Source: a virus (lineage: Duplodnaviria > Caudoviricetes). Taken from it: a stretch of DNA of 59,591 bases. Of the stretch, positions 1-59,591 are shown piece after piece. The stretch is taken from positions 1-59,591 of the IMG/VR virus record IMGVR_UViG_3300049166_000062. One strand, written 5' to 3'. Position 1 is the first letter of the stretch; every line of letters starts with the position of its first letter. Under the pieces are notes generated by a model that did not search any database, was not told where the DNA came from, and was given only the letters and a program-made list of their open reading frames with translations. Position numbers and translations under genes: made by a program.

Positions 1-1248
1 TCATTTATCTTTTCGCGCTGACGCGAGGGTGTCGCGGGTCCAACGGTTTCCAATTCGGACCGACGGTTTCCAATTCGCGTTCTGTTCCTGTTCCAGCGCG
101 ACCGGGCGGACATCCTTCCACCGGTTCTCCAAAAGCTTCATTCCGTTCCTCGCCAGTGCCTTCAAACTGACCTCGCGGCCGTAGTGGCGAACCATTTGTT
201 CGCTCATGTTGACGATGGCCCCGACCTCAGCTTCGGTGCAGCCGACCTCGAGCAGGGCGATCACCGCGTTCTTCCGGAGACCATGGAAAACGAGCCGTTC
301 CTCACGGAATCGCTTGAAAGGTTCGGTATCCATTAGACGCTGCCATTCGGACCTGAAGCCATCCGTGGTTTCGTACGGCAGGCCCTTGAGGCCGAGGTGG
401 AGCTGAACGCTGTCACCCTTCGGTGCTTTGTCGATCCATTTCCGATATTCGCTGTGGACCGGGATCCACACTGTGTTCTTGGTCTTCTGGGCGCGGACCT
501 CGATCAGACCGTCTCGGGGCCGCGGCATCATCAGAACATCGCCCTGGCGTTGACCAGTGAAGAAAGCCGAGACGGCCGGCAGCAGCAGGAAGAACGGGGC
601 GTGCTCGACAAGAACCTCGAATGCCCATTCCGGCCAGGGCTTCCAAGGCTCGCCGCCGGGTATCTTTTCGGTGTGCTCGACGGGGTTGGTGAGACTGAAG
701 CCCCGCGGTATCCCCCAGGCCACGAGGCGCGACAGGTAGGCCCGGAACTGATTCGCAGTCGCCGGCGTCTCGCCAAGGGCATCGATCGCCTGCTGCGCAT
801 CAACGGTGGTCAGTTCGCTCGGAAGATCAAAGCCCCATGCCGCCTTCACCATGGCGGCGGATGCCCGATAGCCGCGCTGCGTCGAGTCAGCGAGTGATGT
901 GAAGGCTTCATGCTCTTCGAAGGCGTCTATCAGTGCCGTGAAATCTTTCGCGTCGCCGTGATCCCGTTTCTGCTTGGCGGCGTAGGTTTTCCGTGCAGCC
1001 GGCCAAAAGCCCTTGTCACGGTGATCCGGCAATTCGACGCCATAGAGCGCCCAGGTGGCACCGTTGCGTTCCAGCATGTCGCAGATCGCGACTGCGCTGG
1101 CGAAATCACCGTGCAAAGGCTCCGGCAGGGCAATGGACGGCCACGCCTGCGGCGTGTTCCGGTATCGGGTGTAGAAGGTATAGACGGTCTCGCCACCGCT
1201 CTTGCGGCGCTTTGTGACGCGATGAACGTGCCGCGGCAGCTCAACCAC
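1..1248 (-). CDS. int: Tyrosine recombinase / phage integrase
   Basis: Catalytic motifs TGQRQGD (R), AQKTK (K), FHGLRK (HxxR), MVRHY (Y). Likely GTG start at 1248 overlaps the stop of the upstream xis-like gene. Confidence 0.93.
   Translation of the reverse strand: MVELPRHVHRVTKRRKSGGETVYTFYTRYRNTPQAWPSIALPEPLHGDFASAVAICDMLERNGATWALYGVELPDHRDKGFWPAARKTYAAKQKRDHGDAKDFTALIDAFEEHEAFTSLADSTQRGYRASAAMVKAAWGFDLPSELTTVDAQQAIDALGETPATANQFRAYLSRLVAWGIPRGFSLTNPVEHTEKIPGGEPWKPWPEWAFEVLVEHAPFFLLLPAVSAFFTGQRQGDVLMMPRPRDGLIEVRAQKTKNTVWIPVHSEYRKWIDKAPKGDSVQLHLGLKGLPYETTDGFRSEWQRLMDTEPFKRFREERLVFHGLRKNAVIALLEVGCTEAEVGAIVNMSEQMVRHYGREVSLKALARNGMKLLENRWKDVRPVALEQEQNANWKPSVRIGNRWTRDTLASARKDK
41..80. repeat. 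Tandem 20-bp direct repeat in int 3' end, candidate arm-type integrase sites
   Basis: ACGGTTTCCAATTCG at 43-57 and 63-77, next to the expected att junction. Confidence 0.55.
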
Positions 1249-1507
1249 GCCGCTTTTCCCCGAGCGAGCCAACGAACCGGTCTCCCATTCCGGTCGGCCG
1301 CTCCGAGATGCCCAGCGACCGATCAAGGTCGGGACGATACCAGAATTTCCGTCGTGTGGTTTCGACCCAGCGGGGCTGTGGATAAGTCGAGCCGACGCGC
1401 AGGAGGAAATCCTCGACGTGCTTCTCGCCGCAATAGGCTGCGGCGAGGTCCGCGTTCATGCGGGGCGGCCAGGTGTCCGGAGGAAGGTGAGAAGGCCGGC
1501 GCGGCAT
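1241..1507 (-). CDS. xis: Excisionase/AlpA-like DNA-binding protein
   Basis: 88 aa directly upstream of int; AAAYCG...YPQP...WYRPDLD winged-helix pattern. Confidence 0.7.
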   Translation of the reverse strand: MPRRPSHLPPDTWPPRMNADLAAAYCGEKHVEDFLLRVGSTYPQPRWVETTRRKFWYRPDLDRSLGISERPTGMGDRFVGSLGEKRRG

Positions 1508-1911
1508 CAGACGTCGAATCCCTCCAACCAGAGCCGGTACCGGCGGTCGACTTCATGGAAGGCGGCGGCCGCGGCAGCCTCGTGGTCGAGATCGACCCGG
1601 CTCTTGATGCCGCATTGCTCGCGCAGCCAGATCGCGGCTTCATCGGACGAGCGGACCCCGGCGAATGTCCAGAAGCCCTTTTCGCCGCAGATGATCCCGG
1701 CGCGCTGGGCGAGGGGGCCGCCTTTGCGATCGGCCTCTGGAGCCGGCGTGTTGATTTTTTCGACCGGTTTGGAGGCCGGCGCGACGACATCGATGACGAG
1801 CTGATCGCCCTCCACGCGGATTTGCCAGGAATCGCAGTCGCCGACATCCGGCAGCAGCGCGGAGACAGCATCGGCGATGGTGAAGGTGTGGCGGTGAACG
1901 AGCTGGGTCAT
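1507..1911 (-). CDS. Hypothetical phage protein
   Basis: 134 aa, TGATG-coupled to xis; LREQCGIKSRVDLD motif typical of phage proteins. Confidence 0.75.
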   Translation of the reverse strand: MTQLVHRHTFTIADAVSALLPDVGDCDSWQIRVEGDQLVIDVVAPASKPVEKINTPAPEADRKGGPLAQRAGIICGEKGFWTFAGVRSSDEAAIWLREQCGIKSRVDLDHEAAAAAAFHEVDRRYRLWLEGFDV

Positions 1912-2225
1912 AGACCGACCTTAGTCTCGTGCTTGCCTACCGCGACGGACAGGTCGATCATTTCTGAATGCGACTCACTATTGGAGGTTTGCATGAAAAA
2001 AATCACCGCGAGAAATCTCACACGAGACGAATGGGAGTGGCTGAAACGTCTTAGCGATGGCGGCGTCGCCACTCGGAGGATGACAGCGCAAATGGCGGAC
2101 AGGCTAAAGCGGCTTGGACTGGCTGAGCATTGGAACGGGGGCACTGTGATCAGCCAGGAAGGTAGACGGATCGTCGCCGAGGTAATTGCAAGCCGGAGAG
2201 CCGGAATTCTAGCGTAGGCAGTCAC
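1908..2225 (-). other. Bridge ORF A, antisense to moron 1993-2217
   Basis: GTGA overlap with the stop of 2222-2455 and ATGA overlap with the start of 1507-1911; translation unproven. Confidence 0.5.
1993..2217 (+). CDS. Small opposite-strand moron protein, winged-helix-like (MKKITARNLTRDEWEWL...)
   Basis: GGAGG SD upstream of ATG 1993; 74 aa; oriented against the left operon. Confidence 0.7.
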   Translation: MKKITARNLTRDEWEWLKRLSDGGVATRRMTAQMADRLKRLGLAEHWNGGTVISQEGRRIVAEVIASRRAGILA

Positions 2226-2455
2226 GGCGCGTCCCCGTATTCTTCGGAAACCAACCAGGTCTGGCTATTCGCCGGCAGGCCGAAGAGGCTGTCGCCGGCC
2301 TCCGCGAGACCGCCCTCCCTCTGGACGGCCTGCATGATGGTATCCGGAACGTTCTGGTGCGGCTCCTCGAACCACCACACCCGGCGGCCCTCCAGGAATT
2401 GCATGTGGATCTGATCGCCGGCACGGAGACGGGCGATGACAGCGGCGGTATTCAT
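2222..2455 (-). CDS. Hypothetical phage protein
   Basis: 77 aa, GAGGTG SD, coupled on both sides. Confidence 0.7.
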   Translation of the reverse strand: MNTAAVIARLRAGDQIHMQFLEGRRVWWFEEPHQNVPDTIMQAVQREGGLAEAGDSLFGLPANSQTWLVSEEYGDAP

Positions 2456-2470
2456 ATCGCCACCTCATTC

Positions 2471-2496
2471 GGAACAACGCGTACTCCCGAATGGTT
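2471..2496 (+). promoter_or_regulatory. EcfG/RpoE2-type promoter GGAAC-N17-GGTT
   Basis: GGAAC 2471-2475 and GGTT 2493-2496, 30 nt upstream of ATG 2527. Confidence 0.55.
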
Positions 2497-2526
2497 GTCA
2501 CCAAAACCGACGAAAGGTGAACCGCC

Positions 2527-2592
2527 ATGGCTGATACCAAAAAGAAGGCCGATAGCGATGCGCGACCGAAGAACAAGCCGATCGTCGAGTGA
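2527..2592 (+). CDS. 21-aa hydrophilic micro-protein MADTKKKADSDARPKNKPIVE
   Basis: AAGGTGA SD; lies directly after the ECF-type promoter; below the ORF-track cutoff. Confidence 0.45.
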   Translation: MADTKKKADSDARPKNKPIVE

Positions 2593-2602
2593 AGGACGTC
2601 TG

Positions 2603-2749
2603 ATGCAACATCCGCAACCGATCCCGCCGCAGCCGATTCCGCCGCAGCCAATTCCACCGGACCCATTCCCCGGGCCAGGACCGGCGCGGGATCCTCTGCC
2701 TGAACCGACGCCTCCGCCCGGGCCACGTCCGGTGCCGCCTGTGAGGTAA
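2603..2749 (+). CDS. 48-aa proline-rich micro-protein with PQPIP x3
   Basis: AAGGA SD, ATG 2603; the 15-bp repeat units differ only at synonymous positions, which suggests coding. Confidence 0.55.
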   Translation: MQHPQPIPPQPIPPQPIPPDPFPGPGPARDPLPEPTPPPGPRPVPPVR

Positions 2750-2785
2750 CGATGGACCATGGGGGCGGAGAACGGGATGGGACGG

Positions 2786-3199
2786 TCAGCCACGCTCGCC
2801 TCCCCACCTGATCCCGTAAGCATCGAACGGGAAGAACACATGGCGACTGTCATCGGCGGGGTCATTATCGTAGTCGATCGCCGAGATCAGCTTGAGACCA
2901 TCAACGAACGGCGCGAAGGCGCGGTAGGTGGCGGCGCCGCCGGCGATCCAGAATGGCCATCCCAGGAATTGGCGCTCGAGCAATGCAAGAAACTTGGCGG
3001 GGTCTTCGCGCTGCCAGCACACCAGTTCGCGGCGGGGAAGAACCTGGACCGTTTCCCAGGTGCGGTAGCCGGCGATCACCACACCGCCGATCGTGATGTC
3101 ACGAAACATGCGGAGATCGTGAGGCTCGGCCCACGGCAGGAAACCATCGCGGCCGATCTGGCCACGCTTCCCGACTGCGGCGATGAGATTGACGGTCAT
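2786..3199 (-). CDS. folA: Dihydrofolate reductase
   Basis: LIAAV..GQIG..G.LPW...DL..F...T...VIAGYRTWE and WIAGGAATY motifs. Confidence 0.88.
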   Translation of the reverse strand: MTVNLIAAVGKRGQIGRDGFLPWAEPHDLRMFRDITIGGVVIAGYRTWETVQVLPRRELVCWQREDPAKFLALLERQFLGWPFWIAGGAATYRAFAPFVDGLKLISAIDYDNDPADDSRHVFFPFDAYGIRWGGERG

Positions 3200-3378
3200 T
3201 TGTCGAGGACCTCGCGGTAGCCGACTATATCGTCACTCAGGCCAGTGTGTTCCCAGCGGAGATCGCCGGCGATCCTGACCTTGGATTCGATGCCGTCGCG
3301 ATAGGTAACGTAAACTCGGGCTTCTGGCTCGACCGGGCAGGGCCCGCCAGCCCACGGCTTGAACTCGGTTTTCTGCAT
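3196..3378 (-). CDS. Small phage protein with W-x-GG-x-CPV...RDG...W-x-H...DIVxY domain
   Basis: GAGGGAG SD, 60 aa, ATGA-coupled to DHFR; paralog of the C-terminus of 10728-11078. Confidence 0.75.
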   Translation of the reverse strand: MQKTEFKPWAGGPCPVEPEARVYVTYRDGIESKVRIAGDLRWEHTGLSDDIVGYREVLDK

Positions 3379-3403
3379 CAGATATCTCCCTCTTGTGCAG
3401 GCG

Positions 3404-3991
3404 TCAGCCCAACTCCGCCAAGGCGACTTTGCGGGCTGCGTTGATCTTTGCCATCTGTTCGGACGAGCCGCCCTGCTTGTCGGGATGGGACTCCTTTGCC
3501 TTGTCACGGAAGGCCGATTCGATCTGGTCGCGCGTCGCCGTCTTCGGAACGCCGAGGATTTCGGACCAGTGCGAGCCGGCCGGTGCCGGCAAGGCCAAGA
3601 AGCTCTTGAAAGTTTGCCGGACGATGGCGAGGCCGCCATATCGGAGCTCCGTTCGACGGGCCTCAATGATGTGATGGATTGCCTGCACATTCGAGGCGGC
3701 ATCGTTGAAGCGGTCGACGCCAAAAGCAACCCATTGGCCATCCATCTGGAACCAGGCGGCGACACCGGGATCGTTGTCCAGCATGCGCCCCATGAGATCG
3801 ACATTCGACGACAGGACGGGATGTTCGACACGGAGGCCGCTGTCCTTCTGAAATCCCTGCAGGCTTTTGACGACGTTCTCCAAAGCCTTTCCGTAGCCGG
3901 TGCGGAATGGTGACCGGACGCGGCGTAAGGCAGTCGTGCGCGGCATCCCTTGGGGCCACTGTAGTGGGTATGGAGCGATTGTCTTGGTCAT
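3404..3991 (-). CDS. J-domain (DnaJ-type) protein
   Basis: C-terminal ILGV...IESAFR..AKESHPDKQGGS..MAKINAA with an intact HPD motif. Confidence 0.88.
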   Translation of the reverse strand: MTKTIAPYPLQWPQGMPRTTALRRVRSPFRTGYGKALENVVKSLQGFQKDSGLRVEHPVLSSNVDLMGRMLDNDPGVAAWFQMDGQWVAFGVDRFNDAASNVQAIHHIIEARRTELRYGGLAIVRQTFKSFLALPAPAGSHWSEILGVPKTATRDQIESAFRDKAKESHPDKQGGSSEQMAKINAARKVALAELG

Positions 3992-4001
3992 CTAAATTCC
4001 C

Positions 4002-4184
4002 TCACGCCAAGGTCTGGTGGCGATCGCATCTGTGATCCTCAAAGGTTTTTCGTTCGGCATCAGGCTTGTCGCTGGCCTCGGCAGTGCAGCAGCCGAAGGG
4101 CGCCTCAAACCAGGCGTGGCCCCAGTGCAGGCATGTGCCGCAGCTGGGCCTCGGGCGCGGCGCAAGGGCGACGACTTCACCCAT
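4002..4184 (-). CDS. Small Cys/His-rich protein
   Basis: 60 aa, CGTCLHW...CC...CDRH; TGATG-coupled to the exonuclease. Confidence 0.6.
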   Translation of the reverse strand: MGEVVALAPRPRPSCGTCLHWGHAWFEAPFGCCTAEASDKPDAERKTFEDHRCDRHQTLA

Positions 4185-5401
4185 CAGACCCGCCCCATCT
4201 CGTTGCGCCAGGCATCAGGATCGACGGCGGGCGTGGCCTTCTGCTGATCGGGCGCGCTGCCATTGGCGCGCTTGGCGAGCTCAATCCGCGCGGTGTGGAC
4301 GACATCCTCCCGCTTCGGATCCTGCGGCATGTTCGACTTGTTGACGATCGAGTTGAGGTAGTCCCACGGGATTTCCGGGAACGTCTTGCCGGCGTGCTCA
4401 CCGAAATCAATCTTCCGCAGCAGGACCGGATTGCGCGTGATCTCAAGCATCTCGTCGATGCTGAGCACTTTCAGCAGATCGAGGAGAATCGCCGCAGTAA
4501 CCCAGGTGTCAGGACCGGCGCGGTGGCTGGGTTCCGTACGCGGATCTCCCAGGCAAAGCCCACGTTCGTAGCGGATAGAGCCGTTGCCGTGGCTCTGCAG
4601 GTCGGGCCAGGCGGTGCGGGCGCATTTGAAGGTGCACAACCAAGGGGCTTTGTGACCGCGAATGAAGCGGCCGTCAAAGGCCGCGTTATGGGCGCAGAGT
4701 AGATCTGCCCCTTGCGCAACCAAGGCCCGCGCTTCGTCCGGGTTGATACCTGTCGCGGCTTCCGCCTCGGAAATGTGGTGCACGGCCATCGCCGGGTATG
4801 AAATGGGAATCCCAGGGCTAACGAGGCGGCTATGCGGGCCACTTTCGATGACCCATCCTTCGGGAAACAGCCGAACGTCAGTCCATCCCACTTCCACGAT
4901 CTCTGCCGGATCGTCGATGCCCGTAGACTCGACATCGACCACTCTGATCAAGGTGAGGAGGTCAGCCATTTTGGGCTCCTGAGTCACGGCTACCCATCGG
5001 CCAGCAGCGCCTCGGGTCATGCCAAGCGTCCCGTGCCTTACGATGTCGGCATAGTTGGAGGCATAAGTATCCCAGCGCAGATTGCTTAGGCGGTTGTTGG
5101 AACGGTCACGGTCGCCGTGGCAACCGGCATATCCCTCGGGCTTAGGTCCAATAAACGCGGTCAAAACAACCGAGTGGAGGGCAAACGTTTTTCCGCACAA
5201 GCGGACGGTATAATAGCCGTTTGACCCTTTGCTGGGTGTTAACATCTTGTCGACGGTTGTCTTGACGACCTTGTCGACACGACCATCGTTCAGCTTGCGG
5301 GTGTAGGTGAAAGTCCGCCCGATGCTTCGGACGCGCCCTTCGCTTGAGACTTCGTATCGGCCCTCGTAGCCGACGACAGGACGCCATTGCTCATCAGCCA
5401 T
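4184..5401 (-). CDS. In-frame NUMOD4-HNH endonuclease fused to DEDDh 3'-5' exonuclease (ExoX-like); internal start at 4969
   Basis: WRPVVGYEGRYEVSSEGRVRS (NUMOD4) and CHGDRDRSNNRLSNLRW (HNH), then VVDVESTG, AHNAAFD, HRAGPD (DEDDh). Second SD CAGGAG before ATG 4969. Confidence 0.85.
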   Translation of the reverse strand: MADEQWRPVVGYEGRYEVSSEGRVRSIGRTFTYTRKLNDGRVDKVVKTTVDKMLTPSKGSNGYYTVRLCGKTFALHSVVLTAFIGPKPEGYAGCHGDRDRSNNRLSNLRWDTYASNYADIVRHGTLGMTRGAAGRWVAVTQEPKMADLLTLIRVVDVESTGIDDPAEIVEVGWTDVRLFPEGWVIESGPHSRLVSPGIPISYPAMAVHHISEAEAATGINPDEARALVAQGADLLCAHNAAFDGRFIRGHKAPWLCTFKCARTAWPDLQSHGNGSIRYERGLCLGDPRTEPSHRAGPDTWVTAAILLDLLKVLSIDEMLEITRNPVLLRKIDFGEHAGKTFPEIPWDYLNSIVNKSNMPQDPKREDVVHTARIELAKRANGSAPDQQKATPAVDPDAWRNEMGRV

Positions 5402-6059
5402 TGCCGCCTCCGTCGATGAGTGCAAACAGCGAAGAGGCCGTCGACGCGAAATCGCGGTGCAGGATCGCGACGCCGCCTGCAGCGGTCCACGCGCCTGTGT
5501 TCTTTTCCCAATCATCGATCAGGATGTCACCCGGCGCGTGCATGAACAGCGGCTTGTGACGGCCGCCCATGACAGGGAGAATCGTCGCCGTGAGGGAAAG
5601 ATGCTCGCGCACCCAGTCGCGCTTCTGGCCGGCGACATGCGGGTAATTTGATTTCGGGCAGGCCGTCAGAACAATCGGCTCAAGATGCTCAATCGACCGG
5701 AAGAATTCGACCGCGCCGGCGCAAGGCGGCATATCCCGGAAGTAGGAGGGGTGACCATTGATGGTCGACCACATGTCGTCATCAGCTAGACCGCGGTGGT
5801 CGAGCCCGAACGTCGCCGGGAAATGGGCGTCGAAGTCAGCCATGACGCCGTCGAGGTCCAGATACACTCGGCAGGCTGACGCCTCATCCGCCTCACGCTC
5901 GAGACGGCTAAGCAAGATCCGGAGTTCGTCCGACTTGCGGATCGTCTCTCGCGAAATCAGGCCGCCGTTCCCGCCCCGGCCGTCGATACCGCTGTCATCG
6001 AACGATACCGCATCGATAAGTTCTTGGGCTGCGCGCACGATATCCTGAATGGTCTTCAT
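5394..6059 (-). CDS. HAD-family 5'(3')-deoxyribonucleotidase with N-terminal extension
   Basis: VYLDLDGVMADF, VLTACP, K..WV, ILIDD motifs. Confidence 0.85.
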   Translation of the reverse strand: MKTIQDIVRAAQELIDAVSFDDSGIDGRGGNGGLISRETIRKSDELRILLSRLEREADEASACRVYLDLDGVMADFDAHFPATFGLDHRGLADDDMWSTINGHPSYFRDMPPCAGAVEFFRSIEHLEPIVLTACPKSNYPHVAGQKRDWVREHLSLTATILPVMGGRHKPLFMHAPGDILIDDWEKNTGAWTAAGGVAILHRDFASTASSLFALIDGGGNG

Positions 6060-6208
6060 GACGCCCTCACCACCTTGACCTTGGCGATGATCCGCCCAGC
6101 GGCCTGCCTCATCGCGACGACGCGCGCGGCTGTCGGCGTGACCGCTTCGACCTCAAGAATCGAACCGTCCGAGAAATGGACACGGAACTTCAGCAGCGGC
6201 GCGTTCAT
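6056..6208 (-). CDS. Small hypothetical protein (MNAPLLKFRVHFSDGS...)
   Basis: 50 aa, ATGA overlaps at both ends. Confidence 0.65.
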   Translation of the reverse strand: MNAPLLKFRVHFSDGSILEVEAVTPTAARVVAMRQAAGRIIAKVKVVRAS

Positions 6209-6585
6209 GCCGACACCATCTTGTCCTCGACGCTGCCGCCGCCGGCGACATGCGCGTCAACGATGGCCTTCGCCTCGTCGGCTGTCATCGGCTGCCCGTC
6301 GTCATCGGACCCGGCAAAGCTCTCTGGATGCGCCAGCATGTCGGCATAGGCCGGCGCGCATGGTTCGCAGAGATAGACGTCGCTGCCCCTGTGATAGCGG
6401 TCGCCTTCAAAGATCGGCTCGCCGCATTCGCAGTGTCCGATAAAGGTTCCGCAATCGGTCTCGACATCGTCGAGGCGTTGCATCGCTGCGTGATACCGAT
6501 CATCCGTCGGGGCGACCAGCGCAGCGCGCTCGGCCTCGATCGCGTCCAGCTCGGCCTTCGCCGTCTTCCATGCTTCCCTGCTCAT
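6205..6585 (-). CDS. Hypothetical protein with CxC...CxxC zinc motif
   Basis: HCECGEPI...LCEPC; ATGA-coupled. Confidence 0.7.
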   Translation of the reverse strand: MSREAWKTAKAELDAIEAERAALVAPTDDRYHAAMQRLDDVETDCGTFIGHCECGEPIFEGDRYHRGSDVYLCEPCAPAYADMLAHPESFAGSDDDGQPMTADEAKAIVDAHVAGGGSVEDKMVSA

Positions 6586-6929
6586 GACGCCGCCCTCGAC
6601 TTCACTGCGCGCGGAACGAGGCGCTCGACCGGAGCTTCCGGCGGCTTCGCGCCTGCGACGAGGATGCGATCGTTGGCGGTGAAGCCTTCGATGCAGATCC
6701 GGGCCTGGCGAAGCTCCTCCGTCAGCTCCGCGATCCTCTCCCGGTGCGCGGCTTCCCGGTCGGCGATTTCTTGCTCGATCCGGATCTCGTCAGCCCGGAA
6801 AATGTCGAGCGACTGGCCGACAGCGGCCAGCGAGCGCTCGATCCGGGACCGGTGCTCGACCTCCGGCGCGATCTCCTCCGGGGAGAGGTCGATCGCCGGC
6901 CCGAAGACATGCTTCCGAGGCCAACCCAT
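6582..6929 (-). CDS. Hypothetical coiled-coil protein
   Basis: 115 aa, heptad-rich, coupled to neighbours. Confidence 0.7.
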   Translation of the reverse strand: MGWPRKHVFGPAIDLSPEEIAPEVEHRSRIERSLAAVGQSLDIFRADEIRIEQEIADREAAHRERIAELTEELRQARICIEGFTANDRILVAGAKPPEAPVERLVPRAVKSRAAS

Positions 6930-6933
6930 CGCC

Positions 6934-8106
6934 TCAGCCCTCCTCGCCGGGTTGCCTTTCGGCGTCCCCGGTGTCGAAGCCAGCCAGGTAGGCCTCCATC
7001 AGCTGCTCGTCCTTTCGGAACTCCGCCGGCATCGCCTTGCGGCTCATGCCTTTGTGGCGAGCCTCGGCGCCGCGCTTCCTGGCTTCGGCATAGAGATCGC
7101 CGTCGCCCGACGGGGAGGAGGATTCGCCGGGCGACGGCTGTTTGGCGGTGTCAGCGGGGGAGGAGGTTTCCGCTTTGCCGCCTTCATCGGAGCCCGGGGA
7201 GGAGGTCGGGTCCGATTTCTTCGCCGCGTCACCCTTGGGCTGGTCGGCGGTTTTTTTCTTGTCCTCACCTTCACTGGCGAGCTGATCGAGCTTTCCCTTC
7301 AGATCGGCCGGCTTATCGCCGGCGGGCTTCTGAACCGGGAACATCTCCTCGACGGTCGCTTCGCCGCTCTTCAGAGCGGAGTGCATGCCGATCAGGGTCG
7401 ACATGTGTTCGAGCGTGATATCGTCGAGGCCGTTGATCTCCAGAACCGCGAACACCCGCTCCGGGGTGACGCCGAAGGCCGCGAAAGCCTTCATGGCTTC
7501 GGCGCGACGTTCCACCAGCGTCTTGATGTCCCCAGCGATCACGCGCTCAACCGCGGTATAGGCTTTGCGCCAGACCGCCTTCGGGACGCCGCCCAGGATC
7601 GCGTTGCGCTTCGCGATCGACGACGCCGCGTTGCCGGTAACGATGATCATGTCCTCGGTGAGCAGCCGGCCGCCCTTGTCGGAGATCCGCCGGCGAACTC
7701 GGGATGTGATCGCGGCGTTGGTCTCCAGATCATGGAAGACCCCCTCGGCCTCGACATACTTCTCGATCTTGTCGACATGCACGATGCGGGTGCCGACCCG
7801 GTTGTTGCCCCATTGGGATTGGATGATTTCGGCAAGCCGGATCGATGGCCCCTTGATCGGTTTCCCACCGCGCGGCAGCGCATAGACGCATTCCGCTGCG
7901 GTTTCCTCGTCGAGCGTGGCGAGCGTCAGGATGTTCTTCACGGCCTGGTCCACGCTGCGCGGGTAGGCGTGTGCTGTGGTAACCTGCTGGTCGACTTCCG
8001 CCATGGCGATCGAGACCGCCAGGCTCTGGTTGCCGGTCTGGTAGCCGGCAGGCAGGCCGCTGATGACCTCGCCAGTCTCGCTGTCGTGGGGCGTCATCTC
8101 GTTCAT
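6934..8106 (-). CDS. Conserved phage protein, putative single-strand annealing recombinase partner of YqaJ
   Basis: AYPRS...YALPRGGKPIKGPSIRLAE...WGN motif; CAGGAG SD; sits in the usual RecT/ERF slot. Function is inferred. Confidence 0.6.
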   Translation of the reverse strand: MNEMTPHDSETGEVISGLPAGYQTGNQSLAVSIAMAEVDQQVTTAHAYPRSVDQAVKNILTLATLDEETAAECVYALPRGGKPIKGPSIRLAEIIQSQWGNNRVGTRIVHVDKIEKYVEAEGVFHDLETNAAITSRVRRRISDKGGRLLTEDMIIVTGNAASSIAKRNAILGGVPKAVWRKAYTAVERVIAGDIKTLVERRAEAMKAFAAFGVTPERVFAVLEINGLDDITLEHMSTLIGMHSALKSGEATVEEMFPVQKPAGDKPADLKGKLDQLASEGEDKKKTADQPKGDAAKKSDPTSSPGSDEGGKAETSSPADTAKQPSPGESSSPSGDGDLYAEARKRGAEARHKGMSRKAMPAEFRKDEQLMEAYLAGFDTGDAERQPGEEG

Positions 8107-8136
8107 GGTCGTCTCCTGTGTGGGAATGCGAAAAGG

Positions 8137-9069
8137 TCAGGCCGCGCCTGCCTTCTTGATGCGGACATCGATGTAGCTGGTAGGCTTGACCTCGTAGCCG
8201 GCGCGCTCGACTGTCTTGGCTGTAATCACGCGGCCGTCAGCGATCCTGGCGGCTGAGGCACCGGCCATCTTGTCGAGCAGCTCGGCCTTGATCTCCTTGA
8301 GCCGCTTTTCGATGACGCCCTTCTCGGAGGCGATCCGGGCCTTCTCGTCGCAGATCTCAGGCAGCATGTTGTCGTTGGACAGATCGACGATATTCCCGTT
8401 GGGCTCGTACAGTTCCTCGATCAGGGCACCATCGCGCTTCCAGTCGGCGTCGGGGTGGCCGCCGGCTGCGGTCACGCGCCAGAAATCCGCGACTTCGCCG
8501 CGGATGCGCCTCATCAGGTCCGGCACAACCGGGATGTCGATCATGTGAAGTTCGATGCCGCGACCGACGACCAGGAGCGCAACCATGGCGTACGCCGAGT
8601 TCGTCAGGTCCGCCTCGATCGTTGCCTGGACGGCCACCCAAAGCGGTGGCGTGATCTCCTTCGTCTCCGGGTCGATCCACTGCTTGACGCTGAAATCGGA
8701 GGCGGTCTTGATCTGTATGATACCCTGGCCCTTCCGGTCGGGGCGGCGAACGAAGCAGTCAGGGGTAGCGCCCAGACGGGCACCCGGATCGCGGAAATAG
8801 CGGTTGTTGAAGCTGTGCGTAACCTTCCAGTCGGGATGGTCCTCGCGGATCATGTCTACCGCTGCGTATTCAAGAACGCGGCCGCGCCGCAGGACGGGGT
8901 TGTCATCGTCCTCGGCACCCTTGCGGCCGGTCTTTTCCGCCCAGAGCTCGAAAGCCGAAGTGTAGGGATGAATGCCTAGAAGCGCCGCAGCGGTGCTGGC
9001 GGTCACGTCCTTTGCCCGGGCCGCAAGCCACTGGGCGCGATCGGCGGGGCGGATGATCTCGACCGTCAT
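8137..9069 (-). CDS. yqaJ: YqaJ / lambda-exonuclease-family recombination nuclease
   Basis: WLAAR..VTAS..AALLG..PY.S..ELW.EKTG, RG..LE, LGATPD, IQIKT. Confidence 0.9.
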   Translation of the reverse strand: MTVEIIRPADRAQWLAARAKDVTASTAAALLGIHPYTSAFELWAEKTGRKGAEDDDNPVLRRGRVLEYAAVDMIREDHPDWKVTHSFNNRYFRDPGARLGATPDCFVRRPDRKGQGIIQIKTASDFSVKQWIDPETKEITPPLWVAVQATIEADLTNSAYAMVALLVVGRGIELHMIDIPVVPDLMRRIRGEVADFWRVTAAGGHPDADWKRDGALIEELYEPNGNIVDLSNDNMLPEICDEKARIASEKGVIEKRLKEIKAELLDKMAGASAARIADGRVITAKTVERAGYEVKPTSYIDVRIKKAGAA

Positions 9070-9452
9070 GCTGCAACCTCGCGCGCCGCCAGCATGACGA
9101 GCCGGCAGGCTATGGTGTGGTGATTTCGGTTGGTGCCGAACTCTCGGTCGGCGGCTTTGGCGATCGCCCGAGGCCCAATGCCTTCGGTCCGCTTCGCTTC
9201 GATGAAGAGGTCTTCATCGGGGGAAAACGGGACGACTTGGCGGCCGTTGCGGGTGTACGGCTTCGCGTCGCGATACTCCGGCGCTTTCAGCCCGTTCCGA
9301 TACATGAACCACTGCACTGTCGACGGGTGCTTCCTTAGCGCGCGGGCGATCCGCGTCGACTTCCAGCCGCGCTCGTGAAGCTCGTGAATTCGCTCATGAT
9401 CGGAAGCGGAAAGACCGCCTGGTTCGACGGCGTAGGTGAGGGCATTCGGCAT
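9066..9452 (-). CDS. Tandem HTH DNA-binding protein
   Basis: STRIARALRKHPSTVQW and a second FSPDED...AIAK repeat. Confidence 0.7.
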   Translation of the reverse strand: MPNALTYAVEPGGLSASDHERIHELHERGWKSTRIARALRKHPSTVQWFMYRNGLKAPEYRDAKPYTRNGRQVVPFSPDEDLFIEAKRTEGIGPRAIAKAADREFGTNRNHHTIACRLVMLAAREVAA

Positions 9453-9724
9453 CAGGCCCAGCCCTCCAGAAAAGCGCAGACGGCGGCGTAGACCTGCCCG
9501 CGATCATCGCTGTCGGTGTTCCAGCCTTCGACTTCCATCGCCATCTTGGCGGCGTCGAGCAGCTGCTCGACTACTTCGGTGGTGAACGGACCTGTCATTA
9601 CGCCATCGCCTTCGCGGGCGTAGCGCAGCAGCTCTGCGCATGCGTCAGCAGCTTGGCTGGCAGCGGCGATCGCCAGATCGCGGCTCTTCGTCTCTGCTTC
9701 GTTTTCCGGAGGAATGTCGATCAC
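9452..9724 (-). CDS. Hypothetical protein
   Basis: 90 aa, coupled on both sides. Confidence 0.7.
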   Translation of the reverse strand: MIDIPPENEAETKSRDLAIAAASQAADACAELLRYAREGDGVMTGPFTTEVVEQLLDAAKMAMEVEGWNTDSDDRGQVYAAVCAFLEGWA

Positions 9725-10065
9725 CGTCCGGCCTCCTCGAGCAGCTCGGCGGCGCGTTCCGATATTTCGCGGTTGAACGATCCTAGCCGGAGTTCGACAG
9801 GATGATCATTCAGCGTGTCACGGACGGTCAGAAGCGTGGTGTCGACGCACTCTGCCAGGCATTCTGCGAGCCGATCTTCGAGTGTGGAATCGGCATCAGG
9901 TGAAGCCTTGCGTGCGGCAAAAGTGGCGGCGTTGATCTGGTACAGCGCGTATAGCGCTCGCCCCTTCTTGGTCTCGTAGCCGTAGTCTCCCGGCGCCCCG
10001 AAAGCGGCGTGAACCTCGCCGATGGCATCGGCTACGCGCTTGAGCAGTGACGAGTTCTTGCTCAC
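9721..10065 (-). CDS. Hypothetical protein
   Basis: GTG 10065 overlaps the upstream stop; GAGGAG SD. Confidence 0.65.
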   Translation of the reverse strand: MSKNSSLLKRVADAIGEVHAAFGAPGDYGYETKKGRALYALYQINAATFAARKASPDADSTLEDRLAECLAECVDTTLLTVRDTLNDHPVELRLGSFNREISERAAELLEEAGR

Positions 10066-10244
10066 GGCCGCTGCTCCTCTTCCCAATAGTCGGGATGCTC
10101 GAGCCCGAGATGCTCCAGTTCGTACTGCGGCTTCCGGACTATCCCGGCCTCGCCATGGCGATCGCAGCGGAAGATGCCGTCATGACAAGCCTTGGTGAGG
10201 CAAGCCGCGCATACCGTGATGAGGCGGTAGCGGGCGGCGGTCAT
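10062..10244 (-). CDS. Small Cys-rich protein
   Basis: ITVCAACLTKACHDGIFRC motif; ATGA-coupled. Confidence 0.65.
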   Translation of the reverse strand: MTAARYRLITVCAACLTKACHDGIFRCDRHGEAGIVRKPQYELEHLGLEHPDYWEEEQRP

Positions 10245-10543
10245 TGTCGGCCCTCAGCCTTGGCGACGGCGGCGCGCCCGTCCTGGAGCAGCTGCTTCGA
10301 CGCAGGCGATGCAACGATGTCGGCGGCGATGTCGGCGCTCACCAAGCGCTGAACGATGGCCAACAGGTCAGGCGCGGCCGCCCAGAGGTTCGCGTTCAAA
10401 ACCTTGAGTTCCTTCGGGCCCCAGACCGACGCGACCTTCCGGCCGGTCTCGTCGACCAGGTAGACGTGGCCGGTGCCGTCATGCTCTGTCGGCAGTGCGG
10501 TCGTGATCCAGCGGAGCGATGTGGTGAACCCCGGGGCGCTCAT
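10241..10543 (-). CDS. Hypothetical phage protein (ANxxxAAAPDLL family)
   Basis: NANLWAAAPDLL...AAVAKAEG motif common in phage early genes. Confidence 0.75.
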   Translation of the reverse strand: MSAPGFTTSLRWITTALPTEHDGTGHVYLVDETGRKVASVWGPKELKVLNANLWAAAPDLLAIVQRLVSADIAADIVASPASKQLLQDGRAAVAKAEGRQ

Positions 10544-10731
10544 TGCCGCACCGCCTTCCTGGCGTCCTGATCGGTGGCGTCACGGGCGAACCGAAGTGTC
10601 CGGCAGACCGCGTCTTCGCCAACGGAAAGGACCTTCGCGATCTCCAGTGTATCGAAGCGGCCGCTGCCCCAAAGCACGATGCAGGCGAGCGCCTGGTCGC
10701 CGGTGAGGAAGCGCATGGTGGTCACGCTCAT
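10540..10731 (-). CDS. Small HTH protein
   Basis: DTLEIAKVLSVGEDAVCRTL; ATGA-coupled. Confidence 0.7.
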   Translation of the reverse strand: MSVTTMRFLTGDQALACIVLWGSGRFDTLEIAKVLSVGEDAVCRTLRFARDATDQDARKAVRQ

Positions 10732-11078
10732 GGCCGCACCCTCCGGTACGCCACGATGTCGAGGCGGCCGAGCCCCGGCGCGCCCGACAGGCAGTGATGC
10801 CAGTTCTGGTGGTTCGCGATCCCCTGGTACTGGCGGCCGTCGCGGAGCCGGTATTCCAGCCTGTCCTCGGGGCCGACCGGGCAGGGGCCACCGCCCCACG
10901 GGGTCCAGCCCTCGATGGTGGCGATCTGCGCCTTCAGATCGTCGACGCGAGCCTTGCAGGTCGCGACCTCAGCGGCGCGCCGCACCGGAGCATCGAGCAT
11001 CTCGGCTCTGACCAGATCGCGCTCGGCGCGCTCCAGGAGCGATTCGAGATCGGCGAGGGATGGGGCAAGGTCCGGCAT
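10728..11078 (-). CDS. Coiled-coil plus W-x-GG-x-CPV domain protein
   Basis: WTPWGGGPCPV...RDG...WHH...DIVAYR; TGATG-coupled. Confidence 0.7.
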   Translation of the reverse strand: MPDLAPSLADLESLLERAERDLVRAEMLDAPVRRAAEVATCKARVDDLKAQIATIEGWTPWGGGPCPVGPEDRLEYRLRDGRQYQGIANHQNWHHCLSGAPGLGRLDIVAYRRVRP

Positions 11079-11239
11079 CACAGCCACCCCAGCATGCGGG
11101 CCACAGAGGGGCCGGCGAGGACAACGGCCGGGGCCAGCGACATCCCGACGACAAGCTTGGCGCAGTCGGACAGAAAATCGGCAATCGCGGTGTGAACCGG
11201 ATCTGGCTCGGGGACTGGCTTCGTTGTTGGGTGGCGCAT
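11078..11239 (-). CDS. Small membrane protein (53 aa)
   Basis: GAGGAGGAGG SD; hydrophobic C-terminal half LVVGMSLAPAVVLAG. Confidence 0.55.
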   Translation of the reverse strand: MRHPTTKPVPEPDPVHTAIADFLSDCAKLVVGMSLAPAVVLAGPSVARMLGWL

Positions 11240-11263
11240 CAGAGTTCCTCCTCCTCGCGGCGT

Positions 11264-11527
11264 TTACTGGCAGCGGCCCTTGAGCCGTGCGATTTCGTCC
11301 TTGTGGTCGGGAGCGCCGACCATCGACCCGACCGGCAGGCCGACCAGGAAGACGCCGACGGCGTCGTTCGTGGCGGTGGCGGACTGGACCTTCCAGAGCT
11401 CGGCGAGACGGGCGCGATCGGCGGTGGTGCAGGGCGCCGCATTGGCGATCGGCTTGATCCGGTTCGGAGGAGTTGCGCAGCCGGCGATGGCCAGTGCGGC
11501 GAGGGCGGATAGGAGGTAGCGTTTCAT
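11264..11527 (-). CDS. Lipoprotein, first gene of the left (PL) operon
   Basis: MKRYLLSALAALAIAG-C lipobox; GGGAG SD. Confidence 0.8.
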   Translation of the reverse strand: MKRYLLSALAALAIAGCATPPNRIKPIANAAPCTTADRARLAELWKVQSATATNDAVGVFLVGLPVGSMVGAPDHKDEIARLKGRCQ

Positions 11528-11571
11528 CGGTTTGGCTCCCAGTTGGAGCAGCATCTGTGCTCCAATGCGGC

Positions 11572-11626
11572 ATATTAGCGACGAACGCTAATCACATGTC
11601 AAGCGGTAAATAGCGTTCAACGCTAA
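11572..11626 (-). promoter_or_regulatory. PL promoter with two repressor operators (OL)
   Basis: TTGACA-N17-GCTAAT on the minus strand; operators TTAGCGACGAACGCTAA 11575-11591 and ATAGCGTTCAACGCTAA 11610-11626. Confidence 0.85.
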
Positions 11627-11985
11627 GAAAACGCGGCCAGGATCTGCCGTGGAACGCTCGCGCGCGCGGAAACACCAACTTCGAATCGAAGAGAACCGAC
11701 GCAGTGTGTGCGTCAGCACACACACTGAAACGTCGAGGGACACGGATTCGGTGAAGGTTGAGCTCGACGAGATTCGGACGCGAAAGCATCAGATCCGTTC
11801 AAGGTTGAGCACTTCAGAATCGGCAGTGCTGGACCTGATTCGTCTAAACGTAGAGCACTACATAGAAGGTTATATATAACCACCAACCGGGCGCGAAGGC
11901 GCGCGCGGATAAACCGCGCGCTTCGTGCTTGTCAATTCCGGTCGAGGAAATCTTTGTCGAAGTAGAACCGCTGTCCAGACGGAGT

Positions 11986-12387
11986 TTACCGCTGCCCCGC
12001 CACAGCCGCTTCTCCTGCAGCAATCAGTTTTCGAGCAGCTTCGCAGAAGCCGGCTTCATCCTGAGGGGTTGGGAAGCTCATGGTCGCAACAACCCCGGAT
12101 ACCGCAAACACCTTCTTTCCGATTTCAGAATCAAAGGCCGATTCTCCGCCTGCAGCATCGATGAGGGCCCCAGAAGGCTTTGGCGTGGAACATCTCCTCT
12201 CCGCGAAGAGCGCCACGGCGTAAGAGGTCAGGATGGGATTTGCCACTGCGAGCTCCCCAAATTCCCTTTGGGCTTTGCCGGGCTCCGAAAACAGTGACTT
12301 GACGTACGCCTGGTAGGCCGGGTCGTCGGCGATCGTCGGGGTAGCCATTGCGGCCCAACAGATTGCGGCGAGGGCCAGGCGGAGCAT
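11986..12387 (-). CDS. Exported protein co-transcribed with cI
   Basis: Sec-type signal MLRLALAAICWAAMATPTIA; starts 4 nt after the cI stop. Confidence 0.75.
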   Translation of the reverse strand: MLRLALAAICWAAMATPTIADDPAYQAYVKSLFSEPGKAQREFGELAVANPILTSYAVALFAERRCSTPKPSGALIDAAGGESAFDSEIGKKVFAVSGVVATMSFPTPQDEAGFCEAARKLIAAGEAAVAGQR

Positions 12388-12391
12388 TCAC

Positions 12392-13024
12392 TCACTCCTT
12401 GCTCACAGAATAGCGGACGCGCCCAACGACGCGGATCGTATCATCGTCGCCGCCTTCGAGCGGAATGGGTTCCTGAAATCGAGGATCCGTGGATTCGGGC
12501 AGAAGCCAGACCTTCCCGACCTCGTCGCGCCAGAGTGTCTTCACCGTGGCCTCGCGCATACCGTCGGCTCGTTCGCGCTCGACGATGTAGCGCTTTCCAA
12601 GTTCCACGTGCTCGCCGGTTTCCATCATGTTGGTGAATACAAGCACGGTGCCGTCAGGGTAGCGACGGTTCATAGACGGGCCGCGCGTCTCGGCGCCATA
12701 GAGCGTGAACTGTGAAAGGGATTCGTCAACGGGAACCGGAACAGTGTAGCGATCCTCGTCATGCCATTCCCAAGTCTCGGCCCAGTGACCAGCTTGGACA
12801 AAGCCACGTACTGGCACATTGCGGACGGTTGCCGCTGAATCTGAAACCAGATCAGCGACAGAGACCGACAGTTCGCGAGCTATTTGCTCCAACCGGGCTA
12901 AGTCAGGAGAAGCTTTCCCGCGCTCGATCTTGTTCAGATTCGTGACGTGGATGCCGAGGCGTTCGGCCAGCTCGACCTGGGATACGCCTTGCTGCTCGCG
13001 GATTTTTGCAATGTTCATAATCAC
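12392..13024 (-). CDS. cI: CI-like repressor (XRE HTH + S24 autopeptidase)
   Basis: SQVELAERLGI..TNLNKIERG HTH; VQAG cleavage site; GPSM (Ser) and TVK (Lys) dyad. Confidence 0.93.
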   Translation of the reverse strand: MIMNIAKIREQQGVSQVELAERLGIHVTNLNKIERGKASPDLARLEQIARELSVSVADLVSDSAATVRNVPVRGFVQAGHWAETWEWHDEDRYTVPVPVDESLSQFTLYGAETRGPSMNRRYPDGTVLVFTNMMETGEHVELGKRYIVERERADGMREATVKTLWRDEVGKVWLLPESTDPRFQEPIPLEGGDDDTIRVVGRVRYSVSKE

Positions 13025-13030
13025 TTGCCG

Positions 13031-13110
13031 ACTATAGCGGCGAACGCTAATGATGTAATTCGCGTCTGACGCTAATTGTGCTTGACAATCACTTAGCGTT
13101 CGTCGCTAAT
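13031..13110. promoter_or_regulatory. OR region: three operators, PR and PRM
   Basis: Operators at 13034-13050, 13059-13075 and 13093-13109. PR is TTGACA(13082)-N17-GCTAAT. A minus-strand TATAGT lies 6 nt before the cI GTG. Confidence 0.85.
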
Positions 13111-13118
13111 CAGCGACT

Positions 13119-13367
13119 ATGAAACTCCGTGAATGGCGAACCACAAATCAGAAAACGTTGAAGGAAACGGCTGAACTGCTCGGCATCGGGCAGGGCGCCA
13201 ATCCTTCGCGTCGCGCGCAGCGAATCGAAACCGGGGAGGCCCCGGTGGACGCGATCATTGCCGATCGCATCGTCACCGTGACCAATGGTGCCGTCACGCT
13301 TCAGGATATCAACGATACCCGCCGTGAGTTTCTGGCCACCTCCGCCGCGACGGGTGAAGTCGCATGA
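13119..13367 (+). CDS. cro: Cro-like HTH regulator
   Basis: Divergent from cI; MKLREWR...TAELLG...RIETG...TNGAVTLQD. Confidence 0.85.
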   Translation: MKLREWRTTNQKTLKETAELLGIGQGANPSRRAQRIETGEAPVDAIIADRIVTVTNGAVTLQDINDTRREFLATSAATGEVA

Positions 13368-13378
13368 CGTCTCCGGCT

Positions 13379-13573
13379 TCAGTTCGCACCATGCCCGAGC
13401 TTGCGCCGGCCGTCGGCGAGGAGTTGGCGGAAGGCCTCGTTGCTCATGACGACATGAGAGACCGGCAATCTCGCGGTCGACTGATCGCCTGCCGACCCAG
13501 CCATGCCGATGAGATGCACATGCGCATCCTCGAGCTCGATCCGGACTTCTCGGACAAAAAGCGCTGGCTGCAT
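13379..13573 (-). CDS. Opposite-strand small protein (paralog 1)
   Basis: GGGAGGG SD; PALFV...VVMSNEAFRQLLADGRR. Confidence 0.65.
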   Translation of the reverse strand: MQPALFVREVRIELEDAHVHLIGMAGSAGDQSTARLPVSHVVMSNEAFRQLLADGRRKLGHGAN

Positions 13574-13591
13574 GATGTACCCTCCCTGAAG

Positions 13592-13617
13592 GACGTTGCC
13601 GCAAGCAGGGAAGTTCA
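13592..13617 (-). promoter_or_regulatory. ECF-type promoter TGAAC-N17-CGTC
   Basis: Two mismatches to GGAAC-N16/17-CGTT; 18 nt upstream of ATG 13573. Confidence 0.4.
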
Positions 13618-13693
13618 TCACGGCGGGCAGGGGCGGGGAACAACGGATCGCCGGGAGCACACCGCTTTCCGGCCTGATGGTTTCCGAAACCTT

Positions 13694-13942
13694 TCAATGG
13701 CTGCGGCGCCCGACTCGGCGACCATCCGAAAGCATCTGGCGAAATCCCTTGTAGGGCATCGCTATCTTGGCCTGGATCCGCGCCTGGCGCGGAAGTCCGG
13801 TGATTTTGGGGAGATCAACCCAGAAGGTCAGACGGACGACATGCTCCTCGCTGACCTGGAGCTCGCACCCCGTCGCAAACAAGACGGGGAGGGGCTCGGG
13901 TTCAGTGAGAGGAGGCCTGGTGTCGTTTCCGTCGTCGGACAT
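13694..13942 (-). CDS. Opposite-strand small protein (paralog 2)
   Basis: PVLFATG...IAMPYKGFRQMLSDGRR, similar to 13379-13573. Confidence 0.65.
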   Translation of the reverse strand: MSDDGNDTRPPLTEPEPLPVLFATGCELQVSEEHVVRLTFWVDLPKITGLPRQARIQAKIAMPYKGFRQMLSDGRRVGRRSH

Positions 13943-14193
13943 CGTTTTAACTCTGCATTGCGGTTTCATTCGCGCGCCGTACCCACCCCGCGCGACCGCC
14001 GGCGACCTGCCGGCATGGTGGGTCATGCTGTCCCGTTCCCGTCGGGCATGGCCCACCTTTCCGTTTCCGTGTCGATTTCTTCTTCACCATCGTTTCTCCG
14101 TCAGTCCGTAGCGCGCCAACGCTCGTCTGACCTTTGTTCCAAGTCGAAGCCCGTTTGCTCCGTCGCTCAAACCAATAGCGAGGGAAGCATGTC

Positions 14194-14598
14194 ATGCGTG
14201 ACAAGAGGTATGTCGGGGACAGCAAGATGCATGTAGCGATCGACGACCCGATCTGGCTTGGGCAGGAAGCCAAGCGCATGTCCGAAAAGCTTCTGCGCAA
14301 GGAGCACCGCGGGCCGGGCGACACTATCGAGGCGGCGGCCTATCGTCTTCAGACCAGGCACCAGGTCCCCGCCTCTGTTATACTTCAGTGCTGGAACCGG
14401 CCGGCGCGCGAGATGAAGGTCTCGCGGTGGATGTCGGTGTTCAAAGCCTATTGGGCCGAGTTCGGCGTCAAGGCAGAAACCGCGTACGAGGAAAAGAGGA
14501 AGGCAACTAATGCCCATCCGGCGCTGGTTAGGCTGGCTGATTTTGTGGCTGGCCGAGAAATTTGGGATGACGCGTCCCAAGGCGGAGACGCCAGATGA
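14194..14598 (+). CDS. Putative CII-like regulator
   Basis: Position after cro; EHRGPGDTIEAAAYRL motif typical of rhizobial prophages; alternative start 14227. Confidence 0.6.
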   Translation: MRDKRYVGDSKMHVAIDDPIWLGQEAKRMSEKLLRKEHRGPGDTIEAAAYRLQTRHQVPASVILQCWNRPAREMKVSRWMSVFKAYWAEFGVKAETAYEEKRKATNAHPALVRLADFVAGREIWDDASQGGDAR

Positions 14599-15230
14599 AC
14601 GCGCCAGCGAATATCCTGCCGGATTGGCGGATGATGGATCCATCGGAACGGGATCGTCTGCTGATCGAGTACTGCGGGAAGGGTCTCACGGCGACCCAGG
14701 TATCTCAGAGGTTCCAAGGGGCCAGCCGAAGCGCAGTAATCGGCCGCGTTCATAGGCTGCAGAAATCCGGCCGGAAGATTGCCTTCGAATATGCGCCCAC
14801 GAACAAGGGGCGCGATGACAGCCGGCCACGATACGGCGCGAAGAAGAAGCAGCCGAGCCCGCCGAAGGGCCAAAAGTCGCCATCAGCCCCACGCGGCCGT
14901 AAGCTCCGTCTCATCGCCGGCGTCGAACAGGTCCAGATAGGCTCCGGCCCGAAGGCCAAGAGCCAATACGATTTCAAGACCCGCGCCGAACAGCGGGCAT
15001 CCGCTCCCCCGATCGTGATCCGCCGCGAGAACGCTTTCGATCCGCTGCCAGGGCAGGAACCAGTTCGCTACGGCGCGCCAGGCTGCAAATGGGCAGTCGA
15101 CGGTCTCGAAGGGCCAGGGCTGCTCTGGTGCGGTGCCGCGAAAGAACACGAGCGCAGTTACTGCGAAGCGCATCGCCACCTCTCGTACCAGCCACCGACC
15201 TACCGACTGAGCGTTCCCAAAGGCGCTTGA
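14595..15230 (+). CDS. gcrA: GcrA-family cell-cycle regulator
   Basis: GLTATQV..SRSAVIGRVHRL N-terminal HTH and C-terminal CKW..G...WCG....SYCEAH. Confidence 0.85.
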   Translation: MNAPANILPDWRMMDPSERDRLLIEYCGKGLTATQVSQRFQGASRSAVIGRVHRLQKSGRKIAFEYAPTNKGRDDSRPRYGAKKKQPSPPKGQKSPSAPRGRKLRLIAGVEQVQIGSGPKAKSQYDFKTRAEQRASAPPIVIRRENAFDPLPGQEPVRYGAPGCKWAVDGLEGPGLLWCGAAKEHERSYCEAHRHLSYQPPTYRLSVPKGA

Positions 15231-15252
15231 AGCCAACGAAAGGCATGTCTCC

Positions 15253-15747
15253 ATGGCCAAGATTCATGAGCGTCCGAACAGAGCGTCGCCGAGCGAAGCG
15301 GCTTCGTTCGTCGAGGAGGTCGATCGGCTGGAGCAGGGGCGCGAGGAGCAGCTTCGCGTCCTCGATGCCGAGTTCAAGGTGAAGAAGCGCGCGATCAACA
15401 AGAAGGTCAACGACGACCAGAAGGCCATCCTCGCCGATGCCAAGAAGCAAGGCGTCAACAAGGGCGTGATCCGCGCGCTGGCGGACGGCCAGGCCGGTAT
15501 CCGCAAGGCATCGGAAAAGCTGGAGACGGCGCGGGAAAAGGCGAGCGACCGGCTCGACGGGCTGGAGGATGAGGACCGGGATTATGCGGTCGATATCCAC
15601 AAGGCCTTGGGCGTCGACTTCGCCAGCTTCGGCCTCGGGGCTGCAGCGGTCGAGCGCGAAGAACCCGCTCCCGCGAATGGCGTCGATCCTATTGCTGCTG
15701 CGGCTGAGAAGGCTTGGACCGAAGCAGCGCCTGCCGGCGCGGACTGA
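15253..15747 (+). CDS. GapR/DUF2312-like nucleoid-associated protein (divergent, extended)
   Basis: SFVEEVDRLE...DQKAILADAKKQG.NK.VIR...ALG pattern. Confidence 0.55.
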   Translation: MAKIHERPNRASPSEAASFVEEVDRLEQGREEQLRVLDAEFKVKKRAINKKVNDDQKAILADAKKQGVNKGVIRALADGQAGIRKASEKLETAREKASDRLDGLEDEDRDYAVDIHKALGVDFASFGLGAAAVEREEPAPANGVDPIAAAAEKAWTEAAPAGAD

Positions 15748-15825
15748 TTCAGAGGGCGGAGAGACGCCCGCATAAACCGCCCGCGACGGGCATGCAACGA
15801 CCGGGAAAAACCGGCGAGAGAGAAT

Positions 15826-16509
15826 ATGGGCATCACCGTCCTCGGCCTGGATATCGCGACCTATTGCGGCGTCTGCTGGAAAGAGGCGGGCGTGCCGGCC
15901 TCTGACTGGCGCTGCTATGTCATCGAATCCGAGGGCGACAATTCCGAGGACAAGGCCGGCGATCTTGCCATGGCTCTCGCCGGCGAATTCAAGACCAGGC
16001 GACCCGACTTCGCGGCTATCGAGATGCCGCAGCGCAGCGTCACCCAGTTCGGCAAAGAGGGTGATGACGGCGAGCGCAAGCAAACCATCAACCCAAACGC
16101 CCTTCAACTCTCCGGCCTCGCCGGTGGTGCCGTGGCATGCCTTGATCTGCACGGCATCCCATGGGGGTTGGTGGCGCCGTCAACATGGCGATCTGCCTAT
16201 TTCGGCAAAGGATACAAGCCGCTGATCGACTGGAAGCAGTCAGCGATCGACATGGCGAACATTCAGAAGATCGTGCTGCCGCCTACAAAGAAGGCGCAGC
16301 GCGACGCGGCGGAGGCCGTCGGCATTTCGGTTGCCTGGGAGCGCTGCACCTTCGTGCCTGAACGCCACCAGCGGGCGTTCATGGCGCTGCGAACCGGCAG
16401 GCAAGGCGAGGCTGGACCGATGCCCTCATTCGCCAGCCGAGAGGTCGTACCGCCGGAACAACAGCTCGCCGCCCGAAACGCCGAACAACCCCTGCCAGAG
16501 AGGTTTTGA
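15826..16509 (+). CDS. RuvC-like Holliday junction resolvase
   Basis: VLGLDIAT, AAIE, PSTWR, RDAAEAVGI. Confidence 0.75.
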   Translation: MGITVLGLDIATYCGVCWKEAGVPASDWRCYVIESEGDNSEDKAGDLAMALAGEFKTRRPDFAAIEMPQRSVTQFGKEGDDGERKQTINPNALQLSGLAGGAVACLDLHGIPWGLVAPSTWRSAYFGKGYKPLIDWKQSAIDMANIQKIVLPPTKKAQRDAAEAVGISVAWERCTFVPERHQRAFMALRTGRQGEAGPMPSFASREVVPPEQQLAARNAEQPLPERF

Positions 16510-16510
16510 G

Positions 16511-16831
16511 ATGTCCGATTTCAATCCCGGCCAGCTTGTGGAGTGCGTCGACGACGGGTTCCGATTCATCCCAACGGAGCCGTCAGGCCTGAAGAAGCCG
16601 AGGCGTGGAATGGTCTATCGGATCCGCAGCATTGAGGTCTGGCCAGTCCGAGAGCGCGGTTGTGACGTCCAGTTCATCCGGCTCGACGAGATCCGGAACC
16701 CATTATTCTCGACCAAAAACTTCGGCATGCAGGAGCCGGTGTTTGAGGCCAGCGCCTTCAAGCCGCTCTCCGATAGCCGGCTCGACGTCTTCCACAAAAT
16801 CGAGGCCTCGATCTGGAGGACGCCGGCATGA
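16511..16831 (+). CDS. Hypothetical protein
   Basis: GAGG SD; F.PGQLVECVD...YRIR...FKPL motif. Confidence 0.7.
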   Translation: MSDFNPGQLVECVDDGFRFIPTEPSGLKKPRRGMVYRIRSIEVWPVRERGCDVQFIRLDEIRNPLFSTKNFGMQEPVFEASAFKPLSDSRLDVFHKIEASIWRTPA

Positions 16832-17199
16832 GGCGCGCCCGCCATTCCATGCCGTTGTGCTCGGCAGTCGGTCTCACCATTGCGGCGATCGCGGTTATCA
16901 TCGCCATCATGGCGGGGATCGACGAGGCCCAGCCCCATGAGGCTGAGCCCACAGCTGCGCAGCCGCAGGGGTGGTCTTATCCGTTCTCGTGCTGTTCAGG
17001 TTACGATTGCCGCGCTGTCCCGGCCGACTGGGTGAAGGAGAGCTCGAGTGGCTTTCGCATCGTCATCACCGGCGAGATCGTCGGCTATTCCGACACCAGA
17101 CTGAAGGACAGCCCGGACGGCGATACCCATTGGTGCTCGGTCGCTGGCGCAAATGACGGCCGCACGATCTGTCTCTTCGTTCCGCCACGGAGCTTTTAG
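16828..17199 (+). CDS. Exported/membrane-anchored Cys-rich protein
   Basis: Hydrophobic N-terminus; WSYPFSCCSGYDC...SPDG..HWC...ICLFVP. Confidence 0.75.
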   Translation: MRRARHSMPLCSAVGLTIAAIAVIIAIMAGIDEAQPHEAEPTAAQPQGWSYPFSCCSGYDCRAVPADWVKESSSGFRIVITGEIVGYSDTRLKDSPDGDTHWCSVAGANDGRTICLFVPPRSF

Positions 17200-17201
17200 C
17201 C

Positions 17202-17936
17202 GTGCGTACGCTGATCTACTGCCCGCACCCAATGCTCGAGGCCCGCTACGGTGTCGTTGCCCGCACAGCCGGCATGGAGCCGATCACAGCGGCCCGGCAT
17301 CAGGAGTTCGGTTCTGCTCTGTTCAGGGACCCGGAATCGCTCGGCATCCTATGGGCGGTGGGCGAATCCTCCGCCGCCTATACCGTCCGCGATTACCGCC
17401 GGGCCGATATTCGAAACCTGCTCATCGTTTTGCTCGAGGAGCAGGGTTCTGCTGAGCGGAGAGGCGAGGAGAGGGCCCGCGTCCTGATGGCCGGCGCCGA
17501 CGACGTCCAGCCCGATACCATCGATCCCCTGGAACTCTGCGCCCGCCTGAAGATGCTGCGAGACCGCGGCGCTTACGTCGATCACCAGCGCATTGAGCTA
17601 CCGGGATGCGTCTACATCGACGCCCTGAAGGCGATCGAGACGTCGACCGGTGCCGTGAAGCTGTCGCCGAAGGTGGGCGATCTCCTCGTCGCCCTTGCCC
17701 GTCGTCCGGGTATGACCCGCACGAAACAGCAGCTGATGGACGATCTCTACGGCGGGACAAAGGAGCCGGACATCAAGATCGTCGACGTTCTGATCTGCAA
17801 GCTTCGCCAGAAGATCATGAAGGCTACAGGCGGGCTCGACTGCGTCCAAACGATCTGGTCGCGAGGGTATCAATTTATCCCGGAAGGTTTCGTCCCCGTG
17901 ATTTCCGAAGCTCGGAAGAGGGCGGTGGCGGGATGA
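17202..17936 (+). CDS. CtrA-like OmpR-family regulator with degenerate receiver
   Basis: LYGGTKEPDIKIVDVLICKLRQKI...QTIWSRGY matches the CtrA DNA-binding domain; GADD present; acidic pocket absent. Confidence 0.8.
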   Translation: MRTLIYCPHPMLEARYGVVARTAGMEPITAARHQEFGSALFRDPESLGILWAVGESSAAYTVRDYRRADIRNLLIVLLEEQGSAERRGEERARVLMAGADDVQPDTIDPLELCARLKMLRDRGAYVDHQRIELPGCVYIDALKAIETSTGAVKLSPKVGDLLVALARRPGMTRTKQQLMDDLYGGTKEPDIKIVDVLICKLRQKIMKATGGLDCVQTIWSRGYQFIPEGFVPVISEARKRAVAG

Positions 17937-18073
17937 CTATCGGAATCGGCTTCTCCAGCGTGTTCGCCATCCCGTTTGCCTTGAGCGTCATTCATGATGA
18001 CAACTGGCGGGAAACCTGCGTCGCCCTCCATTTCGGGCCGTTCATCGTTGACGTGACCTGGGGGTGGTCGTGA
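17933..18073 (+). CDS. Small hypothetical protein
   Basis: 46 aa, ATGA/GTGA-coupled. Confidence 0.5.
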   Translation: MTIGIGFSSVFAIPFALSVIHDDNWRETCVALHFGPFIVDVTWGWS

Positions 18074-18561
18074 CGGACGAGCCGCGCGCCATCCGGGACA
18101 TCCTCGCCGAATGCCTCCGCCGCGAGAGGCTGGGATTGATACGCCCATTGTGGGCCGACTGGAGCCGCGTTGACGACGCCTCCTGCGAACAGGTCCGCCT
18201 CCGTGCCGATCATCTGATCCGCCTCCTCGCCGATCTAGGCGTCGAGCTCGTCCAGACCGGTGAGCCGAAGGCGGTGGAGCGTCCCGACAGCGCGATTGTG
18301 ATGCGGTGCCCACTCGCCGGCAATGCCGCCACGGAACGCATGATCAGGTGCGCCAGCGACCGCTGGGAGATCGCTACCATAACGGCCGGCGTCGAGACGG
18401 TGGAGCAATCCTTCACCCTGACCGAGGCCATGTTGAACGCCGGTCTTGTCCTCTCCGATGATCCCGAGGCGCGCACGATCCCGGCGCTGGGCCGGAGGCT
18501 CGCCGCAGTTACCGAAATCTACCGTCTGAACGCCGCGACCATGCCGGAGACTGGCGAATGA
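18070..18561 (+). CDS. Hypothetical protein
   Basis: Coupled on both sides. Confidence 0.7.
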   Translation: MTDEPRAIRDILAECLRRERLGLIRPLWADWSRVDDASCEQVRLRADHLIRLLADLGVELVQTGEPKAVERPDSAIVMRCPLAGNAATERMIRCASDRWEIATITAGVETVEQSFTLTEAMLNAGLVLSDDPEARTIPALGRRLAAVTEIYRLNAATMPETGE

Positions 18562-18740
18562 ATGCCGGCATCGGCCGCCTCCATCGCGAGCTCGTCGACG
18601 GACTGGCGACGTTCCAGGCCGATCTGTTGCGCCGCGCGGCCGGCGAGATGGCCGACGCGCTGGATCGAGACGCCATGCGGGACATCGAGGGCGCCAGCGA
18701 CTGGCGCGACCCACGAAGCAAAAGGAGACAGCAGTCATGA
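18558..18740 (+). CDS. Hypothetical protein
   Basis: 60 aa, ATGA overlaps at both ends. Confidence 0.6.
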   Translation: MNAGIGRLHRELVDGLATFQADLLRRAAGEMADALDRDAMRDIEGASDWRDPRSKRRQQS

Positions 18741-18988
18741 AGAACAGACTGACGGACCTCAACGATCACCTGTTCGCACAGTTGGAGCGGCTCTCGGAGG
18801 AGTCCCTGACCGCGGAGCAGATCGAAACCGAGGTGAAGCGAACGGCCGCGATGGTCGATGTCGCTGACAAGATCGTCGACAACGCCCGGCTAGGGCTTCA
18901 GGCCGCCAAGCTGGTTGCCGACCACGGCGACCGCTTCCGAAAAGACCTGCCGATGCTCTCCGCCCCCGCCGTGGAGGGCAAGGCGTGA
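18737..18988 (+). CDS. Conserved phage protein (MKNxLxDLNxHLFxQLERL family)
   Basis: AAGGAG SD; this family typically precedes an HNH gene. Confidence 0.8.
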   Translation: MKNRLTDLNDHLFAQLERLSEESLTAEQIETEVKRTAAMVDVADKIVDNARLGLQAAKLVADHGDRFRKDLPMLSAPAVEGKA

Positions 18989-19638
18989 AGGGTCGCCAGA
19001 TCCGCTACAGCGAGGCGGAACTCGCCTTCATCGAATGGCGGCAGGCGATGAGCCGTCGTGCCCTGCACGCGGCCTTCGTGGCTGAGTTCGGGCGCATCGA
19101 TATCAAGGTCGACGACATCAAGTCGCTGTGCACTCGCAAGGGCTGGAAGACCGGGCGCGACGGGCGCTTCGATAAGGGTGCGGTGCCGGCGAACAAGGGC
19201 AAGAAGATGCCCTACAACGCGAATTGCGCCCGCACACAGTTTAAGAAGGGCAACCGAACCGGCCGGGCTAACCATGTCTACAAGCCGATTGGTAGCGAGC
19301 GCATTTCAAAAGATGGCTACCTGGAGCGGAAGGTTCATGATGGAATGCCGCTGCAGTCTCGGTGGCGCATGGTGCAGCACATCCGCTGGGAGGAGGTCAA
19401 TGGGCCGGTCGCCGCCGGATATGTGCTGAAATCGCGAGACGGCAACCGTCAGAACACAGACCCATCAAATTGGGAACTGGTCCCGCGCGCCATCCTGCCG
19501 CGCCTCAATGGCCGTTTCGGCCGCGACTACGACAGCGCTCCATCTGAACTGAAGCCGACCATCATGGCCGTTGCCAAGCTGGAACATGCCGCGCGCAGGA
19601 AGGCCCGCTCCCGCCCCGATGAAAGGTCGTCAGCATGA
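18985..19638 (+). CDS. HNH-signature protein with FxKG repeats
   Basis: GRFDKG..P.NKGK, TQFKKG, KPIGSER..KDGY, WEEVNGPV...DGNRQN...SNWELV. Confidence 0.8.
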   Translation: MKGRQIRYSEAELAFIEWRQAMSRRALHAAFVAEFGRIDIKVDDIKSLCTRKGWKTGRDGRFDKGAVPANKGKKMPYNANCARTQFKKGNRTGRANHVYKPIGSERISKDGYLERKVHDGMPLQSRWRMVQHIRWEEVNGPVAAGYVLKSRDGNRQNTDPSNWELVPRAILPRLNGRFGRDYDSAPSELKPTIMAVAKLEHAARRKARSRPDERSSA

Positions 19639-19655
19639 CGACCGTCCTGCAAGCC

Positions 19656-19949
19656 TTAGGCAGCCGTCCAGTTGTCTGTAGCCTGGCGCTCACTCCGACC
19701 CGGCATGTCCGAAACCAGAATGCCGGCGGCCCGGGCAAACGCTTCGAACGTCTGCCGCGCCGTCTCGTCATCACATTCGCAGGCCAAGGCAGCCCGACAG
19801 GCATCAATAGCGGCCTCGTGCGTAGGGCCGCGGCCTCCCGAAGGCCAATCATTCAGCAACTCAAAGGCTGCCCTCGCACTTCGAATATCGTGGGCGAACC
19901 CGAGTCCAATGAGGATCGATACTGGCCGGGAGAATTGTCTGCTCTTCAT
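19656..19949 (-). CDS. DUF982 family protein (copy 1)
   Basis: F.RPV...IRS...A..LL..WP...G....A...C..AL...AR..F..FA..AGIL. Confidence 0.85.
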   Translation of the reverse strand: MKSRQFSRPVSILIGLGFAHDIRSARAAFELLNDWPSGGRGPTHEAAIDACRAALACECDDETARQTFEAFARAAGILVSDMPGRSERQATDNWTAA

Positions 19950-19959
19950 GATGATCTCC

Positions 19960-19984
19960 AACGAGCGAGCGCAAAGATAGTTGC
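19960..19984 (-). promoter_or_regulatory. EcfG-type promoter GCAAC-N16-CGTT
   Basis: One mismatch to consensus; 10 nt upstream of ATG 19949. Confidence 0.55.
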
Positions 19985-20078
19985 CAGCAATATGCACGGA
20001 GCGCTCGGCCAGGTGCGATCCAGCCCTTCGGTGCAGTACCTTCATGCAAATGTTGGATTAGGTGTGTCGGCCGTGCTT

Positions 20079-20333
20079 TCAGCGCGGGTCGGCATCAATC
20101 AGGATACCCGCCTCCCTTGCGGCGGCTACGAATGCCTCTCTGGCATGATCTGGCGGCTGCTCGTTCTTCAGAACGGCGATGCAGGCCACGCGAGCCGCCC
20201 GATGCTCAGCGCCACCAACTGTCGGCCATTGGTAGAGCAGCCATTGCGCAGCGGCACGCGTGGAACTGATCACACGGAATTTGCCAGCTGCTTCGACCCG
20301 CACAGGCTTGGTCCAGTACATTTCCCGCAGCAT
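20079..20333 (-). CDS. DUF982 family protein (copy 2)
   Basis: WTKPV...ISST..AAQWLL..WP...A...C...AREAFVAAAREAGIL. Confidence 0.85.
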   Translation of the reverse strand: MLREMYWTKPVRVEAAGKFRVISSTRAAAQWLLYQWPTVGGAEHRAARVACIAVLKNEQPPDHAREAFVAAAREAGILIDADPR

Positions 20334-20339
20334 GAGGGC

Positions 20340-20642
20340 TCACCTCGCCGACCTCGCCCAATCGTCGGCTTCCCGCAATCTCGGCAGCGGCTCATCTCTG
20401 GCCAGAACACCAGCAATCCGGGCGAACGCCGCCAGGGCCTTTCGCGCTTCTTCGGCCGGGCCCTCATCGATTGTAACGGCGAAGCAGGCATTCAAGGCCC
20501 GTTGGAAGATCGGGCTGCCCCGCGCCGCCGCGGGCCAGTTCTGAAGAAATGTGAGCGCTTCCTCAACATCGTAGATTTCGGTCACCGGCTCACCGGCTTC
20601 GGTCACGATGCGCACCGGCAGTGGAAACTGCATTCTGTCCAT
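20340..20642 (-). CDS. DUF982 family protein (copy 3)
   Basis: GGAGG SD; FPLPV...I.DVEEAL.FL..WP...ALNAC...ARKA..AFA..AGVL. Confidence 0.85.
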   Translation of the reverse strand: MDRMQFPLPVRIVTEAGEPVTEIYDVEEALTFLQNWPAAARGSPIFQRALNACFAVTIDEGPAEEARKALAAFARIAGVLARDEPLPRLREADDWARSAR

Positions 20643-20836
20643 CGATCGCCTCCGGGCAGCTTAAGCCGCCTCATGATCATGGAAGCATACTCCTTGCGTG
20701 TCCGGGACATCAAGCTGGCTGACCTACCGCGCTGGATCATCCATCGTCTCGGATACGCCAATCTTCGCAAGGTCGAGAAATGCGCCTTCGTCGCGCTGAT
20801 CGCCAACGAACCTCCCGAAACTGAAAGGACACCGAC

Positions 20837-22678
20837 ATGACCTTGCAGACGCGAACGGTCGCGCTCGCTGATCTCGAGCTCGACGACGACATCAACGCCC
20901 GTCGCCATCGCACCGATGAGGGTATCGAAGAACTGAAGGCATCGATCCGCGCCCATGGCCTCGTGCAGGCGCTGCGCGTGCGCCCGACCGGAGCCACCGG
21001 CAAGTTCAAGATCGTCGCCGGCAGCCGTCGCTGCCGGGTTCTGTCGGAATTGTGCACCGATGGCGACAGCGCCGCCGGCGTCCAGGTGACACCGGAATTC
21101 CCGGTGCCGGTGATCGTAGGTGACGATGACGACCAAACCGCGCGCGAGCTCAGCCAGGCCGAGAACTTCATCCGGCTCCCCCAGCACGAGGCCGACACCT
21201 ACGAGACTTTCCGGGAACTCGCCGATCGCGGTCTCGATGAGGCGCAGATCGCCGCCCGGTTTGGCATCGATGTGAAGCGCGTGCGCCGCATGCTGGCGTT
21301 GGGGCGGTTGTCGCCGATGATCCTGGGGGCGTGGCGGGACGGCAGTCTCGACGAGCGCGGCCGTGCCTTTGAGACTGTCCGCGCCTTTACGCTGGCGCCG
21401 ACGAGGGAGGATCAGGAGCGTGTTTTCACGAGGTTGGTGAAGGACCGCAATCTGCATAGCGGCGCAGTGCTGGCCGCGTTCGGCGGCAACGATCACAACG
21501 CCGCCAAGCACATCAAGATCGCCGGGCTGGAGGCTTATCGCGCTGCCGGCGGGCAGGTGACACAGGATTTGTTCGGCGACAACCACATCATCGCCGACAA
21601 AGCCCTTGCCCAACGCGTGGCTGAGGAAAAGATCACGGCTACGCTCGCCGGCCTGAAGGCTGAGGGCTGGGCGTGGGTCAGCCTTGCGTCCGACCTGCCG
21701 TATTCGTGGCACTATAGCTGGAGCAAGCTGAAGCCCGGCGACGGCAAGCCGACTGCAGACGAAAAGAAGCAGATCAAGAAGCTGCAGAAAGCGGTTGCCA
21801 AAGGGACCGACGGTGCCGCCGACGAGCTCGCCACCCTACAGAAGGCAGTCGTCGATCGGCAATGGAATGCGGACCAGCTGAAGACCGCCGGCGCTGTGCT
21901 GGAGATCGGGCACCATGGCGATCTCACTGTCACCCGCGGCGTCGTGAAGCCCGGCGCAGACAAGAAGGCGGCGGCCAAGACTGAAGGCCCGACAGAGAAG
22001 GTGGCTCCGACGATCTCGCAGGCGATGGTGCACCGGCTGTCCATTCAGGCCACCATGGCGATGCGGACCGCGCTCGGGCAAGAGCCGCGCCTTGGCCTCA
22101 TTGCGCTGTTGGCCGCCTTGGCGGCGAAGCGATCGATGTACGACACCGGCCGGGATCGCCCGGTTCGTGTGCTGCATGAGGGCCTGGGCTGGCAAAAAGA
22201 GAATGAGAACGGAGCCAGCTTCGAGAACGCGTTCAAGGCCATTCGCGAAGCTGCTGACGACGAAGAACTTTTCAGGATTGCGGCAGGCATCGCCGGGCGA
22301 GCCGTCGACCTGCAGCACACTTCGTTCCAGAAGGGCGGCGGCGCTCTCGCCGCCGCGATTGACGCGGACCGCATGAATGCCGCGCTGCGCGAAGCCTTTG
22401 ACGCCGTCGACTATTTCAACGGTGTTGCCAAGCCATTCGTGATCCAGGCCATTCGCGAAGCCGTTAACGAGGATGAAGCCCGCAAGGCGGAGAAGCTGAA
22501 GAAGAAGGAACTCGTCGAGTTCGCGGCCGCCAACGTGCCGCAGACAGGTTGGTTGCCGCCAGAGCTCCGCTGCGCGACCTATTCGGGGCCGGGGGAGGTA
22601 CCGAAGCCCTCCGAAGCGCCGCCCCTCGATCCCGACCTCGATGCGATCGAGGACAAAGAGCTGGACGAGGTCGCCTGA
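20837..22678 (+). CDS. parB: Long ParB/Spo0J-family protein
   Basis: IEELKASIRAHGLVQAL.VR, IVAGSRR, AENFIR, IAARFG HTH. Confidence 0.85.
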   Translation: MTLQTRTVALADLELDDDINARRHRTDEGIEELKASIRAHGLVQALRVRPTGATGKFKIVAGSRRCRVLSELCTDGDSAAGVQVTPEFPVPVIVGDDDDQTARELSQAENFIRLPQHEADTYETFRELADRGLDEAQIAARFGIDVKRVRRMLALGRLSPMILGAWRDGSLDERGRAFETVRAFTLAPTREDQERVFTRLVKDRNLHSGAVLAAFGGNDHNAAKHIKIAGLEAYRAAGGQVTQDLFGDNHIIADKALAQRVAEEKITATLAGLKAEGWAWVSLASDLPYSWHYSWSKLKPGDGKPTADEKKQIKKLQKAVAKGTDGAADELATLQKAVVDRQWNADQLKTAGAVLEIGHHGDLTVTRGVVKPGADKKAAAKTEGPTEKVAPTISQAMVHRLSIQATMAMRTALGQEPRLGLIALLAALAAKRSMYDTGRDRPVRVLHEGLGWQKENENGASFENAFKAIREAADDEELFRIAAGIAGRAVDLQHTSFQKGGGALAAAIDADRMNAALREAFDAVDYFNGVAKPFVIQAIREAVNEDEARKAEKLKKKELVEFAAANVPQTGWLPPELRCATYSGPGEVPKPSEAPPLDPDLDAIEDKELDEVA

Positions 22679-22944
22679 TCGTCATGCAGTTGATTTTGCC
22701 CGACAAGGATGTACGCCTCGATCGCGGCATCAGCGAATGCCTTTCTGGCCGCTTCAGCGGAAACATGCCCCTGGATTGCACCTCGCAGGGCTCTGTCCGC
22801 CATCGAAGACATCGGGCCGGCACGGTTCGGCCATTTGTCGTTCGAAAGGCACTTCATCGCTTCCCAAACGGTGTGGACCAGGCGAGTTTTGCCGGCCTTG
22901 CCGAAGCTGATGCGAACCGGACGATCAAAGCGGATCTGTTTCAT
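22579..22944 (-). CDS. DUF982 family protein (copy 4); C-terminus runs 100 nt into parB
   Basis: FDRPV...VHTVWEA..CL...WP...ARKAFADAAIEAYIL. Confidence 0.8.
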   Translation of the reverse strand: MKQIRFDRPVRISFGKAGKTRLVHTVWEAMKCLSNDKWPNRAGPMSSMADRALRGAIQGHVSAEAARKAFADAAIEAYILVGQNQLHDDQATSSSSLSSIASRSGSRGGASEGFGTSPGPE

Positions 22945-22954
22945 GGCGTAGTCG

Positions 22955-22979
22955 AACGTGTTCCTCTTGCGGAAGTTCC
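22955..22979 (-). promoter_or_regulatory. EcfG/RpoE2 promoter GGAAC-N16-CGTT
   Basis: Perfect consensus 10 nt upstream of ATG 22944. Confidence 0.75.
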
Positions 22980-23001
22980 AAGAATAAAGGCCGGAGGAGA
23001 C

Positions 23002-23301
23002 TTATCGCTTCCGCTTGATCCTGTTTGGCATCGGCACGCGGTCCACGTCGCCGATCAGTATACCGGCTTCCTCGGCGGCCTCGCGAAAGGCCTCGCGCGC
23101 CGCCGCTGCCTTGCGCTGGCCTTCCAGCGCGTCAAGGCAGGCTTTGCGAGCCGCACGGGCCTTGGCGGTGTCGATCTCCTTCGGCCATCTGAAGAGCAGC
23201 CATTCCGCCGCCTGGCGGGCGCTGGAGACGTTCTGGCGCTGGCCGCGCGGCGCCTTCACCGTCACGAACTCGTTGAAGGGCCTATCGTCAAGCCTGGCCA
23301 T
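23002..23301 (-). CDS. DUF982 family protein (copy 5)
   Basis: VSSARQAAEWLL..WP...ARKACLDAL.G....AREAF.EAAEEAGIL. Confidence 0.85.
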   Translation of the reverse strand: MARLDDRPFNEFVTVKAPRGQRQNVSSARQAAEWLLFRWPKEIDTAKARAARKACLDALEGQRKAAAAREAFREAAEEAGILIGDVDRVPMPNRIKRKR

Positions 23302-23331
23302 CTTAGACGCCCTGAACACGCACCCGGCCTT

Positions 23332-23356
23332 AACGCTACATCGGCTTCACAGTTCC
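23332..23356 (-). promoter_or_regulatory. EcfG/RpoE2 promoter GGAAC-N16-CGTT
   Basis: Perfect consensus 30 nt upstream of ATG 23301. Confidence 0.75.
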
Positions 23357-23375
23357 CGGCAAGCGGGGCAGCATA

Positions 23376-23651
23376 ATGGCCGCCGCCGTCGACTTCCGCG
23401 GATCGAATTGGTTCCTCGGCCCTCCAACAGGGGCCGAGAACGTCGAGGGCATGCACACCTTCACCAATGGGCATTGCTCGGTTTCCTGCTGGGAATTCGA
23501 CGATGCCGAAATTGAAGAGATCGTCCGCACCCGTCGCCTCTTCATCAGCGTTCATTCCGGCCGCACCCAGCCGCCGGTCTTCGTCGCTCCGGAGACCGTC
23601 ATGCGCGGCTTCCTCGTCGACTACGGCGGGACGTGGAGGGTCGATCGGTGA
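23376..23651 (+). CDS. Hypothetical phage protein
   Basis: VDF.GSN..LGPP...SCWE...E..EI.RT......TQPPV motif. Confidence 0.75.
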   Translation: MAAAVDFRGSNWFLGPPTGAENVEGMHTFTNGHCSVSCWEFDDAEIEEIVRTRRLFISVHSGRTQPPVFVAPETVMRGFLVDYGGTWRVDR

Positions 23652-24184
23652 TTTCAGCTAGGCACGCCGTCCGCCGGCTGAGATGCGATCATCCAGGGCA
23701 TGACAGATTCAGATTCCTCCAGGATGTTGGCTCGTTTCGCAAAGTCAGCGAATGCCTTGCGAGCCTCGCTCATCGGAAATCGTCCATCATGAGCGGCGTG
23801 ACATGCCCGGACCGCTGTCTCGTGTATGAGGTCTTGGAGCTCTTCTGGCCACTCCATGAGAAAATCGACGGCATCATCCAAGGATGCAATTTCCCTCACG
23901 AGAAAGGTGCCCTCCTTCACGAAAACGGGGCCGTCAAACATCATGCTGTTCATAGTCTCCTCCATGTCTGTGAACGCGTTGGATATGCTGAGAAGGCAAG
24001 CGCGCCAGCGCGCTGCTTCAGCAAAATGTGTTGTCGAATTTCGCGGTATTCAAGGGGGCGTTCAGCTGTGACGCGCGGCGATGGACAGCATGGTCACGCA
24101 TGCCTCCGCGCGATGAAGGGTGTAATTCGCGGCAACCATCTGCCTTTATCCGCCATGCCTTCAGCAATGGAGGCAAGTCGATGA
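23648..24184 (+). other. Bridge ORF F (178 codons), antisense to DUF982 copy 6
   Basis: GTGA overlap with the 23651 stop; ATGA overlap with the 24181 start; codon-registered. Confidence 0.55.
23654..23953 (-). CDS. DUF982 family protein (copy 6)
   Basis: GGAGGAG SD; FDGPVFV...IASLDDAVDFL.EWP...ACH.A.DG..P...ARKAF..FA....IL. Confidence 0.85.
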   Translation of the reverse strand: MNSMMFDGPVFVKEGTFLVREIASLDDAVDFLMEWPEELQDLIHETAVRACHAAHDGRFPMSEARKAFADFAKRANILEESESVMPWMIASQPADGVPS

Positions 24185-24468
24185 ACGATGCCCAGGTCCG
24201 CGCCGTCCCCAACATGAACGGCTGGGAAGGCCACTTCCGCAAGGTCCACAAGGCAGGCTGGCATCCTGTCGAGATCAACGGCATCGCCCAGCTCTACGAA
24301 ACCGAGGAGAAGGCCAAGATCGCCGCCTATGAGGCGCTGCATCGTCATATCTTCGGCGATGGCATCCTCGGCACTGGCGAGAAGGCGTCGATCGCCAAGG
24401 CTGAGGTCGAGTTCGCCAAGATATTCCCAGGCAAAGGCCGCCGCCCGGTGGAGGTCGTCAGGAAATGA
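24181..24468 (+). CDS. Hypothetical protein
   Basis: GGAGG SD; ATGA-coupled at both ends. Confidence 0.7.
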   Translation: MNDAQVRAVPNMNGWEGHFRKVHKAGWHPVEINGIAQLYETEEKAKIAAYEALHRHIFGDGILGTGEKASIAKAEVEFAKIFPGKGRRPVEVVRK

Positions 24469-25262
24469 AGCCGGCCCCAGCATTTGCCAAGGAATCCGAC
24501 CTCTGCGCCGCTTTCATCGCGGCGTTGCCTGATGGATGGACGGCATACCCGGAGACCGGTGGCTTCGATATCCTGCTCAGCCGTGCCGACGGTTTCCAGA
24601 TCGGCGTCGAGGCCAAGCTCAGGCTTAACACCAAGGTCGTCCTGCAGGCCGCGGAACGGCTGGGATGCTCGTATGTGACCATGCCAGGCCCGGACTGCCG
24701 GGCCGTGCTGGTTCCGGAGGCGCACAACAGCGAGCTGGCTGATCTCTGCAGCCTGCTCTGCATCACCGTTGTCACGTACCGCCCGCAGAGACCTCACGTC
24801 ATGGCATCATCGATCTGGCCTGATCTGCCGAAGGTTGATGACCACTATTGGTCTGGTTGGCACGAGCTCGCTCCGGAGAAGAGGATTGAGCTACCGGACT
24901 GGGTTCCCGATGTCAGCGCCGGGGCCAGCGCCCCGGTTTCCCTGACGGACTGGAAGATCCGCGCCATCAAGATCGTGATCACGTTAGCGAAGCGGGGGTA
25001 CGTCACCCGCGCCGATTTTGCCTTCTTCAAGGTTTCGATGTCGCGATGGACGCAAGGCGGTTGGCTAGTCCAGGACGGCCGTGGCGGCTGGATCGCTGGC
25101 AAATACATGCCGGATTTCAAAGCTCAACATCCCGTCAACTTCCCGCAGATAGAGGCCGATTTCGAGAAATGGAAGCCGGCCGGAGAATTCCCGACCCGGG
25201 TACCAATCGCCGAGCCGCCGTCGATTGTGCCCGACCTCTTCGATGGCGGGGTCAAAGCCTGA
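24465..25262 (+). CDS. Putative PD-(D/E)xK nuclease-fold protein
   Basis: E..L...YPE..FDILL...IGVEAK motif. Confidence 0.6.
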   Translation: MKPAPAFAKESDLCAAFIAALPDGWTAYPETGGFDILLSRADGFQIGVEAKLRLNTKVVLQAAERLGCSYVTMPGPDCRAVLVPEAHNSELADLCSLLCITVVTYRPQRPHVMASSIWPDLPKVDDHYWSGWHELAPEKRIELPDWVPDVSAGASAPVSLTDWKIRAIKIVITLAKRGYVTRADFAFFKVSMSRWTQGGWLVQDGRGGWIAGKYMPDFKAQHPVNFPQIEADFEKWKPAGEFPTRVPIAEPPSIVPDLFDGGVKA

Positions 25263-25264
25263 TC

Positions 25265-27514
25265 ATGACCGATTCTTCAGAGTTCGCCGCGATCATGCCG
25301 GAGGTCGCCAAGATCGTCTTTGACGAGCTTAGCATCGCACCGAACAAGCATATGTCGAGCAGCGCGGAGACCCGGTACGGCACCAATGGTGCTATCTCGG
25401 TCGACCACCCAGCTGGAACGTATTTTGACCACGAAGACCAGATCGGCGGCGGCGTTCTCGATCTCCTCCGCGCCTTCAAGGGGTATGAGAAGCCCGAAGC
25501 GCTGGAATGGCTTCAGGAACGCGGGCTTATCAAGCGCAGGGAGCGACAGAACGGAGCCGCGAATGGCCACGCCAACGGCTCATCGCCGCAGGGCAAGTTC
25601 GCCGGGTTCATGGATGACCATCCACAGGCGATCTTCGAATACTTCGATGACAAGGGCCGACTCGCCTACGAGGTTCTGAAGTTCGCGAAGTCGGCTCCGC
25701 GTCGTTACATGCAGCGGCGGCCGCATCCATCAGGCAACGGCTGGATCTGGGGGCTGCAGGAAGGCCTCTATGGCAAAACCCGCTCAGGCGACTGGTTCAA
25801 GGCCAAGTCTGGCAAGCACTACGAGGCCGAAGAGCACTTCGATGATGCCCGTCGGTGGCTTTATCGACGCGATGAGGTAAAGGCCGCGATCGCGGCCGGG
25901 AAGCCAATCATCCTCGTCGAGGGCGAGAAGGACGTCGAGACACTGAGGGAATGGGGTCTCACGGCCACCACCAACGCCGGTGGCGCGAAATACTGGAGCG
26001 AGAGCTTCGACCACGAGCTCGCCGGCGCCGATGTTCTGATCTGCGGCGATAATGATGACAGTTCCCGGCAGCGCACATTGATGCGCGGGGCAGGGCTCTT
26101 CGGAAAGGCGAAGTCGGTCCGCGTGCTGGATCTCGCCCTGCACTGGAGGGACATGCCGGAGAAGGCCGACGTCTCCGATTGGAAAGAGCAAGCCGGCGGT
26201 ACCTCGGACCAATTCGCCGCCCTCCTGAAGAAGGCCCCGGCATGGCATCCGGAGAGGCCCCGTGCCTTCGGAGCCTATTACCACGACGAGATCGACGGGC
26301 CCGGGCTGGAATACGATTACCTGATCGATGGTCTGCTGACCGCCCGCGGCCGCAGCGTCATCGGGGGACCCAGTGGTTCAGGGAAGTCCTTCCTCGCCCT
26401 CCATGCCGCGTACTGCATCGCCAGAGGGCAGGAATTCTTCGGTCACCACGTCGAGCAGGGCGGCGTCATCTACCAGGCCGGCGAGGGCGGTCTCGGCATG
26501 AAGAAGCGCCAGAAGGCCTACCGGAAGCATTTCAACGTTTCGCCAGACGAGGACATCCCGCTGGTCGTTCTCCCAGCCAAAGTCGACCTCTTCGCCCGCG
26601 ACGGCGACACCGAACGCCTGATCGAGGCCATCAAGGCCGTGAAGATCACGATGACGGCGGTGCTGCGCGTCGTCTTCATCGATACCCTGGCAACGGCCAC
26701 GATCGGCGCCGATGAGAACAGCGGCAAGGACATGTCGGTGGTTCTCGCCAACATCGCCCGCATCGAGCAGGAATGCGGCGTCCATGTCTGCCTCGTCCAC
26801 CACATGAATGCCGATGGCAAGAAGCTGCGGGGGCACACCTCCATACATGCCAACGTCGATACCGTCATCCTGGTCACCATGGACGAGAACACCAAGATCA
26901 GGACGGCAAAACTGACGAAGCAGAAGGATGATGAAGACGGGATCAAGATCCCGTTCACCCTGGCCTCCGTAGCCGTTGGGCATAACCCGAAGACCGATCG
27001 CGAGATCACCTCATGCGTCGTGCTGACCGTTTCCGAGAAGGAGGCCCTGAAGAAGGAGGCCGAACAGTTCGGGTTCTCGGTGCGGCCTTCGGAGGAGAAG
27101 ATCCTTATCCCGCTTTTCAAGGCGATCCAGAAATATGGAAAGTTCGTCGCAACCGAAAAGGACGGTCCCGCCGAGGCGATAGGCAAGCATGTCGTCGATT
27201 TCGGCTTTTACCTCGAGGTGGCAGTCGAAATGGACTCCGGGGCCGAGGACAAGACCAAGTCCAAGGACCGGCTCCGCAAGAGCTTTGAGCAGAACAACCG
27301 GTTTCTGCTCAAGGCCGGCGTGATCGGTTTCCACCGCCCATACATCTGGTGGACAGGCAAGCCGATTCGCGGCTTCCCCAACACCTTTCCGGACGGAGCG
27401 CAGATTCGGAGAAATTCAGGAGAAACTCCGGATAAACTCGGGAGTAATTCAGGAAATCCCGTTTCCGAGGGCATGGCCGAAATCATCGATTCCGACCAGG
27501 AGATCCTGCTTTGA
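25265..27514 (+). CDS. Primase-helicase (TOPRIM + RepA/AAA_25 SF4 helicase)
   Basis: VEGEKDV and GDNDD (TOPRIM); GPSGSGKS (Walker A), VFIDT (Walker B), VHH, RGHTS, KQKD. Confidence 0.9.
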   Translation: MTDSSEFAAIMPEVAKIVFDELSIAPNKHMSSSAETRYGTNGAISVDHPAGTYFDHEDQIGGGVLDLLRAFKGYEKPEALEWLQERGLIKRRERQNGAANGHANGSSPQGKFAGFMDDHPQAIFEYFDDKGRLAYEVLKFAKSAPRRYMQRRPHPSGNGWIWGLQEGLYGKTRSGDWFKAKSGKHYEAEEHFDDARRWLYRRDEVKAAIAAGKPIILVEGEKDVETLREWGLTATTNAGGAKYWSESFDHELAGADVLICGDNDDSSRQRTLMRGAGLFGKAKSVRVLDLALHWRDMPEKADVSDWKEQAGGTSDQFAALLKKAPAWHPERPRAFGAYYHDEIDGPGLEYDYLIDGLLTARGRSVIGGPSGSGKSFLALHAAYCIARGQEFFGHHVEQGGVIYQAGEGGLGMKKRQKAYRKHFNVSPDEDIPLVVLPAKVDLFARDGDTERLIEAIKAVKITMTAVLRVVFIDTLATATIGADENSGKDMSVVLANIARIEQECGVHVCLVHHMNADGKKLRGHTSIHANVDTVILVTMDENTKIRTAKLTKQKDDEDGIKIPFTLASVAVGHNPKTDREITSCVVLTVSEKEALKKEAEQFGFSVRPSEEKILIPLFKAIQKYGKFVATEKDGPAEAIGKHVVDFGFYLEVAVEMDSGAEDKTKSKDRLRKSFEQNNRFLLKAGVIGFHRPYIWWTGKPIRGFPNTFPDGAQIRRNSGETPDKLGSNSGNPVSEGMAEIIDSDQEILL
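27408..27451 (+). repeat. Four tandem 11-bp iteron-like repeats in the primase-helicase 3' end
   Basis: GGAGAAATTCA/GGAGAAACTCC/GGATAAACTCG/GGAGTAATTCA. Confidence 0.75.
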
Positions 27515-27825
27515 GCGATCTCCGCATCGAAGCCATCGGCTTCCCTGATCATTACTGCCCCGTGTACCGGCGTGACGGTTCGCCGGACATCATGCTCGAC
27601 GGTCCGGACGGACGTCCGCGCCGGTTCACGTCGGCGTTCGCGGCAATCAATGCCGCCAAGCTCGAGCTCGTCGTCAGCCCACGCGCTGCTGATCCGGTCC
27701 CGGATATCGGCTCCGATCGCTGGCATCTCGACCGCGCAGCTGAAGCCGCGGCGGAGCAGATCGAGGCGCTGGGCGGTATCGTGGTCAGCGGTCGCATCAT
27801 ACCGGTGGAGCGCCGCCGGCGATGA
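27511..27825 (+). CDS. Hypothetical protein
   Basis: TTGA/ATGA-coupled. Confidence 0.6.
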   Translation: MSDLRIEAIGFPDHYCPVYRRDGSPDIMLDGPDGRPRRFTSAFAAINAAKLELVVSPRAADPVPDIGSDRWHLDRAAEAAAEQIEALGGIVVSGRIIPVERRRR

Positions 27826-28271
27826 AAGACCACTATCCCTGCGACATCTTCAAGGTGGCCAGCCAGTGCGGCATTCGCCTGCTGGACCCGATTTATCATC
27901 GCCAGCACCGGAAACCGCGGGAATGCTTCGCCAAGAAAACGCTGAAGAAGATCGGTCAGAGGCATGGCGAAGCCCATCTGGCGATCACGCTGCGCCTGAT
28001 CGTGGAGACCAAGGGCAACGCGGCGGAGCTCTATTCGGAGACCATTCAGGCCATCTCCGGGCTGCTTGTCACGAACCCGCACCTGGTGGAACGTGGTGGG
28101 AAACTCTTCGACGAGCTCGACGAGATCAGCTTAGGCGAAACCCGGCGGCTGGCGCGCGCCTTGACGCTCGGTCTCCCGGCTAGCCACGTGATGCGCGTCA
28201 TGCTCGCGCTTAGGCTGCATCGGGAGCCGCAGGGTGATATGCTCGCCCTGATGAAAGGGCAGGCGGGATGA
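27822..28271 (+). CDS. Hypothetical phage protein
   Basis: HGEAHL..TLR.IVET.GN..EL motif; coupled. Confidence 0.75.
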   Translation: MKDHYPCDIFKVASQCGIRLLDPIYHRQHRKPRECFAKKTLKKIGQRHGEAHLAITLRLIVETKGNAAELYSETIQAISGLLVTNPHLVERGGKLFDELDEISLGETRRLARALTLGLPASHVMRVMLALRLHREPQGDMLALMKGQAG

Positions 28272-28534
28272 AAGAATTGAGATGCTTGGGCGGACCCCTC
28301 GATGGGCAATTCGTCGCCGATGGCGAAGCGCCAACTGTGTTCCTGGAGAAAGTGACTGGAGACGACGACAGTCTCGAGCTTGTCACCGACCATCGTCTTC
28401 CCCCAGTAGCGGTCCACTACCGGAAAATTCGGATCAATAGCGGCGATGGACAGCATGTCGATTGCTGGGTTGCCGACGGGATGACGTTTGAAGACGCGAT
28501 TGCAAGGCTTAAAGACATTGAACCTCTCGATTAA
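28268..28534 (+). CDS. Hypothetical protein (GGPLDG motif)
   Basis: 88 aa, ATGA-coupled. Confidence 0.65.
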   Translation: MKELRCLGGPLDGQFVADGEAPTVFLEKVTGDDDSLELVTDHRLPPVAVHYRKIRINSGDGQHVDCWVADGMTFEDAIARLKDIEPLD

Positions 28535-29144
28535 GCCATATGCAGCATGGACAGCCAAGGCCGTCGAGCTCCGCGTCGTCGAGGCCGCGGAAACGCTGAT
28601 GCTGACCCCAAATACATACGGCAGCAGCTCGGCCTGGCCGCAGATCGTTCGTTCCGCTGACGAGAGCTATGGCTACGGCTCCTCCTGGTACAAGAAGCGG
28701 CCATCGGCCGGCGCCCTCGATCGCATGCTGGTGACTTGGTCATGGATCAACGCACTGCCATCTCAGGAAGACCGCCAACTGCTCTATGCCTGGGCCTGGA
28801 CGAAGGTGAAGAGGGGCCGCTTCCTCTCCGATTTTGCTGCCAGAGAGGGCGTAAATTCCAAGACGATCCGCCGCGCGATAACCCGTATCTGTCAACGGAT
28901 TGCGGACGATCTCAACCAGAAACATGTTGCGTGGGTGAACAATCGCGTTGACGATGTGTCCGAAATTCTCGCATACGAGCCGACAGATAGCTTGCCAGAA
29001 GAGCAGCCGCAGCGATCCCCCACCCACATCATGGCACCCGGCGCGAAGCCGAAGAGCGATCTCAGCCCGGAGGCCGCAAAGGTCGTCGCCAAGGAAATCG
29101 AGAAGCTTAACCGGCGCCTTCGAAAGCAGCGCAGGGCCAGTTAG
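28488..29144 (+). CDS. DUF6362-like putative late transcription regulator (Q-position gene)
   Basis: WT...V..R..EAA.TL...WP...RPS..A..RM....W plus C-terminal HTH; last gene of the early operon; start uncertain. Confidence 0.65.
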   Translation: MKTRLQGLKTLNLSIKPYAAWTAKAVELRVVEAAETLMLTPNTYGSSSAWPQIVRSADESYGYGSSWYKKRPSAGALDRMLVTWSWINALPSQEDRQLLYAWAWTKVKRGRFLSDFAAREGVNSKTIRRAITRICQRIADDLNQKHVAWVNNRVDDVSEILAYEPTDSLPEEQPQRSPTHIMAPGAKPKSDLSPEAAKVVAKEIEKLNRRLRKQRRAS

Positions 29145-29853
29145 AGCGAGAAGCGGCCGTGCATCTCGCTAACGATCGCTGTAACCGACTTGAGGGCGCT
29201 CTGACAGAATCCGAGCGCATTTACTCCGTATCCTTCAATTTCGAAGCCGACCCATATCTCGACAGTCTGGGTCACGCCAGGTGTCGGGACGATCTTTGGG
29301 TTCTGGGATCGATTGGCGCGCCCATTATTGATATGCCTCCGGTAAACGTTACGCCTGACGACCATGAGATCGAGCCGTCCCGCGACGATACCGAGGTTTG
29401 TCGGTTTTCGAACCTCTTCTGCGGTACAAGATCAACATGCTTCCCCGATGCAGCGATCTGGCTGAGCGTCAACAGCCACTTATTCTTATCGCTAACAAAT
29501 GGCTGTAGCGAATGTAGGTAGTCGCTGAGGGCCTGGTGCTGACCCTCCAACGAAGACCATCGCCAGCGGCCCATAGTAGACGCAAAACCCTGCTGGCTAT
29601 CCGTTATCGGAAAGTAGACGTTAGCTCTTCTGCGATCATCCTCAGATAGGCTTGGAGAGAGATGAACCTCCCAATATCGGCGGGCGGTGCGATCCAAAAC
29701 GGAGCGCAACTTTTCAAGGACCTCATGCGTCAATTGTACGGCCCGATCGGAAACTGTGTGCGTGGATAAGGCAGTCCGGTATACCTGTTCAAGTTCGCTG
29801 CAAAGTTCTGCAGCGCGGTCCAATGTTGTTTGGATGTTGGGATATAGCGCCAC
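29141..29853 (-). pseudogene. Frameshifted HEPN-like moron
   Basis: ORF 29272-29853 continues in the frame of ORF 29141-29365 (IVPTPGVTQTVEIW...) if one A is added at the run 29295-29297; LRSVLD...YFPI...LQPF...W...KH..L pattern. Confidence 0.55.
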
Positions 29854-29965
29854 GATTTTAGGTCCTCACTTCGGAGGATAGCAGCAGAGCACCGAACAGG
29901 TCAGGCAGCAAGCCGCCGGTTTGAATCAACGTGAATCCGTCAATAGAAATCGACATCGCCGATCT

Positions 29966-30020
29966 GGAAAAACCTCGGATATTTCCGGGAGGAATCCCGG
30001 AGGAATCCCGGAAACGTTCG
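29966..30020 (+). repeat. Five in-phase 11-bp repeats
   Basis: GGAAAAACCTC/GGATATTTCCG/GGAGGAATCCC/GGAGGAATCCC/GGAAACGTTCG. Confidence 0.7.
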
Positions 30021-30058
30021 GTTTTTCGGCACCCGAATGACGTCAAGCGATTCGCGTC

Positions 30059-30102
30059 GGATAAAAGCTGGAGAAATTCGGGAGAAACCCCGGAAATTTG
30101 AC
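30059..30102 (+). repeat. Four in-phase 11-bp repeats
   Basis: GGATAAAAGCT/GGAGAAATTCG/GGAGAAACCCC/GGAAATTTGAC. Confidence 0.7.
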
Positions 30103-30275
30103 AGCGCCCCGATTTTGCTATCGACTTCCTCGCGCCCCCTCCCTCGCGCGGATACACTACCTTGATCTGCTCCTGCCCTTCGGCGGGCGGCCCTCAAGGC
30201 CGACCCGCAAGGCAGTGCACGGCATCTAAGGTAGTGCGCTACATCAGGGCCTTCATCTGCGTCCGGAGCTCAATC

Positions 30276-30605
30276 ATGGTCAGGATGCTGAAGCCGGCGC
30301 TGCGTACGCTGGATACCCGTACCGCCAGACCACCGGAGAAGAGAGCAGACCCTGAACTGCTGACCCCAGAACATAGGGCTTGGCGCGCCACTGTCCTGCG
30401 TCGTGCTGGATACAAGTGCGAGGCCGTCGATGATGGTCGACGCTGCACTGTCTCGGCTCCGTCACGTCTCTTCGCCGATCATATCCGGGAACGGAAGGAC
30501 GGCGGTGACCCTTTGGACCCAACCAACGGTCAATGCCTATGCGGCCGTCATCATACCCTGAAGACGGCGAGGGCGAGGGCGGTGAGGATGGCGGAGAGGT
30601 TCTAG
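30276..30605 (+). CDS. Terminase-associated HNH endonuclease (HK97 gp74-like)
   Basis: WR..VL.R..Y.C...C...ADHI....DGG......N.Q.LC..HH..KT; upstream of terS. Confidence 0.85.
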   Translation: MVRMLKPALRTLDTRTARPPEKRADPELLTPEHRAWRATVLRRAGYKCEAVDDGRRCTVSAPSRLFADHIRERKDGGDPLDPTNGQCLCGRHHTLKTARARAVRMAERF

Positions 30606-30621
30606 CGTCTTGGGGAGACCT

Positions 30622-30819
30622 CTACTCGGCCCACTTCTTGCCGACGCTATCGTATCGAACCGTATACACCGGCGTTGTCGTGGCATTTTGGAAGCAGTCG
30701 ACCGCTATCTCTGCATCCGTACCTGCCGCGACATGCTCATCTGCTAGGGCCTTGGCCTCGTCGAAATCGTCAAAGGCGGTCGCGATCATGTTGCCATCCA
30801 GGGTAACAACGTACTGCAT
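30622..30819 (-). CDS. Small acidic opposite-strand moron protein
   Basis: AAGGAG SD; own promoter-like sequence; 65 aa. Confidence 0.65.
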   Translation of the reverse strand: MQYVVTLDGNMIATAFDDFDEAKALADEHVAAGTDAEIAVDCFQNATTTPVYTVRYDSVGKKWAE

Positions 30820-30850
30820 AGCGGCTCCTTCTTCACCTCACCTACGCCGG

Positions 30851-30879
30851 TATATGAACCGCTATTGGTGACGTGCAAG
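30851..30879 (-). promoter_or_regulatory. Sigma70/RpoH-like promoter CTTGCA-N17-CATATA
   Basis: Resembles the rhizobial CTTGAC-N17-CTATAT consensus; upstream of 30819. Confidence 0.45.
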
Positions 30880-30995
30880 GGTGGGGGGTGCAAATCTCTG
30901 GGGCGATCCGGGGGTCCAACCGCTCGGGGGTCATGTTCACGAAATTTTTTCGCGCTGCCGAAATTTCGGGCCAGCCGCCCAGGAACGCCAAAATA
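30880..30995. other. Probable cos (packaging initiation) region
   Basis: Intergenic between HNH and terS with G-runs followed by a T-run, the usual layout in HK97-like cos phages; exact cut site not determinable. Confidence 0.5.
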
Positions 30996-30999
30996 ATCA

Positions 31000-31452
31000 A
31001 TGACGAAATCAGCACGAGGCCGCGGGCGGCCGGCGTTTAAGCCGACGCCGGCGATGCGACGAACCGTCGAGTTGATGGTGTCCTGCGGCGATAGCAAGGA
31101 CACCGTATCGCGCGCGATCGGCTGCTCGATTCCTACACTCGAGCTCCATTTCGAGGAGGAGTTGAAGGACGGTTGGGCGAAAAAGCGTCGGGAAGTCCTG
31201 AGGTGGATGGAAGCCGGTGCGAGGAAGGGCAATGCTACCCTGATCAAGCGGCTCGAGGAGATGACGCGGCTGGCTGGTGCTGCCGCTGATTTCGATCGAG
31301 GAGCTGGCGACCAGTCCGAGACGCCAGCGGCGCCTCAGCCTCGCGTCCGCAGGATGGGCAAGAAGGAGCAGCTCCGCGAGGACGCGCTGACAGCGGGTGT
31401 CGACAATGAATGGGGCGACGATCTCGCTCCGCCGTCGGGCGCAGTAAACTGA
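31000..31452 (+). CDS. terS: Terminase small subunit
   Basis: GRPAFKPT...IGCSIPTL..HF.EEL HTH; GKKE...A...WGDDL; directly before terL. Confidence 0.8.
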   Translation: MTKSARGRGRPAFKPTPAMRRTVELMVSCGDSKDTVSRAIGCSIPTLELHFEEELKDGWAKKRREVLRWMEAGARKGNATLIKRLEEMTRLAGAAADFDRGAGDQSETPAAPQPRVRRMGKKEQLREDALTAGVDNEWGDDLAPPSGAVN

Positions 31453-31453
31453 G

Positions 31454-33235
31454 ATGGAAGGTGACTGGTCAACCGCCTGTCTTGACTGGCGGGAACGCAT
31501 TGTTGCGGGCCGAAGCCTGGTCCCCACGATACCGATTGACCAACGGCGCGCAGAGAAGGCGCTGCGCATTTTCAAGCGTCTTCGAGTAACAGACATCCCA
31601 GGTCAGCCCACGCTTGGCGAGTGCTGCGCTGACTGGATCTTCGATCTGGTCCGCGTCGTTTTCGGTGCTTTCGACAGTGCCGAGAAGCGCCAGCTGATAA
31701 CCGAATTTCTCGTCCTGATCGCGAAGAAGAACGCCAAGTCGACTATTGCCGCCGGCATCATGCTGACCGCGCTCATCATGAACGAGCGCGCGCTCGGTGA
31801 ATACCTGATCCTGGCGCCGACGAAGGACGTCGCTGACAACAGCTTCACGCCGGCCTATGGCATGGTGAAGGCCGACAAGGCGCTGCTCGCCCGGTTCAAG
31901 CCAAGCGACACCACCCGGGAGATCGTGAACCGACTCGATGGCTCGATTCTGGCGGTAAAATCCGCGGATGCCGACGTCGTCGGCGGACAGAAGGCGATCA
32001 GCGTCTTCATCGATGAGTTGTGGCTGTTCGGAAAGAAGGCTTCGGCCGAGAACGTCCTATCGGAGGCGACCGGCTCCCAGGTGTCGCGGCCAGAAGGGTT
32101 TACAATCTACGCATCGACGCAGAGCGATGACCGCCCAGCGGGCGTTTTCGCCAAGAAGCTGCAATATTTCCGCGGCGTCAGAGATGGCACAATCGACGAT
32201 CCTTCGTCATTGCCGCTGCTCTACGAATACCCGGAAGACATGGTGAAAGCGGAGGCCTGGCGGGACCCGGAAACCTGGCATATTCCGAACCCCAGCATTG
32301 GACGCTCCGTTGACGAGCGATGGCTCGCGCGAAAGCTGCGGCAGCGGGAGCTTGAGGGACAGGAAGCGCTCAGCCTTTTTGTGGCGAAGCATTTCAATGT
32401 TCAGGCTGGTCTCGGGCTAAAGGATGACAACTGGGCCGGGGCAGCGTTCTGGGCAGCTTCAGCGAATCCCCGCCTGACGCTGCACGAGGTGATCCGCCGA
32501 TCGGAAGTGATCGTGATCGGGATCGACGGCGGAGGTCTCGATGACCTTCTCGGGCTGGCAGTGCTCGGCCGCTGCAAGGTCACTGGCAAACAGCTGCTCT
32601 GGTCTCACGCCTGGGCGCACGAGATCGTCAAGAAGCGCCGGACCGACATCGCCTCGCGTCTGAACGATCTCGCCGACCTGAAGCAGCTGACGTTCGTCAA
32701 GCTCCCAGGCGAAGACGTCTACCAGCTGGCGGACATCGTCATGCGAGTCGAAGACACCGCCCTGCTCGCCGCGGAAAACGCTGTCGGCGTGGACAGCTAT
32801 GGCGTTGCCGCGATCACGAAGGCGCTGACCCGGGAGGGGCAGGGCATCGCGGCGGAGCGGATTGTCGGGATCAACCAGGGCTGGAAACTGAACGGCGCCA
32901 TCAAGGACATGGAACGCGATCTCGCCGGCGGCCAGCTCGTGCATTCCGGGCTGCAACTCATGGAGTTCGCCGTCGGAAACGCCAAGATCGTGCCGCGCGG
33001 CAACGCGATCTCGATCGACAAGCAAGTCTCCGGCTCGGCCAAGATCGATCCGTTGATGGCGGCCCTGCACGCGAAGGTCCTGATGGGCTTGAACCCGCAG
33101 CCTGCCGGCTCCGGCTGGGATACCGACGACCTCGACGCGCTCGAGGAGAAAATCGAAGCAGAGATGGCTCGGGCCGAGGCAGAGGAGATCGCGCAGGTCG
33201 CGCTGCTCCGAGACCAGGGCGTCGGCGTCTACTGA
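31454..33235 (+). CDS. terL: Terminase large subunit
   Basis: IAKKNAKST (Walker A), VFIDE (Walker B), GIDGGGLDD and KIDPLMA nuclease motifs. Confidence 0.95.
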   Translation: MEGDWSTACLDWRERIVAGRSLVPTIPIDQRRAEKALRIFKRLRVTDIPGQPTLGECCADWIFDLVRVVFGAFDSAEKRQLITEFLVLIAKKNAKSTIAAGIMLTALIMNERALGEYLILAPTKDVADNSFTPAYGMVKADKALLARFKPSDTTREIVNRLDGSILAVKSADADVVGGQKAISVFIDELWLFGKKASAENVLSEATGSQVSRPEGFTIYASTQSDDRPAGVFAKKLQYFRGVRDGTIDDPSSLPLLYEYPEDMVKAEAWRDPETWHIPNPSIGRSVDERWLARKLRQRELEGQEALSLFVAKHFNVQAGLGLKDDNWAGAAFWAASANPRLTLHEVIRRSEVIVIGIDGGGLDDLLGLAVLGRCKVTGKQLLWSHAWAHEIVKKRRTDIASRLNDLADLKQLTFVKLPGEDVYQLADIVMRVEDTALLAAENAVGVDSYGVAAITKALTREGQGIAAERIVGINQGWKLNGAIKDMERDLAGGQLVHSGLQLMEFAVGNAKIVPRGNAISIDKQVSGSAKIDPLMAALHAKVLMGLNPQPAGSGWDTDDLDALEEKIEAEMARAEAEEIAQVALLRDQGVGVY

Positions 33236-33252
33236 AAACGAGGGATTGCCCG

Positions 33253-33477
33253 ATGCGAGCGTTGTCGGCCGCCTCGCGCGGTCTCCGCCGTGGTGCCGCC
33301 CTTGCGGCCTATGTGGTGCCACCGCTGCTGCGCGACCTGGTTGGGATCGCGGGCGCCGCCGCCATCACGTTCGGTGTGTGGCAAATCCACAGGCCGGCGG
33401 CATGGATTGTGGCCGGCATAATGATGCTGTTGACAGCGTTGCGTCTGTCCGCGCCAAGCCGCCGAGAGGATGACTGA
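33253..33477 (+). CDS. Small membrane protein upstream of portal
   Basis: Two hydrophobic segments; TGATG-coupled to portal. Confidence 0.7.
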   Translation: MRALSAASRGLRRGAALAAYVVPPLLRDLVGIAGAAAITFGVWQIHRPAAWIVAGIMMLLTALRLSAPSRREDD

Positions 33478-34784
33478 TGAGGGGGTTGTTCGGTGCGCTT
33501 GCGTCCGGAGGAGGCGCGGAGCGCAAGGACGAGTCCCGCTACGGCCTTGTCGATCAGATGTGGGCCGATTTCTTCGGTGGCTATCGGGCATCGAAATCCG
33601 GCGTCTCAGTAAACTGGAAGTCCGCGCTGTCGGTAACCACGGTGCTGGCATGCACGCGGGTACGAGCCGATGGCTTGGCAACGGTGCCGTGGAAACTCTA
33701 CCAGCGCACAGAGACGACGAAGAACGGAAAAGCGATTGTCGGCCGGCGGGAGGCGCGCGACCATCCGCTGTATGATCTCCTGGCCACCGCTCCGAATGAG
33801 TGGATGACCAGCCTCGAATTCCGGGAATCGCAGAGCTTCCATGTCGACCTGACTGGCCACTCGTATGCGTACAAGAACAAGGTGCGGGGCGAGATCGCGG
33901 AGTTGATCCTGCTGGACCCCGGCCGCGTGACCTGTCGCGTGAACGCTGACTATTCCCGAGTCTACGTTCTCCAGGGCATGGATGGTACGGCGCAAACGGT
34001 GCCGGGCGATCTGATATGGCACGTGAAGGGCCCGTCGTGGGACACGATCGATGGTCTGAATATCGTGGACCTAGCTCGGGAGGCCATCGGGCTGGCGCTC
34101 GCGACCGAGGAAAGCCACGCCGCCTTCCACAGGAACGGGGTCCGGCCGAGCGGCATTCTCGCGGCCGACGGGACCATGAATACCGCTCAGTTGACCCGCC
34201 TCTCTGCATGGGTCCGCCGTAATTTCGGCGGGTCGACCAACGCCGGCAAGCTGATGGTGGTCGACCGAGCGGCGAAGTTCCAGTCGACCCAGATGACCGG
34301 GGTCGACAGCCAGCACATCGAGACCCGCAAGTTCCAGGTCGAGCGGATATGCGAGGTCCTGCGCGTGATGCCGATCATGATCGGCTTTTCTGGCGACAAG
34401 AATGCGACATTTGCGTCGGCCGAGCAGATGTTCCTCGCCCACCTGGTGCATTGCGTCCGGCCGATCCATCGTCGGTTCGGCGGTTCCTCCGATCTACACC
34501 TTCTCACCAAGAAGCAGCGCGCCGAGGGCTACTACACCGGCTTCGTTGATTCGGATTTCCTGAGCCCGAGCGTGGAAGCCAAGGCCAAGTACAACCAGAT
34601 CGCGCTCGGTGGGCCGAACAACCCTGGCTGGGTCACGCAGAACGATGTCCGCGGCTGGGACGAGATGGATGCCGTCGACGGTGCCGACAGCCTCTATGTG
34701 CCTTCCGGAATGGCCGTTCTCGACGAAAACGGCAAACTTGTGCCGATCACCCCGCCGAAAAGCCCCGCTCCCGCTGGAGAATGA
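33477..34784 (+). CDS. HK97-family portal protein
   Basis: HPLYDLL..APNEWMT..EF, NG.RPSGIL, NAGK, TQNDVR motifs. Confidence 0.95.
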   Translation: MRGLFGALASGGGAERKDESRYGLVDQMWADFFGGYRASKSGVSVNWKSALSVTTVLACTRVRADGLATVPWKLYQRTETTKNGKAIVGRREARDHPLYDLLATAPNEWMTSLEFRESQSFHVDLTGHSYAYKNKVRGEIAELILLDPGRVTCRVNADYSRVYVLQGMDGTAQTVPGDLIWHVKGPSWDTIDGLNIVDLAREAIGLALATEESHAAFHRNGVRPSGILAADGTMNTAQLTRLSAWVRRNFGGSTNAGKLMVVDRAAKFQSTQMTGVDSQHIETRKFQVERICEVLRVMPIMIGFSGDKNATFASAEQMFLAHLVHCVRPIHRRFGGSSDLHLLTKKQRAEGYYTGFVDSDFLSPSVEAKAKYNQIALGGPNNPGWVTQNDVRGWDEMDAVDGADSLYVPSGMAVLDENGKLVPITPPKSPAPAGE

Positions 34785-35494
34785 ACATGGATCGATTTGC
34801 AGCTGACTTCGAATTCAAGTTCGCCGCAGGTGCGAAGGACGGCACCTTTTCGGGCTACGGCGCTGTCTTCGGCAACGTCGACAGCCATGGCGATGTCATC
34901 GAACGGGGCGCCTTCAAGAACAGCCTCCGGGAGTGGGAGGCCAAGGGCAAGCTGCCGCCGATGCTGCTGCAGCACGGGGGCTTCTTCGGACCCGTCGATG
35001 ACATGTTGCCAGTCGGCAAGTGGACATCGATGGAGGAAAACTCGAAGGGGCTCAAGGTCGAGGGTGAACTGTTCGCCCTCAACACCGATCGCGGCCAGCT
35101 GATCTATGAGGGTATGAAAGCCGGATCTCTTGACGGCCTCTCGATCGGCTATCGCCCGAAGAAGTACACGATGGGTACGAAGCCCACGGATCCGACCCGC
35201 ACATTGCAGGAGGTGGAGCTTCGTGAGCTAAGCATTGTGACGTTCCCCTCCAACGACAGGGCCACCGTTGGCGCGGTCAAATCCGCTGACATCGATGGTC
35301 TGCACACTCTTTCGGATTTCGAGGACTTTCTGCGTGAGGCAGACGGTCTTCGGTTTTCGCGAAAGACGGCTCGCGATTTCGTGAGCCGTTTCAAGAAGAT
35401 CGCACAGCGTGAGGCTGGGGACGATCCCAACGTGTCGAGCTTGCTGGAGCAGATGCGCTCCACCCGCAAGCTCATAATCCCCAACCAAGCATAA
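34781..35494 (+). CDS. HK97-type prohead protease
   Basis: FSGYGAVFGNVDS.GD....GAF, MLLQH, GLSIGY, ELSIVTFPSN. Confidence 0.93.
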   Translation: MNMDRFAADFEFKFAAGAKDGTFSGYGAVFGNVDSHGDVIERGAFKNSLREWEAKGKLPPMLLQHGGFFGPVDDMLPVGKWTSMEENSKGLKVEGELFALNTDRGQLIYEGMKAGSLDGLSIGYRPKKYTMGTKPTDPTRTLQEVELRELSIVTFPSNDRATVGAVKSADIDGLHTLSDFEDFLREADGLRFSRKTARDFVSRFKKIAQREAGDDPNVSSLLEQMRSTRKLIIPNQA

Positions 35495-35505
35495 AGGAGG
35501 GCGCT

Positions 35506-36882
35506 ATGCCCGAACTGAAGGACGTGCTGGACGATGTCCAGCGCGAGGTGAAGAAGTTTGGCGACGATGTCGGCAGCCTGAAAACCTCGCTCGAAAAGGA
35601 CCTCAAGTCGGTTCGCGAACTGGCCGAGAAAGCTGGCAGCGATGCCGCGATCGGTACCCAGTTGAAGTCCGATCTCGATGCCCTGACCCGCGGCGTCGAG
35701 GAAAAGCATTCCGCGATCGAGGCCAAGGTCAAGGACATCATGGAGAAGGCCCAGAAAGAGGCCGATGCGATCCTTGAAATCCAGAAGAAAATTGGTCGTC
35801 CTGGCGGCGGTGGTGGCAACACCGACGATCTCCTGAAGCATGCGACGGAGTTCAAGCGGGTCGCGATGTCCCGCCGCGGTGAGCTCAAGGCCACCACGAT
35901 CCTGAAGCCTGAAGAGGTCAATGTCGACGAGTACAAGGCCTATCAGGCGGCGTTCGCGATGTCGCTGCGGCGCGAGATCAACCAGCTGTCGCTTGACGAG
36001 CAGAAGGCCATGATGGTCGGCTCCGATCCCGACGGCGGTTCTCTGGTCCCCACGCAGACTTCGGCGCGTATCATCACCAAGGTGTACGAAACCTCGCCGC
36101 TCGACGAACTCGCTTACCACGAGAACGTGTCCACCGACGCCCTCGAAATCGCGGTCGATACCGACGAGGCCGGGGCAGGCTGGGTCGGCGAGACCGAAGC
36201 TCGGCCGGAAACCAGCACTCCGCAGGTTGGTGTCCAGCGGATACCGGTCCACGAGATCTATGCCAAGCCGAAGGCAACCCAGCAGTTGCTCGAGGACGCC
36301 GGCATCGACATCGAGGCCTGGCTTGCTGGCAAGGTTGGCGAAAAGTTCGCCCGCATGCGTGCTCTGGCGTTCATCTCGGGCAACGGGATCAAGAAACCGC
36401 GTGGCATCCTGACGTATCCGGCTGGGTCCGCGGGCGTCCGCGGCACCATTCTGCAGGTTGCGTCCGGCAACGCCACGGCTCTGACCGACGATGGACTCGT
36501 CACGATGACGTTCTCCATCAAGGACAAGTATCTGGCGAACGCGAACTGGCTGATGAAGCGCGGCACCGTCGGCGCCGTGATGCTCTTCAAGGACCTCAAC
36601 GGCCAGTACATGTGGCGTCCTGGCCTCGAGGCAGGCAAGCCGTCCATGCTGCTCGGTTACAGCATCCGTCGCGCCGACGACATGCCGTCTGTTGGCGCCG
36701 GCGCACTGCCGGTAGCCTTCGGCGACTTCCGCGCCGGCTACACCGTCGTGGATCGCCTCGGCATCCGCACGCTGCGGGACCCATACTCTTCGAAGCCCTT
36801 CGTCGAGTTCTACACGCGCCAGCGCGTCGGCGGCGACGTCGTCGACTTCGAGGCCTTCGCCCTCCAGGTCGTTAGCGCCTGA
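35506..36882 (+). CDS. HK97-fold major capsid protein
   Basis: Delta-domain coiled coil, DGGSLVP, WVGET, QLLED, G.G..KPRGIL, FGDF, RVGG. Confidence 0.95.
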   Translation: MPELKDVLDDVQREVKKFGDDVGSLKTSLEKDLKSVRELAEKAGSDAAIGTQLKSDLDALTRGVEEKHSAIEAKVKDIMEKAQKEADAILEIQKKIGRPGGGGGNTDDLLKHATEFKRVAMSRRGELKATTILKPEEVNVDEYKAYQAAFAMSLRREINQLSLDEQKAMMVGSDPDGGSLVPTQTSARIITKVYETSPLDELAYHENVSTDALEIAVDTDEAGAGWVGETEARPETSTPQVGVQRIPVHEIYAKPKATQQLLEDAGIDIEAWLAGKVGEKFARMRALAFISGNGIKKPRGILTYPAGSAGVRGTILQVASGNATALTDDGLVTMTFSIKDKYLANANWLMKRGTVGAVMLFKDLNGQYMWRPGLEAGKPSMLLGYSIRRADDMPSVGAGALPVAFGDFRAGYTVVDRLGIRTLRDPYSSKPFVEFYTRQRVGGDVVDFEAFALQVVSA

Positions 36883-36901
36883 TCCCCTGAATGAACTCAC
36901 T

Positions 36902-36929
36902 GAGGCGCGAGTGATCGCGCCTCTTCCCC
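36902..36929 (+). terminator. Hairpin after the capsid gene (weak terminator/processing site)
   Basis: GAGGCGCGA-GTGA-TCGCGCCTC followed by a short pyrimidine tract. Confidence 0.45.
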
Positions 36930-36980
36930 ATCAACGAGCCGAAAACAGCGCCTAGCGCATCGGCAAACATGGAGGGTCCC

Positions 36981-37406
36981 ATGAGGGATCTCATCTCTCG
37001 TATCGACTTGAAGCGCGGCATCTCGCCGGCGGCAGCAGTCGCAGACAACACCGCGTTCGTGTCGCAGATTCTCGACCGTCGCGGATATGACAGCGCGGCT
37101 TTCGCTCTCATCATGGGCGCGATCGCTGATGCCGATGCCACCTTCACCGTGCTGATGGAGCACGGCGAGGAATCCGACCTGTCCGACGCCGCAGCGGTGC
37201 CGGATGACATGCTGAACGGCACCGAAGCGCTGGCTACGCCGCTGTTTTCCAGCGAAGACAAGGTGTTCAAGCTCGGCTACGTCGGTGGCAAGCGGTACGT
37301 CCGCGTCACCATCACTCCGGCGGCCAACACCGGCAACATCTTCCTCGCCGGTCTCTGGATCCTCGGCAACCCGGGCATCGGTCCGGCTGCGAACCCGCCG
37401 GCGTAA
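36981..37406 (+). CDS. Virion structural protein (possible head decoration)
   Basis: Follows the capsid gene; GGAGG SD; D..GYD...GY.GGKRYVR motif. Confidence 0.7.
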   Translation: MRDLISRIDLKRGISPAAAVADNTAFVSQILDRRGYDSAAFALIMGAIADADATFTVLMEHGEESDLSDAAAVPDDMLNGTEALATPLFSSEDKVFKLGYVGGKRYVRVTITPAANTGNIFLAGLWILGNPGIGPAANPPA

Positions 37407-37479
37407 TAGCAGGCGTCATCGGGGGAAATAACCCGGCCGGCGCTCCGGCGCCGGCTCTCCGAAACCTCGAATAGAAGGA

Positions 37480-38160
37480 ATGACCGCCATGAAAAGCGGC
37501 AAGGTCATCAAAGCATTCCCGTTCGCGTTCGACGGGATCAATGTCGAGCATCTCGCCGTGGGCCGGCCCATATCCTTGCCGGAGAACACCTTCGACGGGC
37601 TAGAAAAGGCTGGCTACATCGAAGCCGGCAAGATCGAGGCAGCAGGGCTGCCTGAAGAGGAAGCTCTGAATCGGCGTCTCGTCGAGGCGATTGACAGGCG
37701 GCTCTCGGCTGCATCGGACCAGGAGCTGAAGGACATCATCGCCCGCTCGGGCACGCCCTACAGCGGCAACCTGGTGCATGCCCGGATGGTCTTCCTGGCC
37801 AAGGAGCAGATGATACGGGAAGCTGAAGGCGTCGCTCCGAAGCCAGCCGACCCGAACTCCGGTGTCACGGAACAGCCGCTATCCGCGCCGGGTCAGCCGA
37901 CGCCGCCTTCAGCCGCGGCAGCCGTCGACCAGCAGAAAGCGCAGCAGGAGGCTGCTGAAAAAGCAGCCGCTGAAGCGGGCGAGAACAAGGCTACCAACCA
38001 GTTCGGCGATCCGATGCCGACGCGCCAGGCACCGAAGGCCGAGGACCTCGACGGCATGAAGAAGGACGAGCTCGAGAAGCTCGCCGCCGATCGCGGTGTC
38101 GACATCTCGGGCGCGAAGACCAAGGCCGAGATCATCGACGCCATCAACACGGCGAAGTAA
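37480..38160 (+). CDS. Head-module protein with C-terminal HeH/SAP-like domain
   Basis: LDGMKKDELEKLA..RGVDISGAKTKAEIIDAI. Confidence 0.7.
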   Translation: MTAMKSGKVIKAFPFAFDGINVEHLAVGRPISLPENTFDGLEKAGYIEAGKIEAAGLPEEEALNRRLVEAIDRRLSAASDQELKDIIARSGTPYSGNLVHARMVFLAKEQMIREAEGVAPKPADPNSGVTEQPLSAPGQPTPPSAAAAVDQQKAQQEAAEKAAAEAGENKATNQFGDPMPTRQAPKAEDLDGMKKDELEKLAADRGVDISGAKTKAEIIDAINTAK

Positions 38161-38184
38161 GCAGCGATTTCGGGGAGCCGGCAC

Positions 38185-38838
38185 ATGCGCCAGACATTCA
38201 CGGTGACTGTGCCGGCCGTCGATCCCTCGCTGCTGACGATCGAGCAGCTGCGCGAAGCGGCCGGCCTGGCCTCTGGTGACACTTCCCGGGATACAGAACT
38301 TGAGCAGCTCGGGCTGCGGGTCTCAGCTGATATCGCAAATGCCTGCAAGATTGCCTCTGATGGCCTCAACCCGCCGACACTGCGCAGCGAGACCATCACC
38401 GAAACATTCTGGATGCCGGTATGTTTCGACGAGGTCTTCCTGTCACGACGCTTCATATCGTCCGTCACGACGGTCACGGAGCACGAAACCGTGCTGCTGG
38501 CCGCTGATTTCATCGTCGACCGTGAGGCCGGCATGCTGAACCGGGTTTCCTCGGGACGTCCCTGGCATTGGTATTATGGCGCCATTAGCGTCGTTTACGT
38601 CGCCGGGTTCACGACCGTCCCTGCCGATCTCGTTGGCGCCGCGCTCGATCTGACCAGGCTGCGCCTCTCAGCCGATGACCGCGATCCCCTGGTCAAGGGC
38701 GAGACAATTGAAGTTCCCGATGTCCTGACGCAGCGCCGCGACTATTGGGTGGGCGCTGTCCCGGGTTCGTCGGCTGGGCCTGTGCCGTCGGATATCCTTG
38801 CCAAGCTGTCACGCTACATCAATGTGGCGGTGGCGTAG
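38185..38838 (+). CDS. Head-tail connector/adaptor
   Basis: VVYVAGF..VPADL..A...ILAKLSRY; synteny. Confidence 0.75.
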   Translation: MRQTFTVTVPAVDPSLLTIEQLREAAGLASGDTSRDTELEQLGLRVSADIANACKIASDGLNPPTLRSETITETFWMPVCFDEVFLSRRFISSVTTVTEHETVLLAADFIVDREAGMLNRVSSGRPWHWYYGAISVVYVAGFTTVPADLVGAALDLTRLRLSADDRDPLVKGETIEVPDVLTQRRDYWVGAVPGSSAGPVPSDILAKLSRYINVAVA

Positions 38839-39037
38839 CGTCGCCTTTCTTGTCCGTTTCGCTGGGTCGTGGACCCGTCGACTTCGCGCGGTCACTTTCA
38901 ACCCGCTCGATATCGAGGGGCTGAGCAGGGCCGGTTGGCATCGACATTCCATCCATAGGGCTGTCGTTGGGGTTCTCGTCGTCAACTGCCTTGCCACCCG
39001 GCGGCCTTCGTGTGGGCTTCGGTTTGCTGTTTTTCAT
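38819..39037 (-). CDS. Hydrophilic, likely disordered opposite-strand moron protein (72 aa)
   Basis: AAAGGAG SD; rich in P/D/S/K; upstream TGAAC-N16-GATT ECF-like motif at 39060-39084. Confidence 0.6.
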   Translation of the reverse strand: MKNSKPKPTRRPPGGKAVDDENPNDSPMDGMSMPTGPAQPLDIERVESDRAKSTGPRPSETDKKGDATPPPH

Positions 39038-39077
39038 TGGGTTGCTCCTTTCGCGTCCTAATCGCCTGGAGAGCAGA

Positions 39078-39413
39078 ATGTTCACTCCTGCCGAAGCAAT
39101 TGCTGAGCTCGATGCTGCCTTGGTAAAGACCGGGCAGACGGTCACTCTGCGGAGAGGTGTTGCTCCGGCGGTCGTCACCGCGACTGTGAAGGCGTTCGTT
39201 CGAGGCTACAAGCCTGAGGAGATCGTCGGCACGATCACGCAACGGAGCCGGAAAGTGATCCTGTCGCCCACGGGACTGACAGCGTTCCGGACACCGCTCG
39301 AGAACCAGCAGATCGCCATCGACAGCCAGCCTTTCACTATCAAGGCGGTGGACCCGATCAAGATGGCCGACGTGCTGGTCAGAATAGTGTTGCAGGTTGA
39401 GGGCAACGCCTGA
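39078..39413 (+). CDS. Head closure / head-tail joining protein
   Basis: GGAGAG SD; GQTVTLRR...VILSPT motif; synteny. Confidence 0.7.
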   Translation: MFTPAEAIAELDAALVKTGQTVTLRRGVAPAVVTATVKAFVRGYKPEEIVGTITQRSRKVILSPTGLTAFRTPLENQQIAIDSQPFTIKAVDPIKMADVLVRIVLQVEGNA

Positions 39414-39415
39414 CC

Positions 39416-40018
39416 ATGGCGCGGATCCAGTCAACATCGGAGAGCTTCCGGATCGCGACCCAGAACACGATGGAAGGCACGCAAAAGCTTCTGGTCCGGG
39501 TCGCCAAACGTGAACACGGCCGCATAATGGCGGCGGATCCGCAGCCGAAGTCGTTTACGCGCTTCGTCGATGGCCGCCAAGGCGCGGCGGAAGAAGCCGT
39601 GAAGGCCAACGGGGTCATTCTCTACCAATATCCTCGCCTCGATGTCGTAGCGCAGTTCGCCATGGAAACGCTGTTCGATCTGTCTCCTGTTCGATCCGGC
39701 GAATATCGCATGAGCCATACGCTCTTCCTGAACGGTGTCGCTGTGGCGAATCTAGCTGGCTGGAACCCGGGCGATGAGGTCTCCATCACCAACCTGGTGC
39801 CATATTCCCGCAAGATCGAGGTCGGCAATATGACGATGCGGGTACCGGGCAGTTCGCGCGTCTATCAGCAGGCCCGAAGGGTCATCATGTCCCGCTACGG
39901 CAATGTCGCCGGCATTGAGTTCACCTACCGCGGCATTGCATCCGGCGCGGTCATCACCGGCCGTGCCGGCAACAAAGCCGATCTGCGGTTTCCAGTACTT
40001 GTGATCCGGGAGCGCTGA
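39416..40018 (+). CDS. Neck / tail completion protein (HK97 gp10-like)
   Basis: SPVRSGEYR...ITNLVPYSRKIE.G. Confidence 0.65.
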   Translation: MARIQSTSESFRIATQNTMEGTQKLLVRVAKREHGRIMAADPQPKSFTRFVDGRQGAAEEAVKANGVILYQYPRLDVVAQFAMETLFDLSPVRSGEYRMSHTLFLNGVAVANLAGWNPGDEVSITNLVPYSRKIEVGNMTMRVPGSSRVYQQARRVIMSRYGNVAGIEFTYRGIASGAVITGRAGNKADLRFPVLVIRER

Positions 40019-40019
40019 G

Positions 40020-40493
40020 ATGCCCGACTATGCCGGCGCGAAAGCGGCGATCCGGGCTCGCCTTGCCGCGAACTGGGCGACGACGCCGATCACGTACCAA
40101 AACGAGCCGCCGCGCGGGCAGAACGATGATCCGCCGGCGCCGTGGCCCCCGCGCGATGGCGACGGCTTCCCACTGTCGTGGGTTAACCTTGAAATTGCAG
40201 GCACCGGCAGCCGGATCGTAGGGCAGGGCACTCCCGGCAACCATGTCTGGCGATATGACGGCATCATCTATGTGCACGTCTTCACGCCGATCAACACCGG
40301 GATCGAGCTCGGCGACCAATATGCGGTGGCGATCGGCGAGATATTCCGGGCCGCCAAGTTCTACGACACCACACCAGGCTTCTGCGTCCGCTCGCTGGCG
40401 CCCAGCATCGACGATGCCGAGAGCGGCGACGACAACGGCAACTGGTCGCGCACGACCATGCACTGCGACTTCACCTACTGGCATCGCGGCTGA
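40020..40493 (+). CDS. Tail terminator-like protein
   Basis: ITYQN...WV...GII.VHVFTP..TG; precedes the tail tube gene. Confidence 0.7.
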   Translation: MPDYAGAKAAIRARLAANWATTPITYQNEPPRGQNDDPPAPWPPRDGDGFPLSWVNLEIAGTGSRIVGQGTPGNHVWRYDGIIYVHVFTPINTGIELGDQYAVAIGEIFRAAKFYDTTPGFCVRSLAPSIDDAESGDDNGNWSRTTMHCDFTYWHRG

Positions 40494-40549
40494 ATTAGCA
40501 AAACAAACCGATCAATCGGTTTTCTCATCCTGAATAGGAGAAAAAGGCA

Positions 40550-41782
40550 ATGTATTCAGAGAATTGGAACGGATATATCGCCTTCAAGGCGCAATCCGCG
40601 AAGGGGTCGCAGGCTAGCGGGGCCGATGCCCAGATCCTGCCGACATCGGGTGGCGCCGGCGGCCTGCTGACCAAACAGGCGGTCGAGAGCCAGATCGTCC
40701 GCCGCGACGCCCAGCAGCTGCGCGGCCGTCATGGTTCACGCCGCACCGCCGGCTCCTACACCTCCGAGCTTGGGATCGGCCGGGCCGATCCGATCTGGGA
40801 AGCGCTGATGCGCAATGCCTGGTCGGCGGCTGATCTCGTCATCACCGAAGCCACCGCCGGGCTCACCAGCATCACCACGACTGCGAACACGATCGTTGCC
40901 GCGGCTGGCTCCTGGATCACGGCGGGCGTCCGCGTTGGCGATGTCTGGCGGCTGACCGACCATGCCACGGCGGCAAACAACGGCCGCAATCTCCGGATCA
41001 CGGGCGTCACCGCGACTACGCTGACGGTGGCGGATACGTTGGTTGAGGATGCAGTGGCTGACACCGCCTTCACGATGACGCGGCCTGGTCGGGTGCTGAT
41101 CAACGGAGCCGCTGGCGCGTTGTCCAAGAGCTACTTCACCATCGAGGAGCACGAATACGACCTCGACGCCTCCGAACTCTATACCGACTGCCGGTGGTCG
41201 CGCGGTATGATCTCGATGCAGCCGGACGGCATGCTCAATACCGAATTCGGCTGGACCGGCACCGGCCAGGCCGAGGTGGTGGAGAGCGGTTCGGCTCCGC
41301 ATTTCACGGCACCGGTCGAGCCAACGGCGCTCTCGCTCGCGGCGCTCGAGGCGGTGGTGCGGTTCGGAACCGAGGATGTCGCCGACCTCACATCGTTCGA
41401 CTTCACCATGGACCTTCAACCGGTTTCGCCCGCGGTCATCAGCGCAACCGGCTATGCGCCGGACGTGTTCTTGGGCGTCTTCCTCGCCTCGCTGAACATG
41501 ACCTTCCTGCGCCAGGACCTCCAGGCGCTGGCCGACTTCGACGACGAGACCCAGCTCTCCCTTCATCTTCTCGCCTCCGAGAACGAGACGGCGCCGGCGG
41601 ATTTCTTCTCGCTCCATGTGCCGAACTTCTCGCTCGGCGGCGTCGCCAAATCGGCCCTGTCGAAGGCCGGCGGCGCCCGCACCGCCACGCTCTCAGTGCC
41701 GTCCTCGCTGGTCGGCAAGGATTCTCGCGGCGGCGCCTTCGATGCCACAACCTGCAAAATCCAAGTCAGCAACGCCACTTAG
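40550..41782 (+). CDS. Major tail tube protein
   Basis: AGGAG SD; 410 aa, Thr/Ala-rich, SYFTIE; synteny. Confidence 0.8.
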   Translation: MYSENWNGYIAFKAQSAKGSQASGADAQILPTSGGAGGLLTKQAVESQIVRRDAQQLRGRHGSRRTAGSYTSELGIGRADPIWEALMRNAWSAADLVITEATAGLTSITTTANTIVAAAGSWITAGVRVGDVWRLTDHATAANNGRNLRITGVTATTLTVADTLVEDAVADTAFTMTRPGRVLINGAAGALSKSYFTIEEHEYDLDASELYTDCRWSRGMISMQPDGMLNTEFGWTGTGQAEVVESGSAPHFTAPVEPTALSLAALEAVVRFGTEDVADLTSFDFTMDLQPVSPAVISATGYAPDVFLGVFLASLNMTFLRQDLQALADFDDETQLSLHLLASENETAPADFFSLHVPNFSLGGVAKSALSKAGGARTATLSVPSSLVGKDSRGGAFDATTCKIQVSNAT

Positions 41783-41791
41783 GAGGCAGAA

Positions 41792-42049
41792 ATGAAGAAG
41801 CATGAGAAGGCCGTCCGTGATGCAGCGGCGGCGCTGCACGAAGCGATCACTGATGCCCGCGCCGCCGGCCTGGTCGTCGGCTGGCCGCTTCGTGTCGATG
41901 GGCTCACCACAATGGCAATCAGCGAAACCGCCAAGGCCAATGTGACGGTCGGGGTCGATGCCGATGGCGTCGATCCGAAGACTGTCGCCAAAGCCGCGAC
42001 GGCCGCCCAGAAAGCCGCTGACAAGGTCGTGGGCTCCGACAAAGCCTGA
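41792..42049 (+). CDS. Hypothetical protein
   Basis: AGGAGG SD; 85 aa. Confidence 0.65.
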   Translation: MKKHEKAVRDAAAALHEAITDARAAGLVVGWPLRVDGLTTMAISETAKANVTVGVDADGVDPKTVAKAATAAQKAADKVVGSDKA

Positions 42050-42092
42050 TCCTAGATTCCGGCCGGCACCGGAATAAGTTCTGCGCAGAAAC

Positions 42093-42145
42093 GGCGGGCG
42101 GCTTGTCGGAGCCGTCCGCCACACCGCCACCCTTCCGACAAAGGA
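42093..42145 (+). promoter_or_regulatory. Predicted H-type RNA pseudoknot abutting the chaperone RBS
   Basis: Stem 42093-42103/42110-42120; loop TGTCGG complementary to CCGACA 42135-42140; SD AAGGA 42141-42145. Confidence 0.55.
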
Positions 42146-42152
42146 CAGATCG

Positions 42153-42593
42153 ATGAAAAACGAAGCTCCGACCGAGCTTTCGCTCGACGAACTTGATGCC
42201 GTCGACGAAGCCCATATGACGGTTGTCGTAAACGGCAAGGAAACCACCTGGGTGTGGACGTTTGCCGGCCCCGGCCATCCGCAGACCGTCGACCAGGCGG
42301 ACCGTCTCTCCCGTGAACGCCTCCATCAGGACCGGCTCAAGGAGCAGGCCCAGGTGAACGGCCGCAAATGGAAAGCACCGGAGGAAAGCGTTGACGAGGT
42401 CCGTGGGCGCAACATCGCTTGGGTGGTCGAGCGCCTGATTGGCTGGTCGCCGGTCAAGATCGGCGGCGAGATGGTTCCGTTCTCGGCCGAGGCAGCGACC
42501 AAACTGCTTTCCGACCCCCGCAAAGGCGCGCTGCTCACGCAGGCGATGGAGTTCCTCGCGGCCGAAACGTCTTTTACCAAGCCCTCCGCCTAG
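42153..42593 (+). CDS. Tail assembly chaperone (G-like)
   Basis: Between tube and tape measure; FAGPGHP...LIGWS...FS.EAA..L. Confidence 0.8.
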   Translation: MKNEAPTELSLDELDAVDEAHMTVVVNGKETTWVWTFAGPGHPQTVDQADRLSRERLHQDRLKEQAQVNGRKWKAPEESVDEVRGRNIAWVVERLIGWSPVKIGGEMVPFSAEAATKLLSDPRKGALLTQAMEFLAAETSFTKPSA

Positions 42594-42967
42594 AGCTTCT
42601 GGCTCACGCGGAGCGGCAATTCGCACTGGATGCTCCTGACGACGAAGGTGTTTCGCACCGGGAACGCATCGAAGGCCTGCTGCAGCGGGCGAAAAAGCCG
42701 GAAAAGATAGCCGAGTACGAGGCCGAGCTCGCGGTCCCGCCGTTTCCTCCCGCTCTTGGCTATCTCTGGCGCGTGTTCTGGCGGCTGCGCCGGCGCACGA
42801 GCGCCGGCATGTCTGGGCGGGAGCCGATCGAGTGGAGCGACCTGGTCGCCTTCATCAACCTCACCGGGATCAGGCTGGCCCCGTGGGAGATCGAGATCCT
42901 CGAAAGCCTCGACGATCTCTACAGGGCCGCAACGGCATCTTCTGACGACAAGGAAGCGGATTCGTGA
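42572..42967 (+). CDS. Tail assembly chaperone frameshift extension (T-like)
   Basis: -1 frame relative to G; T-TTT slip at 42572-42575; YLW..F..L...R...EPI.W.D......L.PWEIE.L..LD motif. Confidence 0.7.
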   Translation, partial: FYQALRLELLAHAERQFALDAPDDEGVSHRERIEGLLQRAKKPEKIAEYEAELAVPPFPPALGYLWRVFWRLRRRTSAGMSGREPIEWSDLVAFINLTGIRLAPWEIEILESLDDLYRAATASSDDKEADS

Positions 42968-45900
42968 ACGAACGCGTCGTAACAGAACTGGTGATTGATG
43001 CTTCCGGCTCGGTCTCCGGTTCCGCCGCCTATATTCAGGCGATGCGGGCGGCGCAGGCCGCGCGCGACCGGATGAGCGATACCGAGGAGAAGGCGCGCCT
43101 GGCGCAGGACCGCGCCGTCACCCAGATGACCGGCTATTCCTCGTCGATCGCGCGTGTCCGGTCTGATTTCGACCGTCTGAAGGCTAGCCAGGATCCGGTG
43201 TTCGCCGCGCATCTGCGTCACCAGCGCGAAATGGAGCGGGCAATCCTCCAGACCGCCGCGGCTGTTCGCCGGAATGTGGCCACCGAGGCTGAGGCAGCAA
43301 GCGTCATCGCCGGCATCCGTCAGCGGCAGGTGGCCGATCTCGGTCGCGTCAGGCAGGCGCAGTTGGCTGGGGTTGCCGCGAACCAGAATGTCTTCAGGGG
43401 CGCTGGCGCTGGGTCATTCAATACAGCCAACATCGCCGCACAGTTCCAGGATATCGCTGTCACGTCCGCGATGGGCATGAACCCACTGCAGATCGCGTTG
43501 CAACAGGGCACCCAACTGTCCGCTGTTCTCGGCCCAATGGGTGCGGCGGGTGCCGCCCGCTCGCTTGCCTCGGCCTTGATGTCGATCGTCAACCCGGTGT
43601 CGCTTATCACGCTTGGGCTTGTCGGTGTGTCAGCCGCGGCGATCCAATACTTCATGAAGTCGAAGGATGACGCGAAATCCCTTGACGACGTGCTCAAGGC
43701 CCACACCGACACGATTTCCCGCTTAGAGGAGGTTTGGGGCAAGGTTGCTTTGGCCGCCGACAAGTACGGGAAGCGCTCATCCAGCGCTGCCGGTTTCGGC
43801 CTCTCAACCGATATTGCGGCCATGGAAAAGCGGCTCCGTGAAATGACGAAGCCGGGAATTTTCGGCGGGTCGGAAATCGGGAACACCATCACCACCGCGA
43901 CCAGTGAATGGTTGGACGATATCGGGGGGCCGAAGGCTTTTCGTGCCACCGAATTGTTCAAGCTGCTGTCAACCGACATCGATGCCATGGTCAAATCTGC
44001 CCGCGAGGGCCCAGATATTATCATTGGACTCGTCCGTCGCCTCGAGGAGCTTGGCGCGGCAAGCGGCAACACCGGCATAAGAGGTCTTGCCGGCGAGATC
44101 GCCACAGCCTTGCGCCCGGTTGAAGAGTTCGCCCGCGCATTGGCCGAGGCGAACCGGCTCAAGAATGAGCTTTTCAACAATGTCGGCCCGAACGGGATGT
44201 TGTTGTCTCAGGGCACGACCAACCGTGCCGACATGGGCAGTCTTGGCCTGTTCGAAAGCCGGGAGGCAGTGGCAGCCCAACGGCGTCGTGAAGCCGCCGA
44301 TGCGCAGATCCAAGGCATGCTTGCACGGTCACCTCAGGAGCGTGCCGCCGCCGCCCGTGCCGCCGCGGCTGCACAGCATTCCGATGAATCGGTCTCTGCC
44401 CGGGCCGATCGCATTGAACTCGCCGGGAAACTAGCGCTCGCGGAAGCCGAGAAGGGTCTCGCGGATGCGCAACGGGAGCGCGCCCGGTCCCTCGATTCCA
44501 CCATGGCGGCCCAGCAGCTGGAAATCAGCCTGATCGGCCAGACCGTGGGCGAGGTGGCCCGGCTCCGGCTGGAGTACGACCTCACCTCGAAGCTGCGCGA
44601 GGAAGCCGCCCGGAACGGCGTCGCGGCCGATGAAAAGGAACTGGCGCTTATCCGCGAGAAAGCGGCCGAGTTTGGCCGCTATGCCGAACAGATCGCGCGC
44701 GCCAATCTCAACCGCGATCTCTCCTTCGAGCGGGACCAGATGTTCCGTACCGCAGGCGATCAGCAGATCGCGTCCCGGCTTCGTGGCGCTGGCCTGGCGA
44801 TCGACCTCAACTCGCCCGAAGCCCAGCAGATGCGCGCCATGCAGGAGTTCACGCAGCTCCGGGACGGCATCAAGGGCTTCTTCACCGACTTCAAGTCGGA
44901 GCTTGTCAAAAGCGGCGGTGATATAGGGGAGGCGCTTGGCAACTCGCTTCTCAATGCTCTCAACAAGCAGCTCGACAAAGAACTGGATCGCCTGTTCGAG
45001 CAGCTGGCTAACTCGCTGTCGAGCTGGCTTCTCGGTGGACCAGCAGGCGGCGCTGCTGGTAGCGGTGTCGCTGGCGCCGGCGGCATCCTTGGCGCTGTGC
45101 TTGGCGGTCCAGCCAACGACAACTTCTCCGCTCCTGTGGGGGCTGTCTCGCGTGGCGCGGGAGGTGCGGTCGATCTGGCGTCCAACCTTTTGGGCTTCAG
45201 TGAAAAAAGCCCCGGCCAAATAAATTCATTCCTCAAGGCGGGCGGCGTCGACATCAACGCGGCGCAAACCGCATGGTGCGCGGCCTTCGTTAATTCGTCG
45301 CTGAAGCAAATCGGCGTCGACGGCACCGGTAGTCTCACCGCCAACTCGTTCCTCAATTGGGGAACCAAGATCGATCCGACGAAGGTCCTACAGGGCGACG
45401 TGCTGGTGGAACCGAACGGGTTCGGTGTAGGTCAAACCGGCGGGCACGTTGGCTTCGCGACTGGCGCCACCCGTACAGGCGCCAGCGGCCTCCAGCTCGA
45501 GATGCTCTCCGGAAATACCGGAGGCCCAGGCCTCGGGACCGGAGGTGTCGGCCTGGACTGGGTAGACGCCGCCAAACTCGATGTTCGGCGCGCCACGCAG
45601 GATATTTCGAAACTAGGCGGGACAGCCGCGGCCGCCACGGAGGGCCTCGGTGGCTTCGCCGGTGGTCTGGGGCAACTCGGCCAGGCGCTGATGAGCGTTG
45701 GCGGTGGCGCTGGCGGTAGTGGTTGGTTCTCAGGCCTGATGGGTATGTTCGGCGGCGTCGGGGGCGCAACGAGCTGGATGAACAGCATCTCGCCGGCCGC
45801 AACTTCCTTTCTCGCCGGTGGTGGTGTGGGGTTGTTCCATCAGGGCGGCATCGCAGGCTTCCCAACGTCGATGCGCTATGGCGTGGATCCTCGGGTCTTC

Positions 45901-46218
45901 ATCGGCGCGCCCCGTTACCATAACGGCGGTATCGCCGGGGACGAGGTTCCCGCAATCCTGAAACGCGGTGAACCGGTGTTCCGGTCGATGCAGCACGCCC
46001 GAGAAACCGTTGGCGGGGGTGGAGTTGCCGAGGTCCGCGTCTTTGTCGATCAGGATGGCAACTGGCAGGCAAAAGTGGAGAGCATCTCCCAGAAAACGGC
46101 AGAGCCCGTTGCAAGGCAGGAGGCTGCCGGAGCCGTCAACAGCTACAGTTACCGCCAGCGGCAGGGTGGGGTCGCGTCTGATGATCACCGCTACAAACGT
46201 TTGAAGAGGCGGGCCTAA
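42964..46218 (+). CDS. Tape measure protein with embedded CHAP/NlpC-type peptidase domain
   Basis: AQFQDIAV...MNPLQIALQQGTQL; WCAAFVN...GHVGF...LSGN; FHQGG/YHNGG...DEVPAIL..GE. Confidence 0.9.
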   Translation: MNERVVTELVIDASGSVSGSAAYIQAMRAAQAARDRMSDTEEKARLAQDRAVTQMTGYSSSIARVRSDFDRLKASQDPVFAAHLRHQREMERAILQTAAAVRRNVATEAEAASVIAGIRQRQVADLGRVRQAQLAGVAANQNVFRGAGAGSFNTANIAAQFQDIAVTSAMGMNPLQIALQQGTQLSAVLGPMGAAGAARSLASALMSIVNPVSLITLGLVGVSAAAIQYFMKSKDDAKSLDDVLKAHTDTISRLEEVWGKVALAADKYGKRSSSAAGFGLSTDIAAMEKRLREMTKPGIFGGSEIGNTITTATSEWLDDIGGPKAFRATELFKLLSTDIDAMVKSAREGPDIIIGLVRRLEELGAASGNTGIRGLAGEIATALRPVEEFARALAEANRLKNELFNNVGPNGMLLSQGTTNRADMGSLGLFESREAVAAQRRREAADAQIQGMLARSPQERAAAARAAAAAQHSDESVSARADRIELAGKLALAEAEKGLADAQRERARSLDSTMAAQQLEISLIGQTVGEVARLRLEYDLTSKLREEAARNGVAADEKELALIREKAAEFGRYAEQIARANLNRDLSFERDQMFRTAGDQQIASRLRGAGLAIDLNSPEAQQMRAMQEFTQLRDGIKGFFTDFKSELVKSGGDIGEALGNSLLNALNKQLDKELDRLFEQLANSLSSWLLGGPAGGAAGSGVAGAGGILGAVLGGPANDNFSAPVGAVSRGAGGAVDLASNLLGFSEKSPGQINSFLKAGGVDINAAQTAWCAAFVNSSLKQIGVDGTGSLTANSFLNWGTKIDPTKVLQGDVLVEPNGFGVGQTGGHVGFATGATRTGASGLQLEMLSGNTGGPGLGTGGVGLDWVDAAKLDVRRATQDISKLGGTAAAATEGLGGFAGGLGQLGQALMSVGGGAGGSGWFSGLMGMFGGVGGATSWMNSISPAATSFLAGGGVGLFHQGGIAGFPTSMRYGVDPRVFIGAPRYHNGGIAGDEVPAILKRGEPVFRSMQHARETVGGGGVAEVRVFVDQDGNWQAKVESISQKTAEPVARQEAAGAVNSYSYRQRQGGVASDDHRYKRLKRRA

Positions 46219-46955
46219 TGGCGGTCTATACCAACCTGCCGACGATCGACGTCGACTTTCTGAAGCCGCGGCAGTTTTCCTTCGACACTCCGGGCGGCGG
46301 CCTGGAAGGCGGCCGCAACGGCCTCGGGCAAAGCATCACGATCGGGCTAAGCGGGGGTCCGGTCGTTACGGCCTCCTACGGCGAATGCTTCGTGAACTAC
46401 CGGGAGGAGCATGAATATGTGAACTGGATCGCGGCCCGGCTCAACGGGTCGCACCGGTTCGTCAACGTTCCGTTTCTTACCGACTGGACAGGCCCCTTCG
46501 GGGTCGACGCGCAGAACGTTCCGACCCCGATCATCTCCGGCATTCCTCACTCCGATGGAACGCTGTTTTCCGATGGCTCCGGGTATAGCCAGCCCACCGT
46601 ATGGGGCGAGATCACGGAAGCAGCGGGTCTGAACGCAGGGGTCGTCAAACTGCAGCTGTTTGGCGCGGCTCGTTTAATCCGGCATTCGGAATGGTTCTCG
46701 ATCTACAACGAGACGAAGGGATGGCGGGCGCATCGGGTCTGGGAAATCCGGGATGTTAATGACCCCAACGCCGAGAGCCCGATCTACACGCTGGCTGTGG
46801 AACCGCCGCTGCGCCAAGCGGCAATCGCCGGGCAGCGGTTGGAATTTGCGCGACCGCGGTGCGCCATGAAATTCCCGGCCGGGTTCACCGTCCCCTACCA
46901 GGCCGAGGGTTTCATGCAGTCGCAACCCAGCTTTGAATTCACCGAGGCTTTCTGA
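46218..46955 (+). CDS. Distal tail-like protein
   Basis: TAATG-coupled after the tape measure gene; PHSDG.LFSDGSGY.Q, EPPLR, F.EAF. Confidence 0.7.
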   Translation: MAVYTNLPTIDVDFLKPRQFSFDTPGGGLEGGRNGLGQSITIGLSGGPVVTASYGECFVNYREEHEYVNWIAARLNGSHRFVNVPFLTDWTGPFGVDAQNVPTPIISGIPHSDGTLFSDGSGYSQPTVWGEITEAAGLNAGVVKLQLFGAARLIRHSEWFSIYNETKGWRAHRVWEIRDVNDPNAESPIYTLAVEPPLRQAAIAGQRLEFARPRCAMKFPAGFTVPYQAEGFMQSQPSFEFTEAF

Positions 46956-47557
46956 TGGCGCGCGTGCCCGACAACGTCATCGAGGCGCTGCGCGGCAGCC
47001 ACGAGCTCGGCATCTTCCTAAGGCTCGACACCGATGATCCGATGCGTGTCTGGCTTGGGATCAACGATATTCCGGCCGGCATCGACAGCATCGATCCCTC
47101 GACATCCGAACGGTACGTCGGCGGCGGTGTCCTGCGGGAAGTGCCGAGCCTTGAAGCCGTCATCAACGGCATCGCGGACCGGGCCGATTTTCAGATCAGC
47201 GGCATCGATCCGGCAACTGCGGCGAAGGTCGATTTTGACGCCCTCGATGTCAGAGGCCGTGACTTCCATGTCGGTGTGACCACGCTTGACGAAGACCATC
47301 AGCCGATGAGCTCCATTATTTCGCTGATCACCGGCCGGGCATCGTATCTGACTGAGGCCTCGCCACCGGTCACCGGGATCGACAACCCGTCGGTCACCAT
47401 GGGGCTATCGGTCGGGTTCGGCATCACGACGCGGGATCGGCAATCACAGGTGTTGTGGTCGCCTGTCCATCACAAGGCAGAGCATCCCGGCGATCTGTTG
47501 TGCGATGGCGTCTCGCGTCTTGAACGTGGCGTCGCCCCGGTCTGGCCAAGGTTCTGA
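46955..47557 (+). CDS. Minor tail / baseplate hub protein
   Basis: TGATG-coupled; synteny. Confidence 0.7.
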   Translation: MARVPDNVIEALRGSHELGIFLRLDTDDPMRVWLGINDIPAGIDSIDPSTSERYVGGGVLREVPSLEAVINGIADRADFQISGIDPATAAKVDFDALDVRGRDFHVGVTTLDEDHQPMSSIISLITGRASYLTEASPPVTGIDNPSVTMGLSVGFGITTRDRQSQVLWSPVHHKAEHPGDLLCDGVSRLERGVAPVWPRF

Positions 47558-47565
47558 CGGTATCC

Positions 47566-50241
47566 ATGAACGTCCAAGATTATCTGCAGGCCGCCAGCCG
47601 GCAACGCTGGCGCTGGGGCGGTGGTGAATCTGGCTTCGAGGGCGACGATTGTACGCTGTTCGTCGCGAACTGGGCGTTCGAGCTCACCGGCCGTGATCCT
47701 GGCGTCGGTATCCGGGGCTCATACTCGACCGAGGACGAGGCAGTAAGGATCGTTGCTAGGGCAGGCGGGTTCGCGTGCTTCATCGACCAGCAGCTCCGCC
47801 CCACGGGCTGGATAAGGATCGCAGCGGAACCACGTGATGGCGACATCGGTGTAGTTCTTGCCCCGACCCTCCCGGATGGGGTCCTGAAGGCGGCACCGGT
47901 CATCAGGGCCGGCGGGCTGTGGGTTGGCCGTTCGGTACGCGGCCAGGTTGCCCGGGATTTCAAGACGGTCGAGGTCTGGCGGTTCGGCGATGTTGCTGTC
48001 CGCGACCTGGGCCCACCACCTCAGGTCAGCTACAGGGGGACCATCAGGAGCCGTTCGCAGGAGTTCGCCGGCGGCACCATGATGATGCAGCCCGCGCAGC
48101 AGCAGCAGACCGGCATCATCGAAAGCTTCTTCCTTTTCGCCATCACGGCGGCGCTGCCGGGTCTATCGAACGCCGCCATCGGCTTCCTGACCACCGGCTT
48201 AACCGCTCTTGCAACCACGGCGGTCTCCGTTGGGCTCAATGCGCTGCTGGCGCCATCGATGCCGAAGCCGCCGAAGCCTGCGGACGGCAAGTCTCCGAAG
48301 GTGCAGGCCGTGCCCCCCGTTCACTTCGGGGTGGGGACGAACCGCATCGCCGGGGCCTACATGCTCTGGGAGTCCAAGGCCGACCGTCTCTACGCGGTGA
48401 CCGCGCTCTGCGGCCACAAGATCAGCGCGATCAACGCGATCTATCTGCACGACGACACCGTTACGATCGCTGGAAACAATTTTGTATCGGCCGCAAGCAC
48501 CAATGATGGTCGATACCGTCCTGACCGGATATGGATCGATACTCGTCTCGGGCTGGCCACTGAGACCGCATATGACGTGATCGTCGATGCCTTGGAGCCG
48601 GAAGGTGTCTGGACCGACGACCATCGCGGCGACGGCACCGCGTCGCTGGGGATGATGTGCGTTGCGCCTGGCGCCGAGGATTATCAGAAGAGATTCCCGC
48701 ATGGCTCACCGCAGCCCTCGGTGGCCGCCGATCTCGCGCTGGTCTGGGACTTTAGAGACCCGGCGCAGGATCCAGAGGACGAGTCGACCTGGGAGTTTTC
48801 CCGCAACCCGGCGCTCTGCATGGTCTGGTGGCTCTGCTTCTGCCCCTATGGACCGAAGTGGGATTATACGAAGGCCATTGTCCCCGTTCAGGAACGCTGG
48901 GAGGAAGAAGCCGACATCTGCGATGAGGAGGTGCCCCGCGCCGCCGGCGGTACCGAACCGCGCTACGATGTCAACGGCTGGGCGACAACCGAAACCGACC
49001 CTATCGGCATCCTGAACTCGTTCCTCGCCGCCTGTGACGGCCACCTCGCCCAGCATGGCGACGGCACCCTTGTTCTCACCGTCGGCAAGTTCCGCGAGGA
49101 ACTGGTCGAGACCATCACGGATGCCGATATCGTCGGCCACTTCGTCCAGTACGATGTGCCCGAGGAGGATGAGGTCAACCGCCTGGTGCCGCGGTTCACC
49201 TATCCGGCAACGGACTATTCGACGGCGGTTGCCGATTACATCGAGAGCCCGGCCGACCAGGCCAAGGTAGGCAGGGTGCTCTCCGCCGAGGCTGATCTTG
49301 GCTGGGTCCACAACTGGCGACAGGCCAAGAGGCTGACCCTTCGCGAATGGAAGCGGCTCCAGCAGAAAAAGAGCGGCAACTTCGATCTCCGGCTATCGGC
49401 CGTCAACGCCATCCATGCCCGGTGGGTGCGTGTTGAGTCAACGTATCGGATCCCGTCGCTGAACGATGTGATCATCGAGAACCGCCGTTCCATTCTTGCC
49501 CTGATGCAGGGCGGCTTCCAGATGGAGTGGAAGAAGCATCCCGCGGACATCGACAACTGGACCCCGGCAACCGACGAGGGAGCGGCGCCACCGATCCCCG
49601 CGAAGCCGACGCAAAGCGAGCTAACGACCCCTACGATCGACACCGTGACGGCTGTCGGCAACGGCAGTTCGGTCTACATCCGCGTGGTCATCCTGGAGCC
49701 GCCGGAGGGGTCGGTCACTCCACTCGTCCGTTATCGGGTCAAGGATATCGGCGGCGGAGTTGCCGGTACCTGGATCGAGCAGGATTTCCCCGATGTCGAA
49801 GCATCGGCCGGGCTCATCACCATGAACACCAATCCCGTTCCGGCCGACGAACTGCTCGAGGTGCAGGCCGCGGTGAGGGCATCAGGCGGTACCGTATCGA
49901 ACTGGTCGACGCCGATCGTCGAGATCCTGGCAACCGTGGATGCGACGCCGCCGCTGGCGCTGCTATCGTTCTCGGCGTCGGATGGGGCAGGCCAGTTCGT
50001 CGCCAATTTTGGAACTGCCAACGATAGCCATCTGGCGAGCGTCGCTATCTATCGCGTGGCCTCCGGCGGCGTCCTGAACCGCACAACTGATTTGATGACG
50101 ACCCCTGCCGTTTCGCCAGGGGTCTCCTACGCGATCCCGGTAGTTTCGACGGTCGGGACTTTTGACATCTACGCCGAGCCGCTGAACCGGTCCGGGATAC
50201 CAGGACCGCTGTCAGGGCCGGACGCTGCGACCGTCAGCTAG
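47566..50241 (+). CDS. NlpC/P60-like domain fused to tail tip attachment (J-like) protein
   Basis: N-terminal W.WG...DC.LF.A.W....TG.DP..GIRG.Y; then J-like G..RIAG, DPAQDP....TW.FS.NPAL. Confidence 0.75.
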   Translation: MNVQDYLQAASRQRWRWGGGESGFEGDDCTLFVANWAFELTGRDPGVGIRGSYSTEDEAVRIVARAGGFACFIDQQLRPTGWIRIAAEPRDGDIGVVLAPTLPDGVLKAAPVIRAGGLWVGRSVRGQVARDFKTVEVWRFGDVAVRDLGPPPQVSYRGTIRSRSQEFAGGTMMMQPAQQQQTGIIESFFLFAITAALPGLSNAAIGFLTTGLTALATTAVSVGLNALLAPSMPKPPKPADGKSPKVQAVPPVHFGVGTNRIAGAYMLWESKADRLYAVTALCGHKISAINAIYLHDDTVTIAGNNFVSAASTNDGRYRPDRIWIDTRLGLATETAYDVIVDALEPEGVWTDDHRGDGTASLGMMCVAPGAEDYQKRFPHGSPQPSVAADLALVWDFRDPAQDPEDESTWEFSRNPALCMVWWLCFCPYGPKWDYTKAIVPVQERWEEEADICDEEVPRAAGGTEPRYDVNGWATTETDPIGILNSFLAACDGHLAQHGDGTLVLTVGKFREELVETITDADIVGHFVQYDVPEEDEVNRLVPRFTYPATDYSTAVADYIESPADQAKVGRVLSAEADLGWVHNWRQAKRLTLREWKRLQQKKSGNFDLRLSAVNAIHARWVRVESTYRIPSLNDVIIENRRSILALMQGGFQMEWKKHPADIDNWTPATDEGAAPPIPAKPTQSELTTPTIDTVTAVGNGSSVYIRVVILEPPEGSVTPLVRYRVKDIGGGVAGTWIEQDFPDVEASAGLITMNTNPVPADELLEVQAAVRASGGTVSNWSTPIVEILATVDATPPLALLSFSASDGAGQFVANFGTANDSHLASVAIYRVASGGVLNRTTDLMTTPAVSPGVSYAIPVVSTVGTFDIYAEPLNRSGIPGPLSGPDAATVS

Positions 50242-50312
50242 CCCGCCAAGACATTCCTTCGAATTCACAAGCTCCCTGCTGATCCGGCGGGGTGTTGCAT
50301 CGGAGCATCCGT

Positions 50313-52349
50313 ATGGTCGAACTTGCCAACACGATCTGGGCCGATGGTCCCGCTGGGGCGCCGCTAAACCCGGCGAAGTACCAGATGAGGGCGTGGGGGA
50401 CCTATGTCGAGGGCGCGATCACCGCTTTCACCTCCAATGGCGGGCTGATCTATGACACGAAGACCAGCCTCGACGCTGACCTGGCGCATGGAGCGAATTC
50501 GTCGGCATGGGTGATCGGCGATGCGGCAGTCGCCAATAACGGCATCTACCGGAAGTTGCTCGGGAGCGGTTTGGGCTCCTGGGAGCGCGTTGCTGATCTG
50601 CCGTACAGTTTCATCAAGGCGACCGATTCCGGTTCTGGATCCGCAGACGTCATCGTTGCAACCACGTCTATCCCTGTTCCGGCCGCCGACGGGGCCGCGC
50701 TTATCGCATTGAATATATTTGAAACGAATACCGCCAGCCCGGTAACCGTCTCATTTAATGCCGGGTCGGCTCTAACGGTAAAAACCAATTCGGGAAACAA
50801 CGTTGCGGTGGGCGGCCTCGTCGCCGGCGCGATTGTGCTCGGCTATGTGTCAGGCTCGACGTTTCGCCTTGTGTCCGACCAAGCTAGCGCCGCTATCGTT
50901 GCCGATGCGGAAGCAGTGCTGGAGGAAATTCGCGACCGCTACCTCGGAACGTTTGCGGATGATGCCGCCGCCACCGCCGGAGCCGTCACTCCTATAGAGG
51001 GGCAGCTTTATTTCAGAACGTCGGACGACATGCTCCGCGTCTACCGTGGTGGCGTTTGGGTGAGTGCCGAGGGAGAGCAGGGCATTCAAGGCGACCAGGG
51101 CATCCAAGGCATTCAGGGCGAGCGCGACACGCGCAATTTTTGCTGGGCTGGAAGCTTCGACCATGCTCGGCGCGGCCCGTCGATCGCCGGAACTGCTGGA
51201 CGTGTCGGCACGCTAGACGGCTGGACTATCGGCCGCTCTGGTGGCGTAACCGGCGTCACGGTAAGCCAGCAACAGGGCTCGCGCGGAACCAACCTTTGTA
51301 TGCAGGTGCAGAGGACCGCAGCAGACGCAAACACTGGCTCTATCGGCGCTGTGTTCAACCTGGGGCTTGACGACACTCGGCCACTGGCAGGCAAAGCCGC
51401 GATCAAGACGTACCGTGCCCGGTGCATGGTCCGCTCGGCAACCGTGGCAATCTCGCAAGCATCCCCCGGTGTCGTCACTTGGGCGTCTCATGGCCTCACG
51501 GTTGACAAGCCGCTACACTTCACCACAACGGGGGCGTTGCCTACCGGGCTGCTCCCAAGCACGAACTACTACGTCAAGACGGTGCTCGACGCGAACACCT
51601 TCACCGTCTCGGCGACCATCGGCGGCGCTGCGATTAACACCACGTCAGCGGGCTCTGGGGTCCACACTATCAACGCCTCGGACTATTCGGGCGCGGCGGG
51701 CGCGCTCAACGTCGCGGTCAAGGCGTCAAGTTCACTGATCGAGCAGGCGATCAACCTGACGAATGGGAACTATTCGGTAAGCGATAGCACGGCCACAAGC
51801 GCGGTGATCACGATCAACAGCCTGTGGCAAACGTTCACGATGCCGACGTGGGCCTACGCGGCCGACGTTGCGCAGACGGCGTTGCGTTTCCAGCAAGTTC
51901 CGACCGGCGTTGCCGGGGCCGCCGACGGCTTTCAGATTGAGGAAGTTCAGCTTCAGCTTGGCACGGTGGCGACAACGTTCGTTCCTGTCGACCCGGCCTA
52001 TTCACTGATGAAGGCGGAACAGCAATACCGCAAAAGCTACGGCCCGGACACTACGCCAGGATCAGTAACCTACAACGGCCGGCTTGCTTCGGTTGCTGTC
52101 GGAACAGCTATTGGCAAGGGTGCGCTGATGAATGCTGACTTCGGCGGCAACTCGATGCGAGCAATCCCGACAGTTGTTCTCTACAGCCCGCAAACCGGAG
52201 CGGCTGGGAAAATGGCGCAGGGGTCAACGGCTGACATCGATGCGACGGCTGTTCACCTGGGGCGAGGCGGCTTCGGCATCTGGAATAACGCGCTCGCGGT
52301 GGCTGGCGAGGTCTATTACGTCCACTACACGGCGGAAGCACGGCTATGA
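50313..52349 (+). CDS. Tail fibre / receptor-binding protein
   Basis: Conserved N-terminal anchor; collagen-like GEQGIQGDQGIQGIQGE; carbohydrate-binding-like domain ending VQLQLG.VAT.F...QQYRKSY; C-terminal MRAIPTV...HYTAEARL. Confidence 0.8.
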   Translation: MVELANTIWADGPAGAPLNPAKYQMRAWGTYVEGAITAFTSNGGLIYDTKTSLDADLAHGANSSAWVIGDAAVANNGIYRKLLGSGLGSWERVADLPYSFIKATDSGSGSADVIVATTSIPVPAADGAALIALNIFETNTASPVTVSFNAGSALTVKTNSGNNVAVGGLVAGAIVLGYVSGSTFRLVSDQASAAIVADAEAVLEEIRDRYLGTFADDAAATAGAVTPIEGQLYFRTSDDMLRVYRGGVWVSAEGEQGIQGDQGIQGIQGERDTRNFCWAGSFDHARRGPSIAGTAGRVGTLDGWTIGRSGGVTGVTVSQQQGSRGTNLCMQVQRTAADANTGSIGAVFNLGLDDTRPLAGKAAIKTYRARCMVRSATVAISQASPGVVTWASHGLTVDKPLHFTTTGALPTGLLPSTNYYVKTVLDANTFTVSATIGGAAINTTSAGSGVHTINASDYSGAAGALNVAVKASSSLIEQAINLTNGNYSVSDSTATSAVITINSLWQTFTMPTWAYAADVAQTALRFQQVPTGVAGAADGFQIEEVQLQLGTVATTFVPVDPAYSLMKAEQQYRKSYGPDTTPGSVTYNGRLASVAVGTAIGKGALMNADFGGNSMRAIPTVVLYSPQTGAAGKMAQGSTADIDATAVHLGRGGFGIWNNALAVAGEVYYVHYTAEARL

Positions 52350-53464
52350 GCCTGGCAGTCACCTTTGCCGACGTCGATCGGCTTGGCGTCACGATCGAAG
52401 GCGTTCCCTCCATCGTGCCGCGTGCGATGATGAACGCGGATTATCAGCGCCTGTTCGACATTGGGCTAAAGAAAATCGAGCTAGACCGCTTCGTCTACAA
52501 TGCGTTCCCCGGTTGGATGTTGCAGCGGGGCGCGTCACTGGCGTTCATCTTTTCCAGCGGGGCCGGTCACGCAAAGTCCCATCGCCAGATAGGCATTCGC
52601 ACCGATGACAATTTCCAGACGTTTTCGCGCGTGGTATTCTTCGAGAACGCGACGGGAGTGTACGACAACTCGTTTCTGGATGGGATGCTCGAAACGGGCG
52701 AGGTCTACCCGGCCAAGAACATCTGGAAAGTGCGGAAAACTGCTGGCGGCTACGAGAACAAAGTCCAGTCAACGATAGCCGTTACCGGCCAGGGCTCGGA
52801 CAACGGAACCTACGCGTTCTGGGCCGCGGAGCCTATCACATGGAACGGCAAGCTCTATTGCACAGGCTACCGGGTCAGCCCGACGCCTTACGTGTCGGCA
52901 CTGTTTGAAAGCAGCAACGGCGGCTGGGACTGGACCTTCACAACAATCATAGCTTCCGATCCTTCTTTGTGGCTGGGCGAGACGGCAATTGTTGAGTATG
53001 GCAACGGCAATTTCATTGCGGTTATCCGCGAGGAAATCGGCTCTGGCCGTCCACTCTACCTCGCGCGAAGCGTTGGCAACATCACATCCTGGACCGCGCC
53101 AACTCTGATCAGTGAAATCCAAGGCGTGCAGCCGGCGCTAACCCGGCTCGCTGATGGCGATATTCTTCTAACGGTCGGGCACCGCACTGGCTCGTCGGGA
53201 TTGTTCAACAGCGGAAAAATGCGCGACCAAGTGAACATCACCGGGATTGTGACGGTTCGATCCGCGAACAACGGTGTCACATGGCCGAACCGCGTGAACC
53301 TTGCCCCTATGTGGTCGACGGATGGCGGCCAGCCGATGCCCAAGGTTTTAAGCGACGGGCGGGTGGGCTTTCCCTGCTATCTCGCACCGGGGGCGACGAA
53401 CGGAGACATTGGCGTAGAGCCCGGAATTTACTTCGGCACATGCAACGGCGACACGATCACATGA
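52346..53464 (+). CDS. BNR/Asp-box beta-propeller (sialidase-like) protein
   Basis: Asp-box-like TDDNFQTF, SSNGGWDW, SANNGVTW; ATGA-coupled to the fibre gene. Confidence 0.7.
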   Translation: MSLAVTFADVDRLGVTIEGVPSIVPRAMMNADYQRLFDIGLKKIELDRFVYNAFPGWMLQRGASLAFIFSSGAGHAKSHRQIGIRTDDNFQTFSRVVFFENATGVYDNSFLDGMLETGEVYPAKNIWKVRKTAGGYENKVQSTIAVTGQGSDNGTYAFWAAEPITWNGKLYCTGYRVSPTPYVSALFESSNGGWDWTFTTIIASDPSLWLGETAIVEYGNGNFIAVIREEIGSGRPLYLARSVGNITSWTAPTLISEIQGVQPALTRLADGDILLTVGHRTGSSGLFNSGKMRDQVNITGIVTVRSANNGVTWPNRVNLAPMWSTDGGQPMPKVLSDGRVGFPCYLAPGATNGDIGVEPGIYFGTCNGDTIT

Positions 53465-53465
53465 T

Positions 53466-53675
53466 CTATTCGTCGACGGGGAAAATGTCACTCTCGCCCA
53501 AGCCGGCGGATTTGGTGCGGATCACATGCACGTCGGCGATCTCAACGGATCGCATCGCTCGGTAAATCCTCGCGATGGTTTCTTCTCGAGACTCACCCCG
53601 TTGTTCGCGGGAACTGTACTCCAAGATCCCTGCCTCAAGCATCTCGGGAGTGATCTCAATTCTCGCCTCGGTCAT
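53466..53675 (-). CDS. Small hypothetical protein (ITPEMLEAG motif)
   Basis: AGGAG SD; last gene of the antisense island. Confidence 0.65.
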   Translation of the reverse strand: MTEARIEITPEMLEAGILEYSSREQRGESREETIARIYRAMRSVEIADVHVIRTKSAGLGESDIFPVDE

Positions 53676-53696
53676 AGGGAACCGCTCCTAATGGCG

Positions 53697-53894
53697 TCAG
53701 CGTCGGCGCGTGAAGTTAGCGCGAGGGGCTGTCTGGTAGTTGTAGACGCGTGGGGCTTTATCGCCACCTTCTTCGATCTCTTGGTTGTCTTCCCAGTCGC
53801 CTGGGTCAACAAAAGCAGGATGAGCGAGAAGGTAGCGCTCGTATTCATCATCGTTCATGTCGTTCAAGATGGCTGGATCTATGGGTTTAGGCAC
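53697..53894 (-). CDS. Small acidic protein
   Basis: GGAGG SD; GTG overlaps the stop of the TPR-GT gene. Confidence 0.55.
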   Translation of the reverse strand: MPKPIDPAILNDMNDDEYERYLLAHPAFVDPGDWEDNQEIEEGGDKAPRVYNYQTAPRANFTRRR

Positions 53895-55755
53895 GGTGCT
53901 TCCTCCGCGGGGTTGCGCGCTTAGCGTCTACCATATCTGAAATCCTACCGGCAACCGCTCGCATAGCACTTAGCCGGTCGTGGATCGGGTCGCCCCATAT
54001 AATCTGTGTCTTAGGCGCCCAGATGTCGCTGCCATCTTCGTTACGCCGCCACATCGTGGACACATGCGTTGAAACCAACAAGGTAGGTACCCCGGCCGCG
54101 GCCGCAAGCTCCCCAGTGGTGGTAAACGGCGAAATTACCATGTCCAGGCACGATGACATGGCTACTTGGCCTTCCATGTCATCGACCAAGTCGAGGCCCT
54201 CCGGTATCCGAAGATTAACGATAGAGCGAAGATGGGCGATTTCTTCGTCCGTTGCGTTTGGCTGAAGCAGCCAGAAATCGACGTTTTCCAACTCCGACAA
54301 TTGGGCGAGATCTTCCACTTTCAGGTAGTGGCGGTTCCGCGCGACGGTCTGCAACATGCTTCGCCAAGCAACGCCAACCTGAAGTCGTCCGTTCGATCCG
54401 ATTAGTTGACGCCATTCGGCGACCAGGTCCGGCTTGGGCTGGAGAGGGTAAACGTCTCTTGGAAATGAATCTTTGGTGGGCCTTATGTCTGCGAGTGTGT
54501 CGAGCAGCGAGCAGACGAGGTCAACCCCCTCCCGACCGGCGATGATCACCTGGTCGGAAACGCATTGGAACAGCTTCGAATCCGTCAGCAGCGTACGGTC
54601 TGACATCTCGCGCACAATCTCGCGCCTGTGACGCGAGACGGGGAGGAAGTTGATCTTCGGGAACGTGCGCGACATGATCGGCGCAAGGCGCGGATCTGAT
54701 GTGATGGTCAGCGACCCGAAATGCGACGCAAGATCAGGGTAGGCGGAAGCCATTCTCAACTCATCGCCAGGCCCGCCTTCGGTGATCAAGATCGCCTTTT
54801 TTTGGCGGTAGCCGCCGGACACGATGTCGATATCGAGCGGGTGCTGGTTGGCATTGAAACATTTGGCGATAGCCAAGCTGATGGGACGCTTACGATAGAG
54901 AAGGTACGCATCCTTGACTTTGCCCTGGGCCTGCAACAAGTCCATAGTCAGGGGGGTGAACGGTCGCGGGTCTGGCTCGCCAATTCTGGACCGCCGGATC
55001 AAGGCTTCACCGGCAGCTGGCTGGCCGATCTCAAAAAGACAGCGCGCTATGCTGCCCACTGATTTCGCCAACTCCGGCGTCGATTCATAAATCGCTATGG
55101 CCTCGCTGTGCCTATTCTTGCCTTCGAGAGCCATTCCCTTGTGGACTAACAGGTTGTGTATCGCCTTGGCCTTTTTGGGTCCGGCAGGATCCTTGTGGGC
55201 GACTTTGAGGCCGCGTTCGCAGACCGTCAGAACATCGTCAAATCGTTCGAAAAAATAAAGGTACTCGGCGGCTCGAACGTACGCTATCGACGTATTGCCC
55301 ATAGCGGATACGGTCTTCAGAGCTGTCCTGAGACTGGCGTCCGGCGGCTCCACGCCGAGAGCCTTAAGCTGTCGAAAGCCAACAATGTCAATCGGGTGAT
55401 GCTTGAGCAACCGATGCGTGGCCGCAATAGCTAATTCGCGGTTCCCCATGTTGCTTAGAATGCTGGCTCTTAGCCGCAAGGCATTTATGTTGCTCGGATC
55501 GCCGCGCAAGGCGCTGTCGACGGTCGAAAGCGCCTGCGGGAGCTTCCACGTATCCAAGAGGCTTTTCGCCTCTGCAATGAGGTCGGGGCGCGGGACAGAG
55601 ACTAGCTTAAGCTTTTTGTTTGGAAAGATAATCCCGCGAATCTGGCGTCTAGTGGCTTCGGGCAAAGAACGGCGATATAGGACTTTCAGTGCGCGGAGGC
55701 ATTGTTCTAGAAGCGGCACCCCCGCCGGAATTGAGCGATCAAGATCGGTCACCAA
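53887..55755 (-). CDS. TPR-repeat + GT-B glycosyltransferase (FlmG/FlbA-like)
   Basis: N-terminal TPR-like helices; EGGPGDEL, DPRL..IM.RTFP, VGVAWRS, PEGLDL.DD....A....LDMVIS..T....LAAA.GVP. Confidence 0.7.
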   Translation of the reverse strand: MVTDLDRSIPAGVPLLEQCLRALKVLYRRSLPEATRRQIRGIIFPNKKLKLVSVPRPDLIAEAKSLLDTWKLPQALSTVDSALRGDPSNINALRLRASILSNMGNRELAIAATHRLLKHHPIDIVGFRQLKALGVEPPDASLRTALKTVSAMGNTSIAYVRAAEYLYFFERFDDVLTVCERGLKVAHKDPAGPKKAKAIHNLLVHKGMALEGKNRHSEAIAIYESTPELAKSVGSIARCLFEIGQPAAGEALIRRSRIGEPDPRPFTPLTMDLLQAQGKVKDAYLLYRKRPISLAIAKCFNANQHPLDIDIVSGGYRQKKAILITEGGPGDELRMASAYPDLASHFGSLTITSDPRLAPIMSRTFPKINFLPVSRHRREIVREMSDRTLLTDSKLFQCVSDQVIIAGREGVDLVCSLLDTLADIRPTKDSFPRDVYPLQPKPDLVAEWRQLIGSNGRLQVGVAWRSMLQTVARNRHYLKVEDLAQLSELENVDFWLLQPNATDEEIAHLRSIVNLRIPEGLDLVDDMEGQVAMSSCLDMVISPFTTTGELAAAAGVPTLLVSTHVSTMWRRNEDGSDIWAPKTQIIWGDPIHDRLSAMRAVAGRISDMVDAKRATPRRKHRA

Positions 55756-55777
55756 TTGAGTTCCCCTTCAACAATAA

Positions 55778-56737
55778 TTAGCGTTTCCAGAAGCTGTCGA
55801 AATAGAGCCAAGTTTGCACCGGGAATGCGAGGCGCGCGACCTCTCGATCAACCTCCCGGAACGGCGAAAGGGTTTTGGGTGAAATGACGCCCCTATCCCC
55901 GGGAGCCTCAGCGCCTCTGCGATATTTGATATTGTGCATCAGGAACATGGCTTTCGCGCCAGCTGCCGACTTAAGATATCGTGACGCTTCCTCTCCCATC
56001 TCCTGAAAACTCGCAGCGTTCCACAGAAGGTCGAATTCCTGGTTCTCTACGATAGGAAATTTCCAGTGAGGCAGAATATTGATCTTGCCCTTCTGAATGT
56101 CCGAGAATGACTGAACGCCGGAGCAGGCTCGGTAGTCGGCCACATGGCCGGTTCCCTCGAATACTTTCGAAAGATATTGGTTGCAGACGTATAGCTGCGT
56201 CGGCAAATCAAAAAGCACGATGGTTAGATCGGGATGTGCTTTCTTCAGCATTTCGGCCTGTTTTCCTGAGCCGGATCCAACCTCGATCAGGACCTGATCA
56301 GAAAACCGCATGTGCTGCGAAACGAAGGCGTATCGGCAATAAAAGTTCAACCAGGAGAGGGTGTAGAAGCGGCCATCGATCTCGAAGCCCTGGGGATTCC
56401 CGACACGGGACGCTTCGAGTTCCTCGATCGGCTTCGCACCATCACCGAGAAAGCATGAACGAGCGGCATGAAACATCTCTTCGGGCGTACCGTTTGGCCG
56501 CGCCGGGTCGGGGTTGATGTCGATTGCCCCGAACCGCGGCAAAACGGATCCAGGCGTTCCCTTCGGGTGCCTGGTGCCCCGGAAATTATGAAGGCCAACG
56601 GTTCGCAGGAAATCTACAAAGCTTTGGGAATAGGTCGCCCATCGCGCCGTTGGATTGAACGCAGACATTGCGCGCTTCTCATCAGCCAGGATGGATTCCA
56701 AAAGCTCGATATCGTTCTCTACCTGCCGAACTGACAA
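55778..56737 (-). CDS. Putative sugar O-methyltransferase (class I SAM)
   Basis: IEVGSGSG, VLFDLP.QLY....YL, FDL.WN..SFQEM, VGNP; TTG start after an AGGAGG SD. Confidence 0.75.
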   Translation of the reverse strand: MSVRQVENDIELLESILADEKRAMSAFNPTARWATYSQSFVDFLRTVGLHNFRGTRHPKGTPGSVLPRFGAIDINPDPARPNGTPEEMFHAARSCFLGDGAKPIEELEASRVGNPQGFEIDGRFYTLSWLNFYCRYAFVSQHMRFSDQVLIEVGSGSGKQAEMLKKAHPDLTIVLFDLPTQLYVCNQYLSKVFEGTGHVADYRACSGVQSFSDIQKGKINILPHWKFPIVENQEFDLLWNAASFQEMGEEASRYLKSAAGAKAMFLMHNIKYRRGAEAPGDRGVISPKTLSPFREVDREVARLAFPVQTWLYFDSFWKR

Positions 56738-56780
56738 ATGAATTCCTCCTGGACTGCGTTGGTGCCCCCGCCCAGCGCCT

Positions 56781-57519
56781 TCCTCTGGCACAGCCTGTCT
56801 GAAAACTCAACTCAAAGAGGAGCCGCTTGCCCCAGCCGGGCGGACCAAAGCCCGCTCGTAGCGGCGATTTCCGCGTTGCGAACCTCCGCAATGCCGTCCG
56901 CATTTAGCCAGGGGCATTCCCGGGCTGGGTAATCTTGGCTGCTACATCCAAACGAATTGATTCGGCGAGTTCCCGCGCAGCGCGATTCTCGGCGTCTCGT
57001 TCAGCCCGCAAAGACGCAAACTCTTGACGTGGTCTGTCGAACGACGCTGAAATTTCGCGTGTTCCCTCTGCTACTTGGGCCCCGGTGGTCACGTCTGTAA
57101 GAACATAGGTTCCTACCAACCTTAGGCTGCCGGCTGACGGTCGATCTTCCCCCGTCGCAGCAACAGGCCGCCTAGCGACGGCAAGCACTGTCGCGGCCAC
57201 AGTCAGTGTCATTGAGTATCGCGGGTTCATCGGCTGACCTTGGCCGCGCCCAAACATGAATATGAGATGGTTTCGGACTTCCTGCGCTACGCGTGTTTCG
57301 GGCTCCGCGATGGCGATAGATGCCATCTCTTTGACTACCCCGCCTGCGTCACCGCCAACCCAAGCAGGCCCCTCACTATAGAGGGGCTTGACCGTGCAAC
57401 CTGTGGCACACGCCAGAAATAATATTAGAGCCGCTTTAAGCATGCCAGTGTCCCATACAACAGGCACAAAGCCGTCCGCGCCCTTAGCTCCTCTCGCACA
57501 GCCTCTCTGAAAACTCAAC
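56781..57519 (+). repeat. 31-bp direct repeat pair flanking lptE
   Basis: TCCTCT(G/C)GCACAGCCT(G/C)TCTGAAAACTCAAC at 56781-56811 and 57489-57519, with 2 mismatches. Confidence 0.85.
56904..57443 (-). CDS. lptE: LPS-assembly lipoprotein LptE homolog
   Basis: Lipobox ATG-C then TVKPLY; RVAQEVRNHLIF; ASFDRPRQEFASLRAERDAENRAARELAE, the alphaproteobacterial LptE signature. Confidence 0.85.
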   Translation of the reverse strand: MLKAALILFLACATGCTVKPLYSEGPAWVGGDAGGVVKEMASIAIAEPETRVAQEVRNHLIFMFGRGQGQPMNPRYSMTLTVAATVLAVARRPVAATGEDRPSAGSLRLVGTYVLTDVTTGAQVAEGTREISASFDRPRQEFASLRAERDAENRAARELAESIRLDVAAKITQPGNAPG

Positions 57520-57536
57520 GCTGAAAGGATCAGCAA

Positions 57537-58238
57537 ATGACCACGCTGCTGGATGTCCAGCGGGCGCTGTTGGCGCGCGACTATGACATCGGGAAGTCTC
57601 GGGATGATGGTCTGCCTGGGCCAGCGACGTTCGGAGCCATGCTGCGAGCGCTGAACGAGCATGTGCCGTTGCCGATCGCGGTGTCGCCGCCGCCTGTCGC
57701 GGACCCGATCGGCCTCGTGCCTATGGCGTGGATGCCTTGGGCGCAGATGACGCGCATCGTGTTCCACTGGACGGCCGGCGGCAACAAGGCGAGCCTGCTC
57801 GACCGCAAGCACTACCACCTGCTGGTTGAGCATGTGGACGGCGTGGCACGACTGGTTCGCGGGGTCCCTTCGATCGTGCTCAATGATGCGCCACTGAAGA
57901 AGGGTTATGCCGCCCATACTCTCAACCTCAACGGCGATGCCATCGGAACCACAATGTGCGGGATGGCAGGCGCGCAGGAAAGCCCGTTCAAGGCCGGATC
58001 GGCTCCGATCATCAAGGCGCAGTGGGATCTGCTCGTCGATGCTCACGTCGACCTCTGCCGGCGCTATTCGATCCCGGTGACGCCGAAGACGCTGCTTTCC
58101 CACGCCGAAGTGCAGGCCACGCTCGGGGTACGTCAAAGAGGAAAATGGGATATAGCGGTTCTCCCCTTCGATCCCTCATTCAATACAGCAAAGAAGGTGG
58201 GCGATCGAATGAGGGCAGAGGTGCAGGCCAAACTTTAA
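57537..58238 (+). CDS. Endolysin: peptidoglycan-binding domain + Zn amidase (Amidase_2)
   Basis: VQ.AL....YD.G...DG..GPAT; IVFHWTAG, HYH, AHT..LN..AIG, SHAEV, GKWDI. Confidence 0.88.
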   Translation: MTTLLDVQRALLARDYDIGKSRDDGLPGPATFGAMLRALNEHVPLPIAVSPPPVADPIGLVPMAWMPWAQMTRIVFHWTAGGNKASLLDRKHYHLLVEHVDGVARLVRGVPSIVLNDAPLKKGYAAHTLNLNGDAIGTTMCGMAGAQESPFKAGSAPIIKAQWDLLVDAHVDLCRRYSIPVTPKTLLSHAEVQATLGVRQRGKWDIAVLPFDPSFNTAKKVGDRMRAEVQAKL

Positions 58239-58726
58239 GCGGATCGTGCAAAGTCTCCAAATTCCCGTTTCGCGGCGGCATCGTACACGGCTTTCGCCTC
58301 GTCCAATGTTCGATAGCAGCCGAGATATTGCAGCTTCCCGTTGACCCGGAGGCGCGCTTCAAAACGGCCGTTGCGGTGAAGGCGGACGCCCTTCACGCCG
58401 AGCTTGTTGTTTCTATAGACACCGGAATTGGCCTTGTTCTGCGTTTGGGTCGCTTCTCTTAAGTTGTCGAAGCGATCATCCGAAGGGTGAAGATTACGGT
58501 GGTCGGTCTGATCTGTGGGCCACGTTCCGGTCATATAGAGCCAAGCGAGGTTGCTTGCCGCGTAGAGCGTCCCGTCGATCTGAATTCGACGGTATCCCTC
58601 ACTGTTGATTGTTCCAGCGGCAGTCGTGACTTGGGAATTGGACCGTCTCACCCGCCAGCGGAATAGGCCAGTTTTCGGATCATAGTCCAGAATTTCGCGC
58701 AGCTTCTTTTGCGTTAACTCGCCCAA
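58235..58726 (-). CDS. HNH-AP2 homing endonuclease
   Basis: LREILDYDP.TG.F.W, DHRN..PSDDR.DNLREAT..QN, AP2-like GVKGV...YLG.Y....EA...Y..AA...FG.FA. Confidence 0.85.
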   Translation of the reverse strand: MGELTQKKLREILDYDPKTGLFRWRVRRSNSQVTTAAGTINSEGYRRIQIDGTLYAASNLAWLYMTGTWPTDQTDHRNLHPSDDRFDNLREATQTQNKANSGVYRNNKLGVKGVRLHRNGRFEARLRVNGKLQYLGCYRTLDEAKAVYDAAAKREFGDFARSA

Positions 58727-58891
58727 TGGCGGTAGTGGTGCATAGCCATCTTTCGATCCTTCCGTGATCGTTCGTGGTCAGAACCCGTCGCAGCGCTCCA
58801 ACGCTCGGCGGGTTCGCTATTTGTACCACAGTAGTCCTGTGTCGCAATCCGCGCCCGGCGGTCACCGGGCAATCTCAAAAGGAAAGAGACA

Positions 58892-59242
58892 ATGATCAAG
58901 CGCATTCTTATGGCGATCGCAGGCGTGTGCCTGCTCGTCATCACCGGGTGCAATCTCTCGGAGAGCACCTGCAACACGATGGACGCTCTCAAGAGCAGTT
59001 TCGACCGTTTCGCGGCTGAAGGTGAGTTCTCGCGGAAGACGGTCATCGCGGTGAATGGCGTCTACGAACCGGCCGCCCGCGCCTGCGAGAACGCTGGGAC
59101 CGTGACGCAGGTTGAGATGATCGCTCTAGCGACCGACGCCATCCTCGCCATCAGGCAGGCCATGCGGGAGAGCGATCGCGCCGCGACCGTCATGTATCCG
59201 CAGGTTCGCGAGCTTGAAAGGATTCTCGACCATGTTCGCTAA
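58892..59242 (+). CDS. Lipoprotein in the lysis cassette
   Basis: AAGGA SD; lipobox ITG-C. Confidence 0.7.
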   Translation: MIKRILMAIAGVCLLVITGCNLSESTCNTMDALKSSFDRFAAEGEFSRKTVIAVNGVYEPAARACENAGTVTQVEMIALATDAILAIRQAMRESDRAATVMYPQVRELERILDHVR

Positions 59243-59591
59243 GCTTCTCACCCCATTCACCACGGCCGCGCCTCTCGGCGTTGCCGTTCGTGATGTCGCT
59301 GTGGCGCTGGGCGTCATTCTCGCCACGCTTGGCACGCTCGGCATGCTGTCACCTGAACAGGTTGACCAGTTCCGGTCGTACCTGGAAACGATCACCGACC
59401 CCACCGTGATCGCGGCGTTCGGCGTTCTGCTGGGTGTCGGAACGTCTGTCTATCGAACGTTTTGGAAGTCGAGTTCCGACCGCGGCGCCGAGGTGGCCAA
59501 GGAGACCGACGCCAAGATTCCGAAGGATGATCCGGTTGTGATCGAAACGCCGGGCCATCGTCCCAACATCATTGTCCCATCGAAGCCATGA
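59232..59591 (+). CDS. Holin-like membrane protein
   Basis: Two predicted TM segments with a charged C-terminal tail; lysis-module position. Confidence 0.6.
   Translation: MFAKLLTPFTTAAPLGVAVRDVAVALGVILATLGTLGMLSPEQVDQFRSYLETITDPTVIAAFGVLLGVGTSVYRTFWKSSSDRGAEVAKETDAKIPKDDPVVIETPGHRPNIIVPSKP

Follow-up and report, generated by a model that had tools for sequence, protein, structure and literature searches.

Stop-free reading frames on the operon strand across backward accessory genes in the early operons of a phage

Accessory genes lying backward in the early operons of the phage studied here are crossed, on the operon strand, by open reading frames (bridges) that tie the upstream gene of the operon to the downstream one. 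The anatomy of these bridges, the statistical excess of their openness, the conservation of the open frame and the absence of constraint on the protein that it could encode are established by the analysis. On balance, we infer that the operon-strand frame is kept stop-free, with no conservation of its protein, so that ribosomes would stay on the early mRNA; both the translation of the bridges and this purpose are probable readings of the sequence.

Anatomy of the bridged islands

The window is the whole stretch of DNA analysed, 59,591 nt in length; the phage is a temperate Mesorhizobium phage. A first-pass annotation had described seven bridge ORFs (A to G), whose coordinates and overlaps were all reproduced on reading the sequence and the ORF list. 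The exact codon register with the bridges that it attributed to the antisense genes was borne out from the coordinates for C1, C2, D1 to D3, E1, E2, F1 and the antisense ORF of island G. Eight of these are real cargo genes, namely six DUF982 genes (D1-D3, E1, E2 and F1; Pfam E values from 1.5e-12 to 6.5e-19) and the small paralogues C1 and C2.

Island C is found near the CI-type repressor (12392-13024, minus strand; Pfam HTH_3, 3.7e-16, and Peptidase_S24, 2.2e-10). The rightward operon opens with a gene in the cro position (13119-13367, plus strand), which has a 64% identical homologue in the relative G006 and no match in Pfam. Its TGA stop overlaps the ATG of bridge C (13364-14236, plus strand, 290 aa) in an ATGA, and no clear Shine-Dalgarno motif is seen there in this phage. 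From this stop, the bridge crosses C1 and C2 in register with their codons, goes through a hairpin and finishes 43 nt inside the next operon gene (14194-14598, plus strand; 79% identical in G006), which starts within the end of the bridge. C1 (13379-13621, minus strand, in an ORF extending to 13660) and C2 (13694-13942, minus strand, 82 aa) are small conserved proteins with 47 homologues, all 'hypothetical', and their substitution pattern is that of genes evolving as proteins, the third codon position being the most variable in C1. Both genes converge on the cro-position gene and are placed on the strand of the repressor.

The other six cargo genes surround a gene for a ParB_N-domain protein (20837-22678, plus strand, 613 aa) with homologues in 11 loci. 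Upstream of it, bridge D (19635-20840, plus strand, 401 aa, ATGA at both ends) starts over the TGA stop of an HNH_3 endonuclease-like gene (18985-19638, plus strand) and crosses three minus-strand DUF982 genes (PF06169): D1 (19656-20045; 6.8e-17, domain residues 40-110, likely start at 19949), D2 (20079-20333; 6.5e-19) and D3 (20340-20642; 1.5e-12). The plus strand of this island is C-rich, with a GC skew as low as -0.13. Bridge E (22684-23376, plus strand) follows the ParB-like stop at 22678 after a 5-nt gap, has a Shine-Dalgarno motif 14 nt away, and ends in a TAATG with a conserved small operon gene (23376-23651, plus strand; its homologues in L003 and L004 are 74% identical). It crosses the minus-strand genes E1 (22579-22944; PF06169, 2.9e-16), whose tail runs 100 nt into the 3' end of the ParB-like gene, and E2 (23002-23319; PF06169, 3.6e-18), at which matches to GGAAC-N-CGTT are located (22955-22979 at E1, 23332-23356 at E2). 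Bridge F (23648-24184, plus strand) begins with a GTGA and crosses F1 (23654-23965, minus strand; PF06169, 6.6e-17) and a 215-nt spacer. It ends in an ATGA with ATG 24181, which homology identifies as the true start of the next conserved operon gene (24181-24468, plus strand); this gene starts ATGAAC, and its internal TGA terminates the bridge.

Bridge A (1908-2225, minus strand, 105 aa) overlaps the stop of 2222-2455 in a GTGA and the start of 1507-1911 in an ATGA, and is out of register with the plus-strand ORF that it crosses. Its frame contains one stop, its own, vs five and seven in the other two minus-strand frames, and in relatives its slot is occupied by a longer homologue of 2222-2455. 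The candidate cargo of this island (1993-2217, plus strand, 74 aa) has a single homologue, 95% identical, and no match in Pfam or PHROG. Bridge B (2452-2793, minus strand), with an 8-nt overlap with 2786-3199 and an ATGA with the start at 2455, holds a 15-nt tandem repeat at 2612-2659; neither it nor the antisense micro-ORFs of its island match a family in Pfam or PHROG. Another gene occupies its slot in relatives, and it is possible that the bridge is the shell of an ancestral gene. Bridge G (38822-39061, plus strand), in the late region, is in register with a candidate minus-strand ORF (38819-39178), overlaps 38185-38838 by 17 nt and ends 14 nt before a likely start at 39075.

Openness and conservation of the bridge frame

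The null suggested by the first-pass annotation was run by resampling synonymous codons from the phage's own codon usage, with the spacers shuffled and the phases kept (3000 trials per island). The share of trials in which the bridge stayed open was 1.5% for C, 0.9% for D, 8.7% for E and 4.4% for F, and the joint null probability for these four bridges is 5e-7. The codons TTA, CTA and TCA are absent from the 1390 codons of the C-like genes (129 Leu, 57 Ser; 11 distinct loci), where 9.0 would be expected, although roughly half of the third positions vary, and also from the six DUF982 genes (610 codons, with an expectation of 4.2). The spacers are free of stops in the bridge frame only: none in 278 codons between C2 and C1 (seven distinct islands, with 9 and 7 stops in the two remaining frames), none in 415 codons along the 250 nt beyond C2 (five phages of this type; 12 and 3), and none in 178 codons of the D, E and F spacers (9 and 4), the spacer of island F alone having 3 and 2 stops in the other frames. 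Thus, the claim that the frames are kept open beyond codon bias stands, and the bridges exceed the ordinary shadow ORFs of GC-rich DNA.

These figures argue against a reading based on chance and history, in which GC-rich shadow ORFs would have been aligned by luck with the signals of displaced genes, their openness being unselected. It has to be noted that the baseline is high: the in-register antisense frame is open in 41% of 410 single genes from six phages and, among chromosomal DUF982 genes, in 26 of 37. A frame that stays open all the way between the two neighbours is rare opposite these chromosomal genes (one of six islands and three of 21 other contexts), which counts in favour of the bridges being kept open. 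Tandem pairs of these chromosomal genes share a frame in six of ten cases (hand count), a hint that such sharing arose neutrally. Moreover, the pattern was chosen post hoc from a very large scan, and the C-family loci share descent, so that the probabilities overstate independence. Taking both sides into account, this reading seems improbable for the bridges as a whole, and very unlikely for island C, where the evidence from related loci is added.

It had been predicted that homologous islands would keep the frame open with no amino-acid conservation, and this is what the C-like loci present: the frame is open in 15 of 15 (12 distinct), and its protein is unconserved. In the two-gene islands detected by the model, both genes lie in one frame in 10 of 10 (seven distinct). 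In 13 of 14 loci, an ATGA or TAATG joins the start of the bridge to the stop of the gene before it, and such a start is retained even in distant prophages of 56-58% GC; of 13 loci read by eye, 11 have a GAGG, GGAG or AGGA at 4-11 nt ahead of it. Of 14 bridges, 12 extend as far as the following gene call, gene calls being a crude, simple codon-usage score. For island E, one homologous island was found among the relatives, an E1-E2 pair in L011 under an open frame of 280 codons, and for D and F none; a DUF982 pair in L040 is also bridged. The E site of L009 contains a different cargo, a membrane protein of 231 aa, over which runs a 253-aa ORF with the relic N-terminus at its beginning. A null opening the frames at a similar rate, or homologous islands often carrying stops, had been named by the first-pass annotation as computational grounds against its idea, and neither was found.

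The conservation of the bridges as ORFs, with start codons mostly preceded by Shine-Dalgarno motifs, could also be understood if they encoded functional proteins, like the antisense overlapping genes of E. coli and Pseudomonas; translated long antisense ORFs have been published, as far as those accounts go (PMC9927249; bioRxiv 10.1101/2021.02.09.430400), and the bridge coding score is positive in L076 (31) and L069 (15). However, among codons with a single difference, those that are synonymous number 588 of 842 when read in the C1/C2 frame and 96 of 842 when read in that of the bridge. Between this phage and G007, bridge C is 32% identical, whereas the cargo is 48-52% identical. The bridge ORFs have no Pfam or PHROG match, and their coding scores in the window, that of bridge D among them, are negative. 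Since the bridges cross unrelated cargo (DUF982, C-like genes, the membrane protein of L009), no common product is possible. Dual coding is thus highly improbable.

Bridge ends and unbridged islands

The coupled ends had been regarded in the first-pass annotation as the informative part of the pattern, and this view is not supported: ORF tails, a blastn boundary and the junction sequences in relatives indicate that these ends, for the most part, did not evolve anew but were left over from the genes that were displaced. Being inherited, they would not be independent adaptations, and they fit the reading based on chance and history. The tail of bridge D (20704-20836, plus strand; ending ...ETERTPT) is the 3' relic of a displaced gene of 285-290 aa, with 63-64% tblastn identity to L005 and L009 and a boundary set by blastn; its stop sits over the ParB-like ATG. 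Bridge E has its ATG at the position where, in L003, L004 and L009, the 23376-type gene starts, and the GTG of bridge F (GGAGGG 7 nt upstream) corresponds to the start codon of the downstream gene in L003. The stops at the far ends of D and F fall in second codons conserved in all relatives (ATGACC in the ParB-like gene, ATGAAC in the 24181 gene).

The same reading is favoured by the antisense islands that lack a bridge, which are 10 of the 12 found in five relatives (crude gene calls) and one of this phage (29141-30819), at the boundary between the early genes and terminase. The proposal that antisense cargo is kept only when the sense strand is covered by ribosomes was, therefore, too strong. 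Most unbridged islands belong to late modules or to the early/late boundary, including well-scoring genes inside late operons (G007 10133-10948), with one possible early-operon case (G006 7872-8168).

The island C hairpin and a proposed role for translation

Within bridge C, two conserved stem-loops and a U-rich tract (13998-14070, plus strand) form a terminator-like element. Its folding z-score is -3.0 to -4.2 on the plus strand vs -0.8 on the minus strand, and an alignment of seven sequences (five distinct) supports 20 pairs, one of which (columns 54/84) has undergone compensatory change. In G007 and L070, the sequence of the U-tract is ACUUUUUUU; in this phage, the tract is interrupted. No Rfam match was found, and a simple terminator scan overlooked the hairpin because its loop is longer than 8 nt. 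Of the polarity-proof cassette that had been proposed, the open frames hold, but this hairpin means that the operon is not simply termination-proof.

A refinement for island C would be that the bridge serves as an extended leader ORF, the reading ribosome blocking termination at the hairpin and U-tract; converging C2-C1 transcription, or its RNA, could stall this ribosome and shut off the delayed-early genes. It agrees with the conservation of the element on the operon strand, with a bridge open through the hairpin in all five phages of this type, and with the position of C2 and C1, which converge on the cro-position gene from the repressor's strand. On the other side, the hairpin is missing in L066, L077 and L078, where the gap after C2 is short and bridges are present nonetheless, the U-tract of this phage is interrupted, the simple scan gave no flag, and a single weak plus-strand site (22815-22832) is seen in islands D-F. 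A gated terminator is thus rather unlikely.

A literature search found no paper describing stop-free bridge frames over backward phage genes. ATGA and TAATG stop-start overlaps mediate translational coupling in operons, and the bridges start, and in most cases stop, with overlaps of 4 nt or 1 nt such as ordinary neighbours in this operon share; they differ in that the frame has no conserved product and apparently just carries ribosomes over 0.5-1.2 kb of backward DNA. A Rho termination step in icd-ant of the immI region of phages P1 and P7 was reportedly described by Biere, Citron and Schuster in 1992. There, icd is required for ant expression (PMC8201110), so that, to the extent covered by that source, transcription arrives at a downstream phage gene only if an ORF upstream is translated, as proposed here, and an antisense RNA (c4) can gate this step; icd, however, is a short ORF with a functional protein, not antisense through other genes, and no stop-free frame is kept over foreign cargo.

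Ambigrammatic narnaviruses present a stop-free reverse ORF codon-aligned with the RdRp gene (DeRisi et al. 2019, PMC6884476; Retallack et al. 2021, PMC8316113; PMC8155312). In the outline given by these reports, they are like the bridges in the exact codon register of the opposite-strand frame, in the elimination of stops by avoidance of three codons in the real gene, and in that translation itself, as ribosome cover of the RNA, is the proposed function. They are RNA viruses of eukaryotes, whereas the case described here concerns a bacterial DNA phage, with a bridge that lies on the operon (mRNA) strand, crosses inserted cargo genes, promoters and spacers, and is chained to real genes on both sides by stop/start overlaps; the proposed benefit is genome protection in narnaviruses, and relief from Rho polarity or termination here. 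GC-rich shadow ORFs also run long in the in-register antisense frame (PMC9927249; bioRxiv 10.1101/2021.02.09.430400). The published antisense overlapping genes are, in what these sources state, argued to be selected proteins inside one gene, whereas the bridge protein is unconstrained, its frame spans several genes and spacers, and the conserved trait is the position in the operon.

According to the explanation that we favour, that of a frame kept open for ribosomes, backward insertion would have brought accessory genes into non-essential gene slots in the early operons: the two C-like genes beside the cro-position gene, and the DUF982 genes, six in all, on either side of the ParB-like gene. 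What would remain of the displaced gene each time is its start codon, coupled to the upstream stop, and, in island D, its 3' end too. Selection would then maintain a stop-free operon-strand frame from the relic start to the next gene, through cargo without TTA, CTA or TCA, tandem cargo in one frame and spacers that are stop-free there. The bridge polypeptide itself is unconserved, translation as such being the presumed function. Rho is encoded in each of three genomes carrying related prophages. Ribosomes ending on the upstream gene would restart on the bridge, trail RNA polymerase over the backward cargo and hand translation on to the next gene; in island C, bridge translation may also let polymerase past the terminator-like hairpin. 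The gain would be an early transcript shielded from Rho-dependent polarity, from decay, or from pairing with the converging transcript of the cargo.

Bridge frames, their junctions and their origin

The window comprises an entire virus record (59,591 bp) with a G+C content of about 62%, and carries a CI-type repressor gene with HTH_3 and Peptidase_S24 domains at 12392-13024 (-). The leftward operon extends from 13024 to position 1, and the rightward operon, which contains genes for GcrA-like, HNH_3, ParB_N and AAA_25 proteins, starts at 13119. Related prophages are present in Mesorhizobium and Aminobacter genomes, further relatives being IMG/VR records; among GenBank phages, no match was obtained for 12000-25000 with megablast or for the DUF982 gene D2 with tblastn. 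No Rfam family reached its gathering score over the whole window, the only match, near island C, being at chance level.

The first-pass annotation had described six stop-free frames (bridges) on the operon strand, each crossing an island of backward genes and tied to both its neighbours, and a near-case, G. Reading of the sequence confirmed all seven together with the overlaps described: A 1908-2225 (-) and B 2452-2793 (-) in the leftward operon, C 13364-14236 (+), D 19635-20840 (+), E 22684-23376 (+) and F 23648-24184 (+), and G 38822-39061 (+) in the late region. From A to F, the bridge start codon overlaps or abuts the upstream stop; the downstream ATGA of bridge F depends on the start at 24181, which is confirmed by homologues. 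The exact codon register claimed for islands C-G likewise holds from the coordinates of the genes concerned (C1, C2, D1-D3, E1, E2, F1 and the G ORF), and bridges A and B show no exact register with their opposite-strand ORFs. By eye, the Shine-Dalgarno motif is GGAGGG at 7 nt in bridge F, weak (AAAGG) in D and 14 nt away in E, with no clear motif in bridge C of the window. None of the bridges matches Pfam, their codon scores in the window are negative, and A, B and C, as well as their cargo candidates, have no PHROG family. The sole PHROG match among the ORFs searched with these was 10728-11573 (-), and the + strand ORF 10794-11195, considered as a seventh island, was rejected as its shadow.

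The candidate cargo of island A has one homologue, near-identical, and that of island B none. At 2612-2659, bridge B contains 3.2 copies of a 15-nt tandem repeat (consensus CCGCAGCCGATTCCG), read as GGIGC x3 and PQPIP x3 on opposite strands, and the gene upstream of it, 2786-3199 (-), which starts MTVNLIAAVGKRGQIGRDG...LPW, looks by eye like a dihydrofolate reductase.

Most relatives are devoid of DUF982 islands, and nucleotide homology with them ends at 19595, 22607-22687 and 23651, to resume at 20704, 23388-23411 and 24158-24181. The last 133 nt of bridge D correspond to part of a 285-290 aa gene present in the related loci L005 and L009, namely its 3' end, and the genes upstream of ParB all have ...ER(T/S/I)PT or a similar C-terminus, their stop codon overlapping the ParB ATG. 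The ATG of bridge E occupies the position at which the gene of the 23376-23651 (+) type starts in L003, L004 and L009, the GTGA of bridge F is the junction that in L003 directly links this gene to that at 24181-24468 (+), and the ATGA motifs at the downstream ends belong to the conserved starts ATGACC and ATGAAC. In relatives, the slot of island A holds a longer homologue of 2222-2455 and that of island B another gene. Taking into account these relic ends and homology breakpoints, older genes served as shells into which the cargo was inserted, and the coupling signals were inherited. The feature that needs explanation is the open, in-phase interior of the bridges.

The slot of island D, located after the HNH_3-type gene 18985-19638, is filled in other loci by a second HNH_3-type paralogue (L001, L006 and L007, about 5170-6004), by the 285-290 aa gene (L005 and L009) or by a 670-700 aa gene (L002-L004), with the same ...ERTPT-like tail, lying over the ParB start, in all.

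Open frames against the shadow-ORF baseline

The caveat that long shadow ORFs are common in GC-rich DNA is fair, the in-register antisense frame being open in 169 of 410 single genes from six related phages and over 26 of 37 chromosomal DUF982 genes. A control with pseudo-islands gave 5.5% and 0.6% for runs of two and three genes, figures that are biased low because ATGA overlaps put adjoining genes in different frames, and only the single-gene figure was used. The shuffle null proposed in the first-pass annotation was run with synonymous codons resampled from the window's own usage, spacers shuffled and phases kept (3000 trials per island). The bridge remained open in 1.5% of the trials for island C, 0.9% for D, 8.7% for E and 4.4% for F.

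The cargo of islands D, E and F (D1-D3, E1, E2 and F1, all on the - strand) belongs to Pfam DUF982 (PF06169), all six genes scoring 47.7-68.1 bits against a curated cut-off of 22.2. These genes contain no TTA, CTA or TCA codon, 4.2 being expected from their 37 Leu and 37 Ser codons. The same three codons are absent from the C-like genes of 11 distinct loci (9.0 expected; 129 Leu and 57 Ser codons), which do employ CTT, TCT and AGT among other rare codons. The spacers are informative because codon bias is of no help in non-coding DNA. In those of islands D, E and F, the bridge frame has no stop in 178 codons, with nine and four stops in the other two frames; between C2 and C1, in seven distinct islands, there is none in 278 bridge-frame codons (nine and seven in the other frames), and in the 250 nt past C2 of five phages like that of the window, none in 415 (12 and three). 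In chromosomal DUF982 genes, the antisense frame is open from neighbour to neighbour in only one of six islands and in three of 21 other contexts. The null, codon, spacer and chromosomal-context tests all exceed the shadow-ORF baseline.

The host genomes G001-G005 contain 12-22 DUF982 matches each. By hand count, their close tandem pairs share a frame in six of ten cases, against one third expected, and in the same-frame pairs that were fetched (L026, L030, L040 and L041) a single antisense frame is open across both genes.

Matches to the pattern GGAAC-N-CGTT, which we take to be that of EcfG-type general-stress promoters, lie directly upstream of E1 (22955-22979, -) and E2 (23332-23356, -). 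They are consistent with the cargo having its own promoters firing against the operon; genome-wide, the pattern is not enriched (three matches, 1.9 expected). E1 also overlaps, on the opposite strand, the 3'-terminal 100 nt of the ParB-like gene (22579-22678), which gives it a low-complexity tail, and its M. alhagi homologue likewise overlaps the ParB fragment of that prophage.

Island C and homologous islands in relatives

The cargo genes C1 (13379-13621, -) and C2 (13694-13942, -) are paralogues of about 80 codons each, with 47 database homologues, every one of them annotated as hypothetical and none with a Pfam domain. In the ESM Atlas, C2 falls in unnamed clusters, with a weak DUF3467 lead at 0.85 that was not used; its alignment found no relative in metagenomes, and as a single-protein query it had no match among viral contigs. 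The pair (13379-13942, -) is conserved in Rhizobiales prophages, where it adjoins the cro-position gene on the repressor's strand.

The arrangement of repressor, cro-position gene, one or more backward C-like genes and the next operon gene was found in 15 loci, 12 of them distinct, drawn from IMG/VR phages and from genus-level and family-level genome searches (three of 202 and four of 300 genomes matched, respectively). In one of the distinct loci, L068, the C-like gene is co-directional with its neighbours. Homologous islands had been predicted to stay open and to show no amino-acid conservation on the operon strand, and both expectations were borne out: the in-register frame is open over the entire island in 15 of 15 loci, and of 842 codons with a single difference between phages, 588 are synonymous in the C1/C2 frame versus only 96 in the bridge frame. 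Purifying selection on the amino-acid sequence of the bridge is not seen in these comparisons, and such codon-position counts reject the alternative that bridge C is the real gene and C1 and C2 its shadows. Where two-gene islands were detected by model, both genes are in one frame (10 of 10, seven distinct), with stop-to-stop distances from 312 to 429 nt, to which the hand-read L066 adds 291 nt. A fusion of C2 and C1 by readthrough, which might cause their common frame, is rejected by a second in-frame stop between the genes in nine of ten.

The junctions are also maintained. The bridge ATG overlaps the upstream stop in 13 of 14 loci (ATGA in ten, TAATG in three), among them distant prophages with 56-58% G+C, and GAGG, GGAG or AGGA was seen by eye 4-11 nt upstream of the bridge start in 11 of 13. 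At the other end, 12 of 14 bridges extend as far as the next called gene, those of L076 and L077 falling short; the bridge ends in ATGA in L078 and L066, with a 1-nt gap in L067, and with an overlap of 8-43 nt in the window, the related phages G007 and G006, and L070.

On the cargo strand, the C2-C1 spacer contains directly past the C2 stop the motif GGAAACCAT (variants GAGAACCAT and GTTCACCAT), at 13677-13685 in the window and at the matching place in G007, G006, L070, L071, L077 and L078. The motif may serve C1 as a promoter or binding site. It holds an ATG on the + strand, which was worked out by hand to be out of the bridge frame in the window.

Inside bridge C, 55-130 nt past C2, the operon strand bears a pair of conserved stem-loops and, after them, a U-rich tract (13998-14070, +), with matching sites at L053:14965-15070, L047:15375-15480 and L070-L074:2350-2470 (-). 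On the + strand the element has a z-score of -3.0 to -4.2, as opposed to -0.8 on the - strand; across the seven sequences compared, 20 pairs are predicted, and a CG/GC change in one of these is compensatory. The U-tract lies directly after a G+C-rich stem, being a canonical U7 in G007 and L070 and interrupted in the window and G006. The hairpin matches no Rfam family, and a simple terminator scan with a loop limit of 8 nt found none at island C. The element looks like an intrinsic terminator that bridge ribosomes would read through.

Outside island C, homologous islands are few. For island E a single one was found, the E1-E2 pair in L011, a decayed M. alhagi prophage, under an open frame of 280 codons; for islands D and F, none. 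The DUF982 pair in L040 is bridged. In the Aminobacter prophage L009 (7827-8588), the site of island E holds a different backward cargo, a 231-aa protein that is membrane-like by eye, which lies under an in-register ORF of 253 codons. This ORF opens with the initial ~11 residues of the displaced gene and stops 74 nt short of the next gene.

Limits of the rule and proposed function

The first-pass reading stands as regards selection for an open, coupled operon-strand frame, which is well supported for island C and reasonably supported for islands D-F. To say that cargo is retained only if bridged is too strong, since unbridged islands occur in relatives and in the window itself: with simple gene calling, five relatives have 12 antisense islands, 10 of them unbridged, and no open frame crosses the window's island at 29141-30819. 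Of the unbridged islands, most belong to late modules or sit where early genes give way to terminase, and two, over the tail-chaperone frameshift region, are probably spurious calls; G006 7872-8168 is a possible case in a left early operon.

A mechanism may be proposed beside the observed anatomy of the bridges, their excess over the null, their conservation and their lack of protein constraint. Ribosomes would re-initiate on the bridge at the upstream stop, shield the transcript over the backward cargo and pass translation on to the following gene. Shielding from Rho may be the benefit; a Rho match (PF07497) was found once in each of three genomes with related prophages. As regards rut-like RNA, rich in C and poor in G, the + strand is C-rich across D, its GC skew ranging from -0.06 to -0.13, and in most of E and F the skew is close to 0. 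Bridge translation might also limit decay, suppress the hairpin at island C, or prevent converging cargo transcripts from pairing with that of the operon.

As far as a full-text search of the literature reveals, there is no description of such bridges in DNA phages. Phage P1 immI can be regarded as a functional analogue, in which a Rho step reportedly takes part in icd/ant control. For ant expression, icd is apparently needed (PMC8201110). The closest described case is that of ambigrammatic narnaviruses, with an aligned, conserved, stop-free reverse ORF whose translation itself is thought important (PMC6884476, PMC8316113). The window has ambigram-type traits: codon register (islands C-G), absence of TTA, CTA and TCA beyond the codon-usage expectation (C-like and DUF982 genes), conserved openness (island C and the one homologue of island E) and a reverse frame unconstrained as protein (island C).

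A broader joint reading, which we hold to be unlikely, would make it a general rule of temperate phages that genes lying backward in early operons must be ambigrammatic, keeping ribosomes on the transcript. At the cro-proximal island, the bridge would be part of the switch between lysis and lysogeny: ribosomes translating its 290 meaningless codons would take polymerase past the conserved intrinsic terminator, and the C2-C1 transcript, which converges from the repressor's strand, could block that translation, shutting off the delayed-early genes.

If true, this would define a class of conserved DNA-phage ORFs selected solely for being translatable, which escape homology searches and are dropped by gene callers as shadows. 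It would explain how essential lytic operons can hold head-on cargo expressed in the lysogen and still stay intact, place the origin of such cassettes in insertion into the shell of an older gene, and provide a sequence-level test of whether a stretch is transcribed as one operon. Stops silent in the cargo would offer a simple bench system for transcription-translation coupling and Rho polarity in alphaproteobacteria, and attention would be drawn to the conserved cro-adjacent module of C1, C2, bridge and hairpin in Rhizobiales prophages.

What the first reader, a model, noticed from the sequence alone, without database searches (positions are those of the whole stretch)
56904..57443. Prophage-encoded LptE, a core outer-membrane biogenesis lipoprotein
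Seen: a full-length LptE-like lipoprotein with lipobox and C-terminal signature, outside its usual leuS-lptE-holA context. Established: LptE plugs the LptD barrel and is needed for LPS insertion, and some phage lipoproteins block their outer-membrane receptors from inside. Inference: it may remodel or occlude LptD for superinfection exclusion, or help export LPS modified by the neighbouring enzymes.
Basis: partly seen in the sequence, partly recalled or inferred. Interest (0 to 1): 0.7.

Follow-up and report, generated by a model that had tools for sequence, protein, structure and literature searches.

The report
Prophage-carried LptE outer-membrane lipoprotein gene
A temperate phage of a soil rhizobium-like bacterium carries its own intact, long-maintained copy of LptE, the lipoprotein that plugs the cell's lipopolysaccharide exporter, next to two sugar-modifying enzyme genes, which suggests that the phage remodels its host's outer surface, although what the gene does has not been tested.

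Summary
Window 56904-57443 (-) encodes a 179-aa lipoprotein that passes Pfam LptE (33.5 bits, cut-off 23). It folds as LptE (pLDDT 90.3; best PDB match Caulobacter CC_3750, then LptE chains of LptDE). It lies inside a siphovirus-like provirus, between tail-fibre and lysis genes.

It is not a recent capture.
- With a broken second copy in genome G371, P0002 and P0003 it forms a separate clade (99/98 support). It is 47-57% identical to chromosomal LptEs.
- dN/dS against the G371 copy is about 0.10 (dS 1.16).
- GC3 is 0.54, against 0.69-0.97 in 112 chromosomal lptE genes.
- A 46-nt direct repeat brackets the gene.
- A related prophage (G295) has the same slot without lptE.

The gene shares a minus-strand cassette with a sugar O-methyltransferase (TIGR04371) and a TPR protein whose C-terminal half resembles GT9. 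A modelled complex with a likely host-genus LptD barrel scores 0.88 (best control 0.00). This is a textbook pair, so the pass shows likeness only.

Best reading (inferred, about 0.4): a lysogenic-conversion factor that occupies host LptD and alters the translocon or surface, probably to exclude other phages. Rivals are a helper LptE for modified LPS, a passenger gene and a lysis role. No expression data exist. No phage LptE was found in the phage databases or papers searched.

The parts
56904..57443 (-). lptE-like gene (179 aa, P0001), the finding itself
   Evidence: ORF and translation. Pfam LptE 33.5 bits against cut-off 23. AF2 pLDDT 90.3 and Foldseek LptE hits.
57396..57443 (-). Signal peptide and lipobox (residues 1-16, MLKAALILFLACATGC; Cys16 is the predicted lipidation site)
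   Evidence: Cys16 is invariant in alignment A1 of 70 LptE sequences. The ATG start is shared with the G371 copy.
56781..56826 (+). Direct repeat copy 1 (46 nt), 3' of lptE and upstream of the methyltransferase gene
   Evidence: Repeat family D1, 83% identical to copy 2, spacing 708 nt. The 24-nt core occurs twice in the window against 0 in 100 shuffles.
57489..57534 (+). Direct repeat copy 2 (46 nt), the leader directly before the endolysin ATG at 57537
   Evidence: It is homologous to the 3' part of a ~130-nt element in G371, G109 and G295.
55778..56791 (-). Putative sugar O-methyltransferase. The true start is probably the TTG at 56737, behind an AGGAGG site.
   Evidence: NCBIfam TIGR04371 146.8 bits, cut-off 44. 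The start is inferred from the sequence.
53887..55755 (-). TPR protein with a GT9-like C-terminal half (phrog_36377)
   Evidence: TPR_14 and TPR_19. phrog_36377 730 bits. ESM Atlas nearest clusters carry Glyco_transf_9, score 0.94, a lead only. 31.6% identity to a Rhizobium phage gene annotated as a glycosyltransferase.
57537..58238 (+). Endolysin (N-acetylmuramoyl-L-alanine amidase type), divergent from lptE
   Evidence: Pfam Amidase_2 32.1 bits, cut-off 26. phrog_5867 endolysin, E 7.5e-36.
58235..58726 (-). HNH endonuclease
   Evidence: HNH_3 33 bits. phrog_99, E 2.8e-60.
58892..59242 (+). Second lipoprotein (116 aa, lipobox VITGC), a possible spanin or exclusion protein
   Evidence: Translation. 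phrog_25336 (unknown function), E 1.7e-05.
59214..59591 (+). Membrane protein that runs off the window end (holin-like by position and hydrophobic stretches)
   Evidence: Translation. No family found.
47566..53464 (+). Central tail fibre (J-like), tail fibre and BNR/sialidase-like protein. These are the last late structural genes before the cassette.
   Evidence: phrog_5616 and phrog_31. BNR_2 25 bits, below the cut-off of 31.4. 84% nt identity to a prophage in G295.

Best explanation
Shown. The gene is a genuine, intact member of the LptE family. It sits as an accessory gene (a 'moron') inside a temperate siphovirus-like prophage and is read against the late genes, between the tail-fibre and lysis modules. 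It belongs to a small lineage of mobile lptE copies that has evolved under purifying selection, apart from the chromosomal lptE genes of Phyllobacteriaceae-like hosts.

Inferred. In lysogens the protein is exported and lipidated at Cys16, and it enters the lumen of newly made host LptD in place of, or beside, the host's own LptE. The sugar O-methyltransferase and the TPR/GT9-like enzyme encoded on the same strand would act with it as an LPS-directed lysogenic-conversion cassette. The most likely pay-off is exclusion of superinfecting phages, or of other agents that dock on LPS or LptD. The enzymes would change the sugar receptor and the foreign plug would change the LptDE translocon. This would resemble the small lipoprotein Rtp45, which blocks LptD-binding coliphages, but here the change would come from swapping the plug subunit, not from adding an extra lipoprotein.
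For: Identity.
- Pfam LptE above cut-off.
- LptE fold.
- 66 of the 88 positions that are at least 80% conserved in 112 chromosomal LptEs are kept in all three mobile copies compared: window, P0002 and the G371 copy.

Inside the phage.
- Integrase at the left end; terminase, portal, capsid and tail genes follow.
- An endolysin lies to the right of lptE.
- A related prophage, G295:C280 (84% nt identity over 4533 nt of tail genes), has the order fibre, TPR gene, endolysin, but no methyltransferase and no lptE.
- A 46-nt direct repeat brackets lptE.

Maintained, not recent.
- dN 0.111 and dS 1.157 against the G371 mobile copy over 160 codons.
- GC3 is 0.539 in the window and 0.53-0.59 in G371, against 0.687-0.967 (median 0.81) in 112 chromosomal lptE genes.
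- The mobile clade has 99/98 support.

The likely host lineage keeps its own lptE.
- G371 has a leuS-lptE copy that is 52% identical to P0001.

LPS theme of the neighbours.
- TIGR04371 at 146.8 bits.
- GT9-like lead.

LptD binding, in silico only.
- ipSAE 0.88 against a best control of 0.00. The mark was reached by 58 of 80 solved complexes and 2 of 110 mismatched pairs. The runs share at least 88% of their contacts and the partner's pLDDT is at least 79. My own alignments were used, so the counts hold only roughly.
- 38 of the 63 retained conserved positions lie in the modelled interface, against 74 of all 163 residues.

Precedent.
- A periplasmic lipoprotein, Rtp45, binds LptDE and displaces LptD extracellular loops 4 and 5 to exclude phages (PMC12685063, abstract and the passages found).
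Against: - No evidence of expression. The Shine-Dalgarno site is weak, and promoter and terminator scans gave no more hits than shuffled sequence.
- The LptD-LptE model is a textbook pair, so the pass can come from likeness to solved LptDE structures. The LptD used is from G295, a presumed and unproven host genus.
- Mobile-clade-specific substitutions are not enriched at the modelled interface: 7 of 16, against 74 of 163 residues overall.
- A plug swap can only affect newly assembled LptD and must outcompete host LptE. That is a slower route than the known exclusion lipoproteins, which bind receptors already in place (my reasoning).
- The only other copy whose context could be read (G371) is broken by two frameshifts, lies beside an IS630 element and is not in a prophage, so the gene is dispensable there.
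- The lineage is rare. One of 400 scored family genomes has a close extra copy. None was found in 50,697 phage records, in IMG/VR by two pattern scans or in PHROGs.
- NCBIfam gave no family for P0001.
Confidence: 0.4

Rival explanations
1. Helper, not blocker. The phage LptE is a working spare or adapted plug that keeps LPS export and LptD assembly efficient in lysogens whose LPS is altered by the neighbouring methyltransferase and glycosyltransferase-like enzyme. It has no role in excluding phages.
For: Strong retention of family-conserved positions (66 of 88) and of interface positions. Purifying selection. The modelled complex looks like ordinary LptDE. It is encoded on the same strand as two LPS-type enzymes. 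In G371 the mobile copy also heads a same-strand run of genes that includes sugar or inositol dehydrogenase-like enzymes.
Against: The host lineage keeps its own lptE. I know of no case where LPS decoration requires a dedicated LptE (recalled, not searched beyond). The related prophage carries the TPR/GT9-like gene without any lptE.
Confidence: 0.25
2. Passenger. It is a host-derived gene picked up by illegitimate recombination and carried without benefit to phage or lysogen.
For: It is rare. The G371 copy has decayed. The ribosome-binding site is weak. The slot is mosaic and holds different genes in related prophages.
Against: dN/dS is about 0.10 with dS of about 1.16 between two mobile copies, so most of their divergence accumulated under constraint. 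The reading frame is intact, with all 18 invariant or nearly invariant family positions of alignment A1. GC3 has shifted well outside the chromosomal range in both mobile copies, which argues for long residence in mobile DNA.
Confidence: 0.12
3. Lysis accessory. As a lipoprotein encoded next to the endolysin, it would help breach the outer membrane at the end of infection, for example by titrating LptD and stopping LPS insertion, or by acting like a spanin component.
For: It lies 93 nt from the endolysin start and is an outer-membrane lipoprotein by homology.
Against: It is transcribed divergently from the endolysin and against all late genes. The phage already has a lipoprotein and a membrane protein in the lysis module. 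It has no C-terminal transmembrane segment and no similarity to any PHROG lysis family. The related prophage's lysis module lacks it.
Confidence: 0.05

Closest known systems
Chromosomal LptE (RlpB) of Hyphomicrobiales and other Alphaproteobacteria: Pfam PF04390; solved relative 4KWY (Caulobacter CC_3750); LptE chains of LptDE complexes such as 4Q35, 5IVA and 9RPT
   Same: Same family, length, lipoprotein N-terminus, conserved motifs (CTV[RK]PLY, QEVRNHLIF, SFDRPRQEFA, RA.RDAENRAARELAE) and fold. It is modelled inside the LptD barrel.
   Different: It is encoded in a prophage moron slot, not after leuS. It is only 47-57% identical to any chromosomal copy found. It forms a separate clade. Its GC3 of 0.54 lies below the chromosomal range. 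Its signal peptide is shorter. Sixteen positions that are conserved in chromosomal copies are replaced in all mobile copies compared: 40, 46-48, 52, 72, 93, 101, 103, 108, 110, 163, 169-171 and 174.
Superinfection-exclusion lipoproteins of siphophages: Rtp45 (binds LptDE), T5 Llp (binds FhuA), Cor
   Same: Phage-encoded lipoproteins of siphoviruses that act from the periplasmic side on the outer-membrane receptor of the phage. Rtp45 targets the same complex, LptDE (PMC12685063, passages).
   Different: Those proteins are small (Rtp45 about 6 kDa) and unrelated to LptE, and they bind beside LptE on finished receptors. This one is a 17-kDa homologue of the receptor's own plug subunit. No sequence family is shared (0 PHROG families). 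Exclusion activity is not shown here.
Prophage LPS or O-antigen conversion cassettes (for example gtrABC and O-acetyltransferase modules of Shigella and Salmonella phages; recalled, not searched here)
   Same: Accessory genes in a temperate phage that alter LPS and thereby the phage receptor. Here these are a sugar O-methyltransferase and a GT9-like protein, read against the late genes.
   Different: To my knowledge, and in the searches, none of those cassettes includes a component of the LPS export machine itself.

Membership tests
LptE (PF04390, LPS-assembly lipoprotein) | Profile match above the curated cut-off | tested here: met
   33.5 bits against 23, E 7.7e-08. The genome-level search gave 34 bits. 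NCBIfam gave no family.
LptE (PF04390, LPS-assembly lipoprotein) | N-terminal lipoprotein signal peptide with an invariant lipidated Cys | tested here: met
   Cys16 falls in the one invariant Cys column of 70 sequences. The lipobox ATGC is atypical at position -3 and the signal peptide is short. Lipidation itself cannot be tested here.
LptE (PF04390, LPS-assembly lipoprotein) | LptE fold (helices packed on a beta-sheet) | tested here: met
   AF2 pLDDT 90.3, pTM 0.79. Foldseek: 4kwy E 1.8e-11 with target-normalised TM-score 0.85, then LptE chains of 8h1s, 4q35, 5iva and 9rpt at E 4.5e-07 to 5.8e-06.
LptE (PF04390, LPS-assembly lipoprotein) | Sits inside the LptD barrel as its plug | tested here: inconclusive
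   The model with G295 LptD residues 215-818 scores 0.88 against a best control of 0.00. This is a textbook pair and the LptD comes from a presumed host, so it shows likeness and not binding.
LptE (PF04390, LPS-assembly lipoprotein) | Usual chromosomal context directly after leuS | tested here: not met
   The window gene lies between a methyltransferase gene and an endolysin gene in a provirus. The chromosomal copy of G371 overlaps the end of a class-I tRNA synthetase gene.
LptE (PF04390, LPS-assembly lipoprotein) | Binds LPS and is needed for LptD assembly and LPS insertion | not testable with these tools
   Needs complementation and biochemical tests.
Phage superinfection-exclusion lipoproteins (Rtp45, Llp, Cor type) | Small lipoprotein (about 6-8 kDa) encoded beside the receptor-binding protein gene | tested here: not met
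   The mature protein has 163 residues. The gene lies about 3.4 kb after the end of the BNR-like gene and about 4.5 kb after the end of the fibre gene, behind two enzyme genes.
Phage superinfection-exclusion lipoproteins (Rtp45, Llp, Cor type) | Sequence relationship to known exclusion lipoprotein families | tested here: not met
   0 PHROG families at E<=0.01. No tblastn hit in 50,697 phage records.
Phage superinfection-exclusion lipoproteins (Rtp45, Llp, Cor type) | Blocks adsorption of the phage to its outer-membrane receptor | not testable with these tools
   The receptor of this phage is unknown. Plating assays are needed.
Prophage LPS-conversion cassette | LPS or sugar-modifying enzymes encoded as accessory genes of a temperate phage | tested here: met
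   TIGR04371 sugar O-methyltransferase at 146.8 bits against 44. GT9-like C-terminal half of the TPR protein, a lead only. Integrase and repressor are present.
Prophage LPS-conversion cassette | Expression in the lysogen and altered LPS | not testable with these tools
   No RNA holder was listed.

The most novel reading that the evidence does not exclude
Plug-swap exclusion. The prophage makes its own version of the internal plug subunit (LptE) of the essential LPS translocon. Newly assembled LptD in lysogens then carries a foreign plug that reshapes the parts of LptD seen from outside, while LPS export still works. This would make the cell resistant to phages or bacteriocins that dock on LptD, and the neighbouring enzymes would disguise the LPS itself. 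It would be receptor masking achieved by replacing a subunit of an essential machine, not by adding an inhibitor.
Probability: 0.25. Interest if true: 0.85.

Novelty: new variant of a known kind. Interest (0 to 1): 0.58.

Why it matters
LptDE is essential and surface-exposed, and it is both a drug target and a phage receptor. A phage-borne LptE that has been kept under selection would show that viruses can carry a subunit of this machine. It would also offer a natural variant for asking how the plug shapes LptD's outer loops and gate. If it excludes phages, that would be a new route to receptor masking. If it only supports export of modified LPS, it would link LPS decoration to translocon specificity. 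Either result can be tested directly with simple expression and plating experiments in non-pathogenic rhizobia.

Tried and rejected
Phage and virus databases.
- tblastn of P0001 against 50,697 phage records: no match.
- IMG/VR pattern scans with P0001 and with alignment A1: 7 and 64 pattern hits, none confirmed.
- These tools may leave out records of, or near, the window's own genome, so this is 'not found', not 'absent'.
- PHROGs: 0 families.
- The BFVD fold search gave only weak hits, best E 2.3e-04 with query-normalised TM-score 0.23. Rank 43 is an entry named 'LPS-assembly protein [virus sp. ctd0M1]' at E 1.7e-02; I could not follow it up.

Other genomes and metagenomes.
- Metagenome scan: 50 relatives. 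The best full-length match was 54% identical; two short partial matches reached 56-59%.
- Genome scan: 152 relatives, the best 80 kept, 47-56% identity.
- Five of the six other genomes with two matches were re-searched (G126, G272, G311, G312, G384). Both copies in each are 38-47% identical to P0001, so they are not the mobile type. G259 was not re-searched; both of its copies are 46% identical.

Expression and signals.
- No RNA holder was listed. Only one run holds the stretch, and it may be the source.
- Promoter and terminator scans gave no more hits than shuffles.
- Rfam found only a sub-threshold Hammerhead_II hit.

Donor.
- An AU test did not reject placing the mobile clade with the G371/G295 chromosomal lptE (p 0.37). 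The donor lineage is therefore unresolved.

Neighbours of the G371 copy.
- The 380-aa and 727-aa proteins next to the G371 copy are not similar to the window's methyltransferase or TPR protein. They have no Pfam or NCBIfam family.

- Supplements of PMC12685063 were not seen.

Rejected ideas.
- That the duplicated 46-nt repeat supplies a promoter to each minus-strand unit. The related prophage G295:C280 keeps only the other (5') part of the long element.
- That mobile-clade substitutions mark the LptD interface. There is no enrichment.

Full report
**Observation.** The stretch 56904-57443 holds, on the minus strand, an uninterrupted 179-codon frame, P0001.
- It passes the Pfam LptE model at 33.5 bits against a cut-off of 23.
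- It has 1004 homologues at E<=0.001 in the 5.8-billion-protein collection. Those that carry a name are called LPS assembly lipoprotein LptE of Aminobacter, Mesorhizobium and Nitratireductor, at 50-56% identity.
- The exhaustive search of cluster representatives found 1157 proteins at E<=0.001, 28 of them at E<=1e-30.
- An AlphaFold2 model built on 70 aligned sequences has mean pLDDT 90.3.
- Its best structural matches are Caulobacter CC_3750 (4kwy, E 1.8e-11), then LptE chains of solved LptDE complexes. 4kwy is also the only PDB hit by sequence.
- Cys16 aligns with the only invariant Cys of the family and is followed by the conserved TV[KR]PLY.
- NCBIfam named no family. The signal peptide is short and the ribosome-binding site weak.

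**Where it lies.** The window is a provirus record of 59,591 bases, estimated 93% complete.
- PHROG and Pfam scans show, from left to right, an integrase, a CI-like repressor, replication genes, terminase, portal, protease, major capsid, a tape measure, a J-like central fibre, a tail fibre and a BNR-like protein.
- Three genes then follow on the opposite strand. The first is a TPR protein of phrog_36377, whose C-terminal half resembles Glyco_transf_9 in the ESM Atlas (score 0.94, a lead only). The second is a sugar O-methyltransferase (TIGR04371, 146.8 bits against 44). The third is lptE.
- To the right, on the late strand again, come an Amidase_2 endolysin, an HNH gene on the opposite strand, a 116-aa lipoprotein and a membrane protein that runs off the window.
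- lptE is therefore internal to the phage, in the accessory slot between the tail and lysis modules, and is read against the late genes.

**How it got there.** A 46-nt direct repeat (83% identical, 708 nt apart) brackets the gene. One copy is the leader just before the endolysin ATG. The other lies between lptE and the methyltransferase gene.
- The repeat is the 3' part of an element of about 130 nt. That element was found in 3 of 401 genomes of the family sample (G109, G295, G371), twice in each.
- One G295 copy lies in contig C280, which holds a prophage with 84% nt identity to the window over 4533 nt of tail genes. The other lies in contig C278, which shares only a fibre N-terminal segment (about 71% nt) with the window.
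- The C280 prophage has the order fibre, TPR gene (opposite strand), element, muramidase-type endolysin. It has no methyltransferase and no lptE.
- The window's arrangement therefore looks like an insertion of lptE into the lysis leader, with duplication of part of it.

**A mobile lineage.** Among 400 scored genomes of the family, 386 have a match to P0001. This tally includes the unpublished genome G081; G294 was not scored.
- Only G371 has an extra copy close to the window's. It is 76% identical in DNA and 82% identical over 160 aligned codons.
- That copy is on a 747-kb contig. It is followed 3' by the same element, is flanked by an IS630-type transposase, is not in a prophage, and is broken by two frameshifts.
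- G371's other copy overlaps the end of a class-I tRNA synthetase gene, the usual leuS-lptE context. It is 52% identical to P0001.
- In a careful maximum-likelihood tree of 49 rows, five rows form one clade at 99/98 support on a stem of 0.41: the window protein, P0002 (82% identical, from a 1240-bp contig), both pieces of the G371 copy, and P0003.
- The nearest neighbours of that clade are the LptE rows of G402 and G336, each genome's only LptE match, at 86/88 support, which is not decisive.
- An AU test does not reject a position beside the G371/G295 chromosomal copies (p 0.37). The donor is unresolved.

**Selection and composition.** Between the window gene and the G371 mobile copy, dN is 0.111 and dS is 1.157 over 160 codons, a ratio of about 0.10.
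- GC3 is 0.539 in the window gene and 0.53-0.59 in the G371 pieces.
- GC3 is 0.687-0.967 (median 0.81) in 112 chromosomal lptE genes and 0.70-0.82 in the phage's structural genes.
- Of the 88 positions at least 80% conserved in those 112 genes, 66 are kept in all three mobile copies compared, 16 are replaced in all three and 6 are mixed.
- These results argue against a recent neutral capture. They show a protein that was constrained for most of its history in mobile DNA.
- The decay of the G371 copy shows that the constraint depends on context.

**Binding to LptD.** LptD of G295 and G371 was found with PF04453, and 31 LptD sequences were aligned.
- A model of G295 LptD residues 215-818 with P0001 residues 17-179 scored 0.88 in the median run, against 0.00 for the best of three controls.
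- That mark was reached by 58 of 80 solved complexes and 2 of 110 mismatched pairs. The runs share at least 88% of their contacts and the partner's pLDDT is at least 79. My own alignments were used, so the counts hold only roughly.
- LptDE complexes are solved, so this shows that the phage protein still looks like a plug, not that it binds.
- Retained conserved positions are over-represented in the modelled interface: 38 of 63, against 74 of 163 residues overall. The 16 clade-specific replacements are not over-represented: 7 of 16.

**Function.** Everything here is inference.
- The opposite-strand accessory position, the LPS-type neighbours and the temperate life style fit a lysogenic-conversion cassette aimed at the cell surface.
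- A known precedent is Rtp45. This small phage lipoprotein binds LptDE at the periplasmic side and displaces LptD loops 4 and 5, so that the receptor-binding protein cannot dock (PMC12685063; I read the abstract and the passages found, not the supplements).
- My best reading, at about 0.4, is that the phage LptE enters host LptD and changes the translocon or surface so as to exclude other phages or LptD-directed agents, together with the enzymes that alter LPS.
- The main rival, at about 0.25, is a helper plug that keeps export of modified LPS efficient.
- A passenger gene (0.12) fits poorly with the selection data. A lysis role (0.05) fits poorly with the gene's orientation and its absence from the related prophage.
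- Points against the best reading are listed in full in the Against line. The main ones are the lack of expression data, a plug swap that works only on newly assembled LptD, the rarity of the lineage, and the loss of the gene in G371.

**Novelty.** No phage-borne LptE was found in any of the following.
- 50,697 phage records.
- IMG/VR, by two pattern scans.
- PHROGs.
- Five full-text paper searches, on LptE with prophage, LptE with phage-encoded, LPS-assembly lipoprotein with phage, LptD with superinfection exclusion, and Mesorhizobium prophage conversion.

One BFVD entry named 'LPS-assembly protein' from an uncultured virus appeared as a weak structural hit and could not be followed up. The protein is an ordinary member of the LptE family by sequence and fold. 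What is unusual is its carriage by a phage, its separate mobile lineage and its company.

Noticed in passing
window 56781-56826 and 57489-57534; L114 9889-10010; L219 7971-8100; L186 6434-6563 (-); L185 7811-7889 (-); L224: The 46-nt repeat around lptE is the 3' part of a conserved element of about 130 nt (GGGCGGCTCGGGGTTTACAAGACCGTCGAGCGA...). It was found in only 3 of 401 family genomes, twice in each. It lies before lysis genes in a related prophage, next to the mobile lptE in G371, and in a polysaccharide gene cluster beside an IS5-like remnant in G109. Its role (late leader, promoter or recombination site) is unknown, and it has no Rfam match.
   Followed up: partly
L114 (G371:C2) 4317-10565, minus strand: The broken mobile lptE copy heads a same-strand run of genes: a 380-aa protein with a SAM-binding-like GxGxG motif, a 727-aa protein with no family, a zinc-ADH-like protein and a Gfo/Idh/MocA-like oxidoreductase. 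An IS630-type transposase lies just upstream. This is a second case of a mobile lptE followed by putative sugar-acting enzymes that are not homologous to those in the window.
   Followed up: partly
window 58892-59242 (+): A second lipoprotein (116 aa, lipobox VITGC, phrog_25336 of unknown function) lies in the lysis module, followed by an overlapping membrane protein. It could be an outer-membrane spanin or an exclusion lipoprotein of the usual small kind.
   Followed up: no
window 53887-55755 (-) and L185 7911-9725 (+): The TPR plus GT9-like protein (phrog_36377) is conserved in the same slot of the related G295 prophage (32-58% identity in tblastx pieces; 1198 bits to the PHROG there). Its target is unknown. 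TPR fused to a GT9-like domain is unusual for an LPS heptosyltransferase relative.
   Followed up: partly
window 50292-53464 versus L185 9944-13186: The fibre (685 aa) and the BNR/sialidase-like protein (372 aa) are separate genes in the window. In the G295 prophage they correspond to one 1080-aa fibre with endosialidase-N and BNR matches. This suggests a polysaccharide-degrading tail fibre.
   Followed up: no
window 4184-5515, 18985-19638, 30162-30605, 37480-38160, 58235-58726: The window has many HNH or endonuclease VII-type nuclease genes (five or more). One is fused to a DNA polymerase exonuclease-like part, and one sits on the opposite strand inside the lysis module.
   Followed up: no
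window 2786-3199 (-) and 5394-6059 (-): Dihydrofolate reductase-like and 5'-3' deoxyribonucleotidase-like genes lie in the early region. These are nucleotide-metabolism accessory genes.
   Followed up: no
window 58925-59015 (-): Sub-threshold Rfam hit to Hammerhead_II (27.2 bits, gathering score 37, E 0.027), inside the 116-aa lipoprotein gene. Probably chance.
   Followed up: no
G126, G259, G272, G311, G312, G384 (loci L115-L124): Six further genomes of the family sample show two LptE matches each, both at 38-47% identity to P0001, some with an internal stop. They could be assembly duplicates, contamination or true paralogues. None is of the mobile type.
   Followed up: partly
BFVD entry A0A8S5REG3 (rank 43): A 170-aa protein of an uncultured virus is named 'LPS-assembly protein'. 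It is a weak structural match (E 1.7e-02) and hints that LptE-like genes may occur in other viromes.
   Followed up: no
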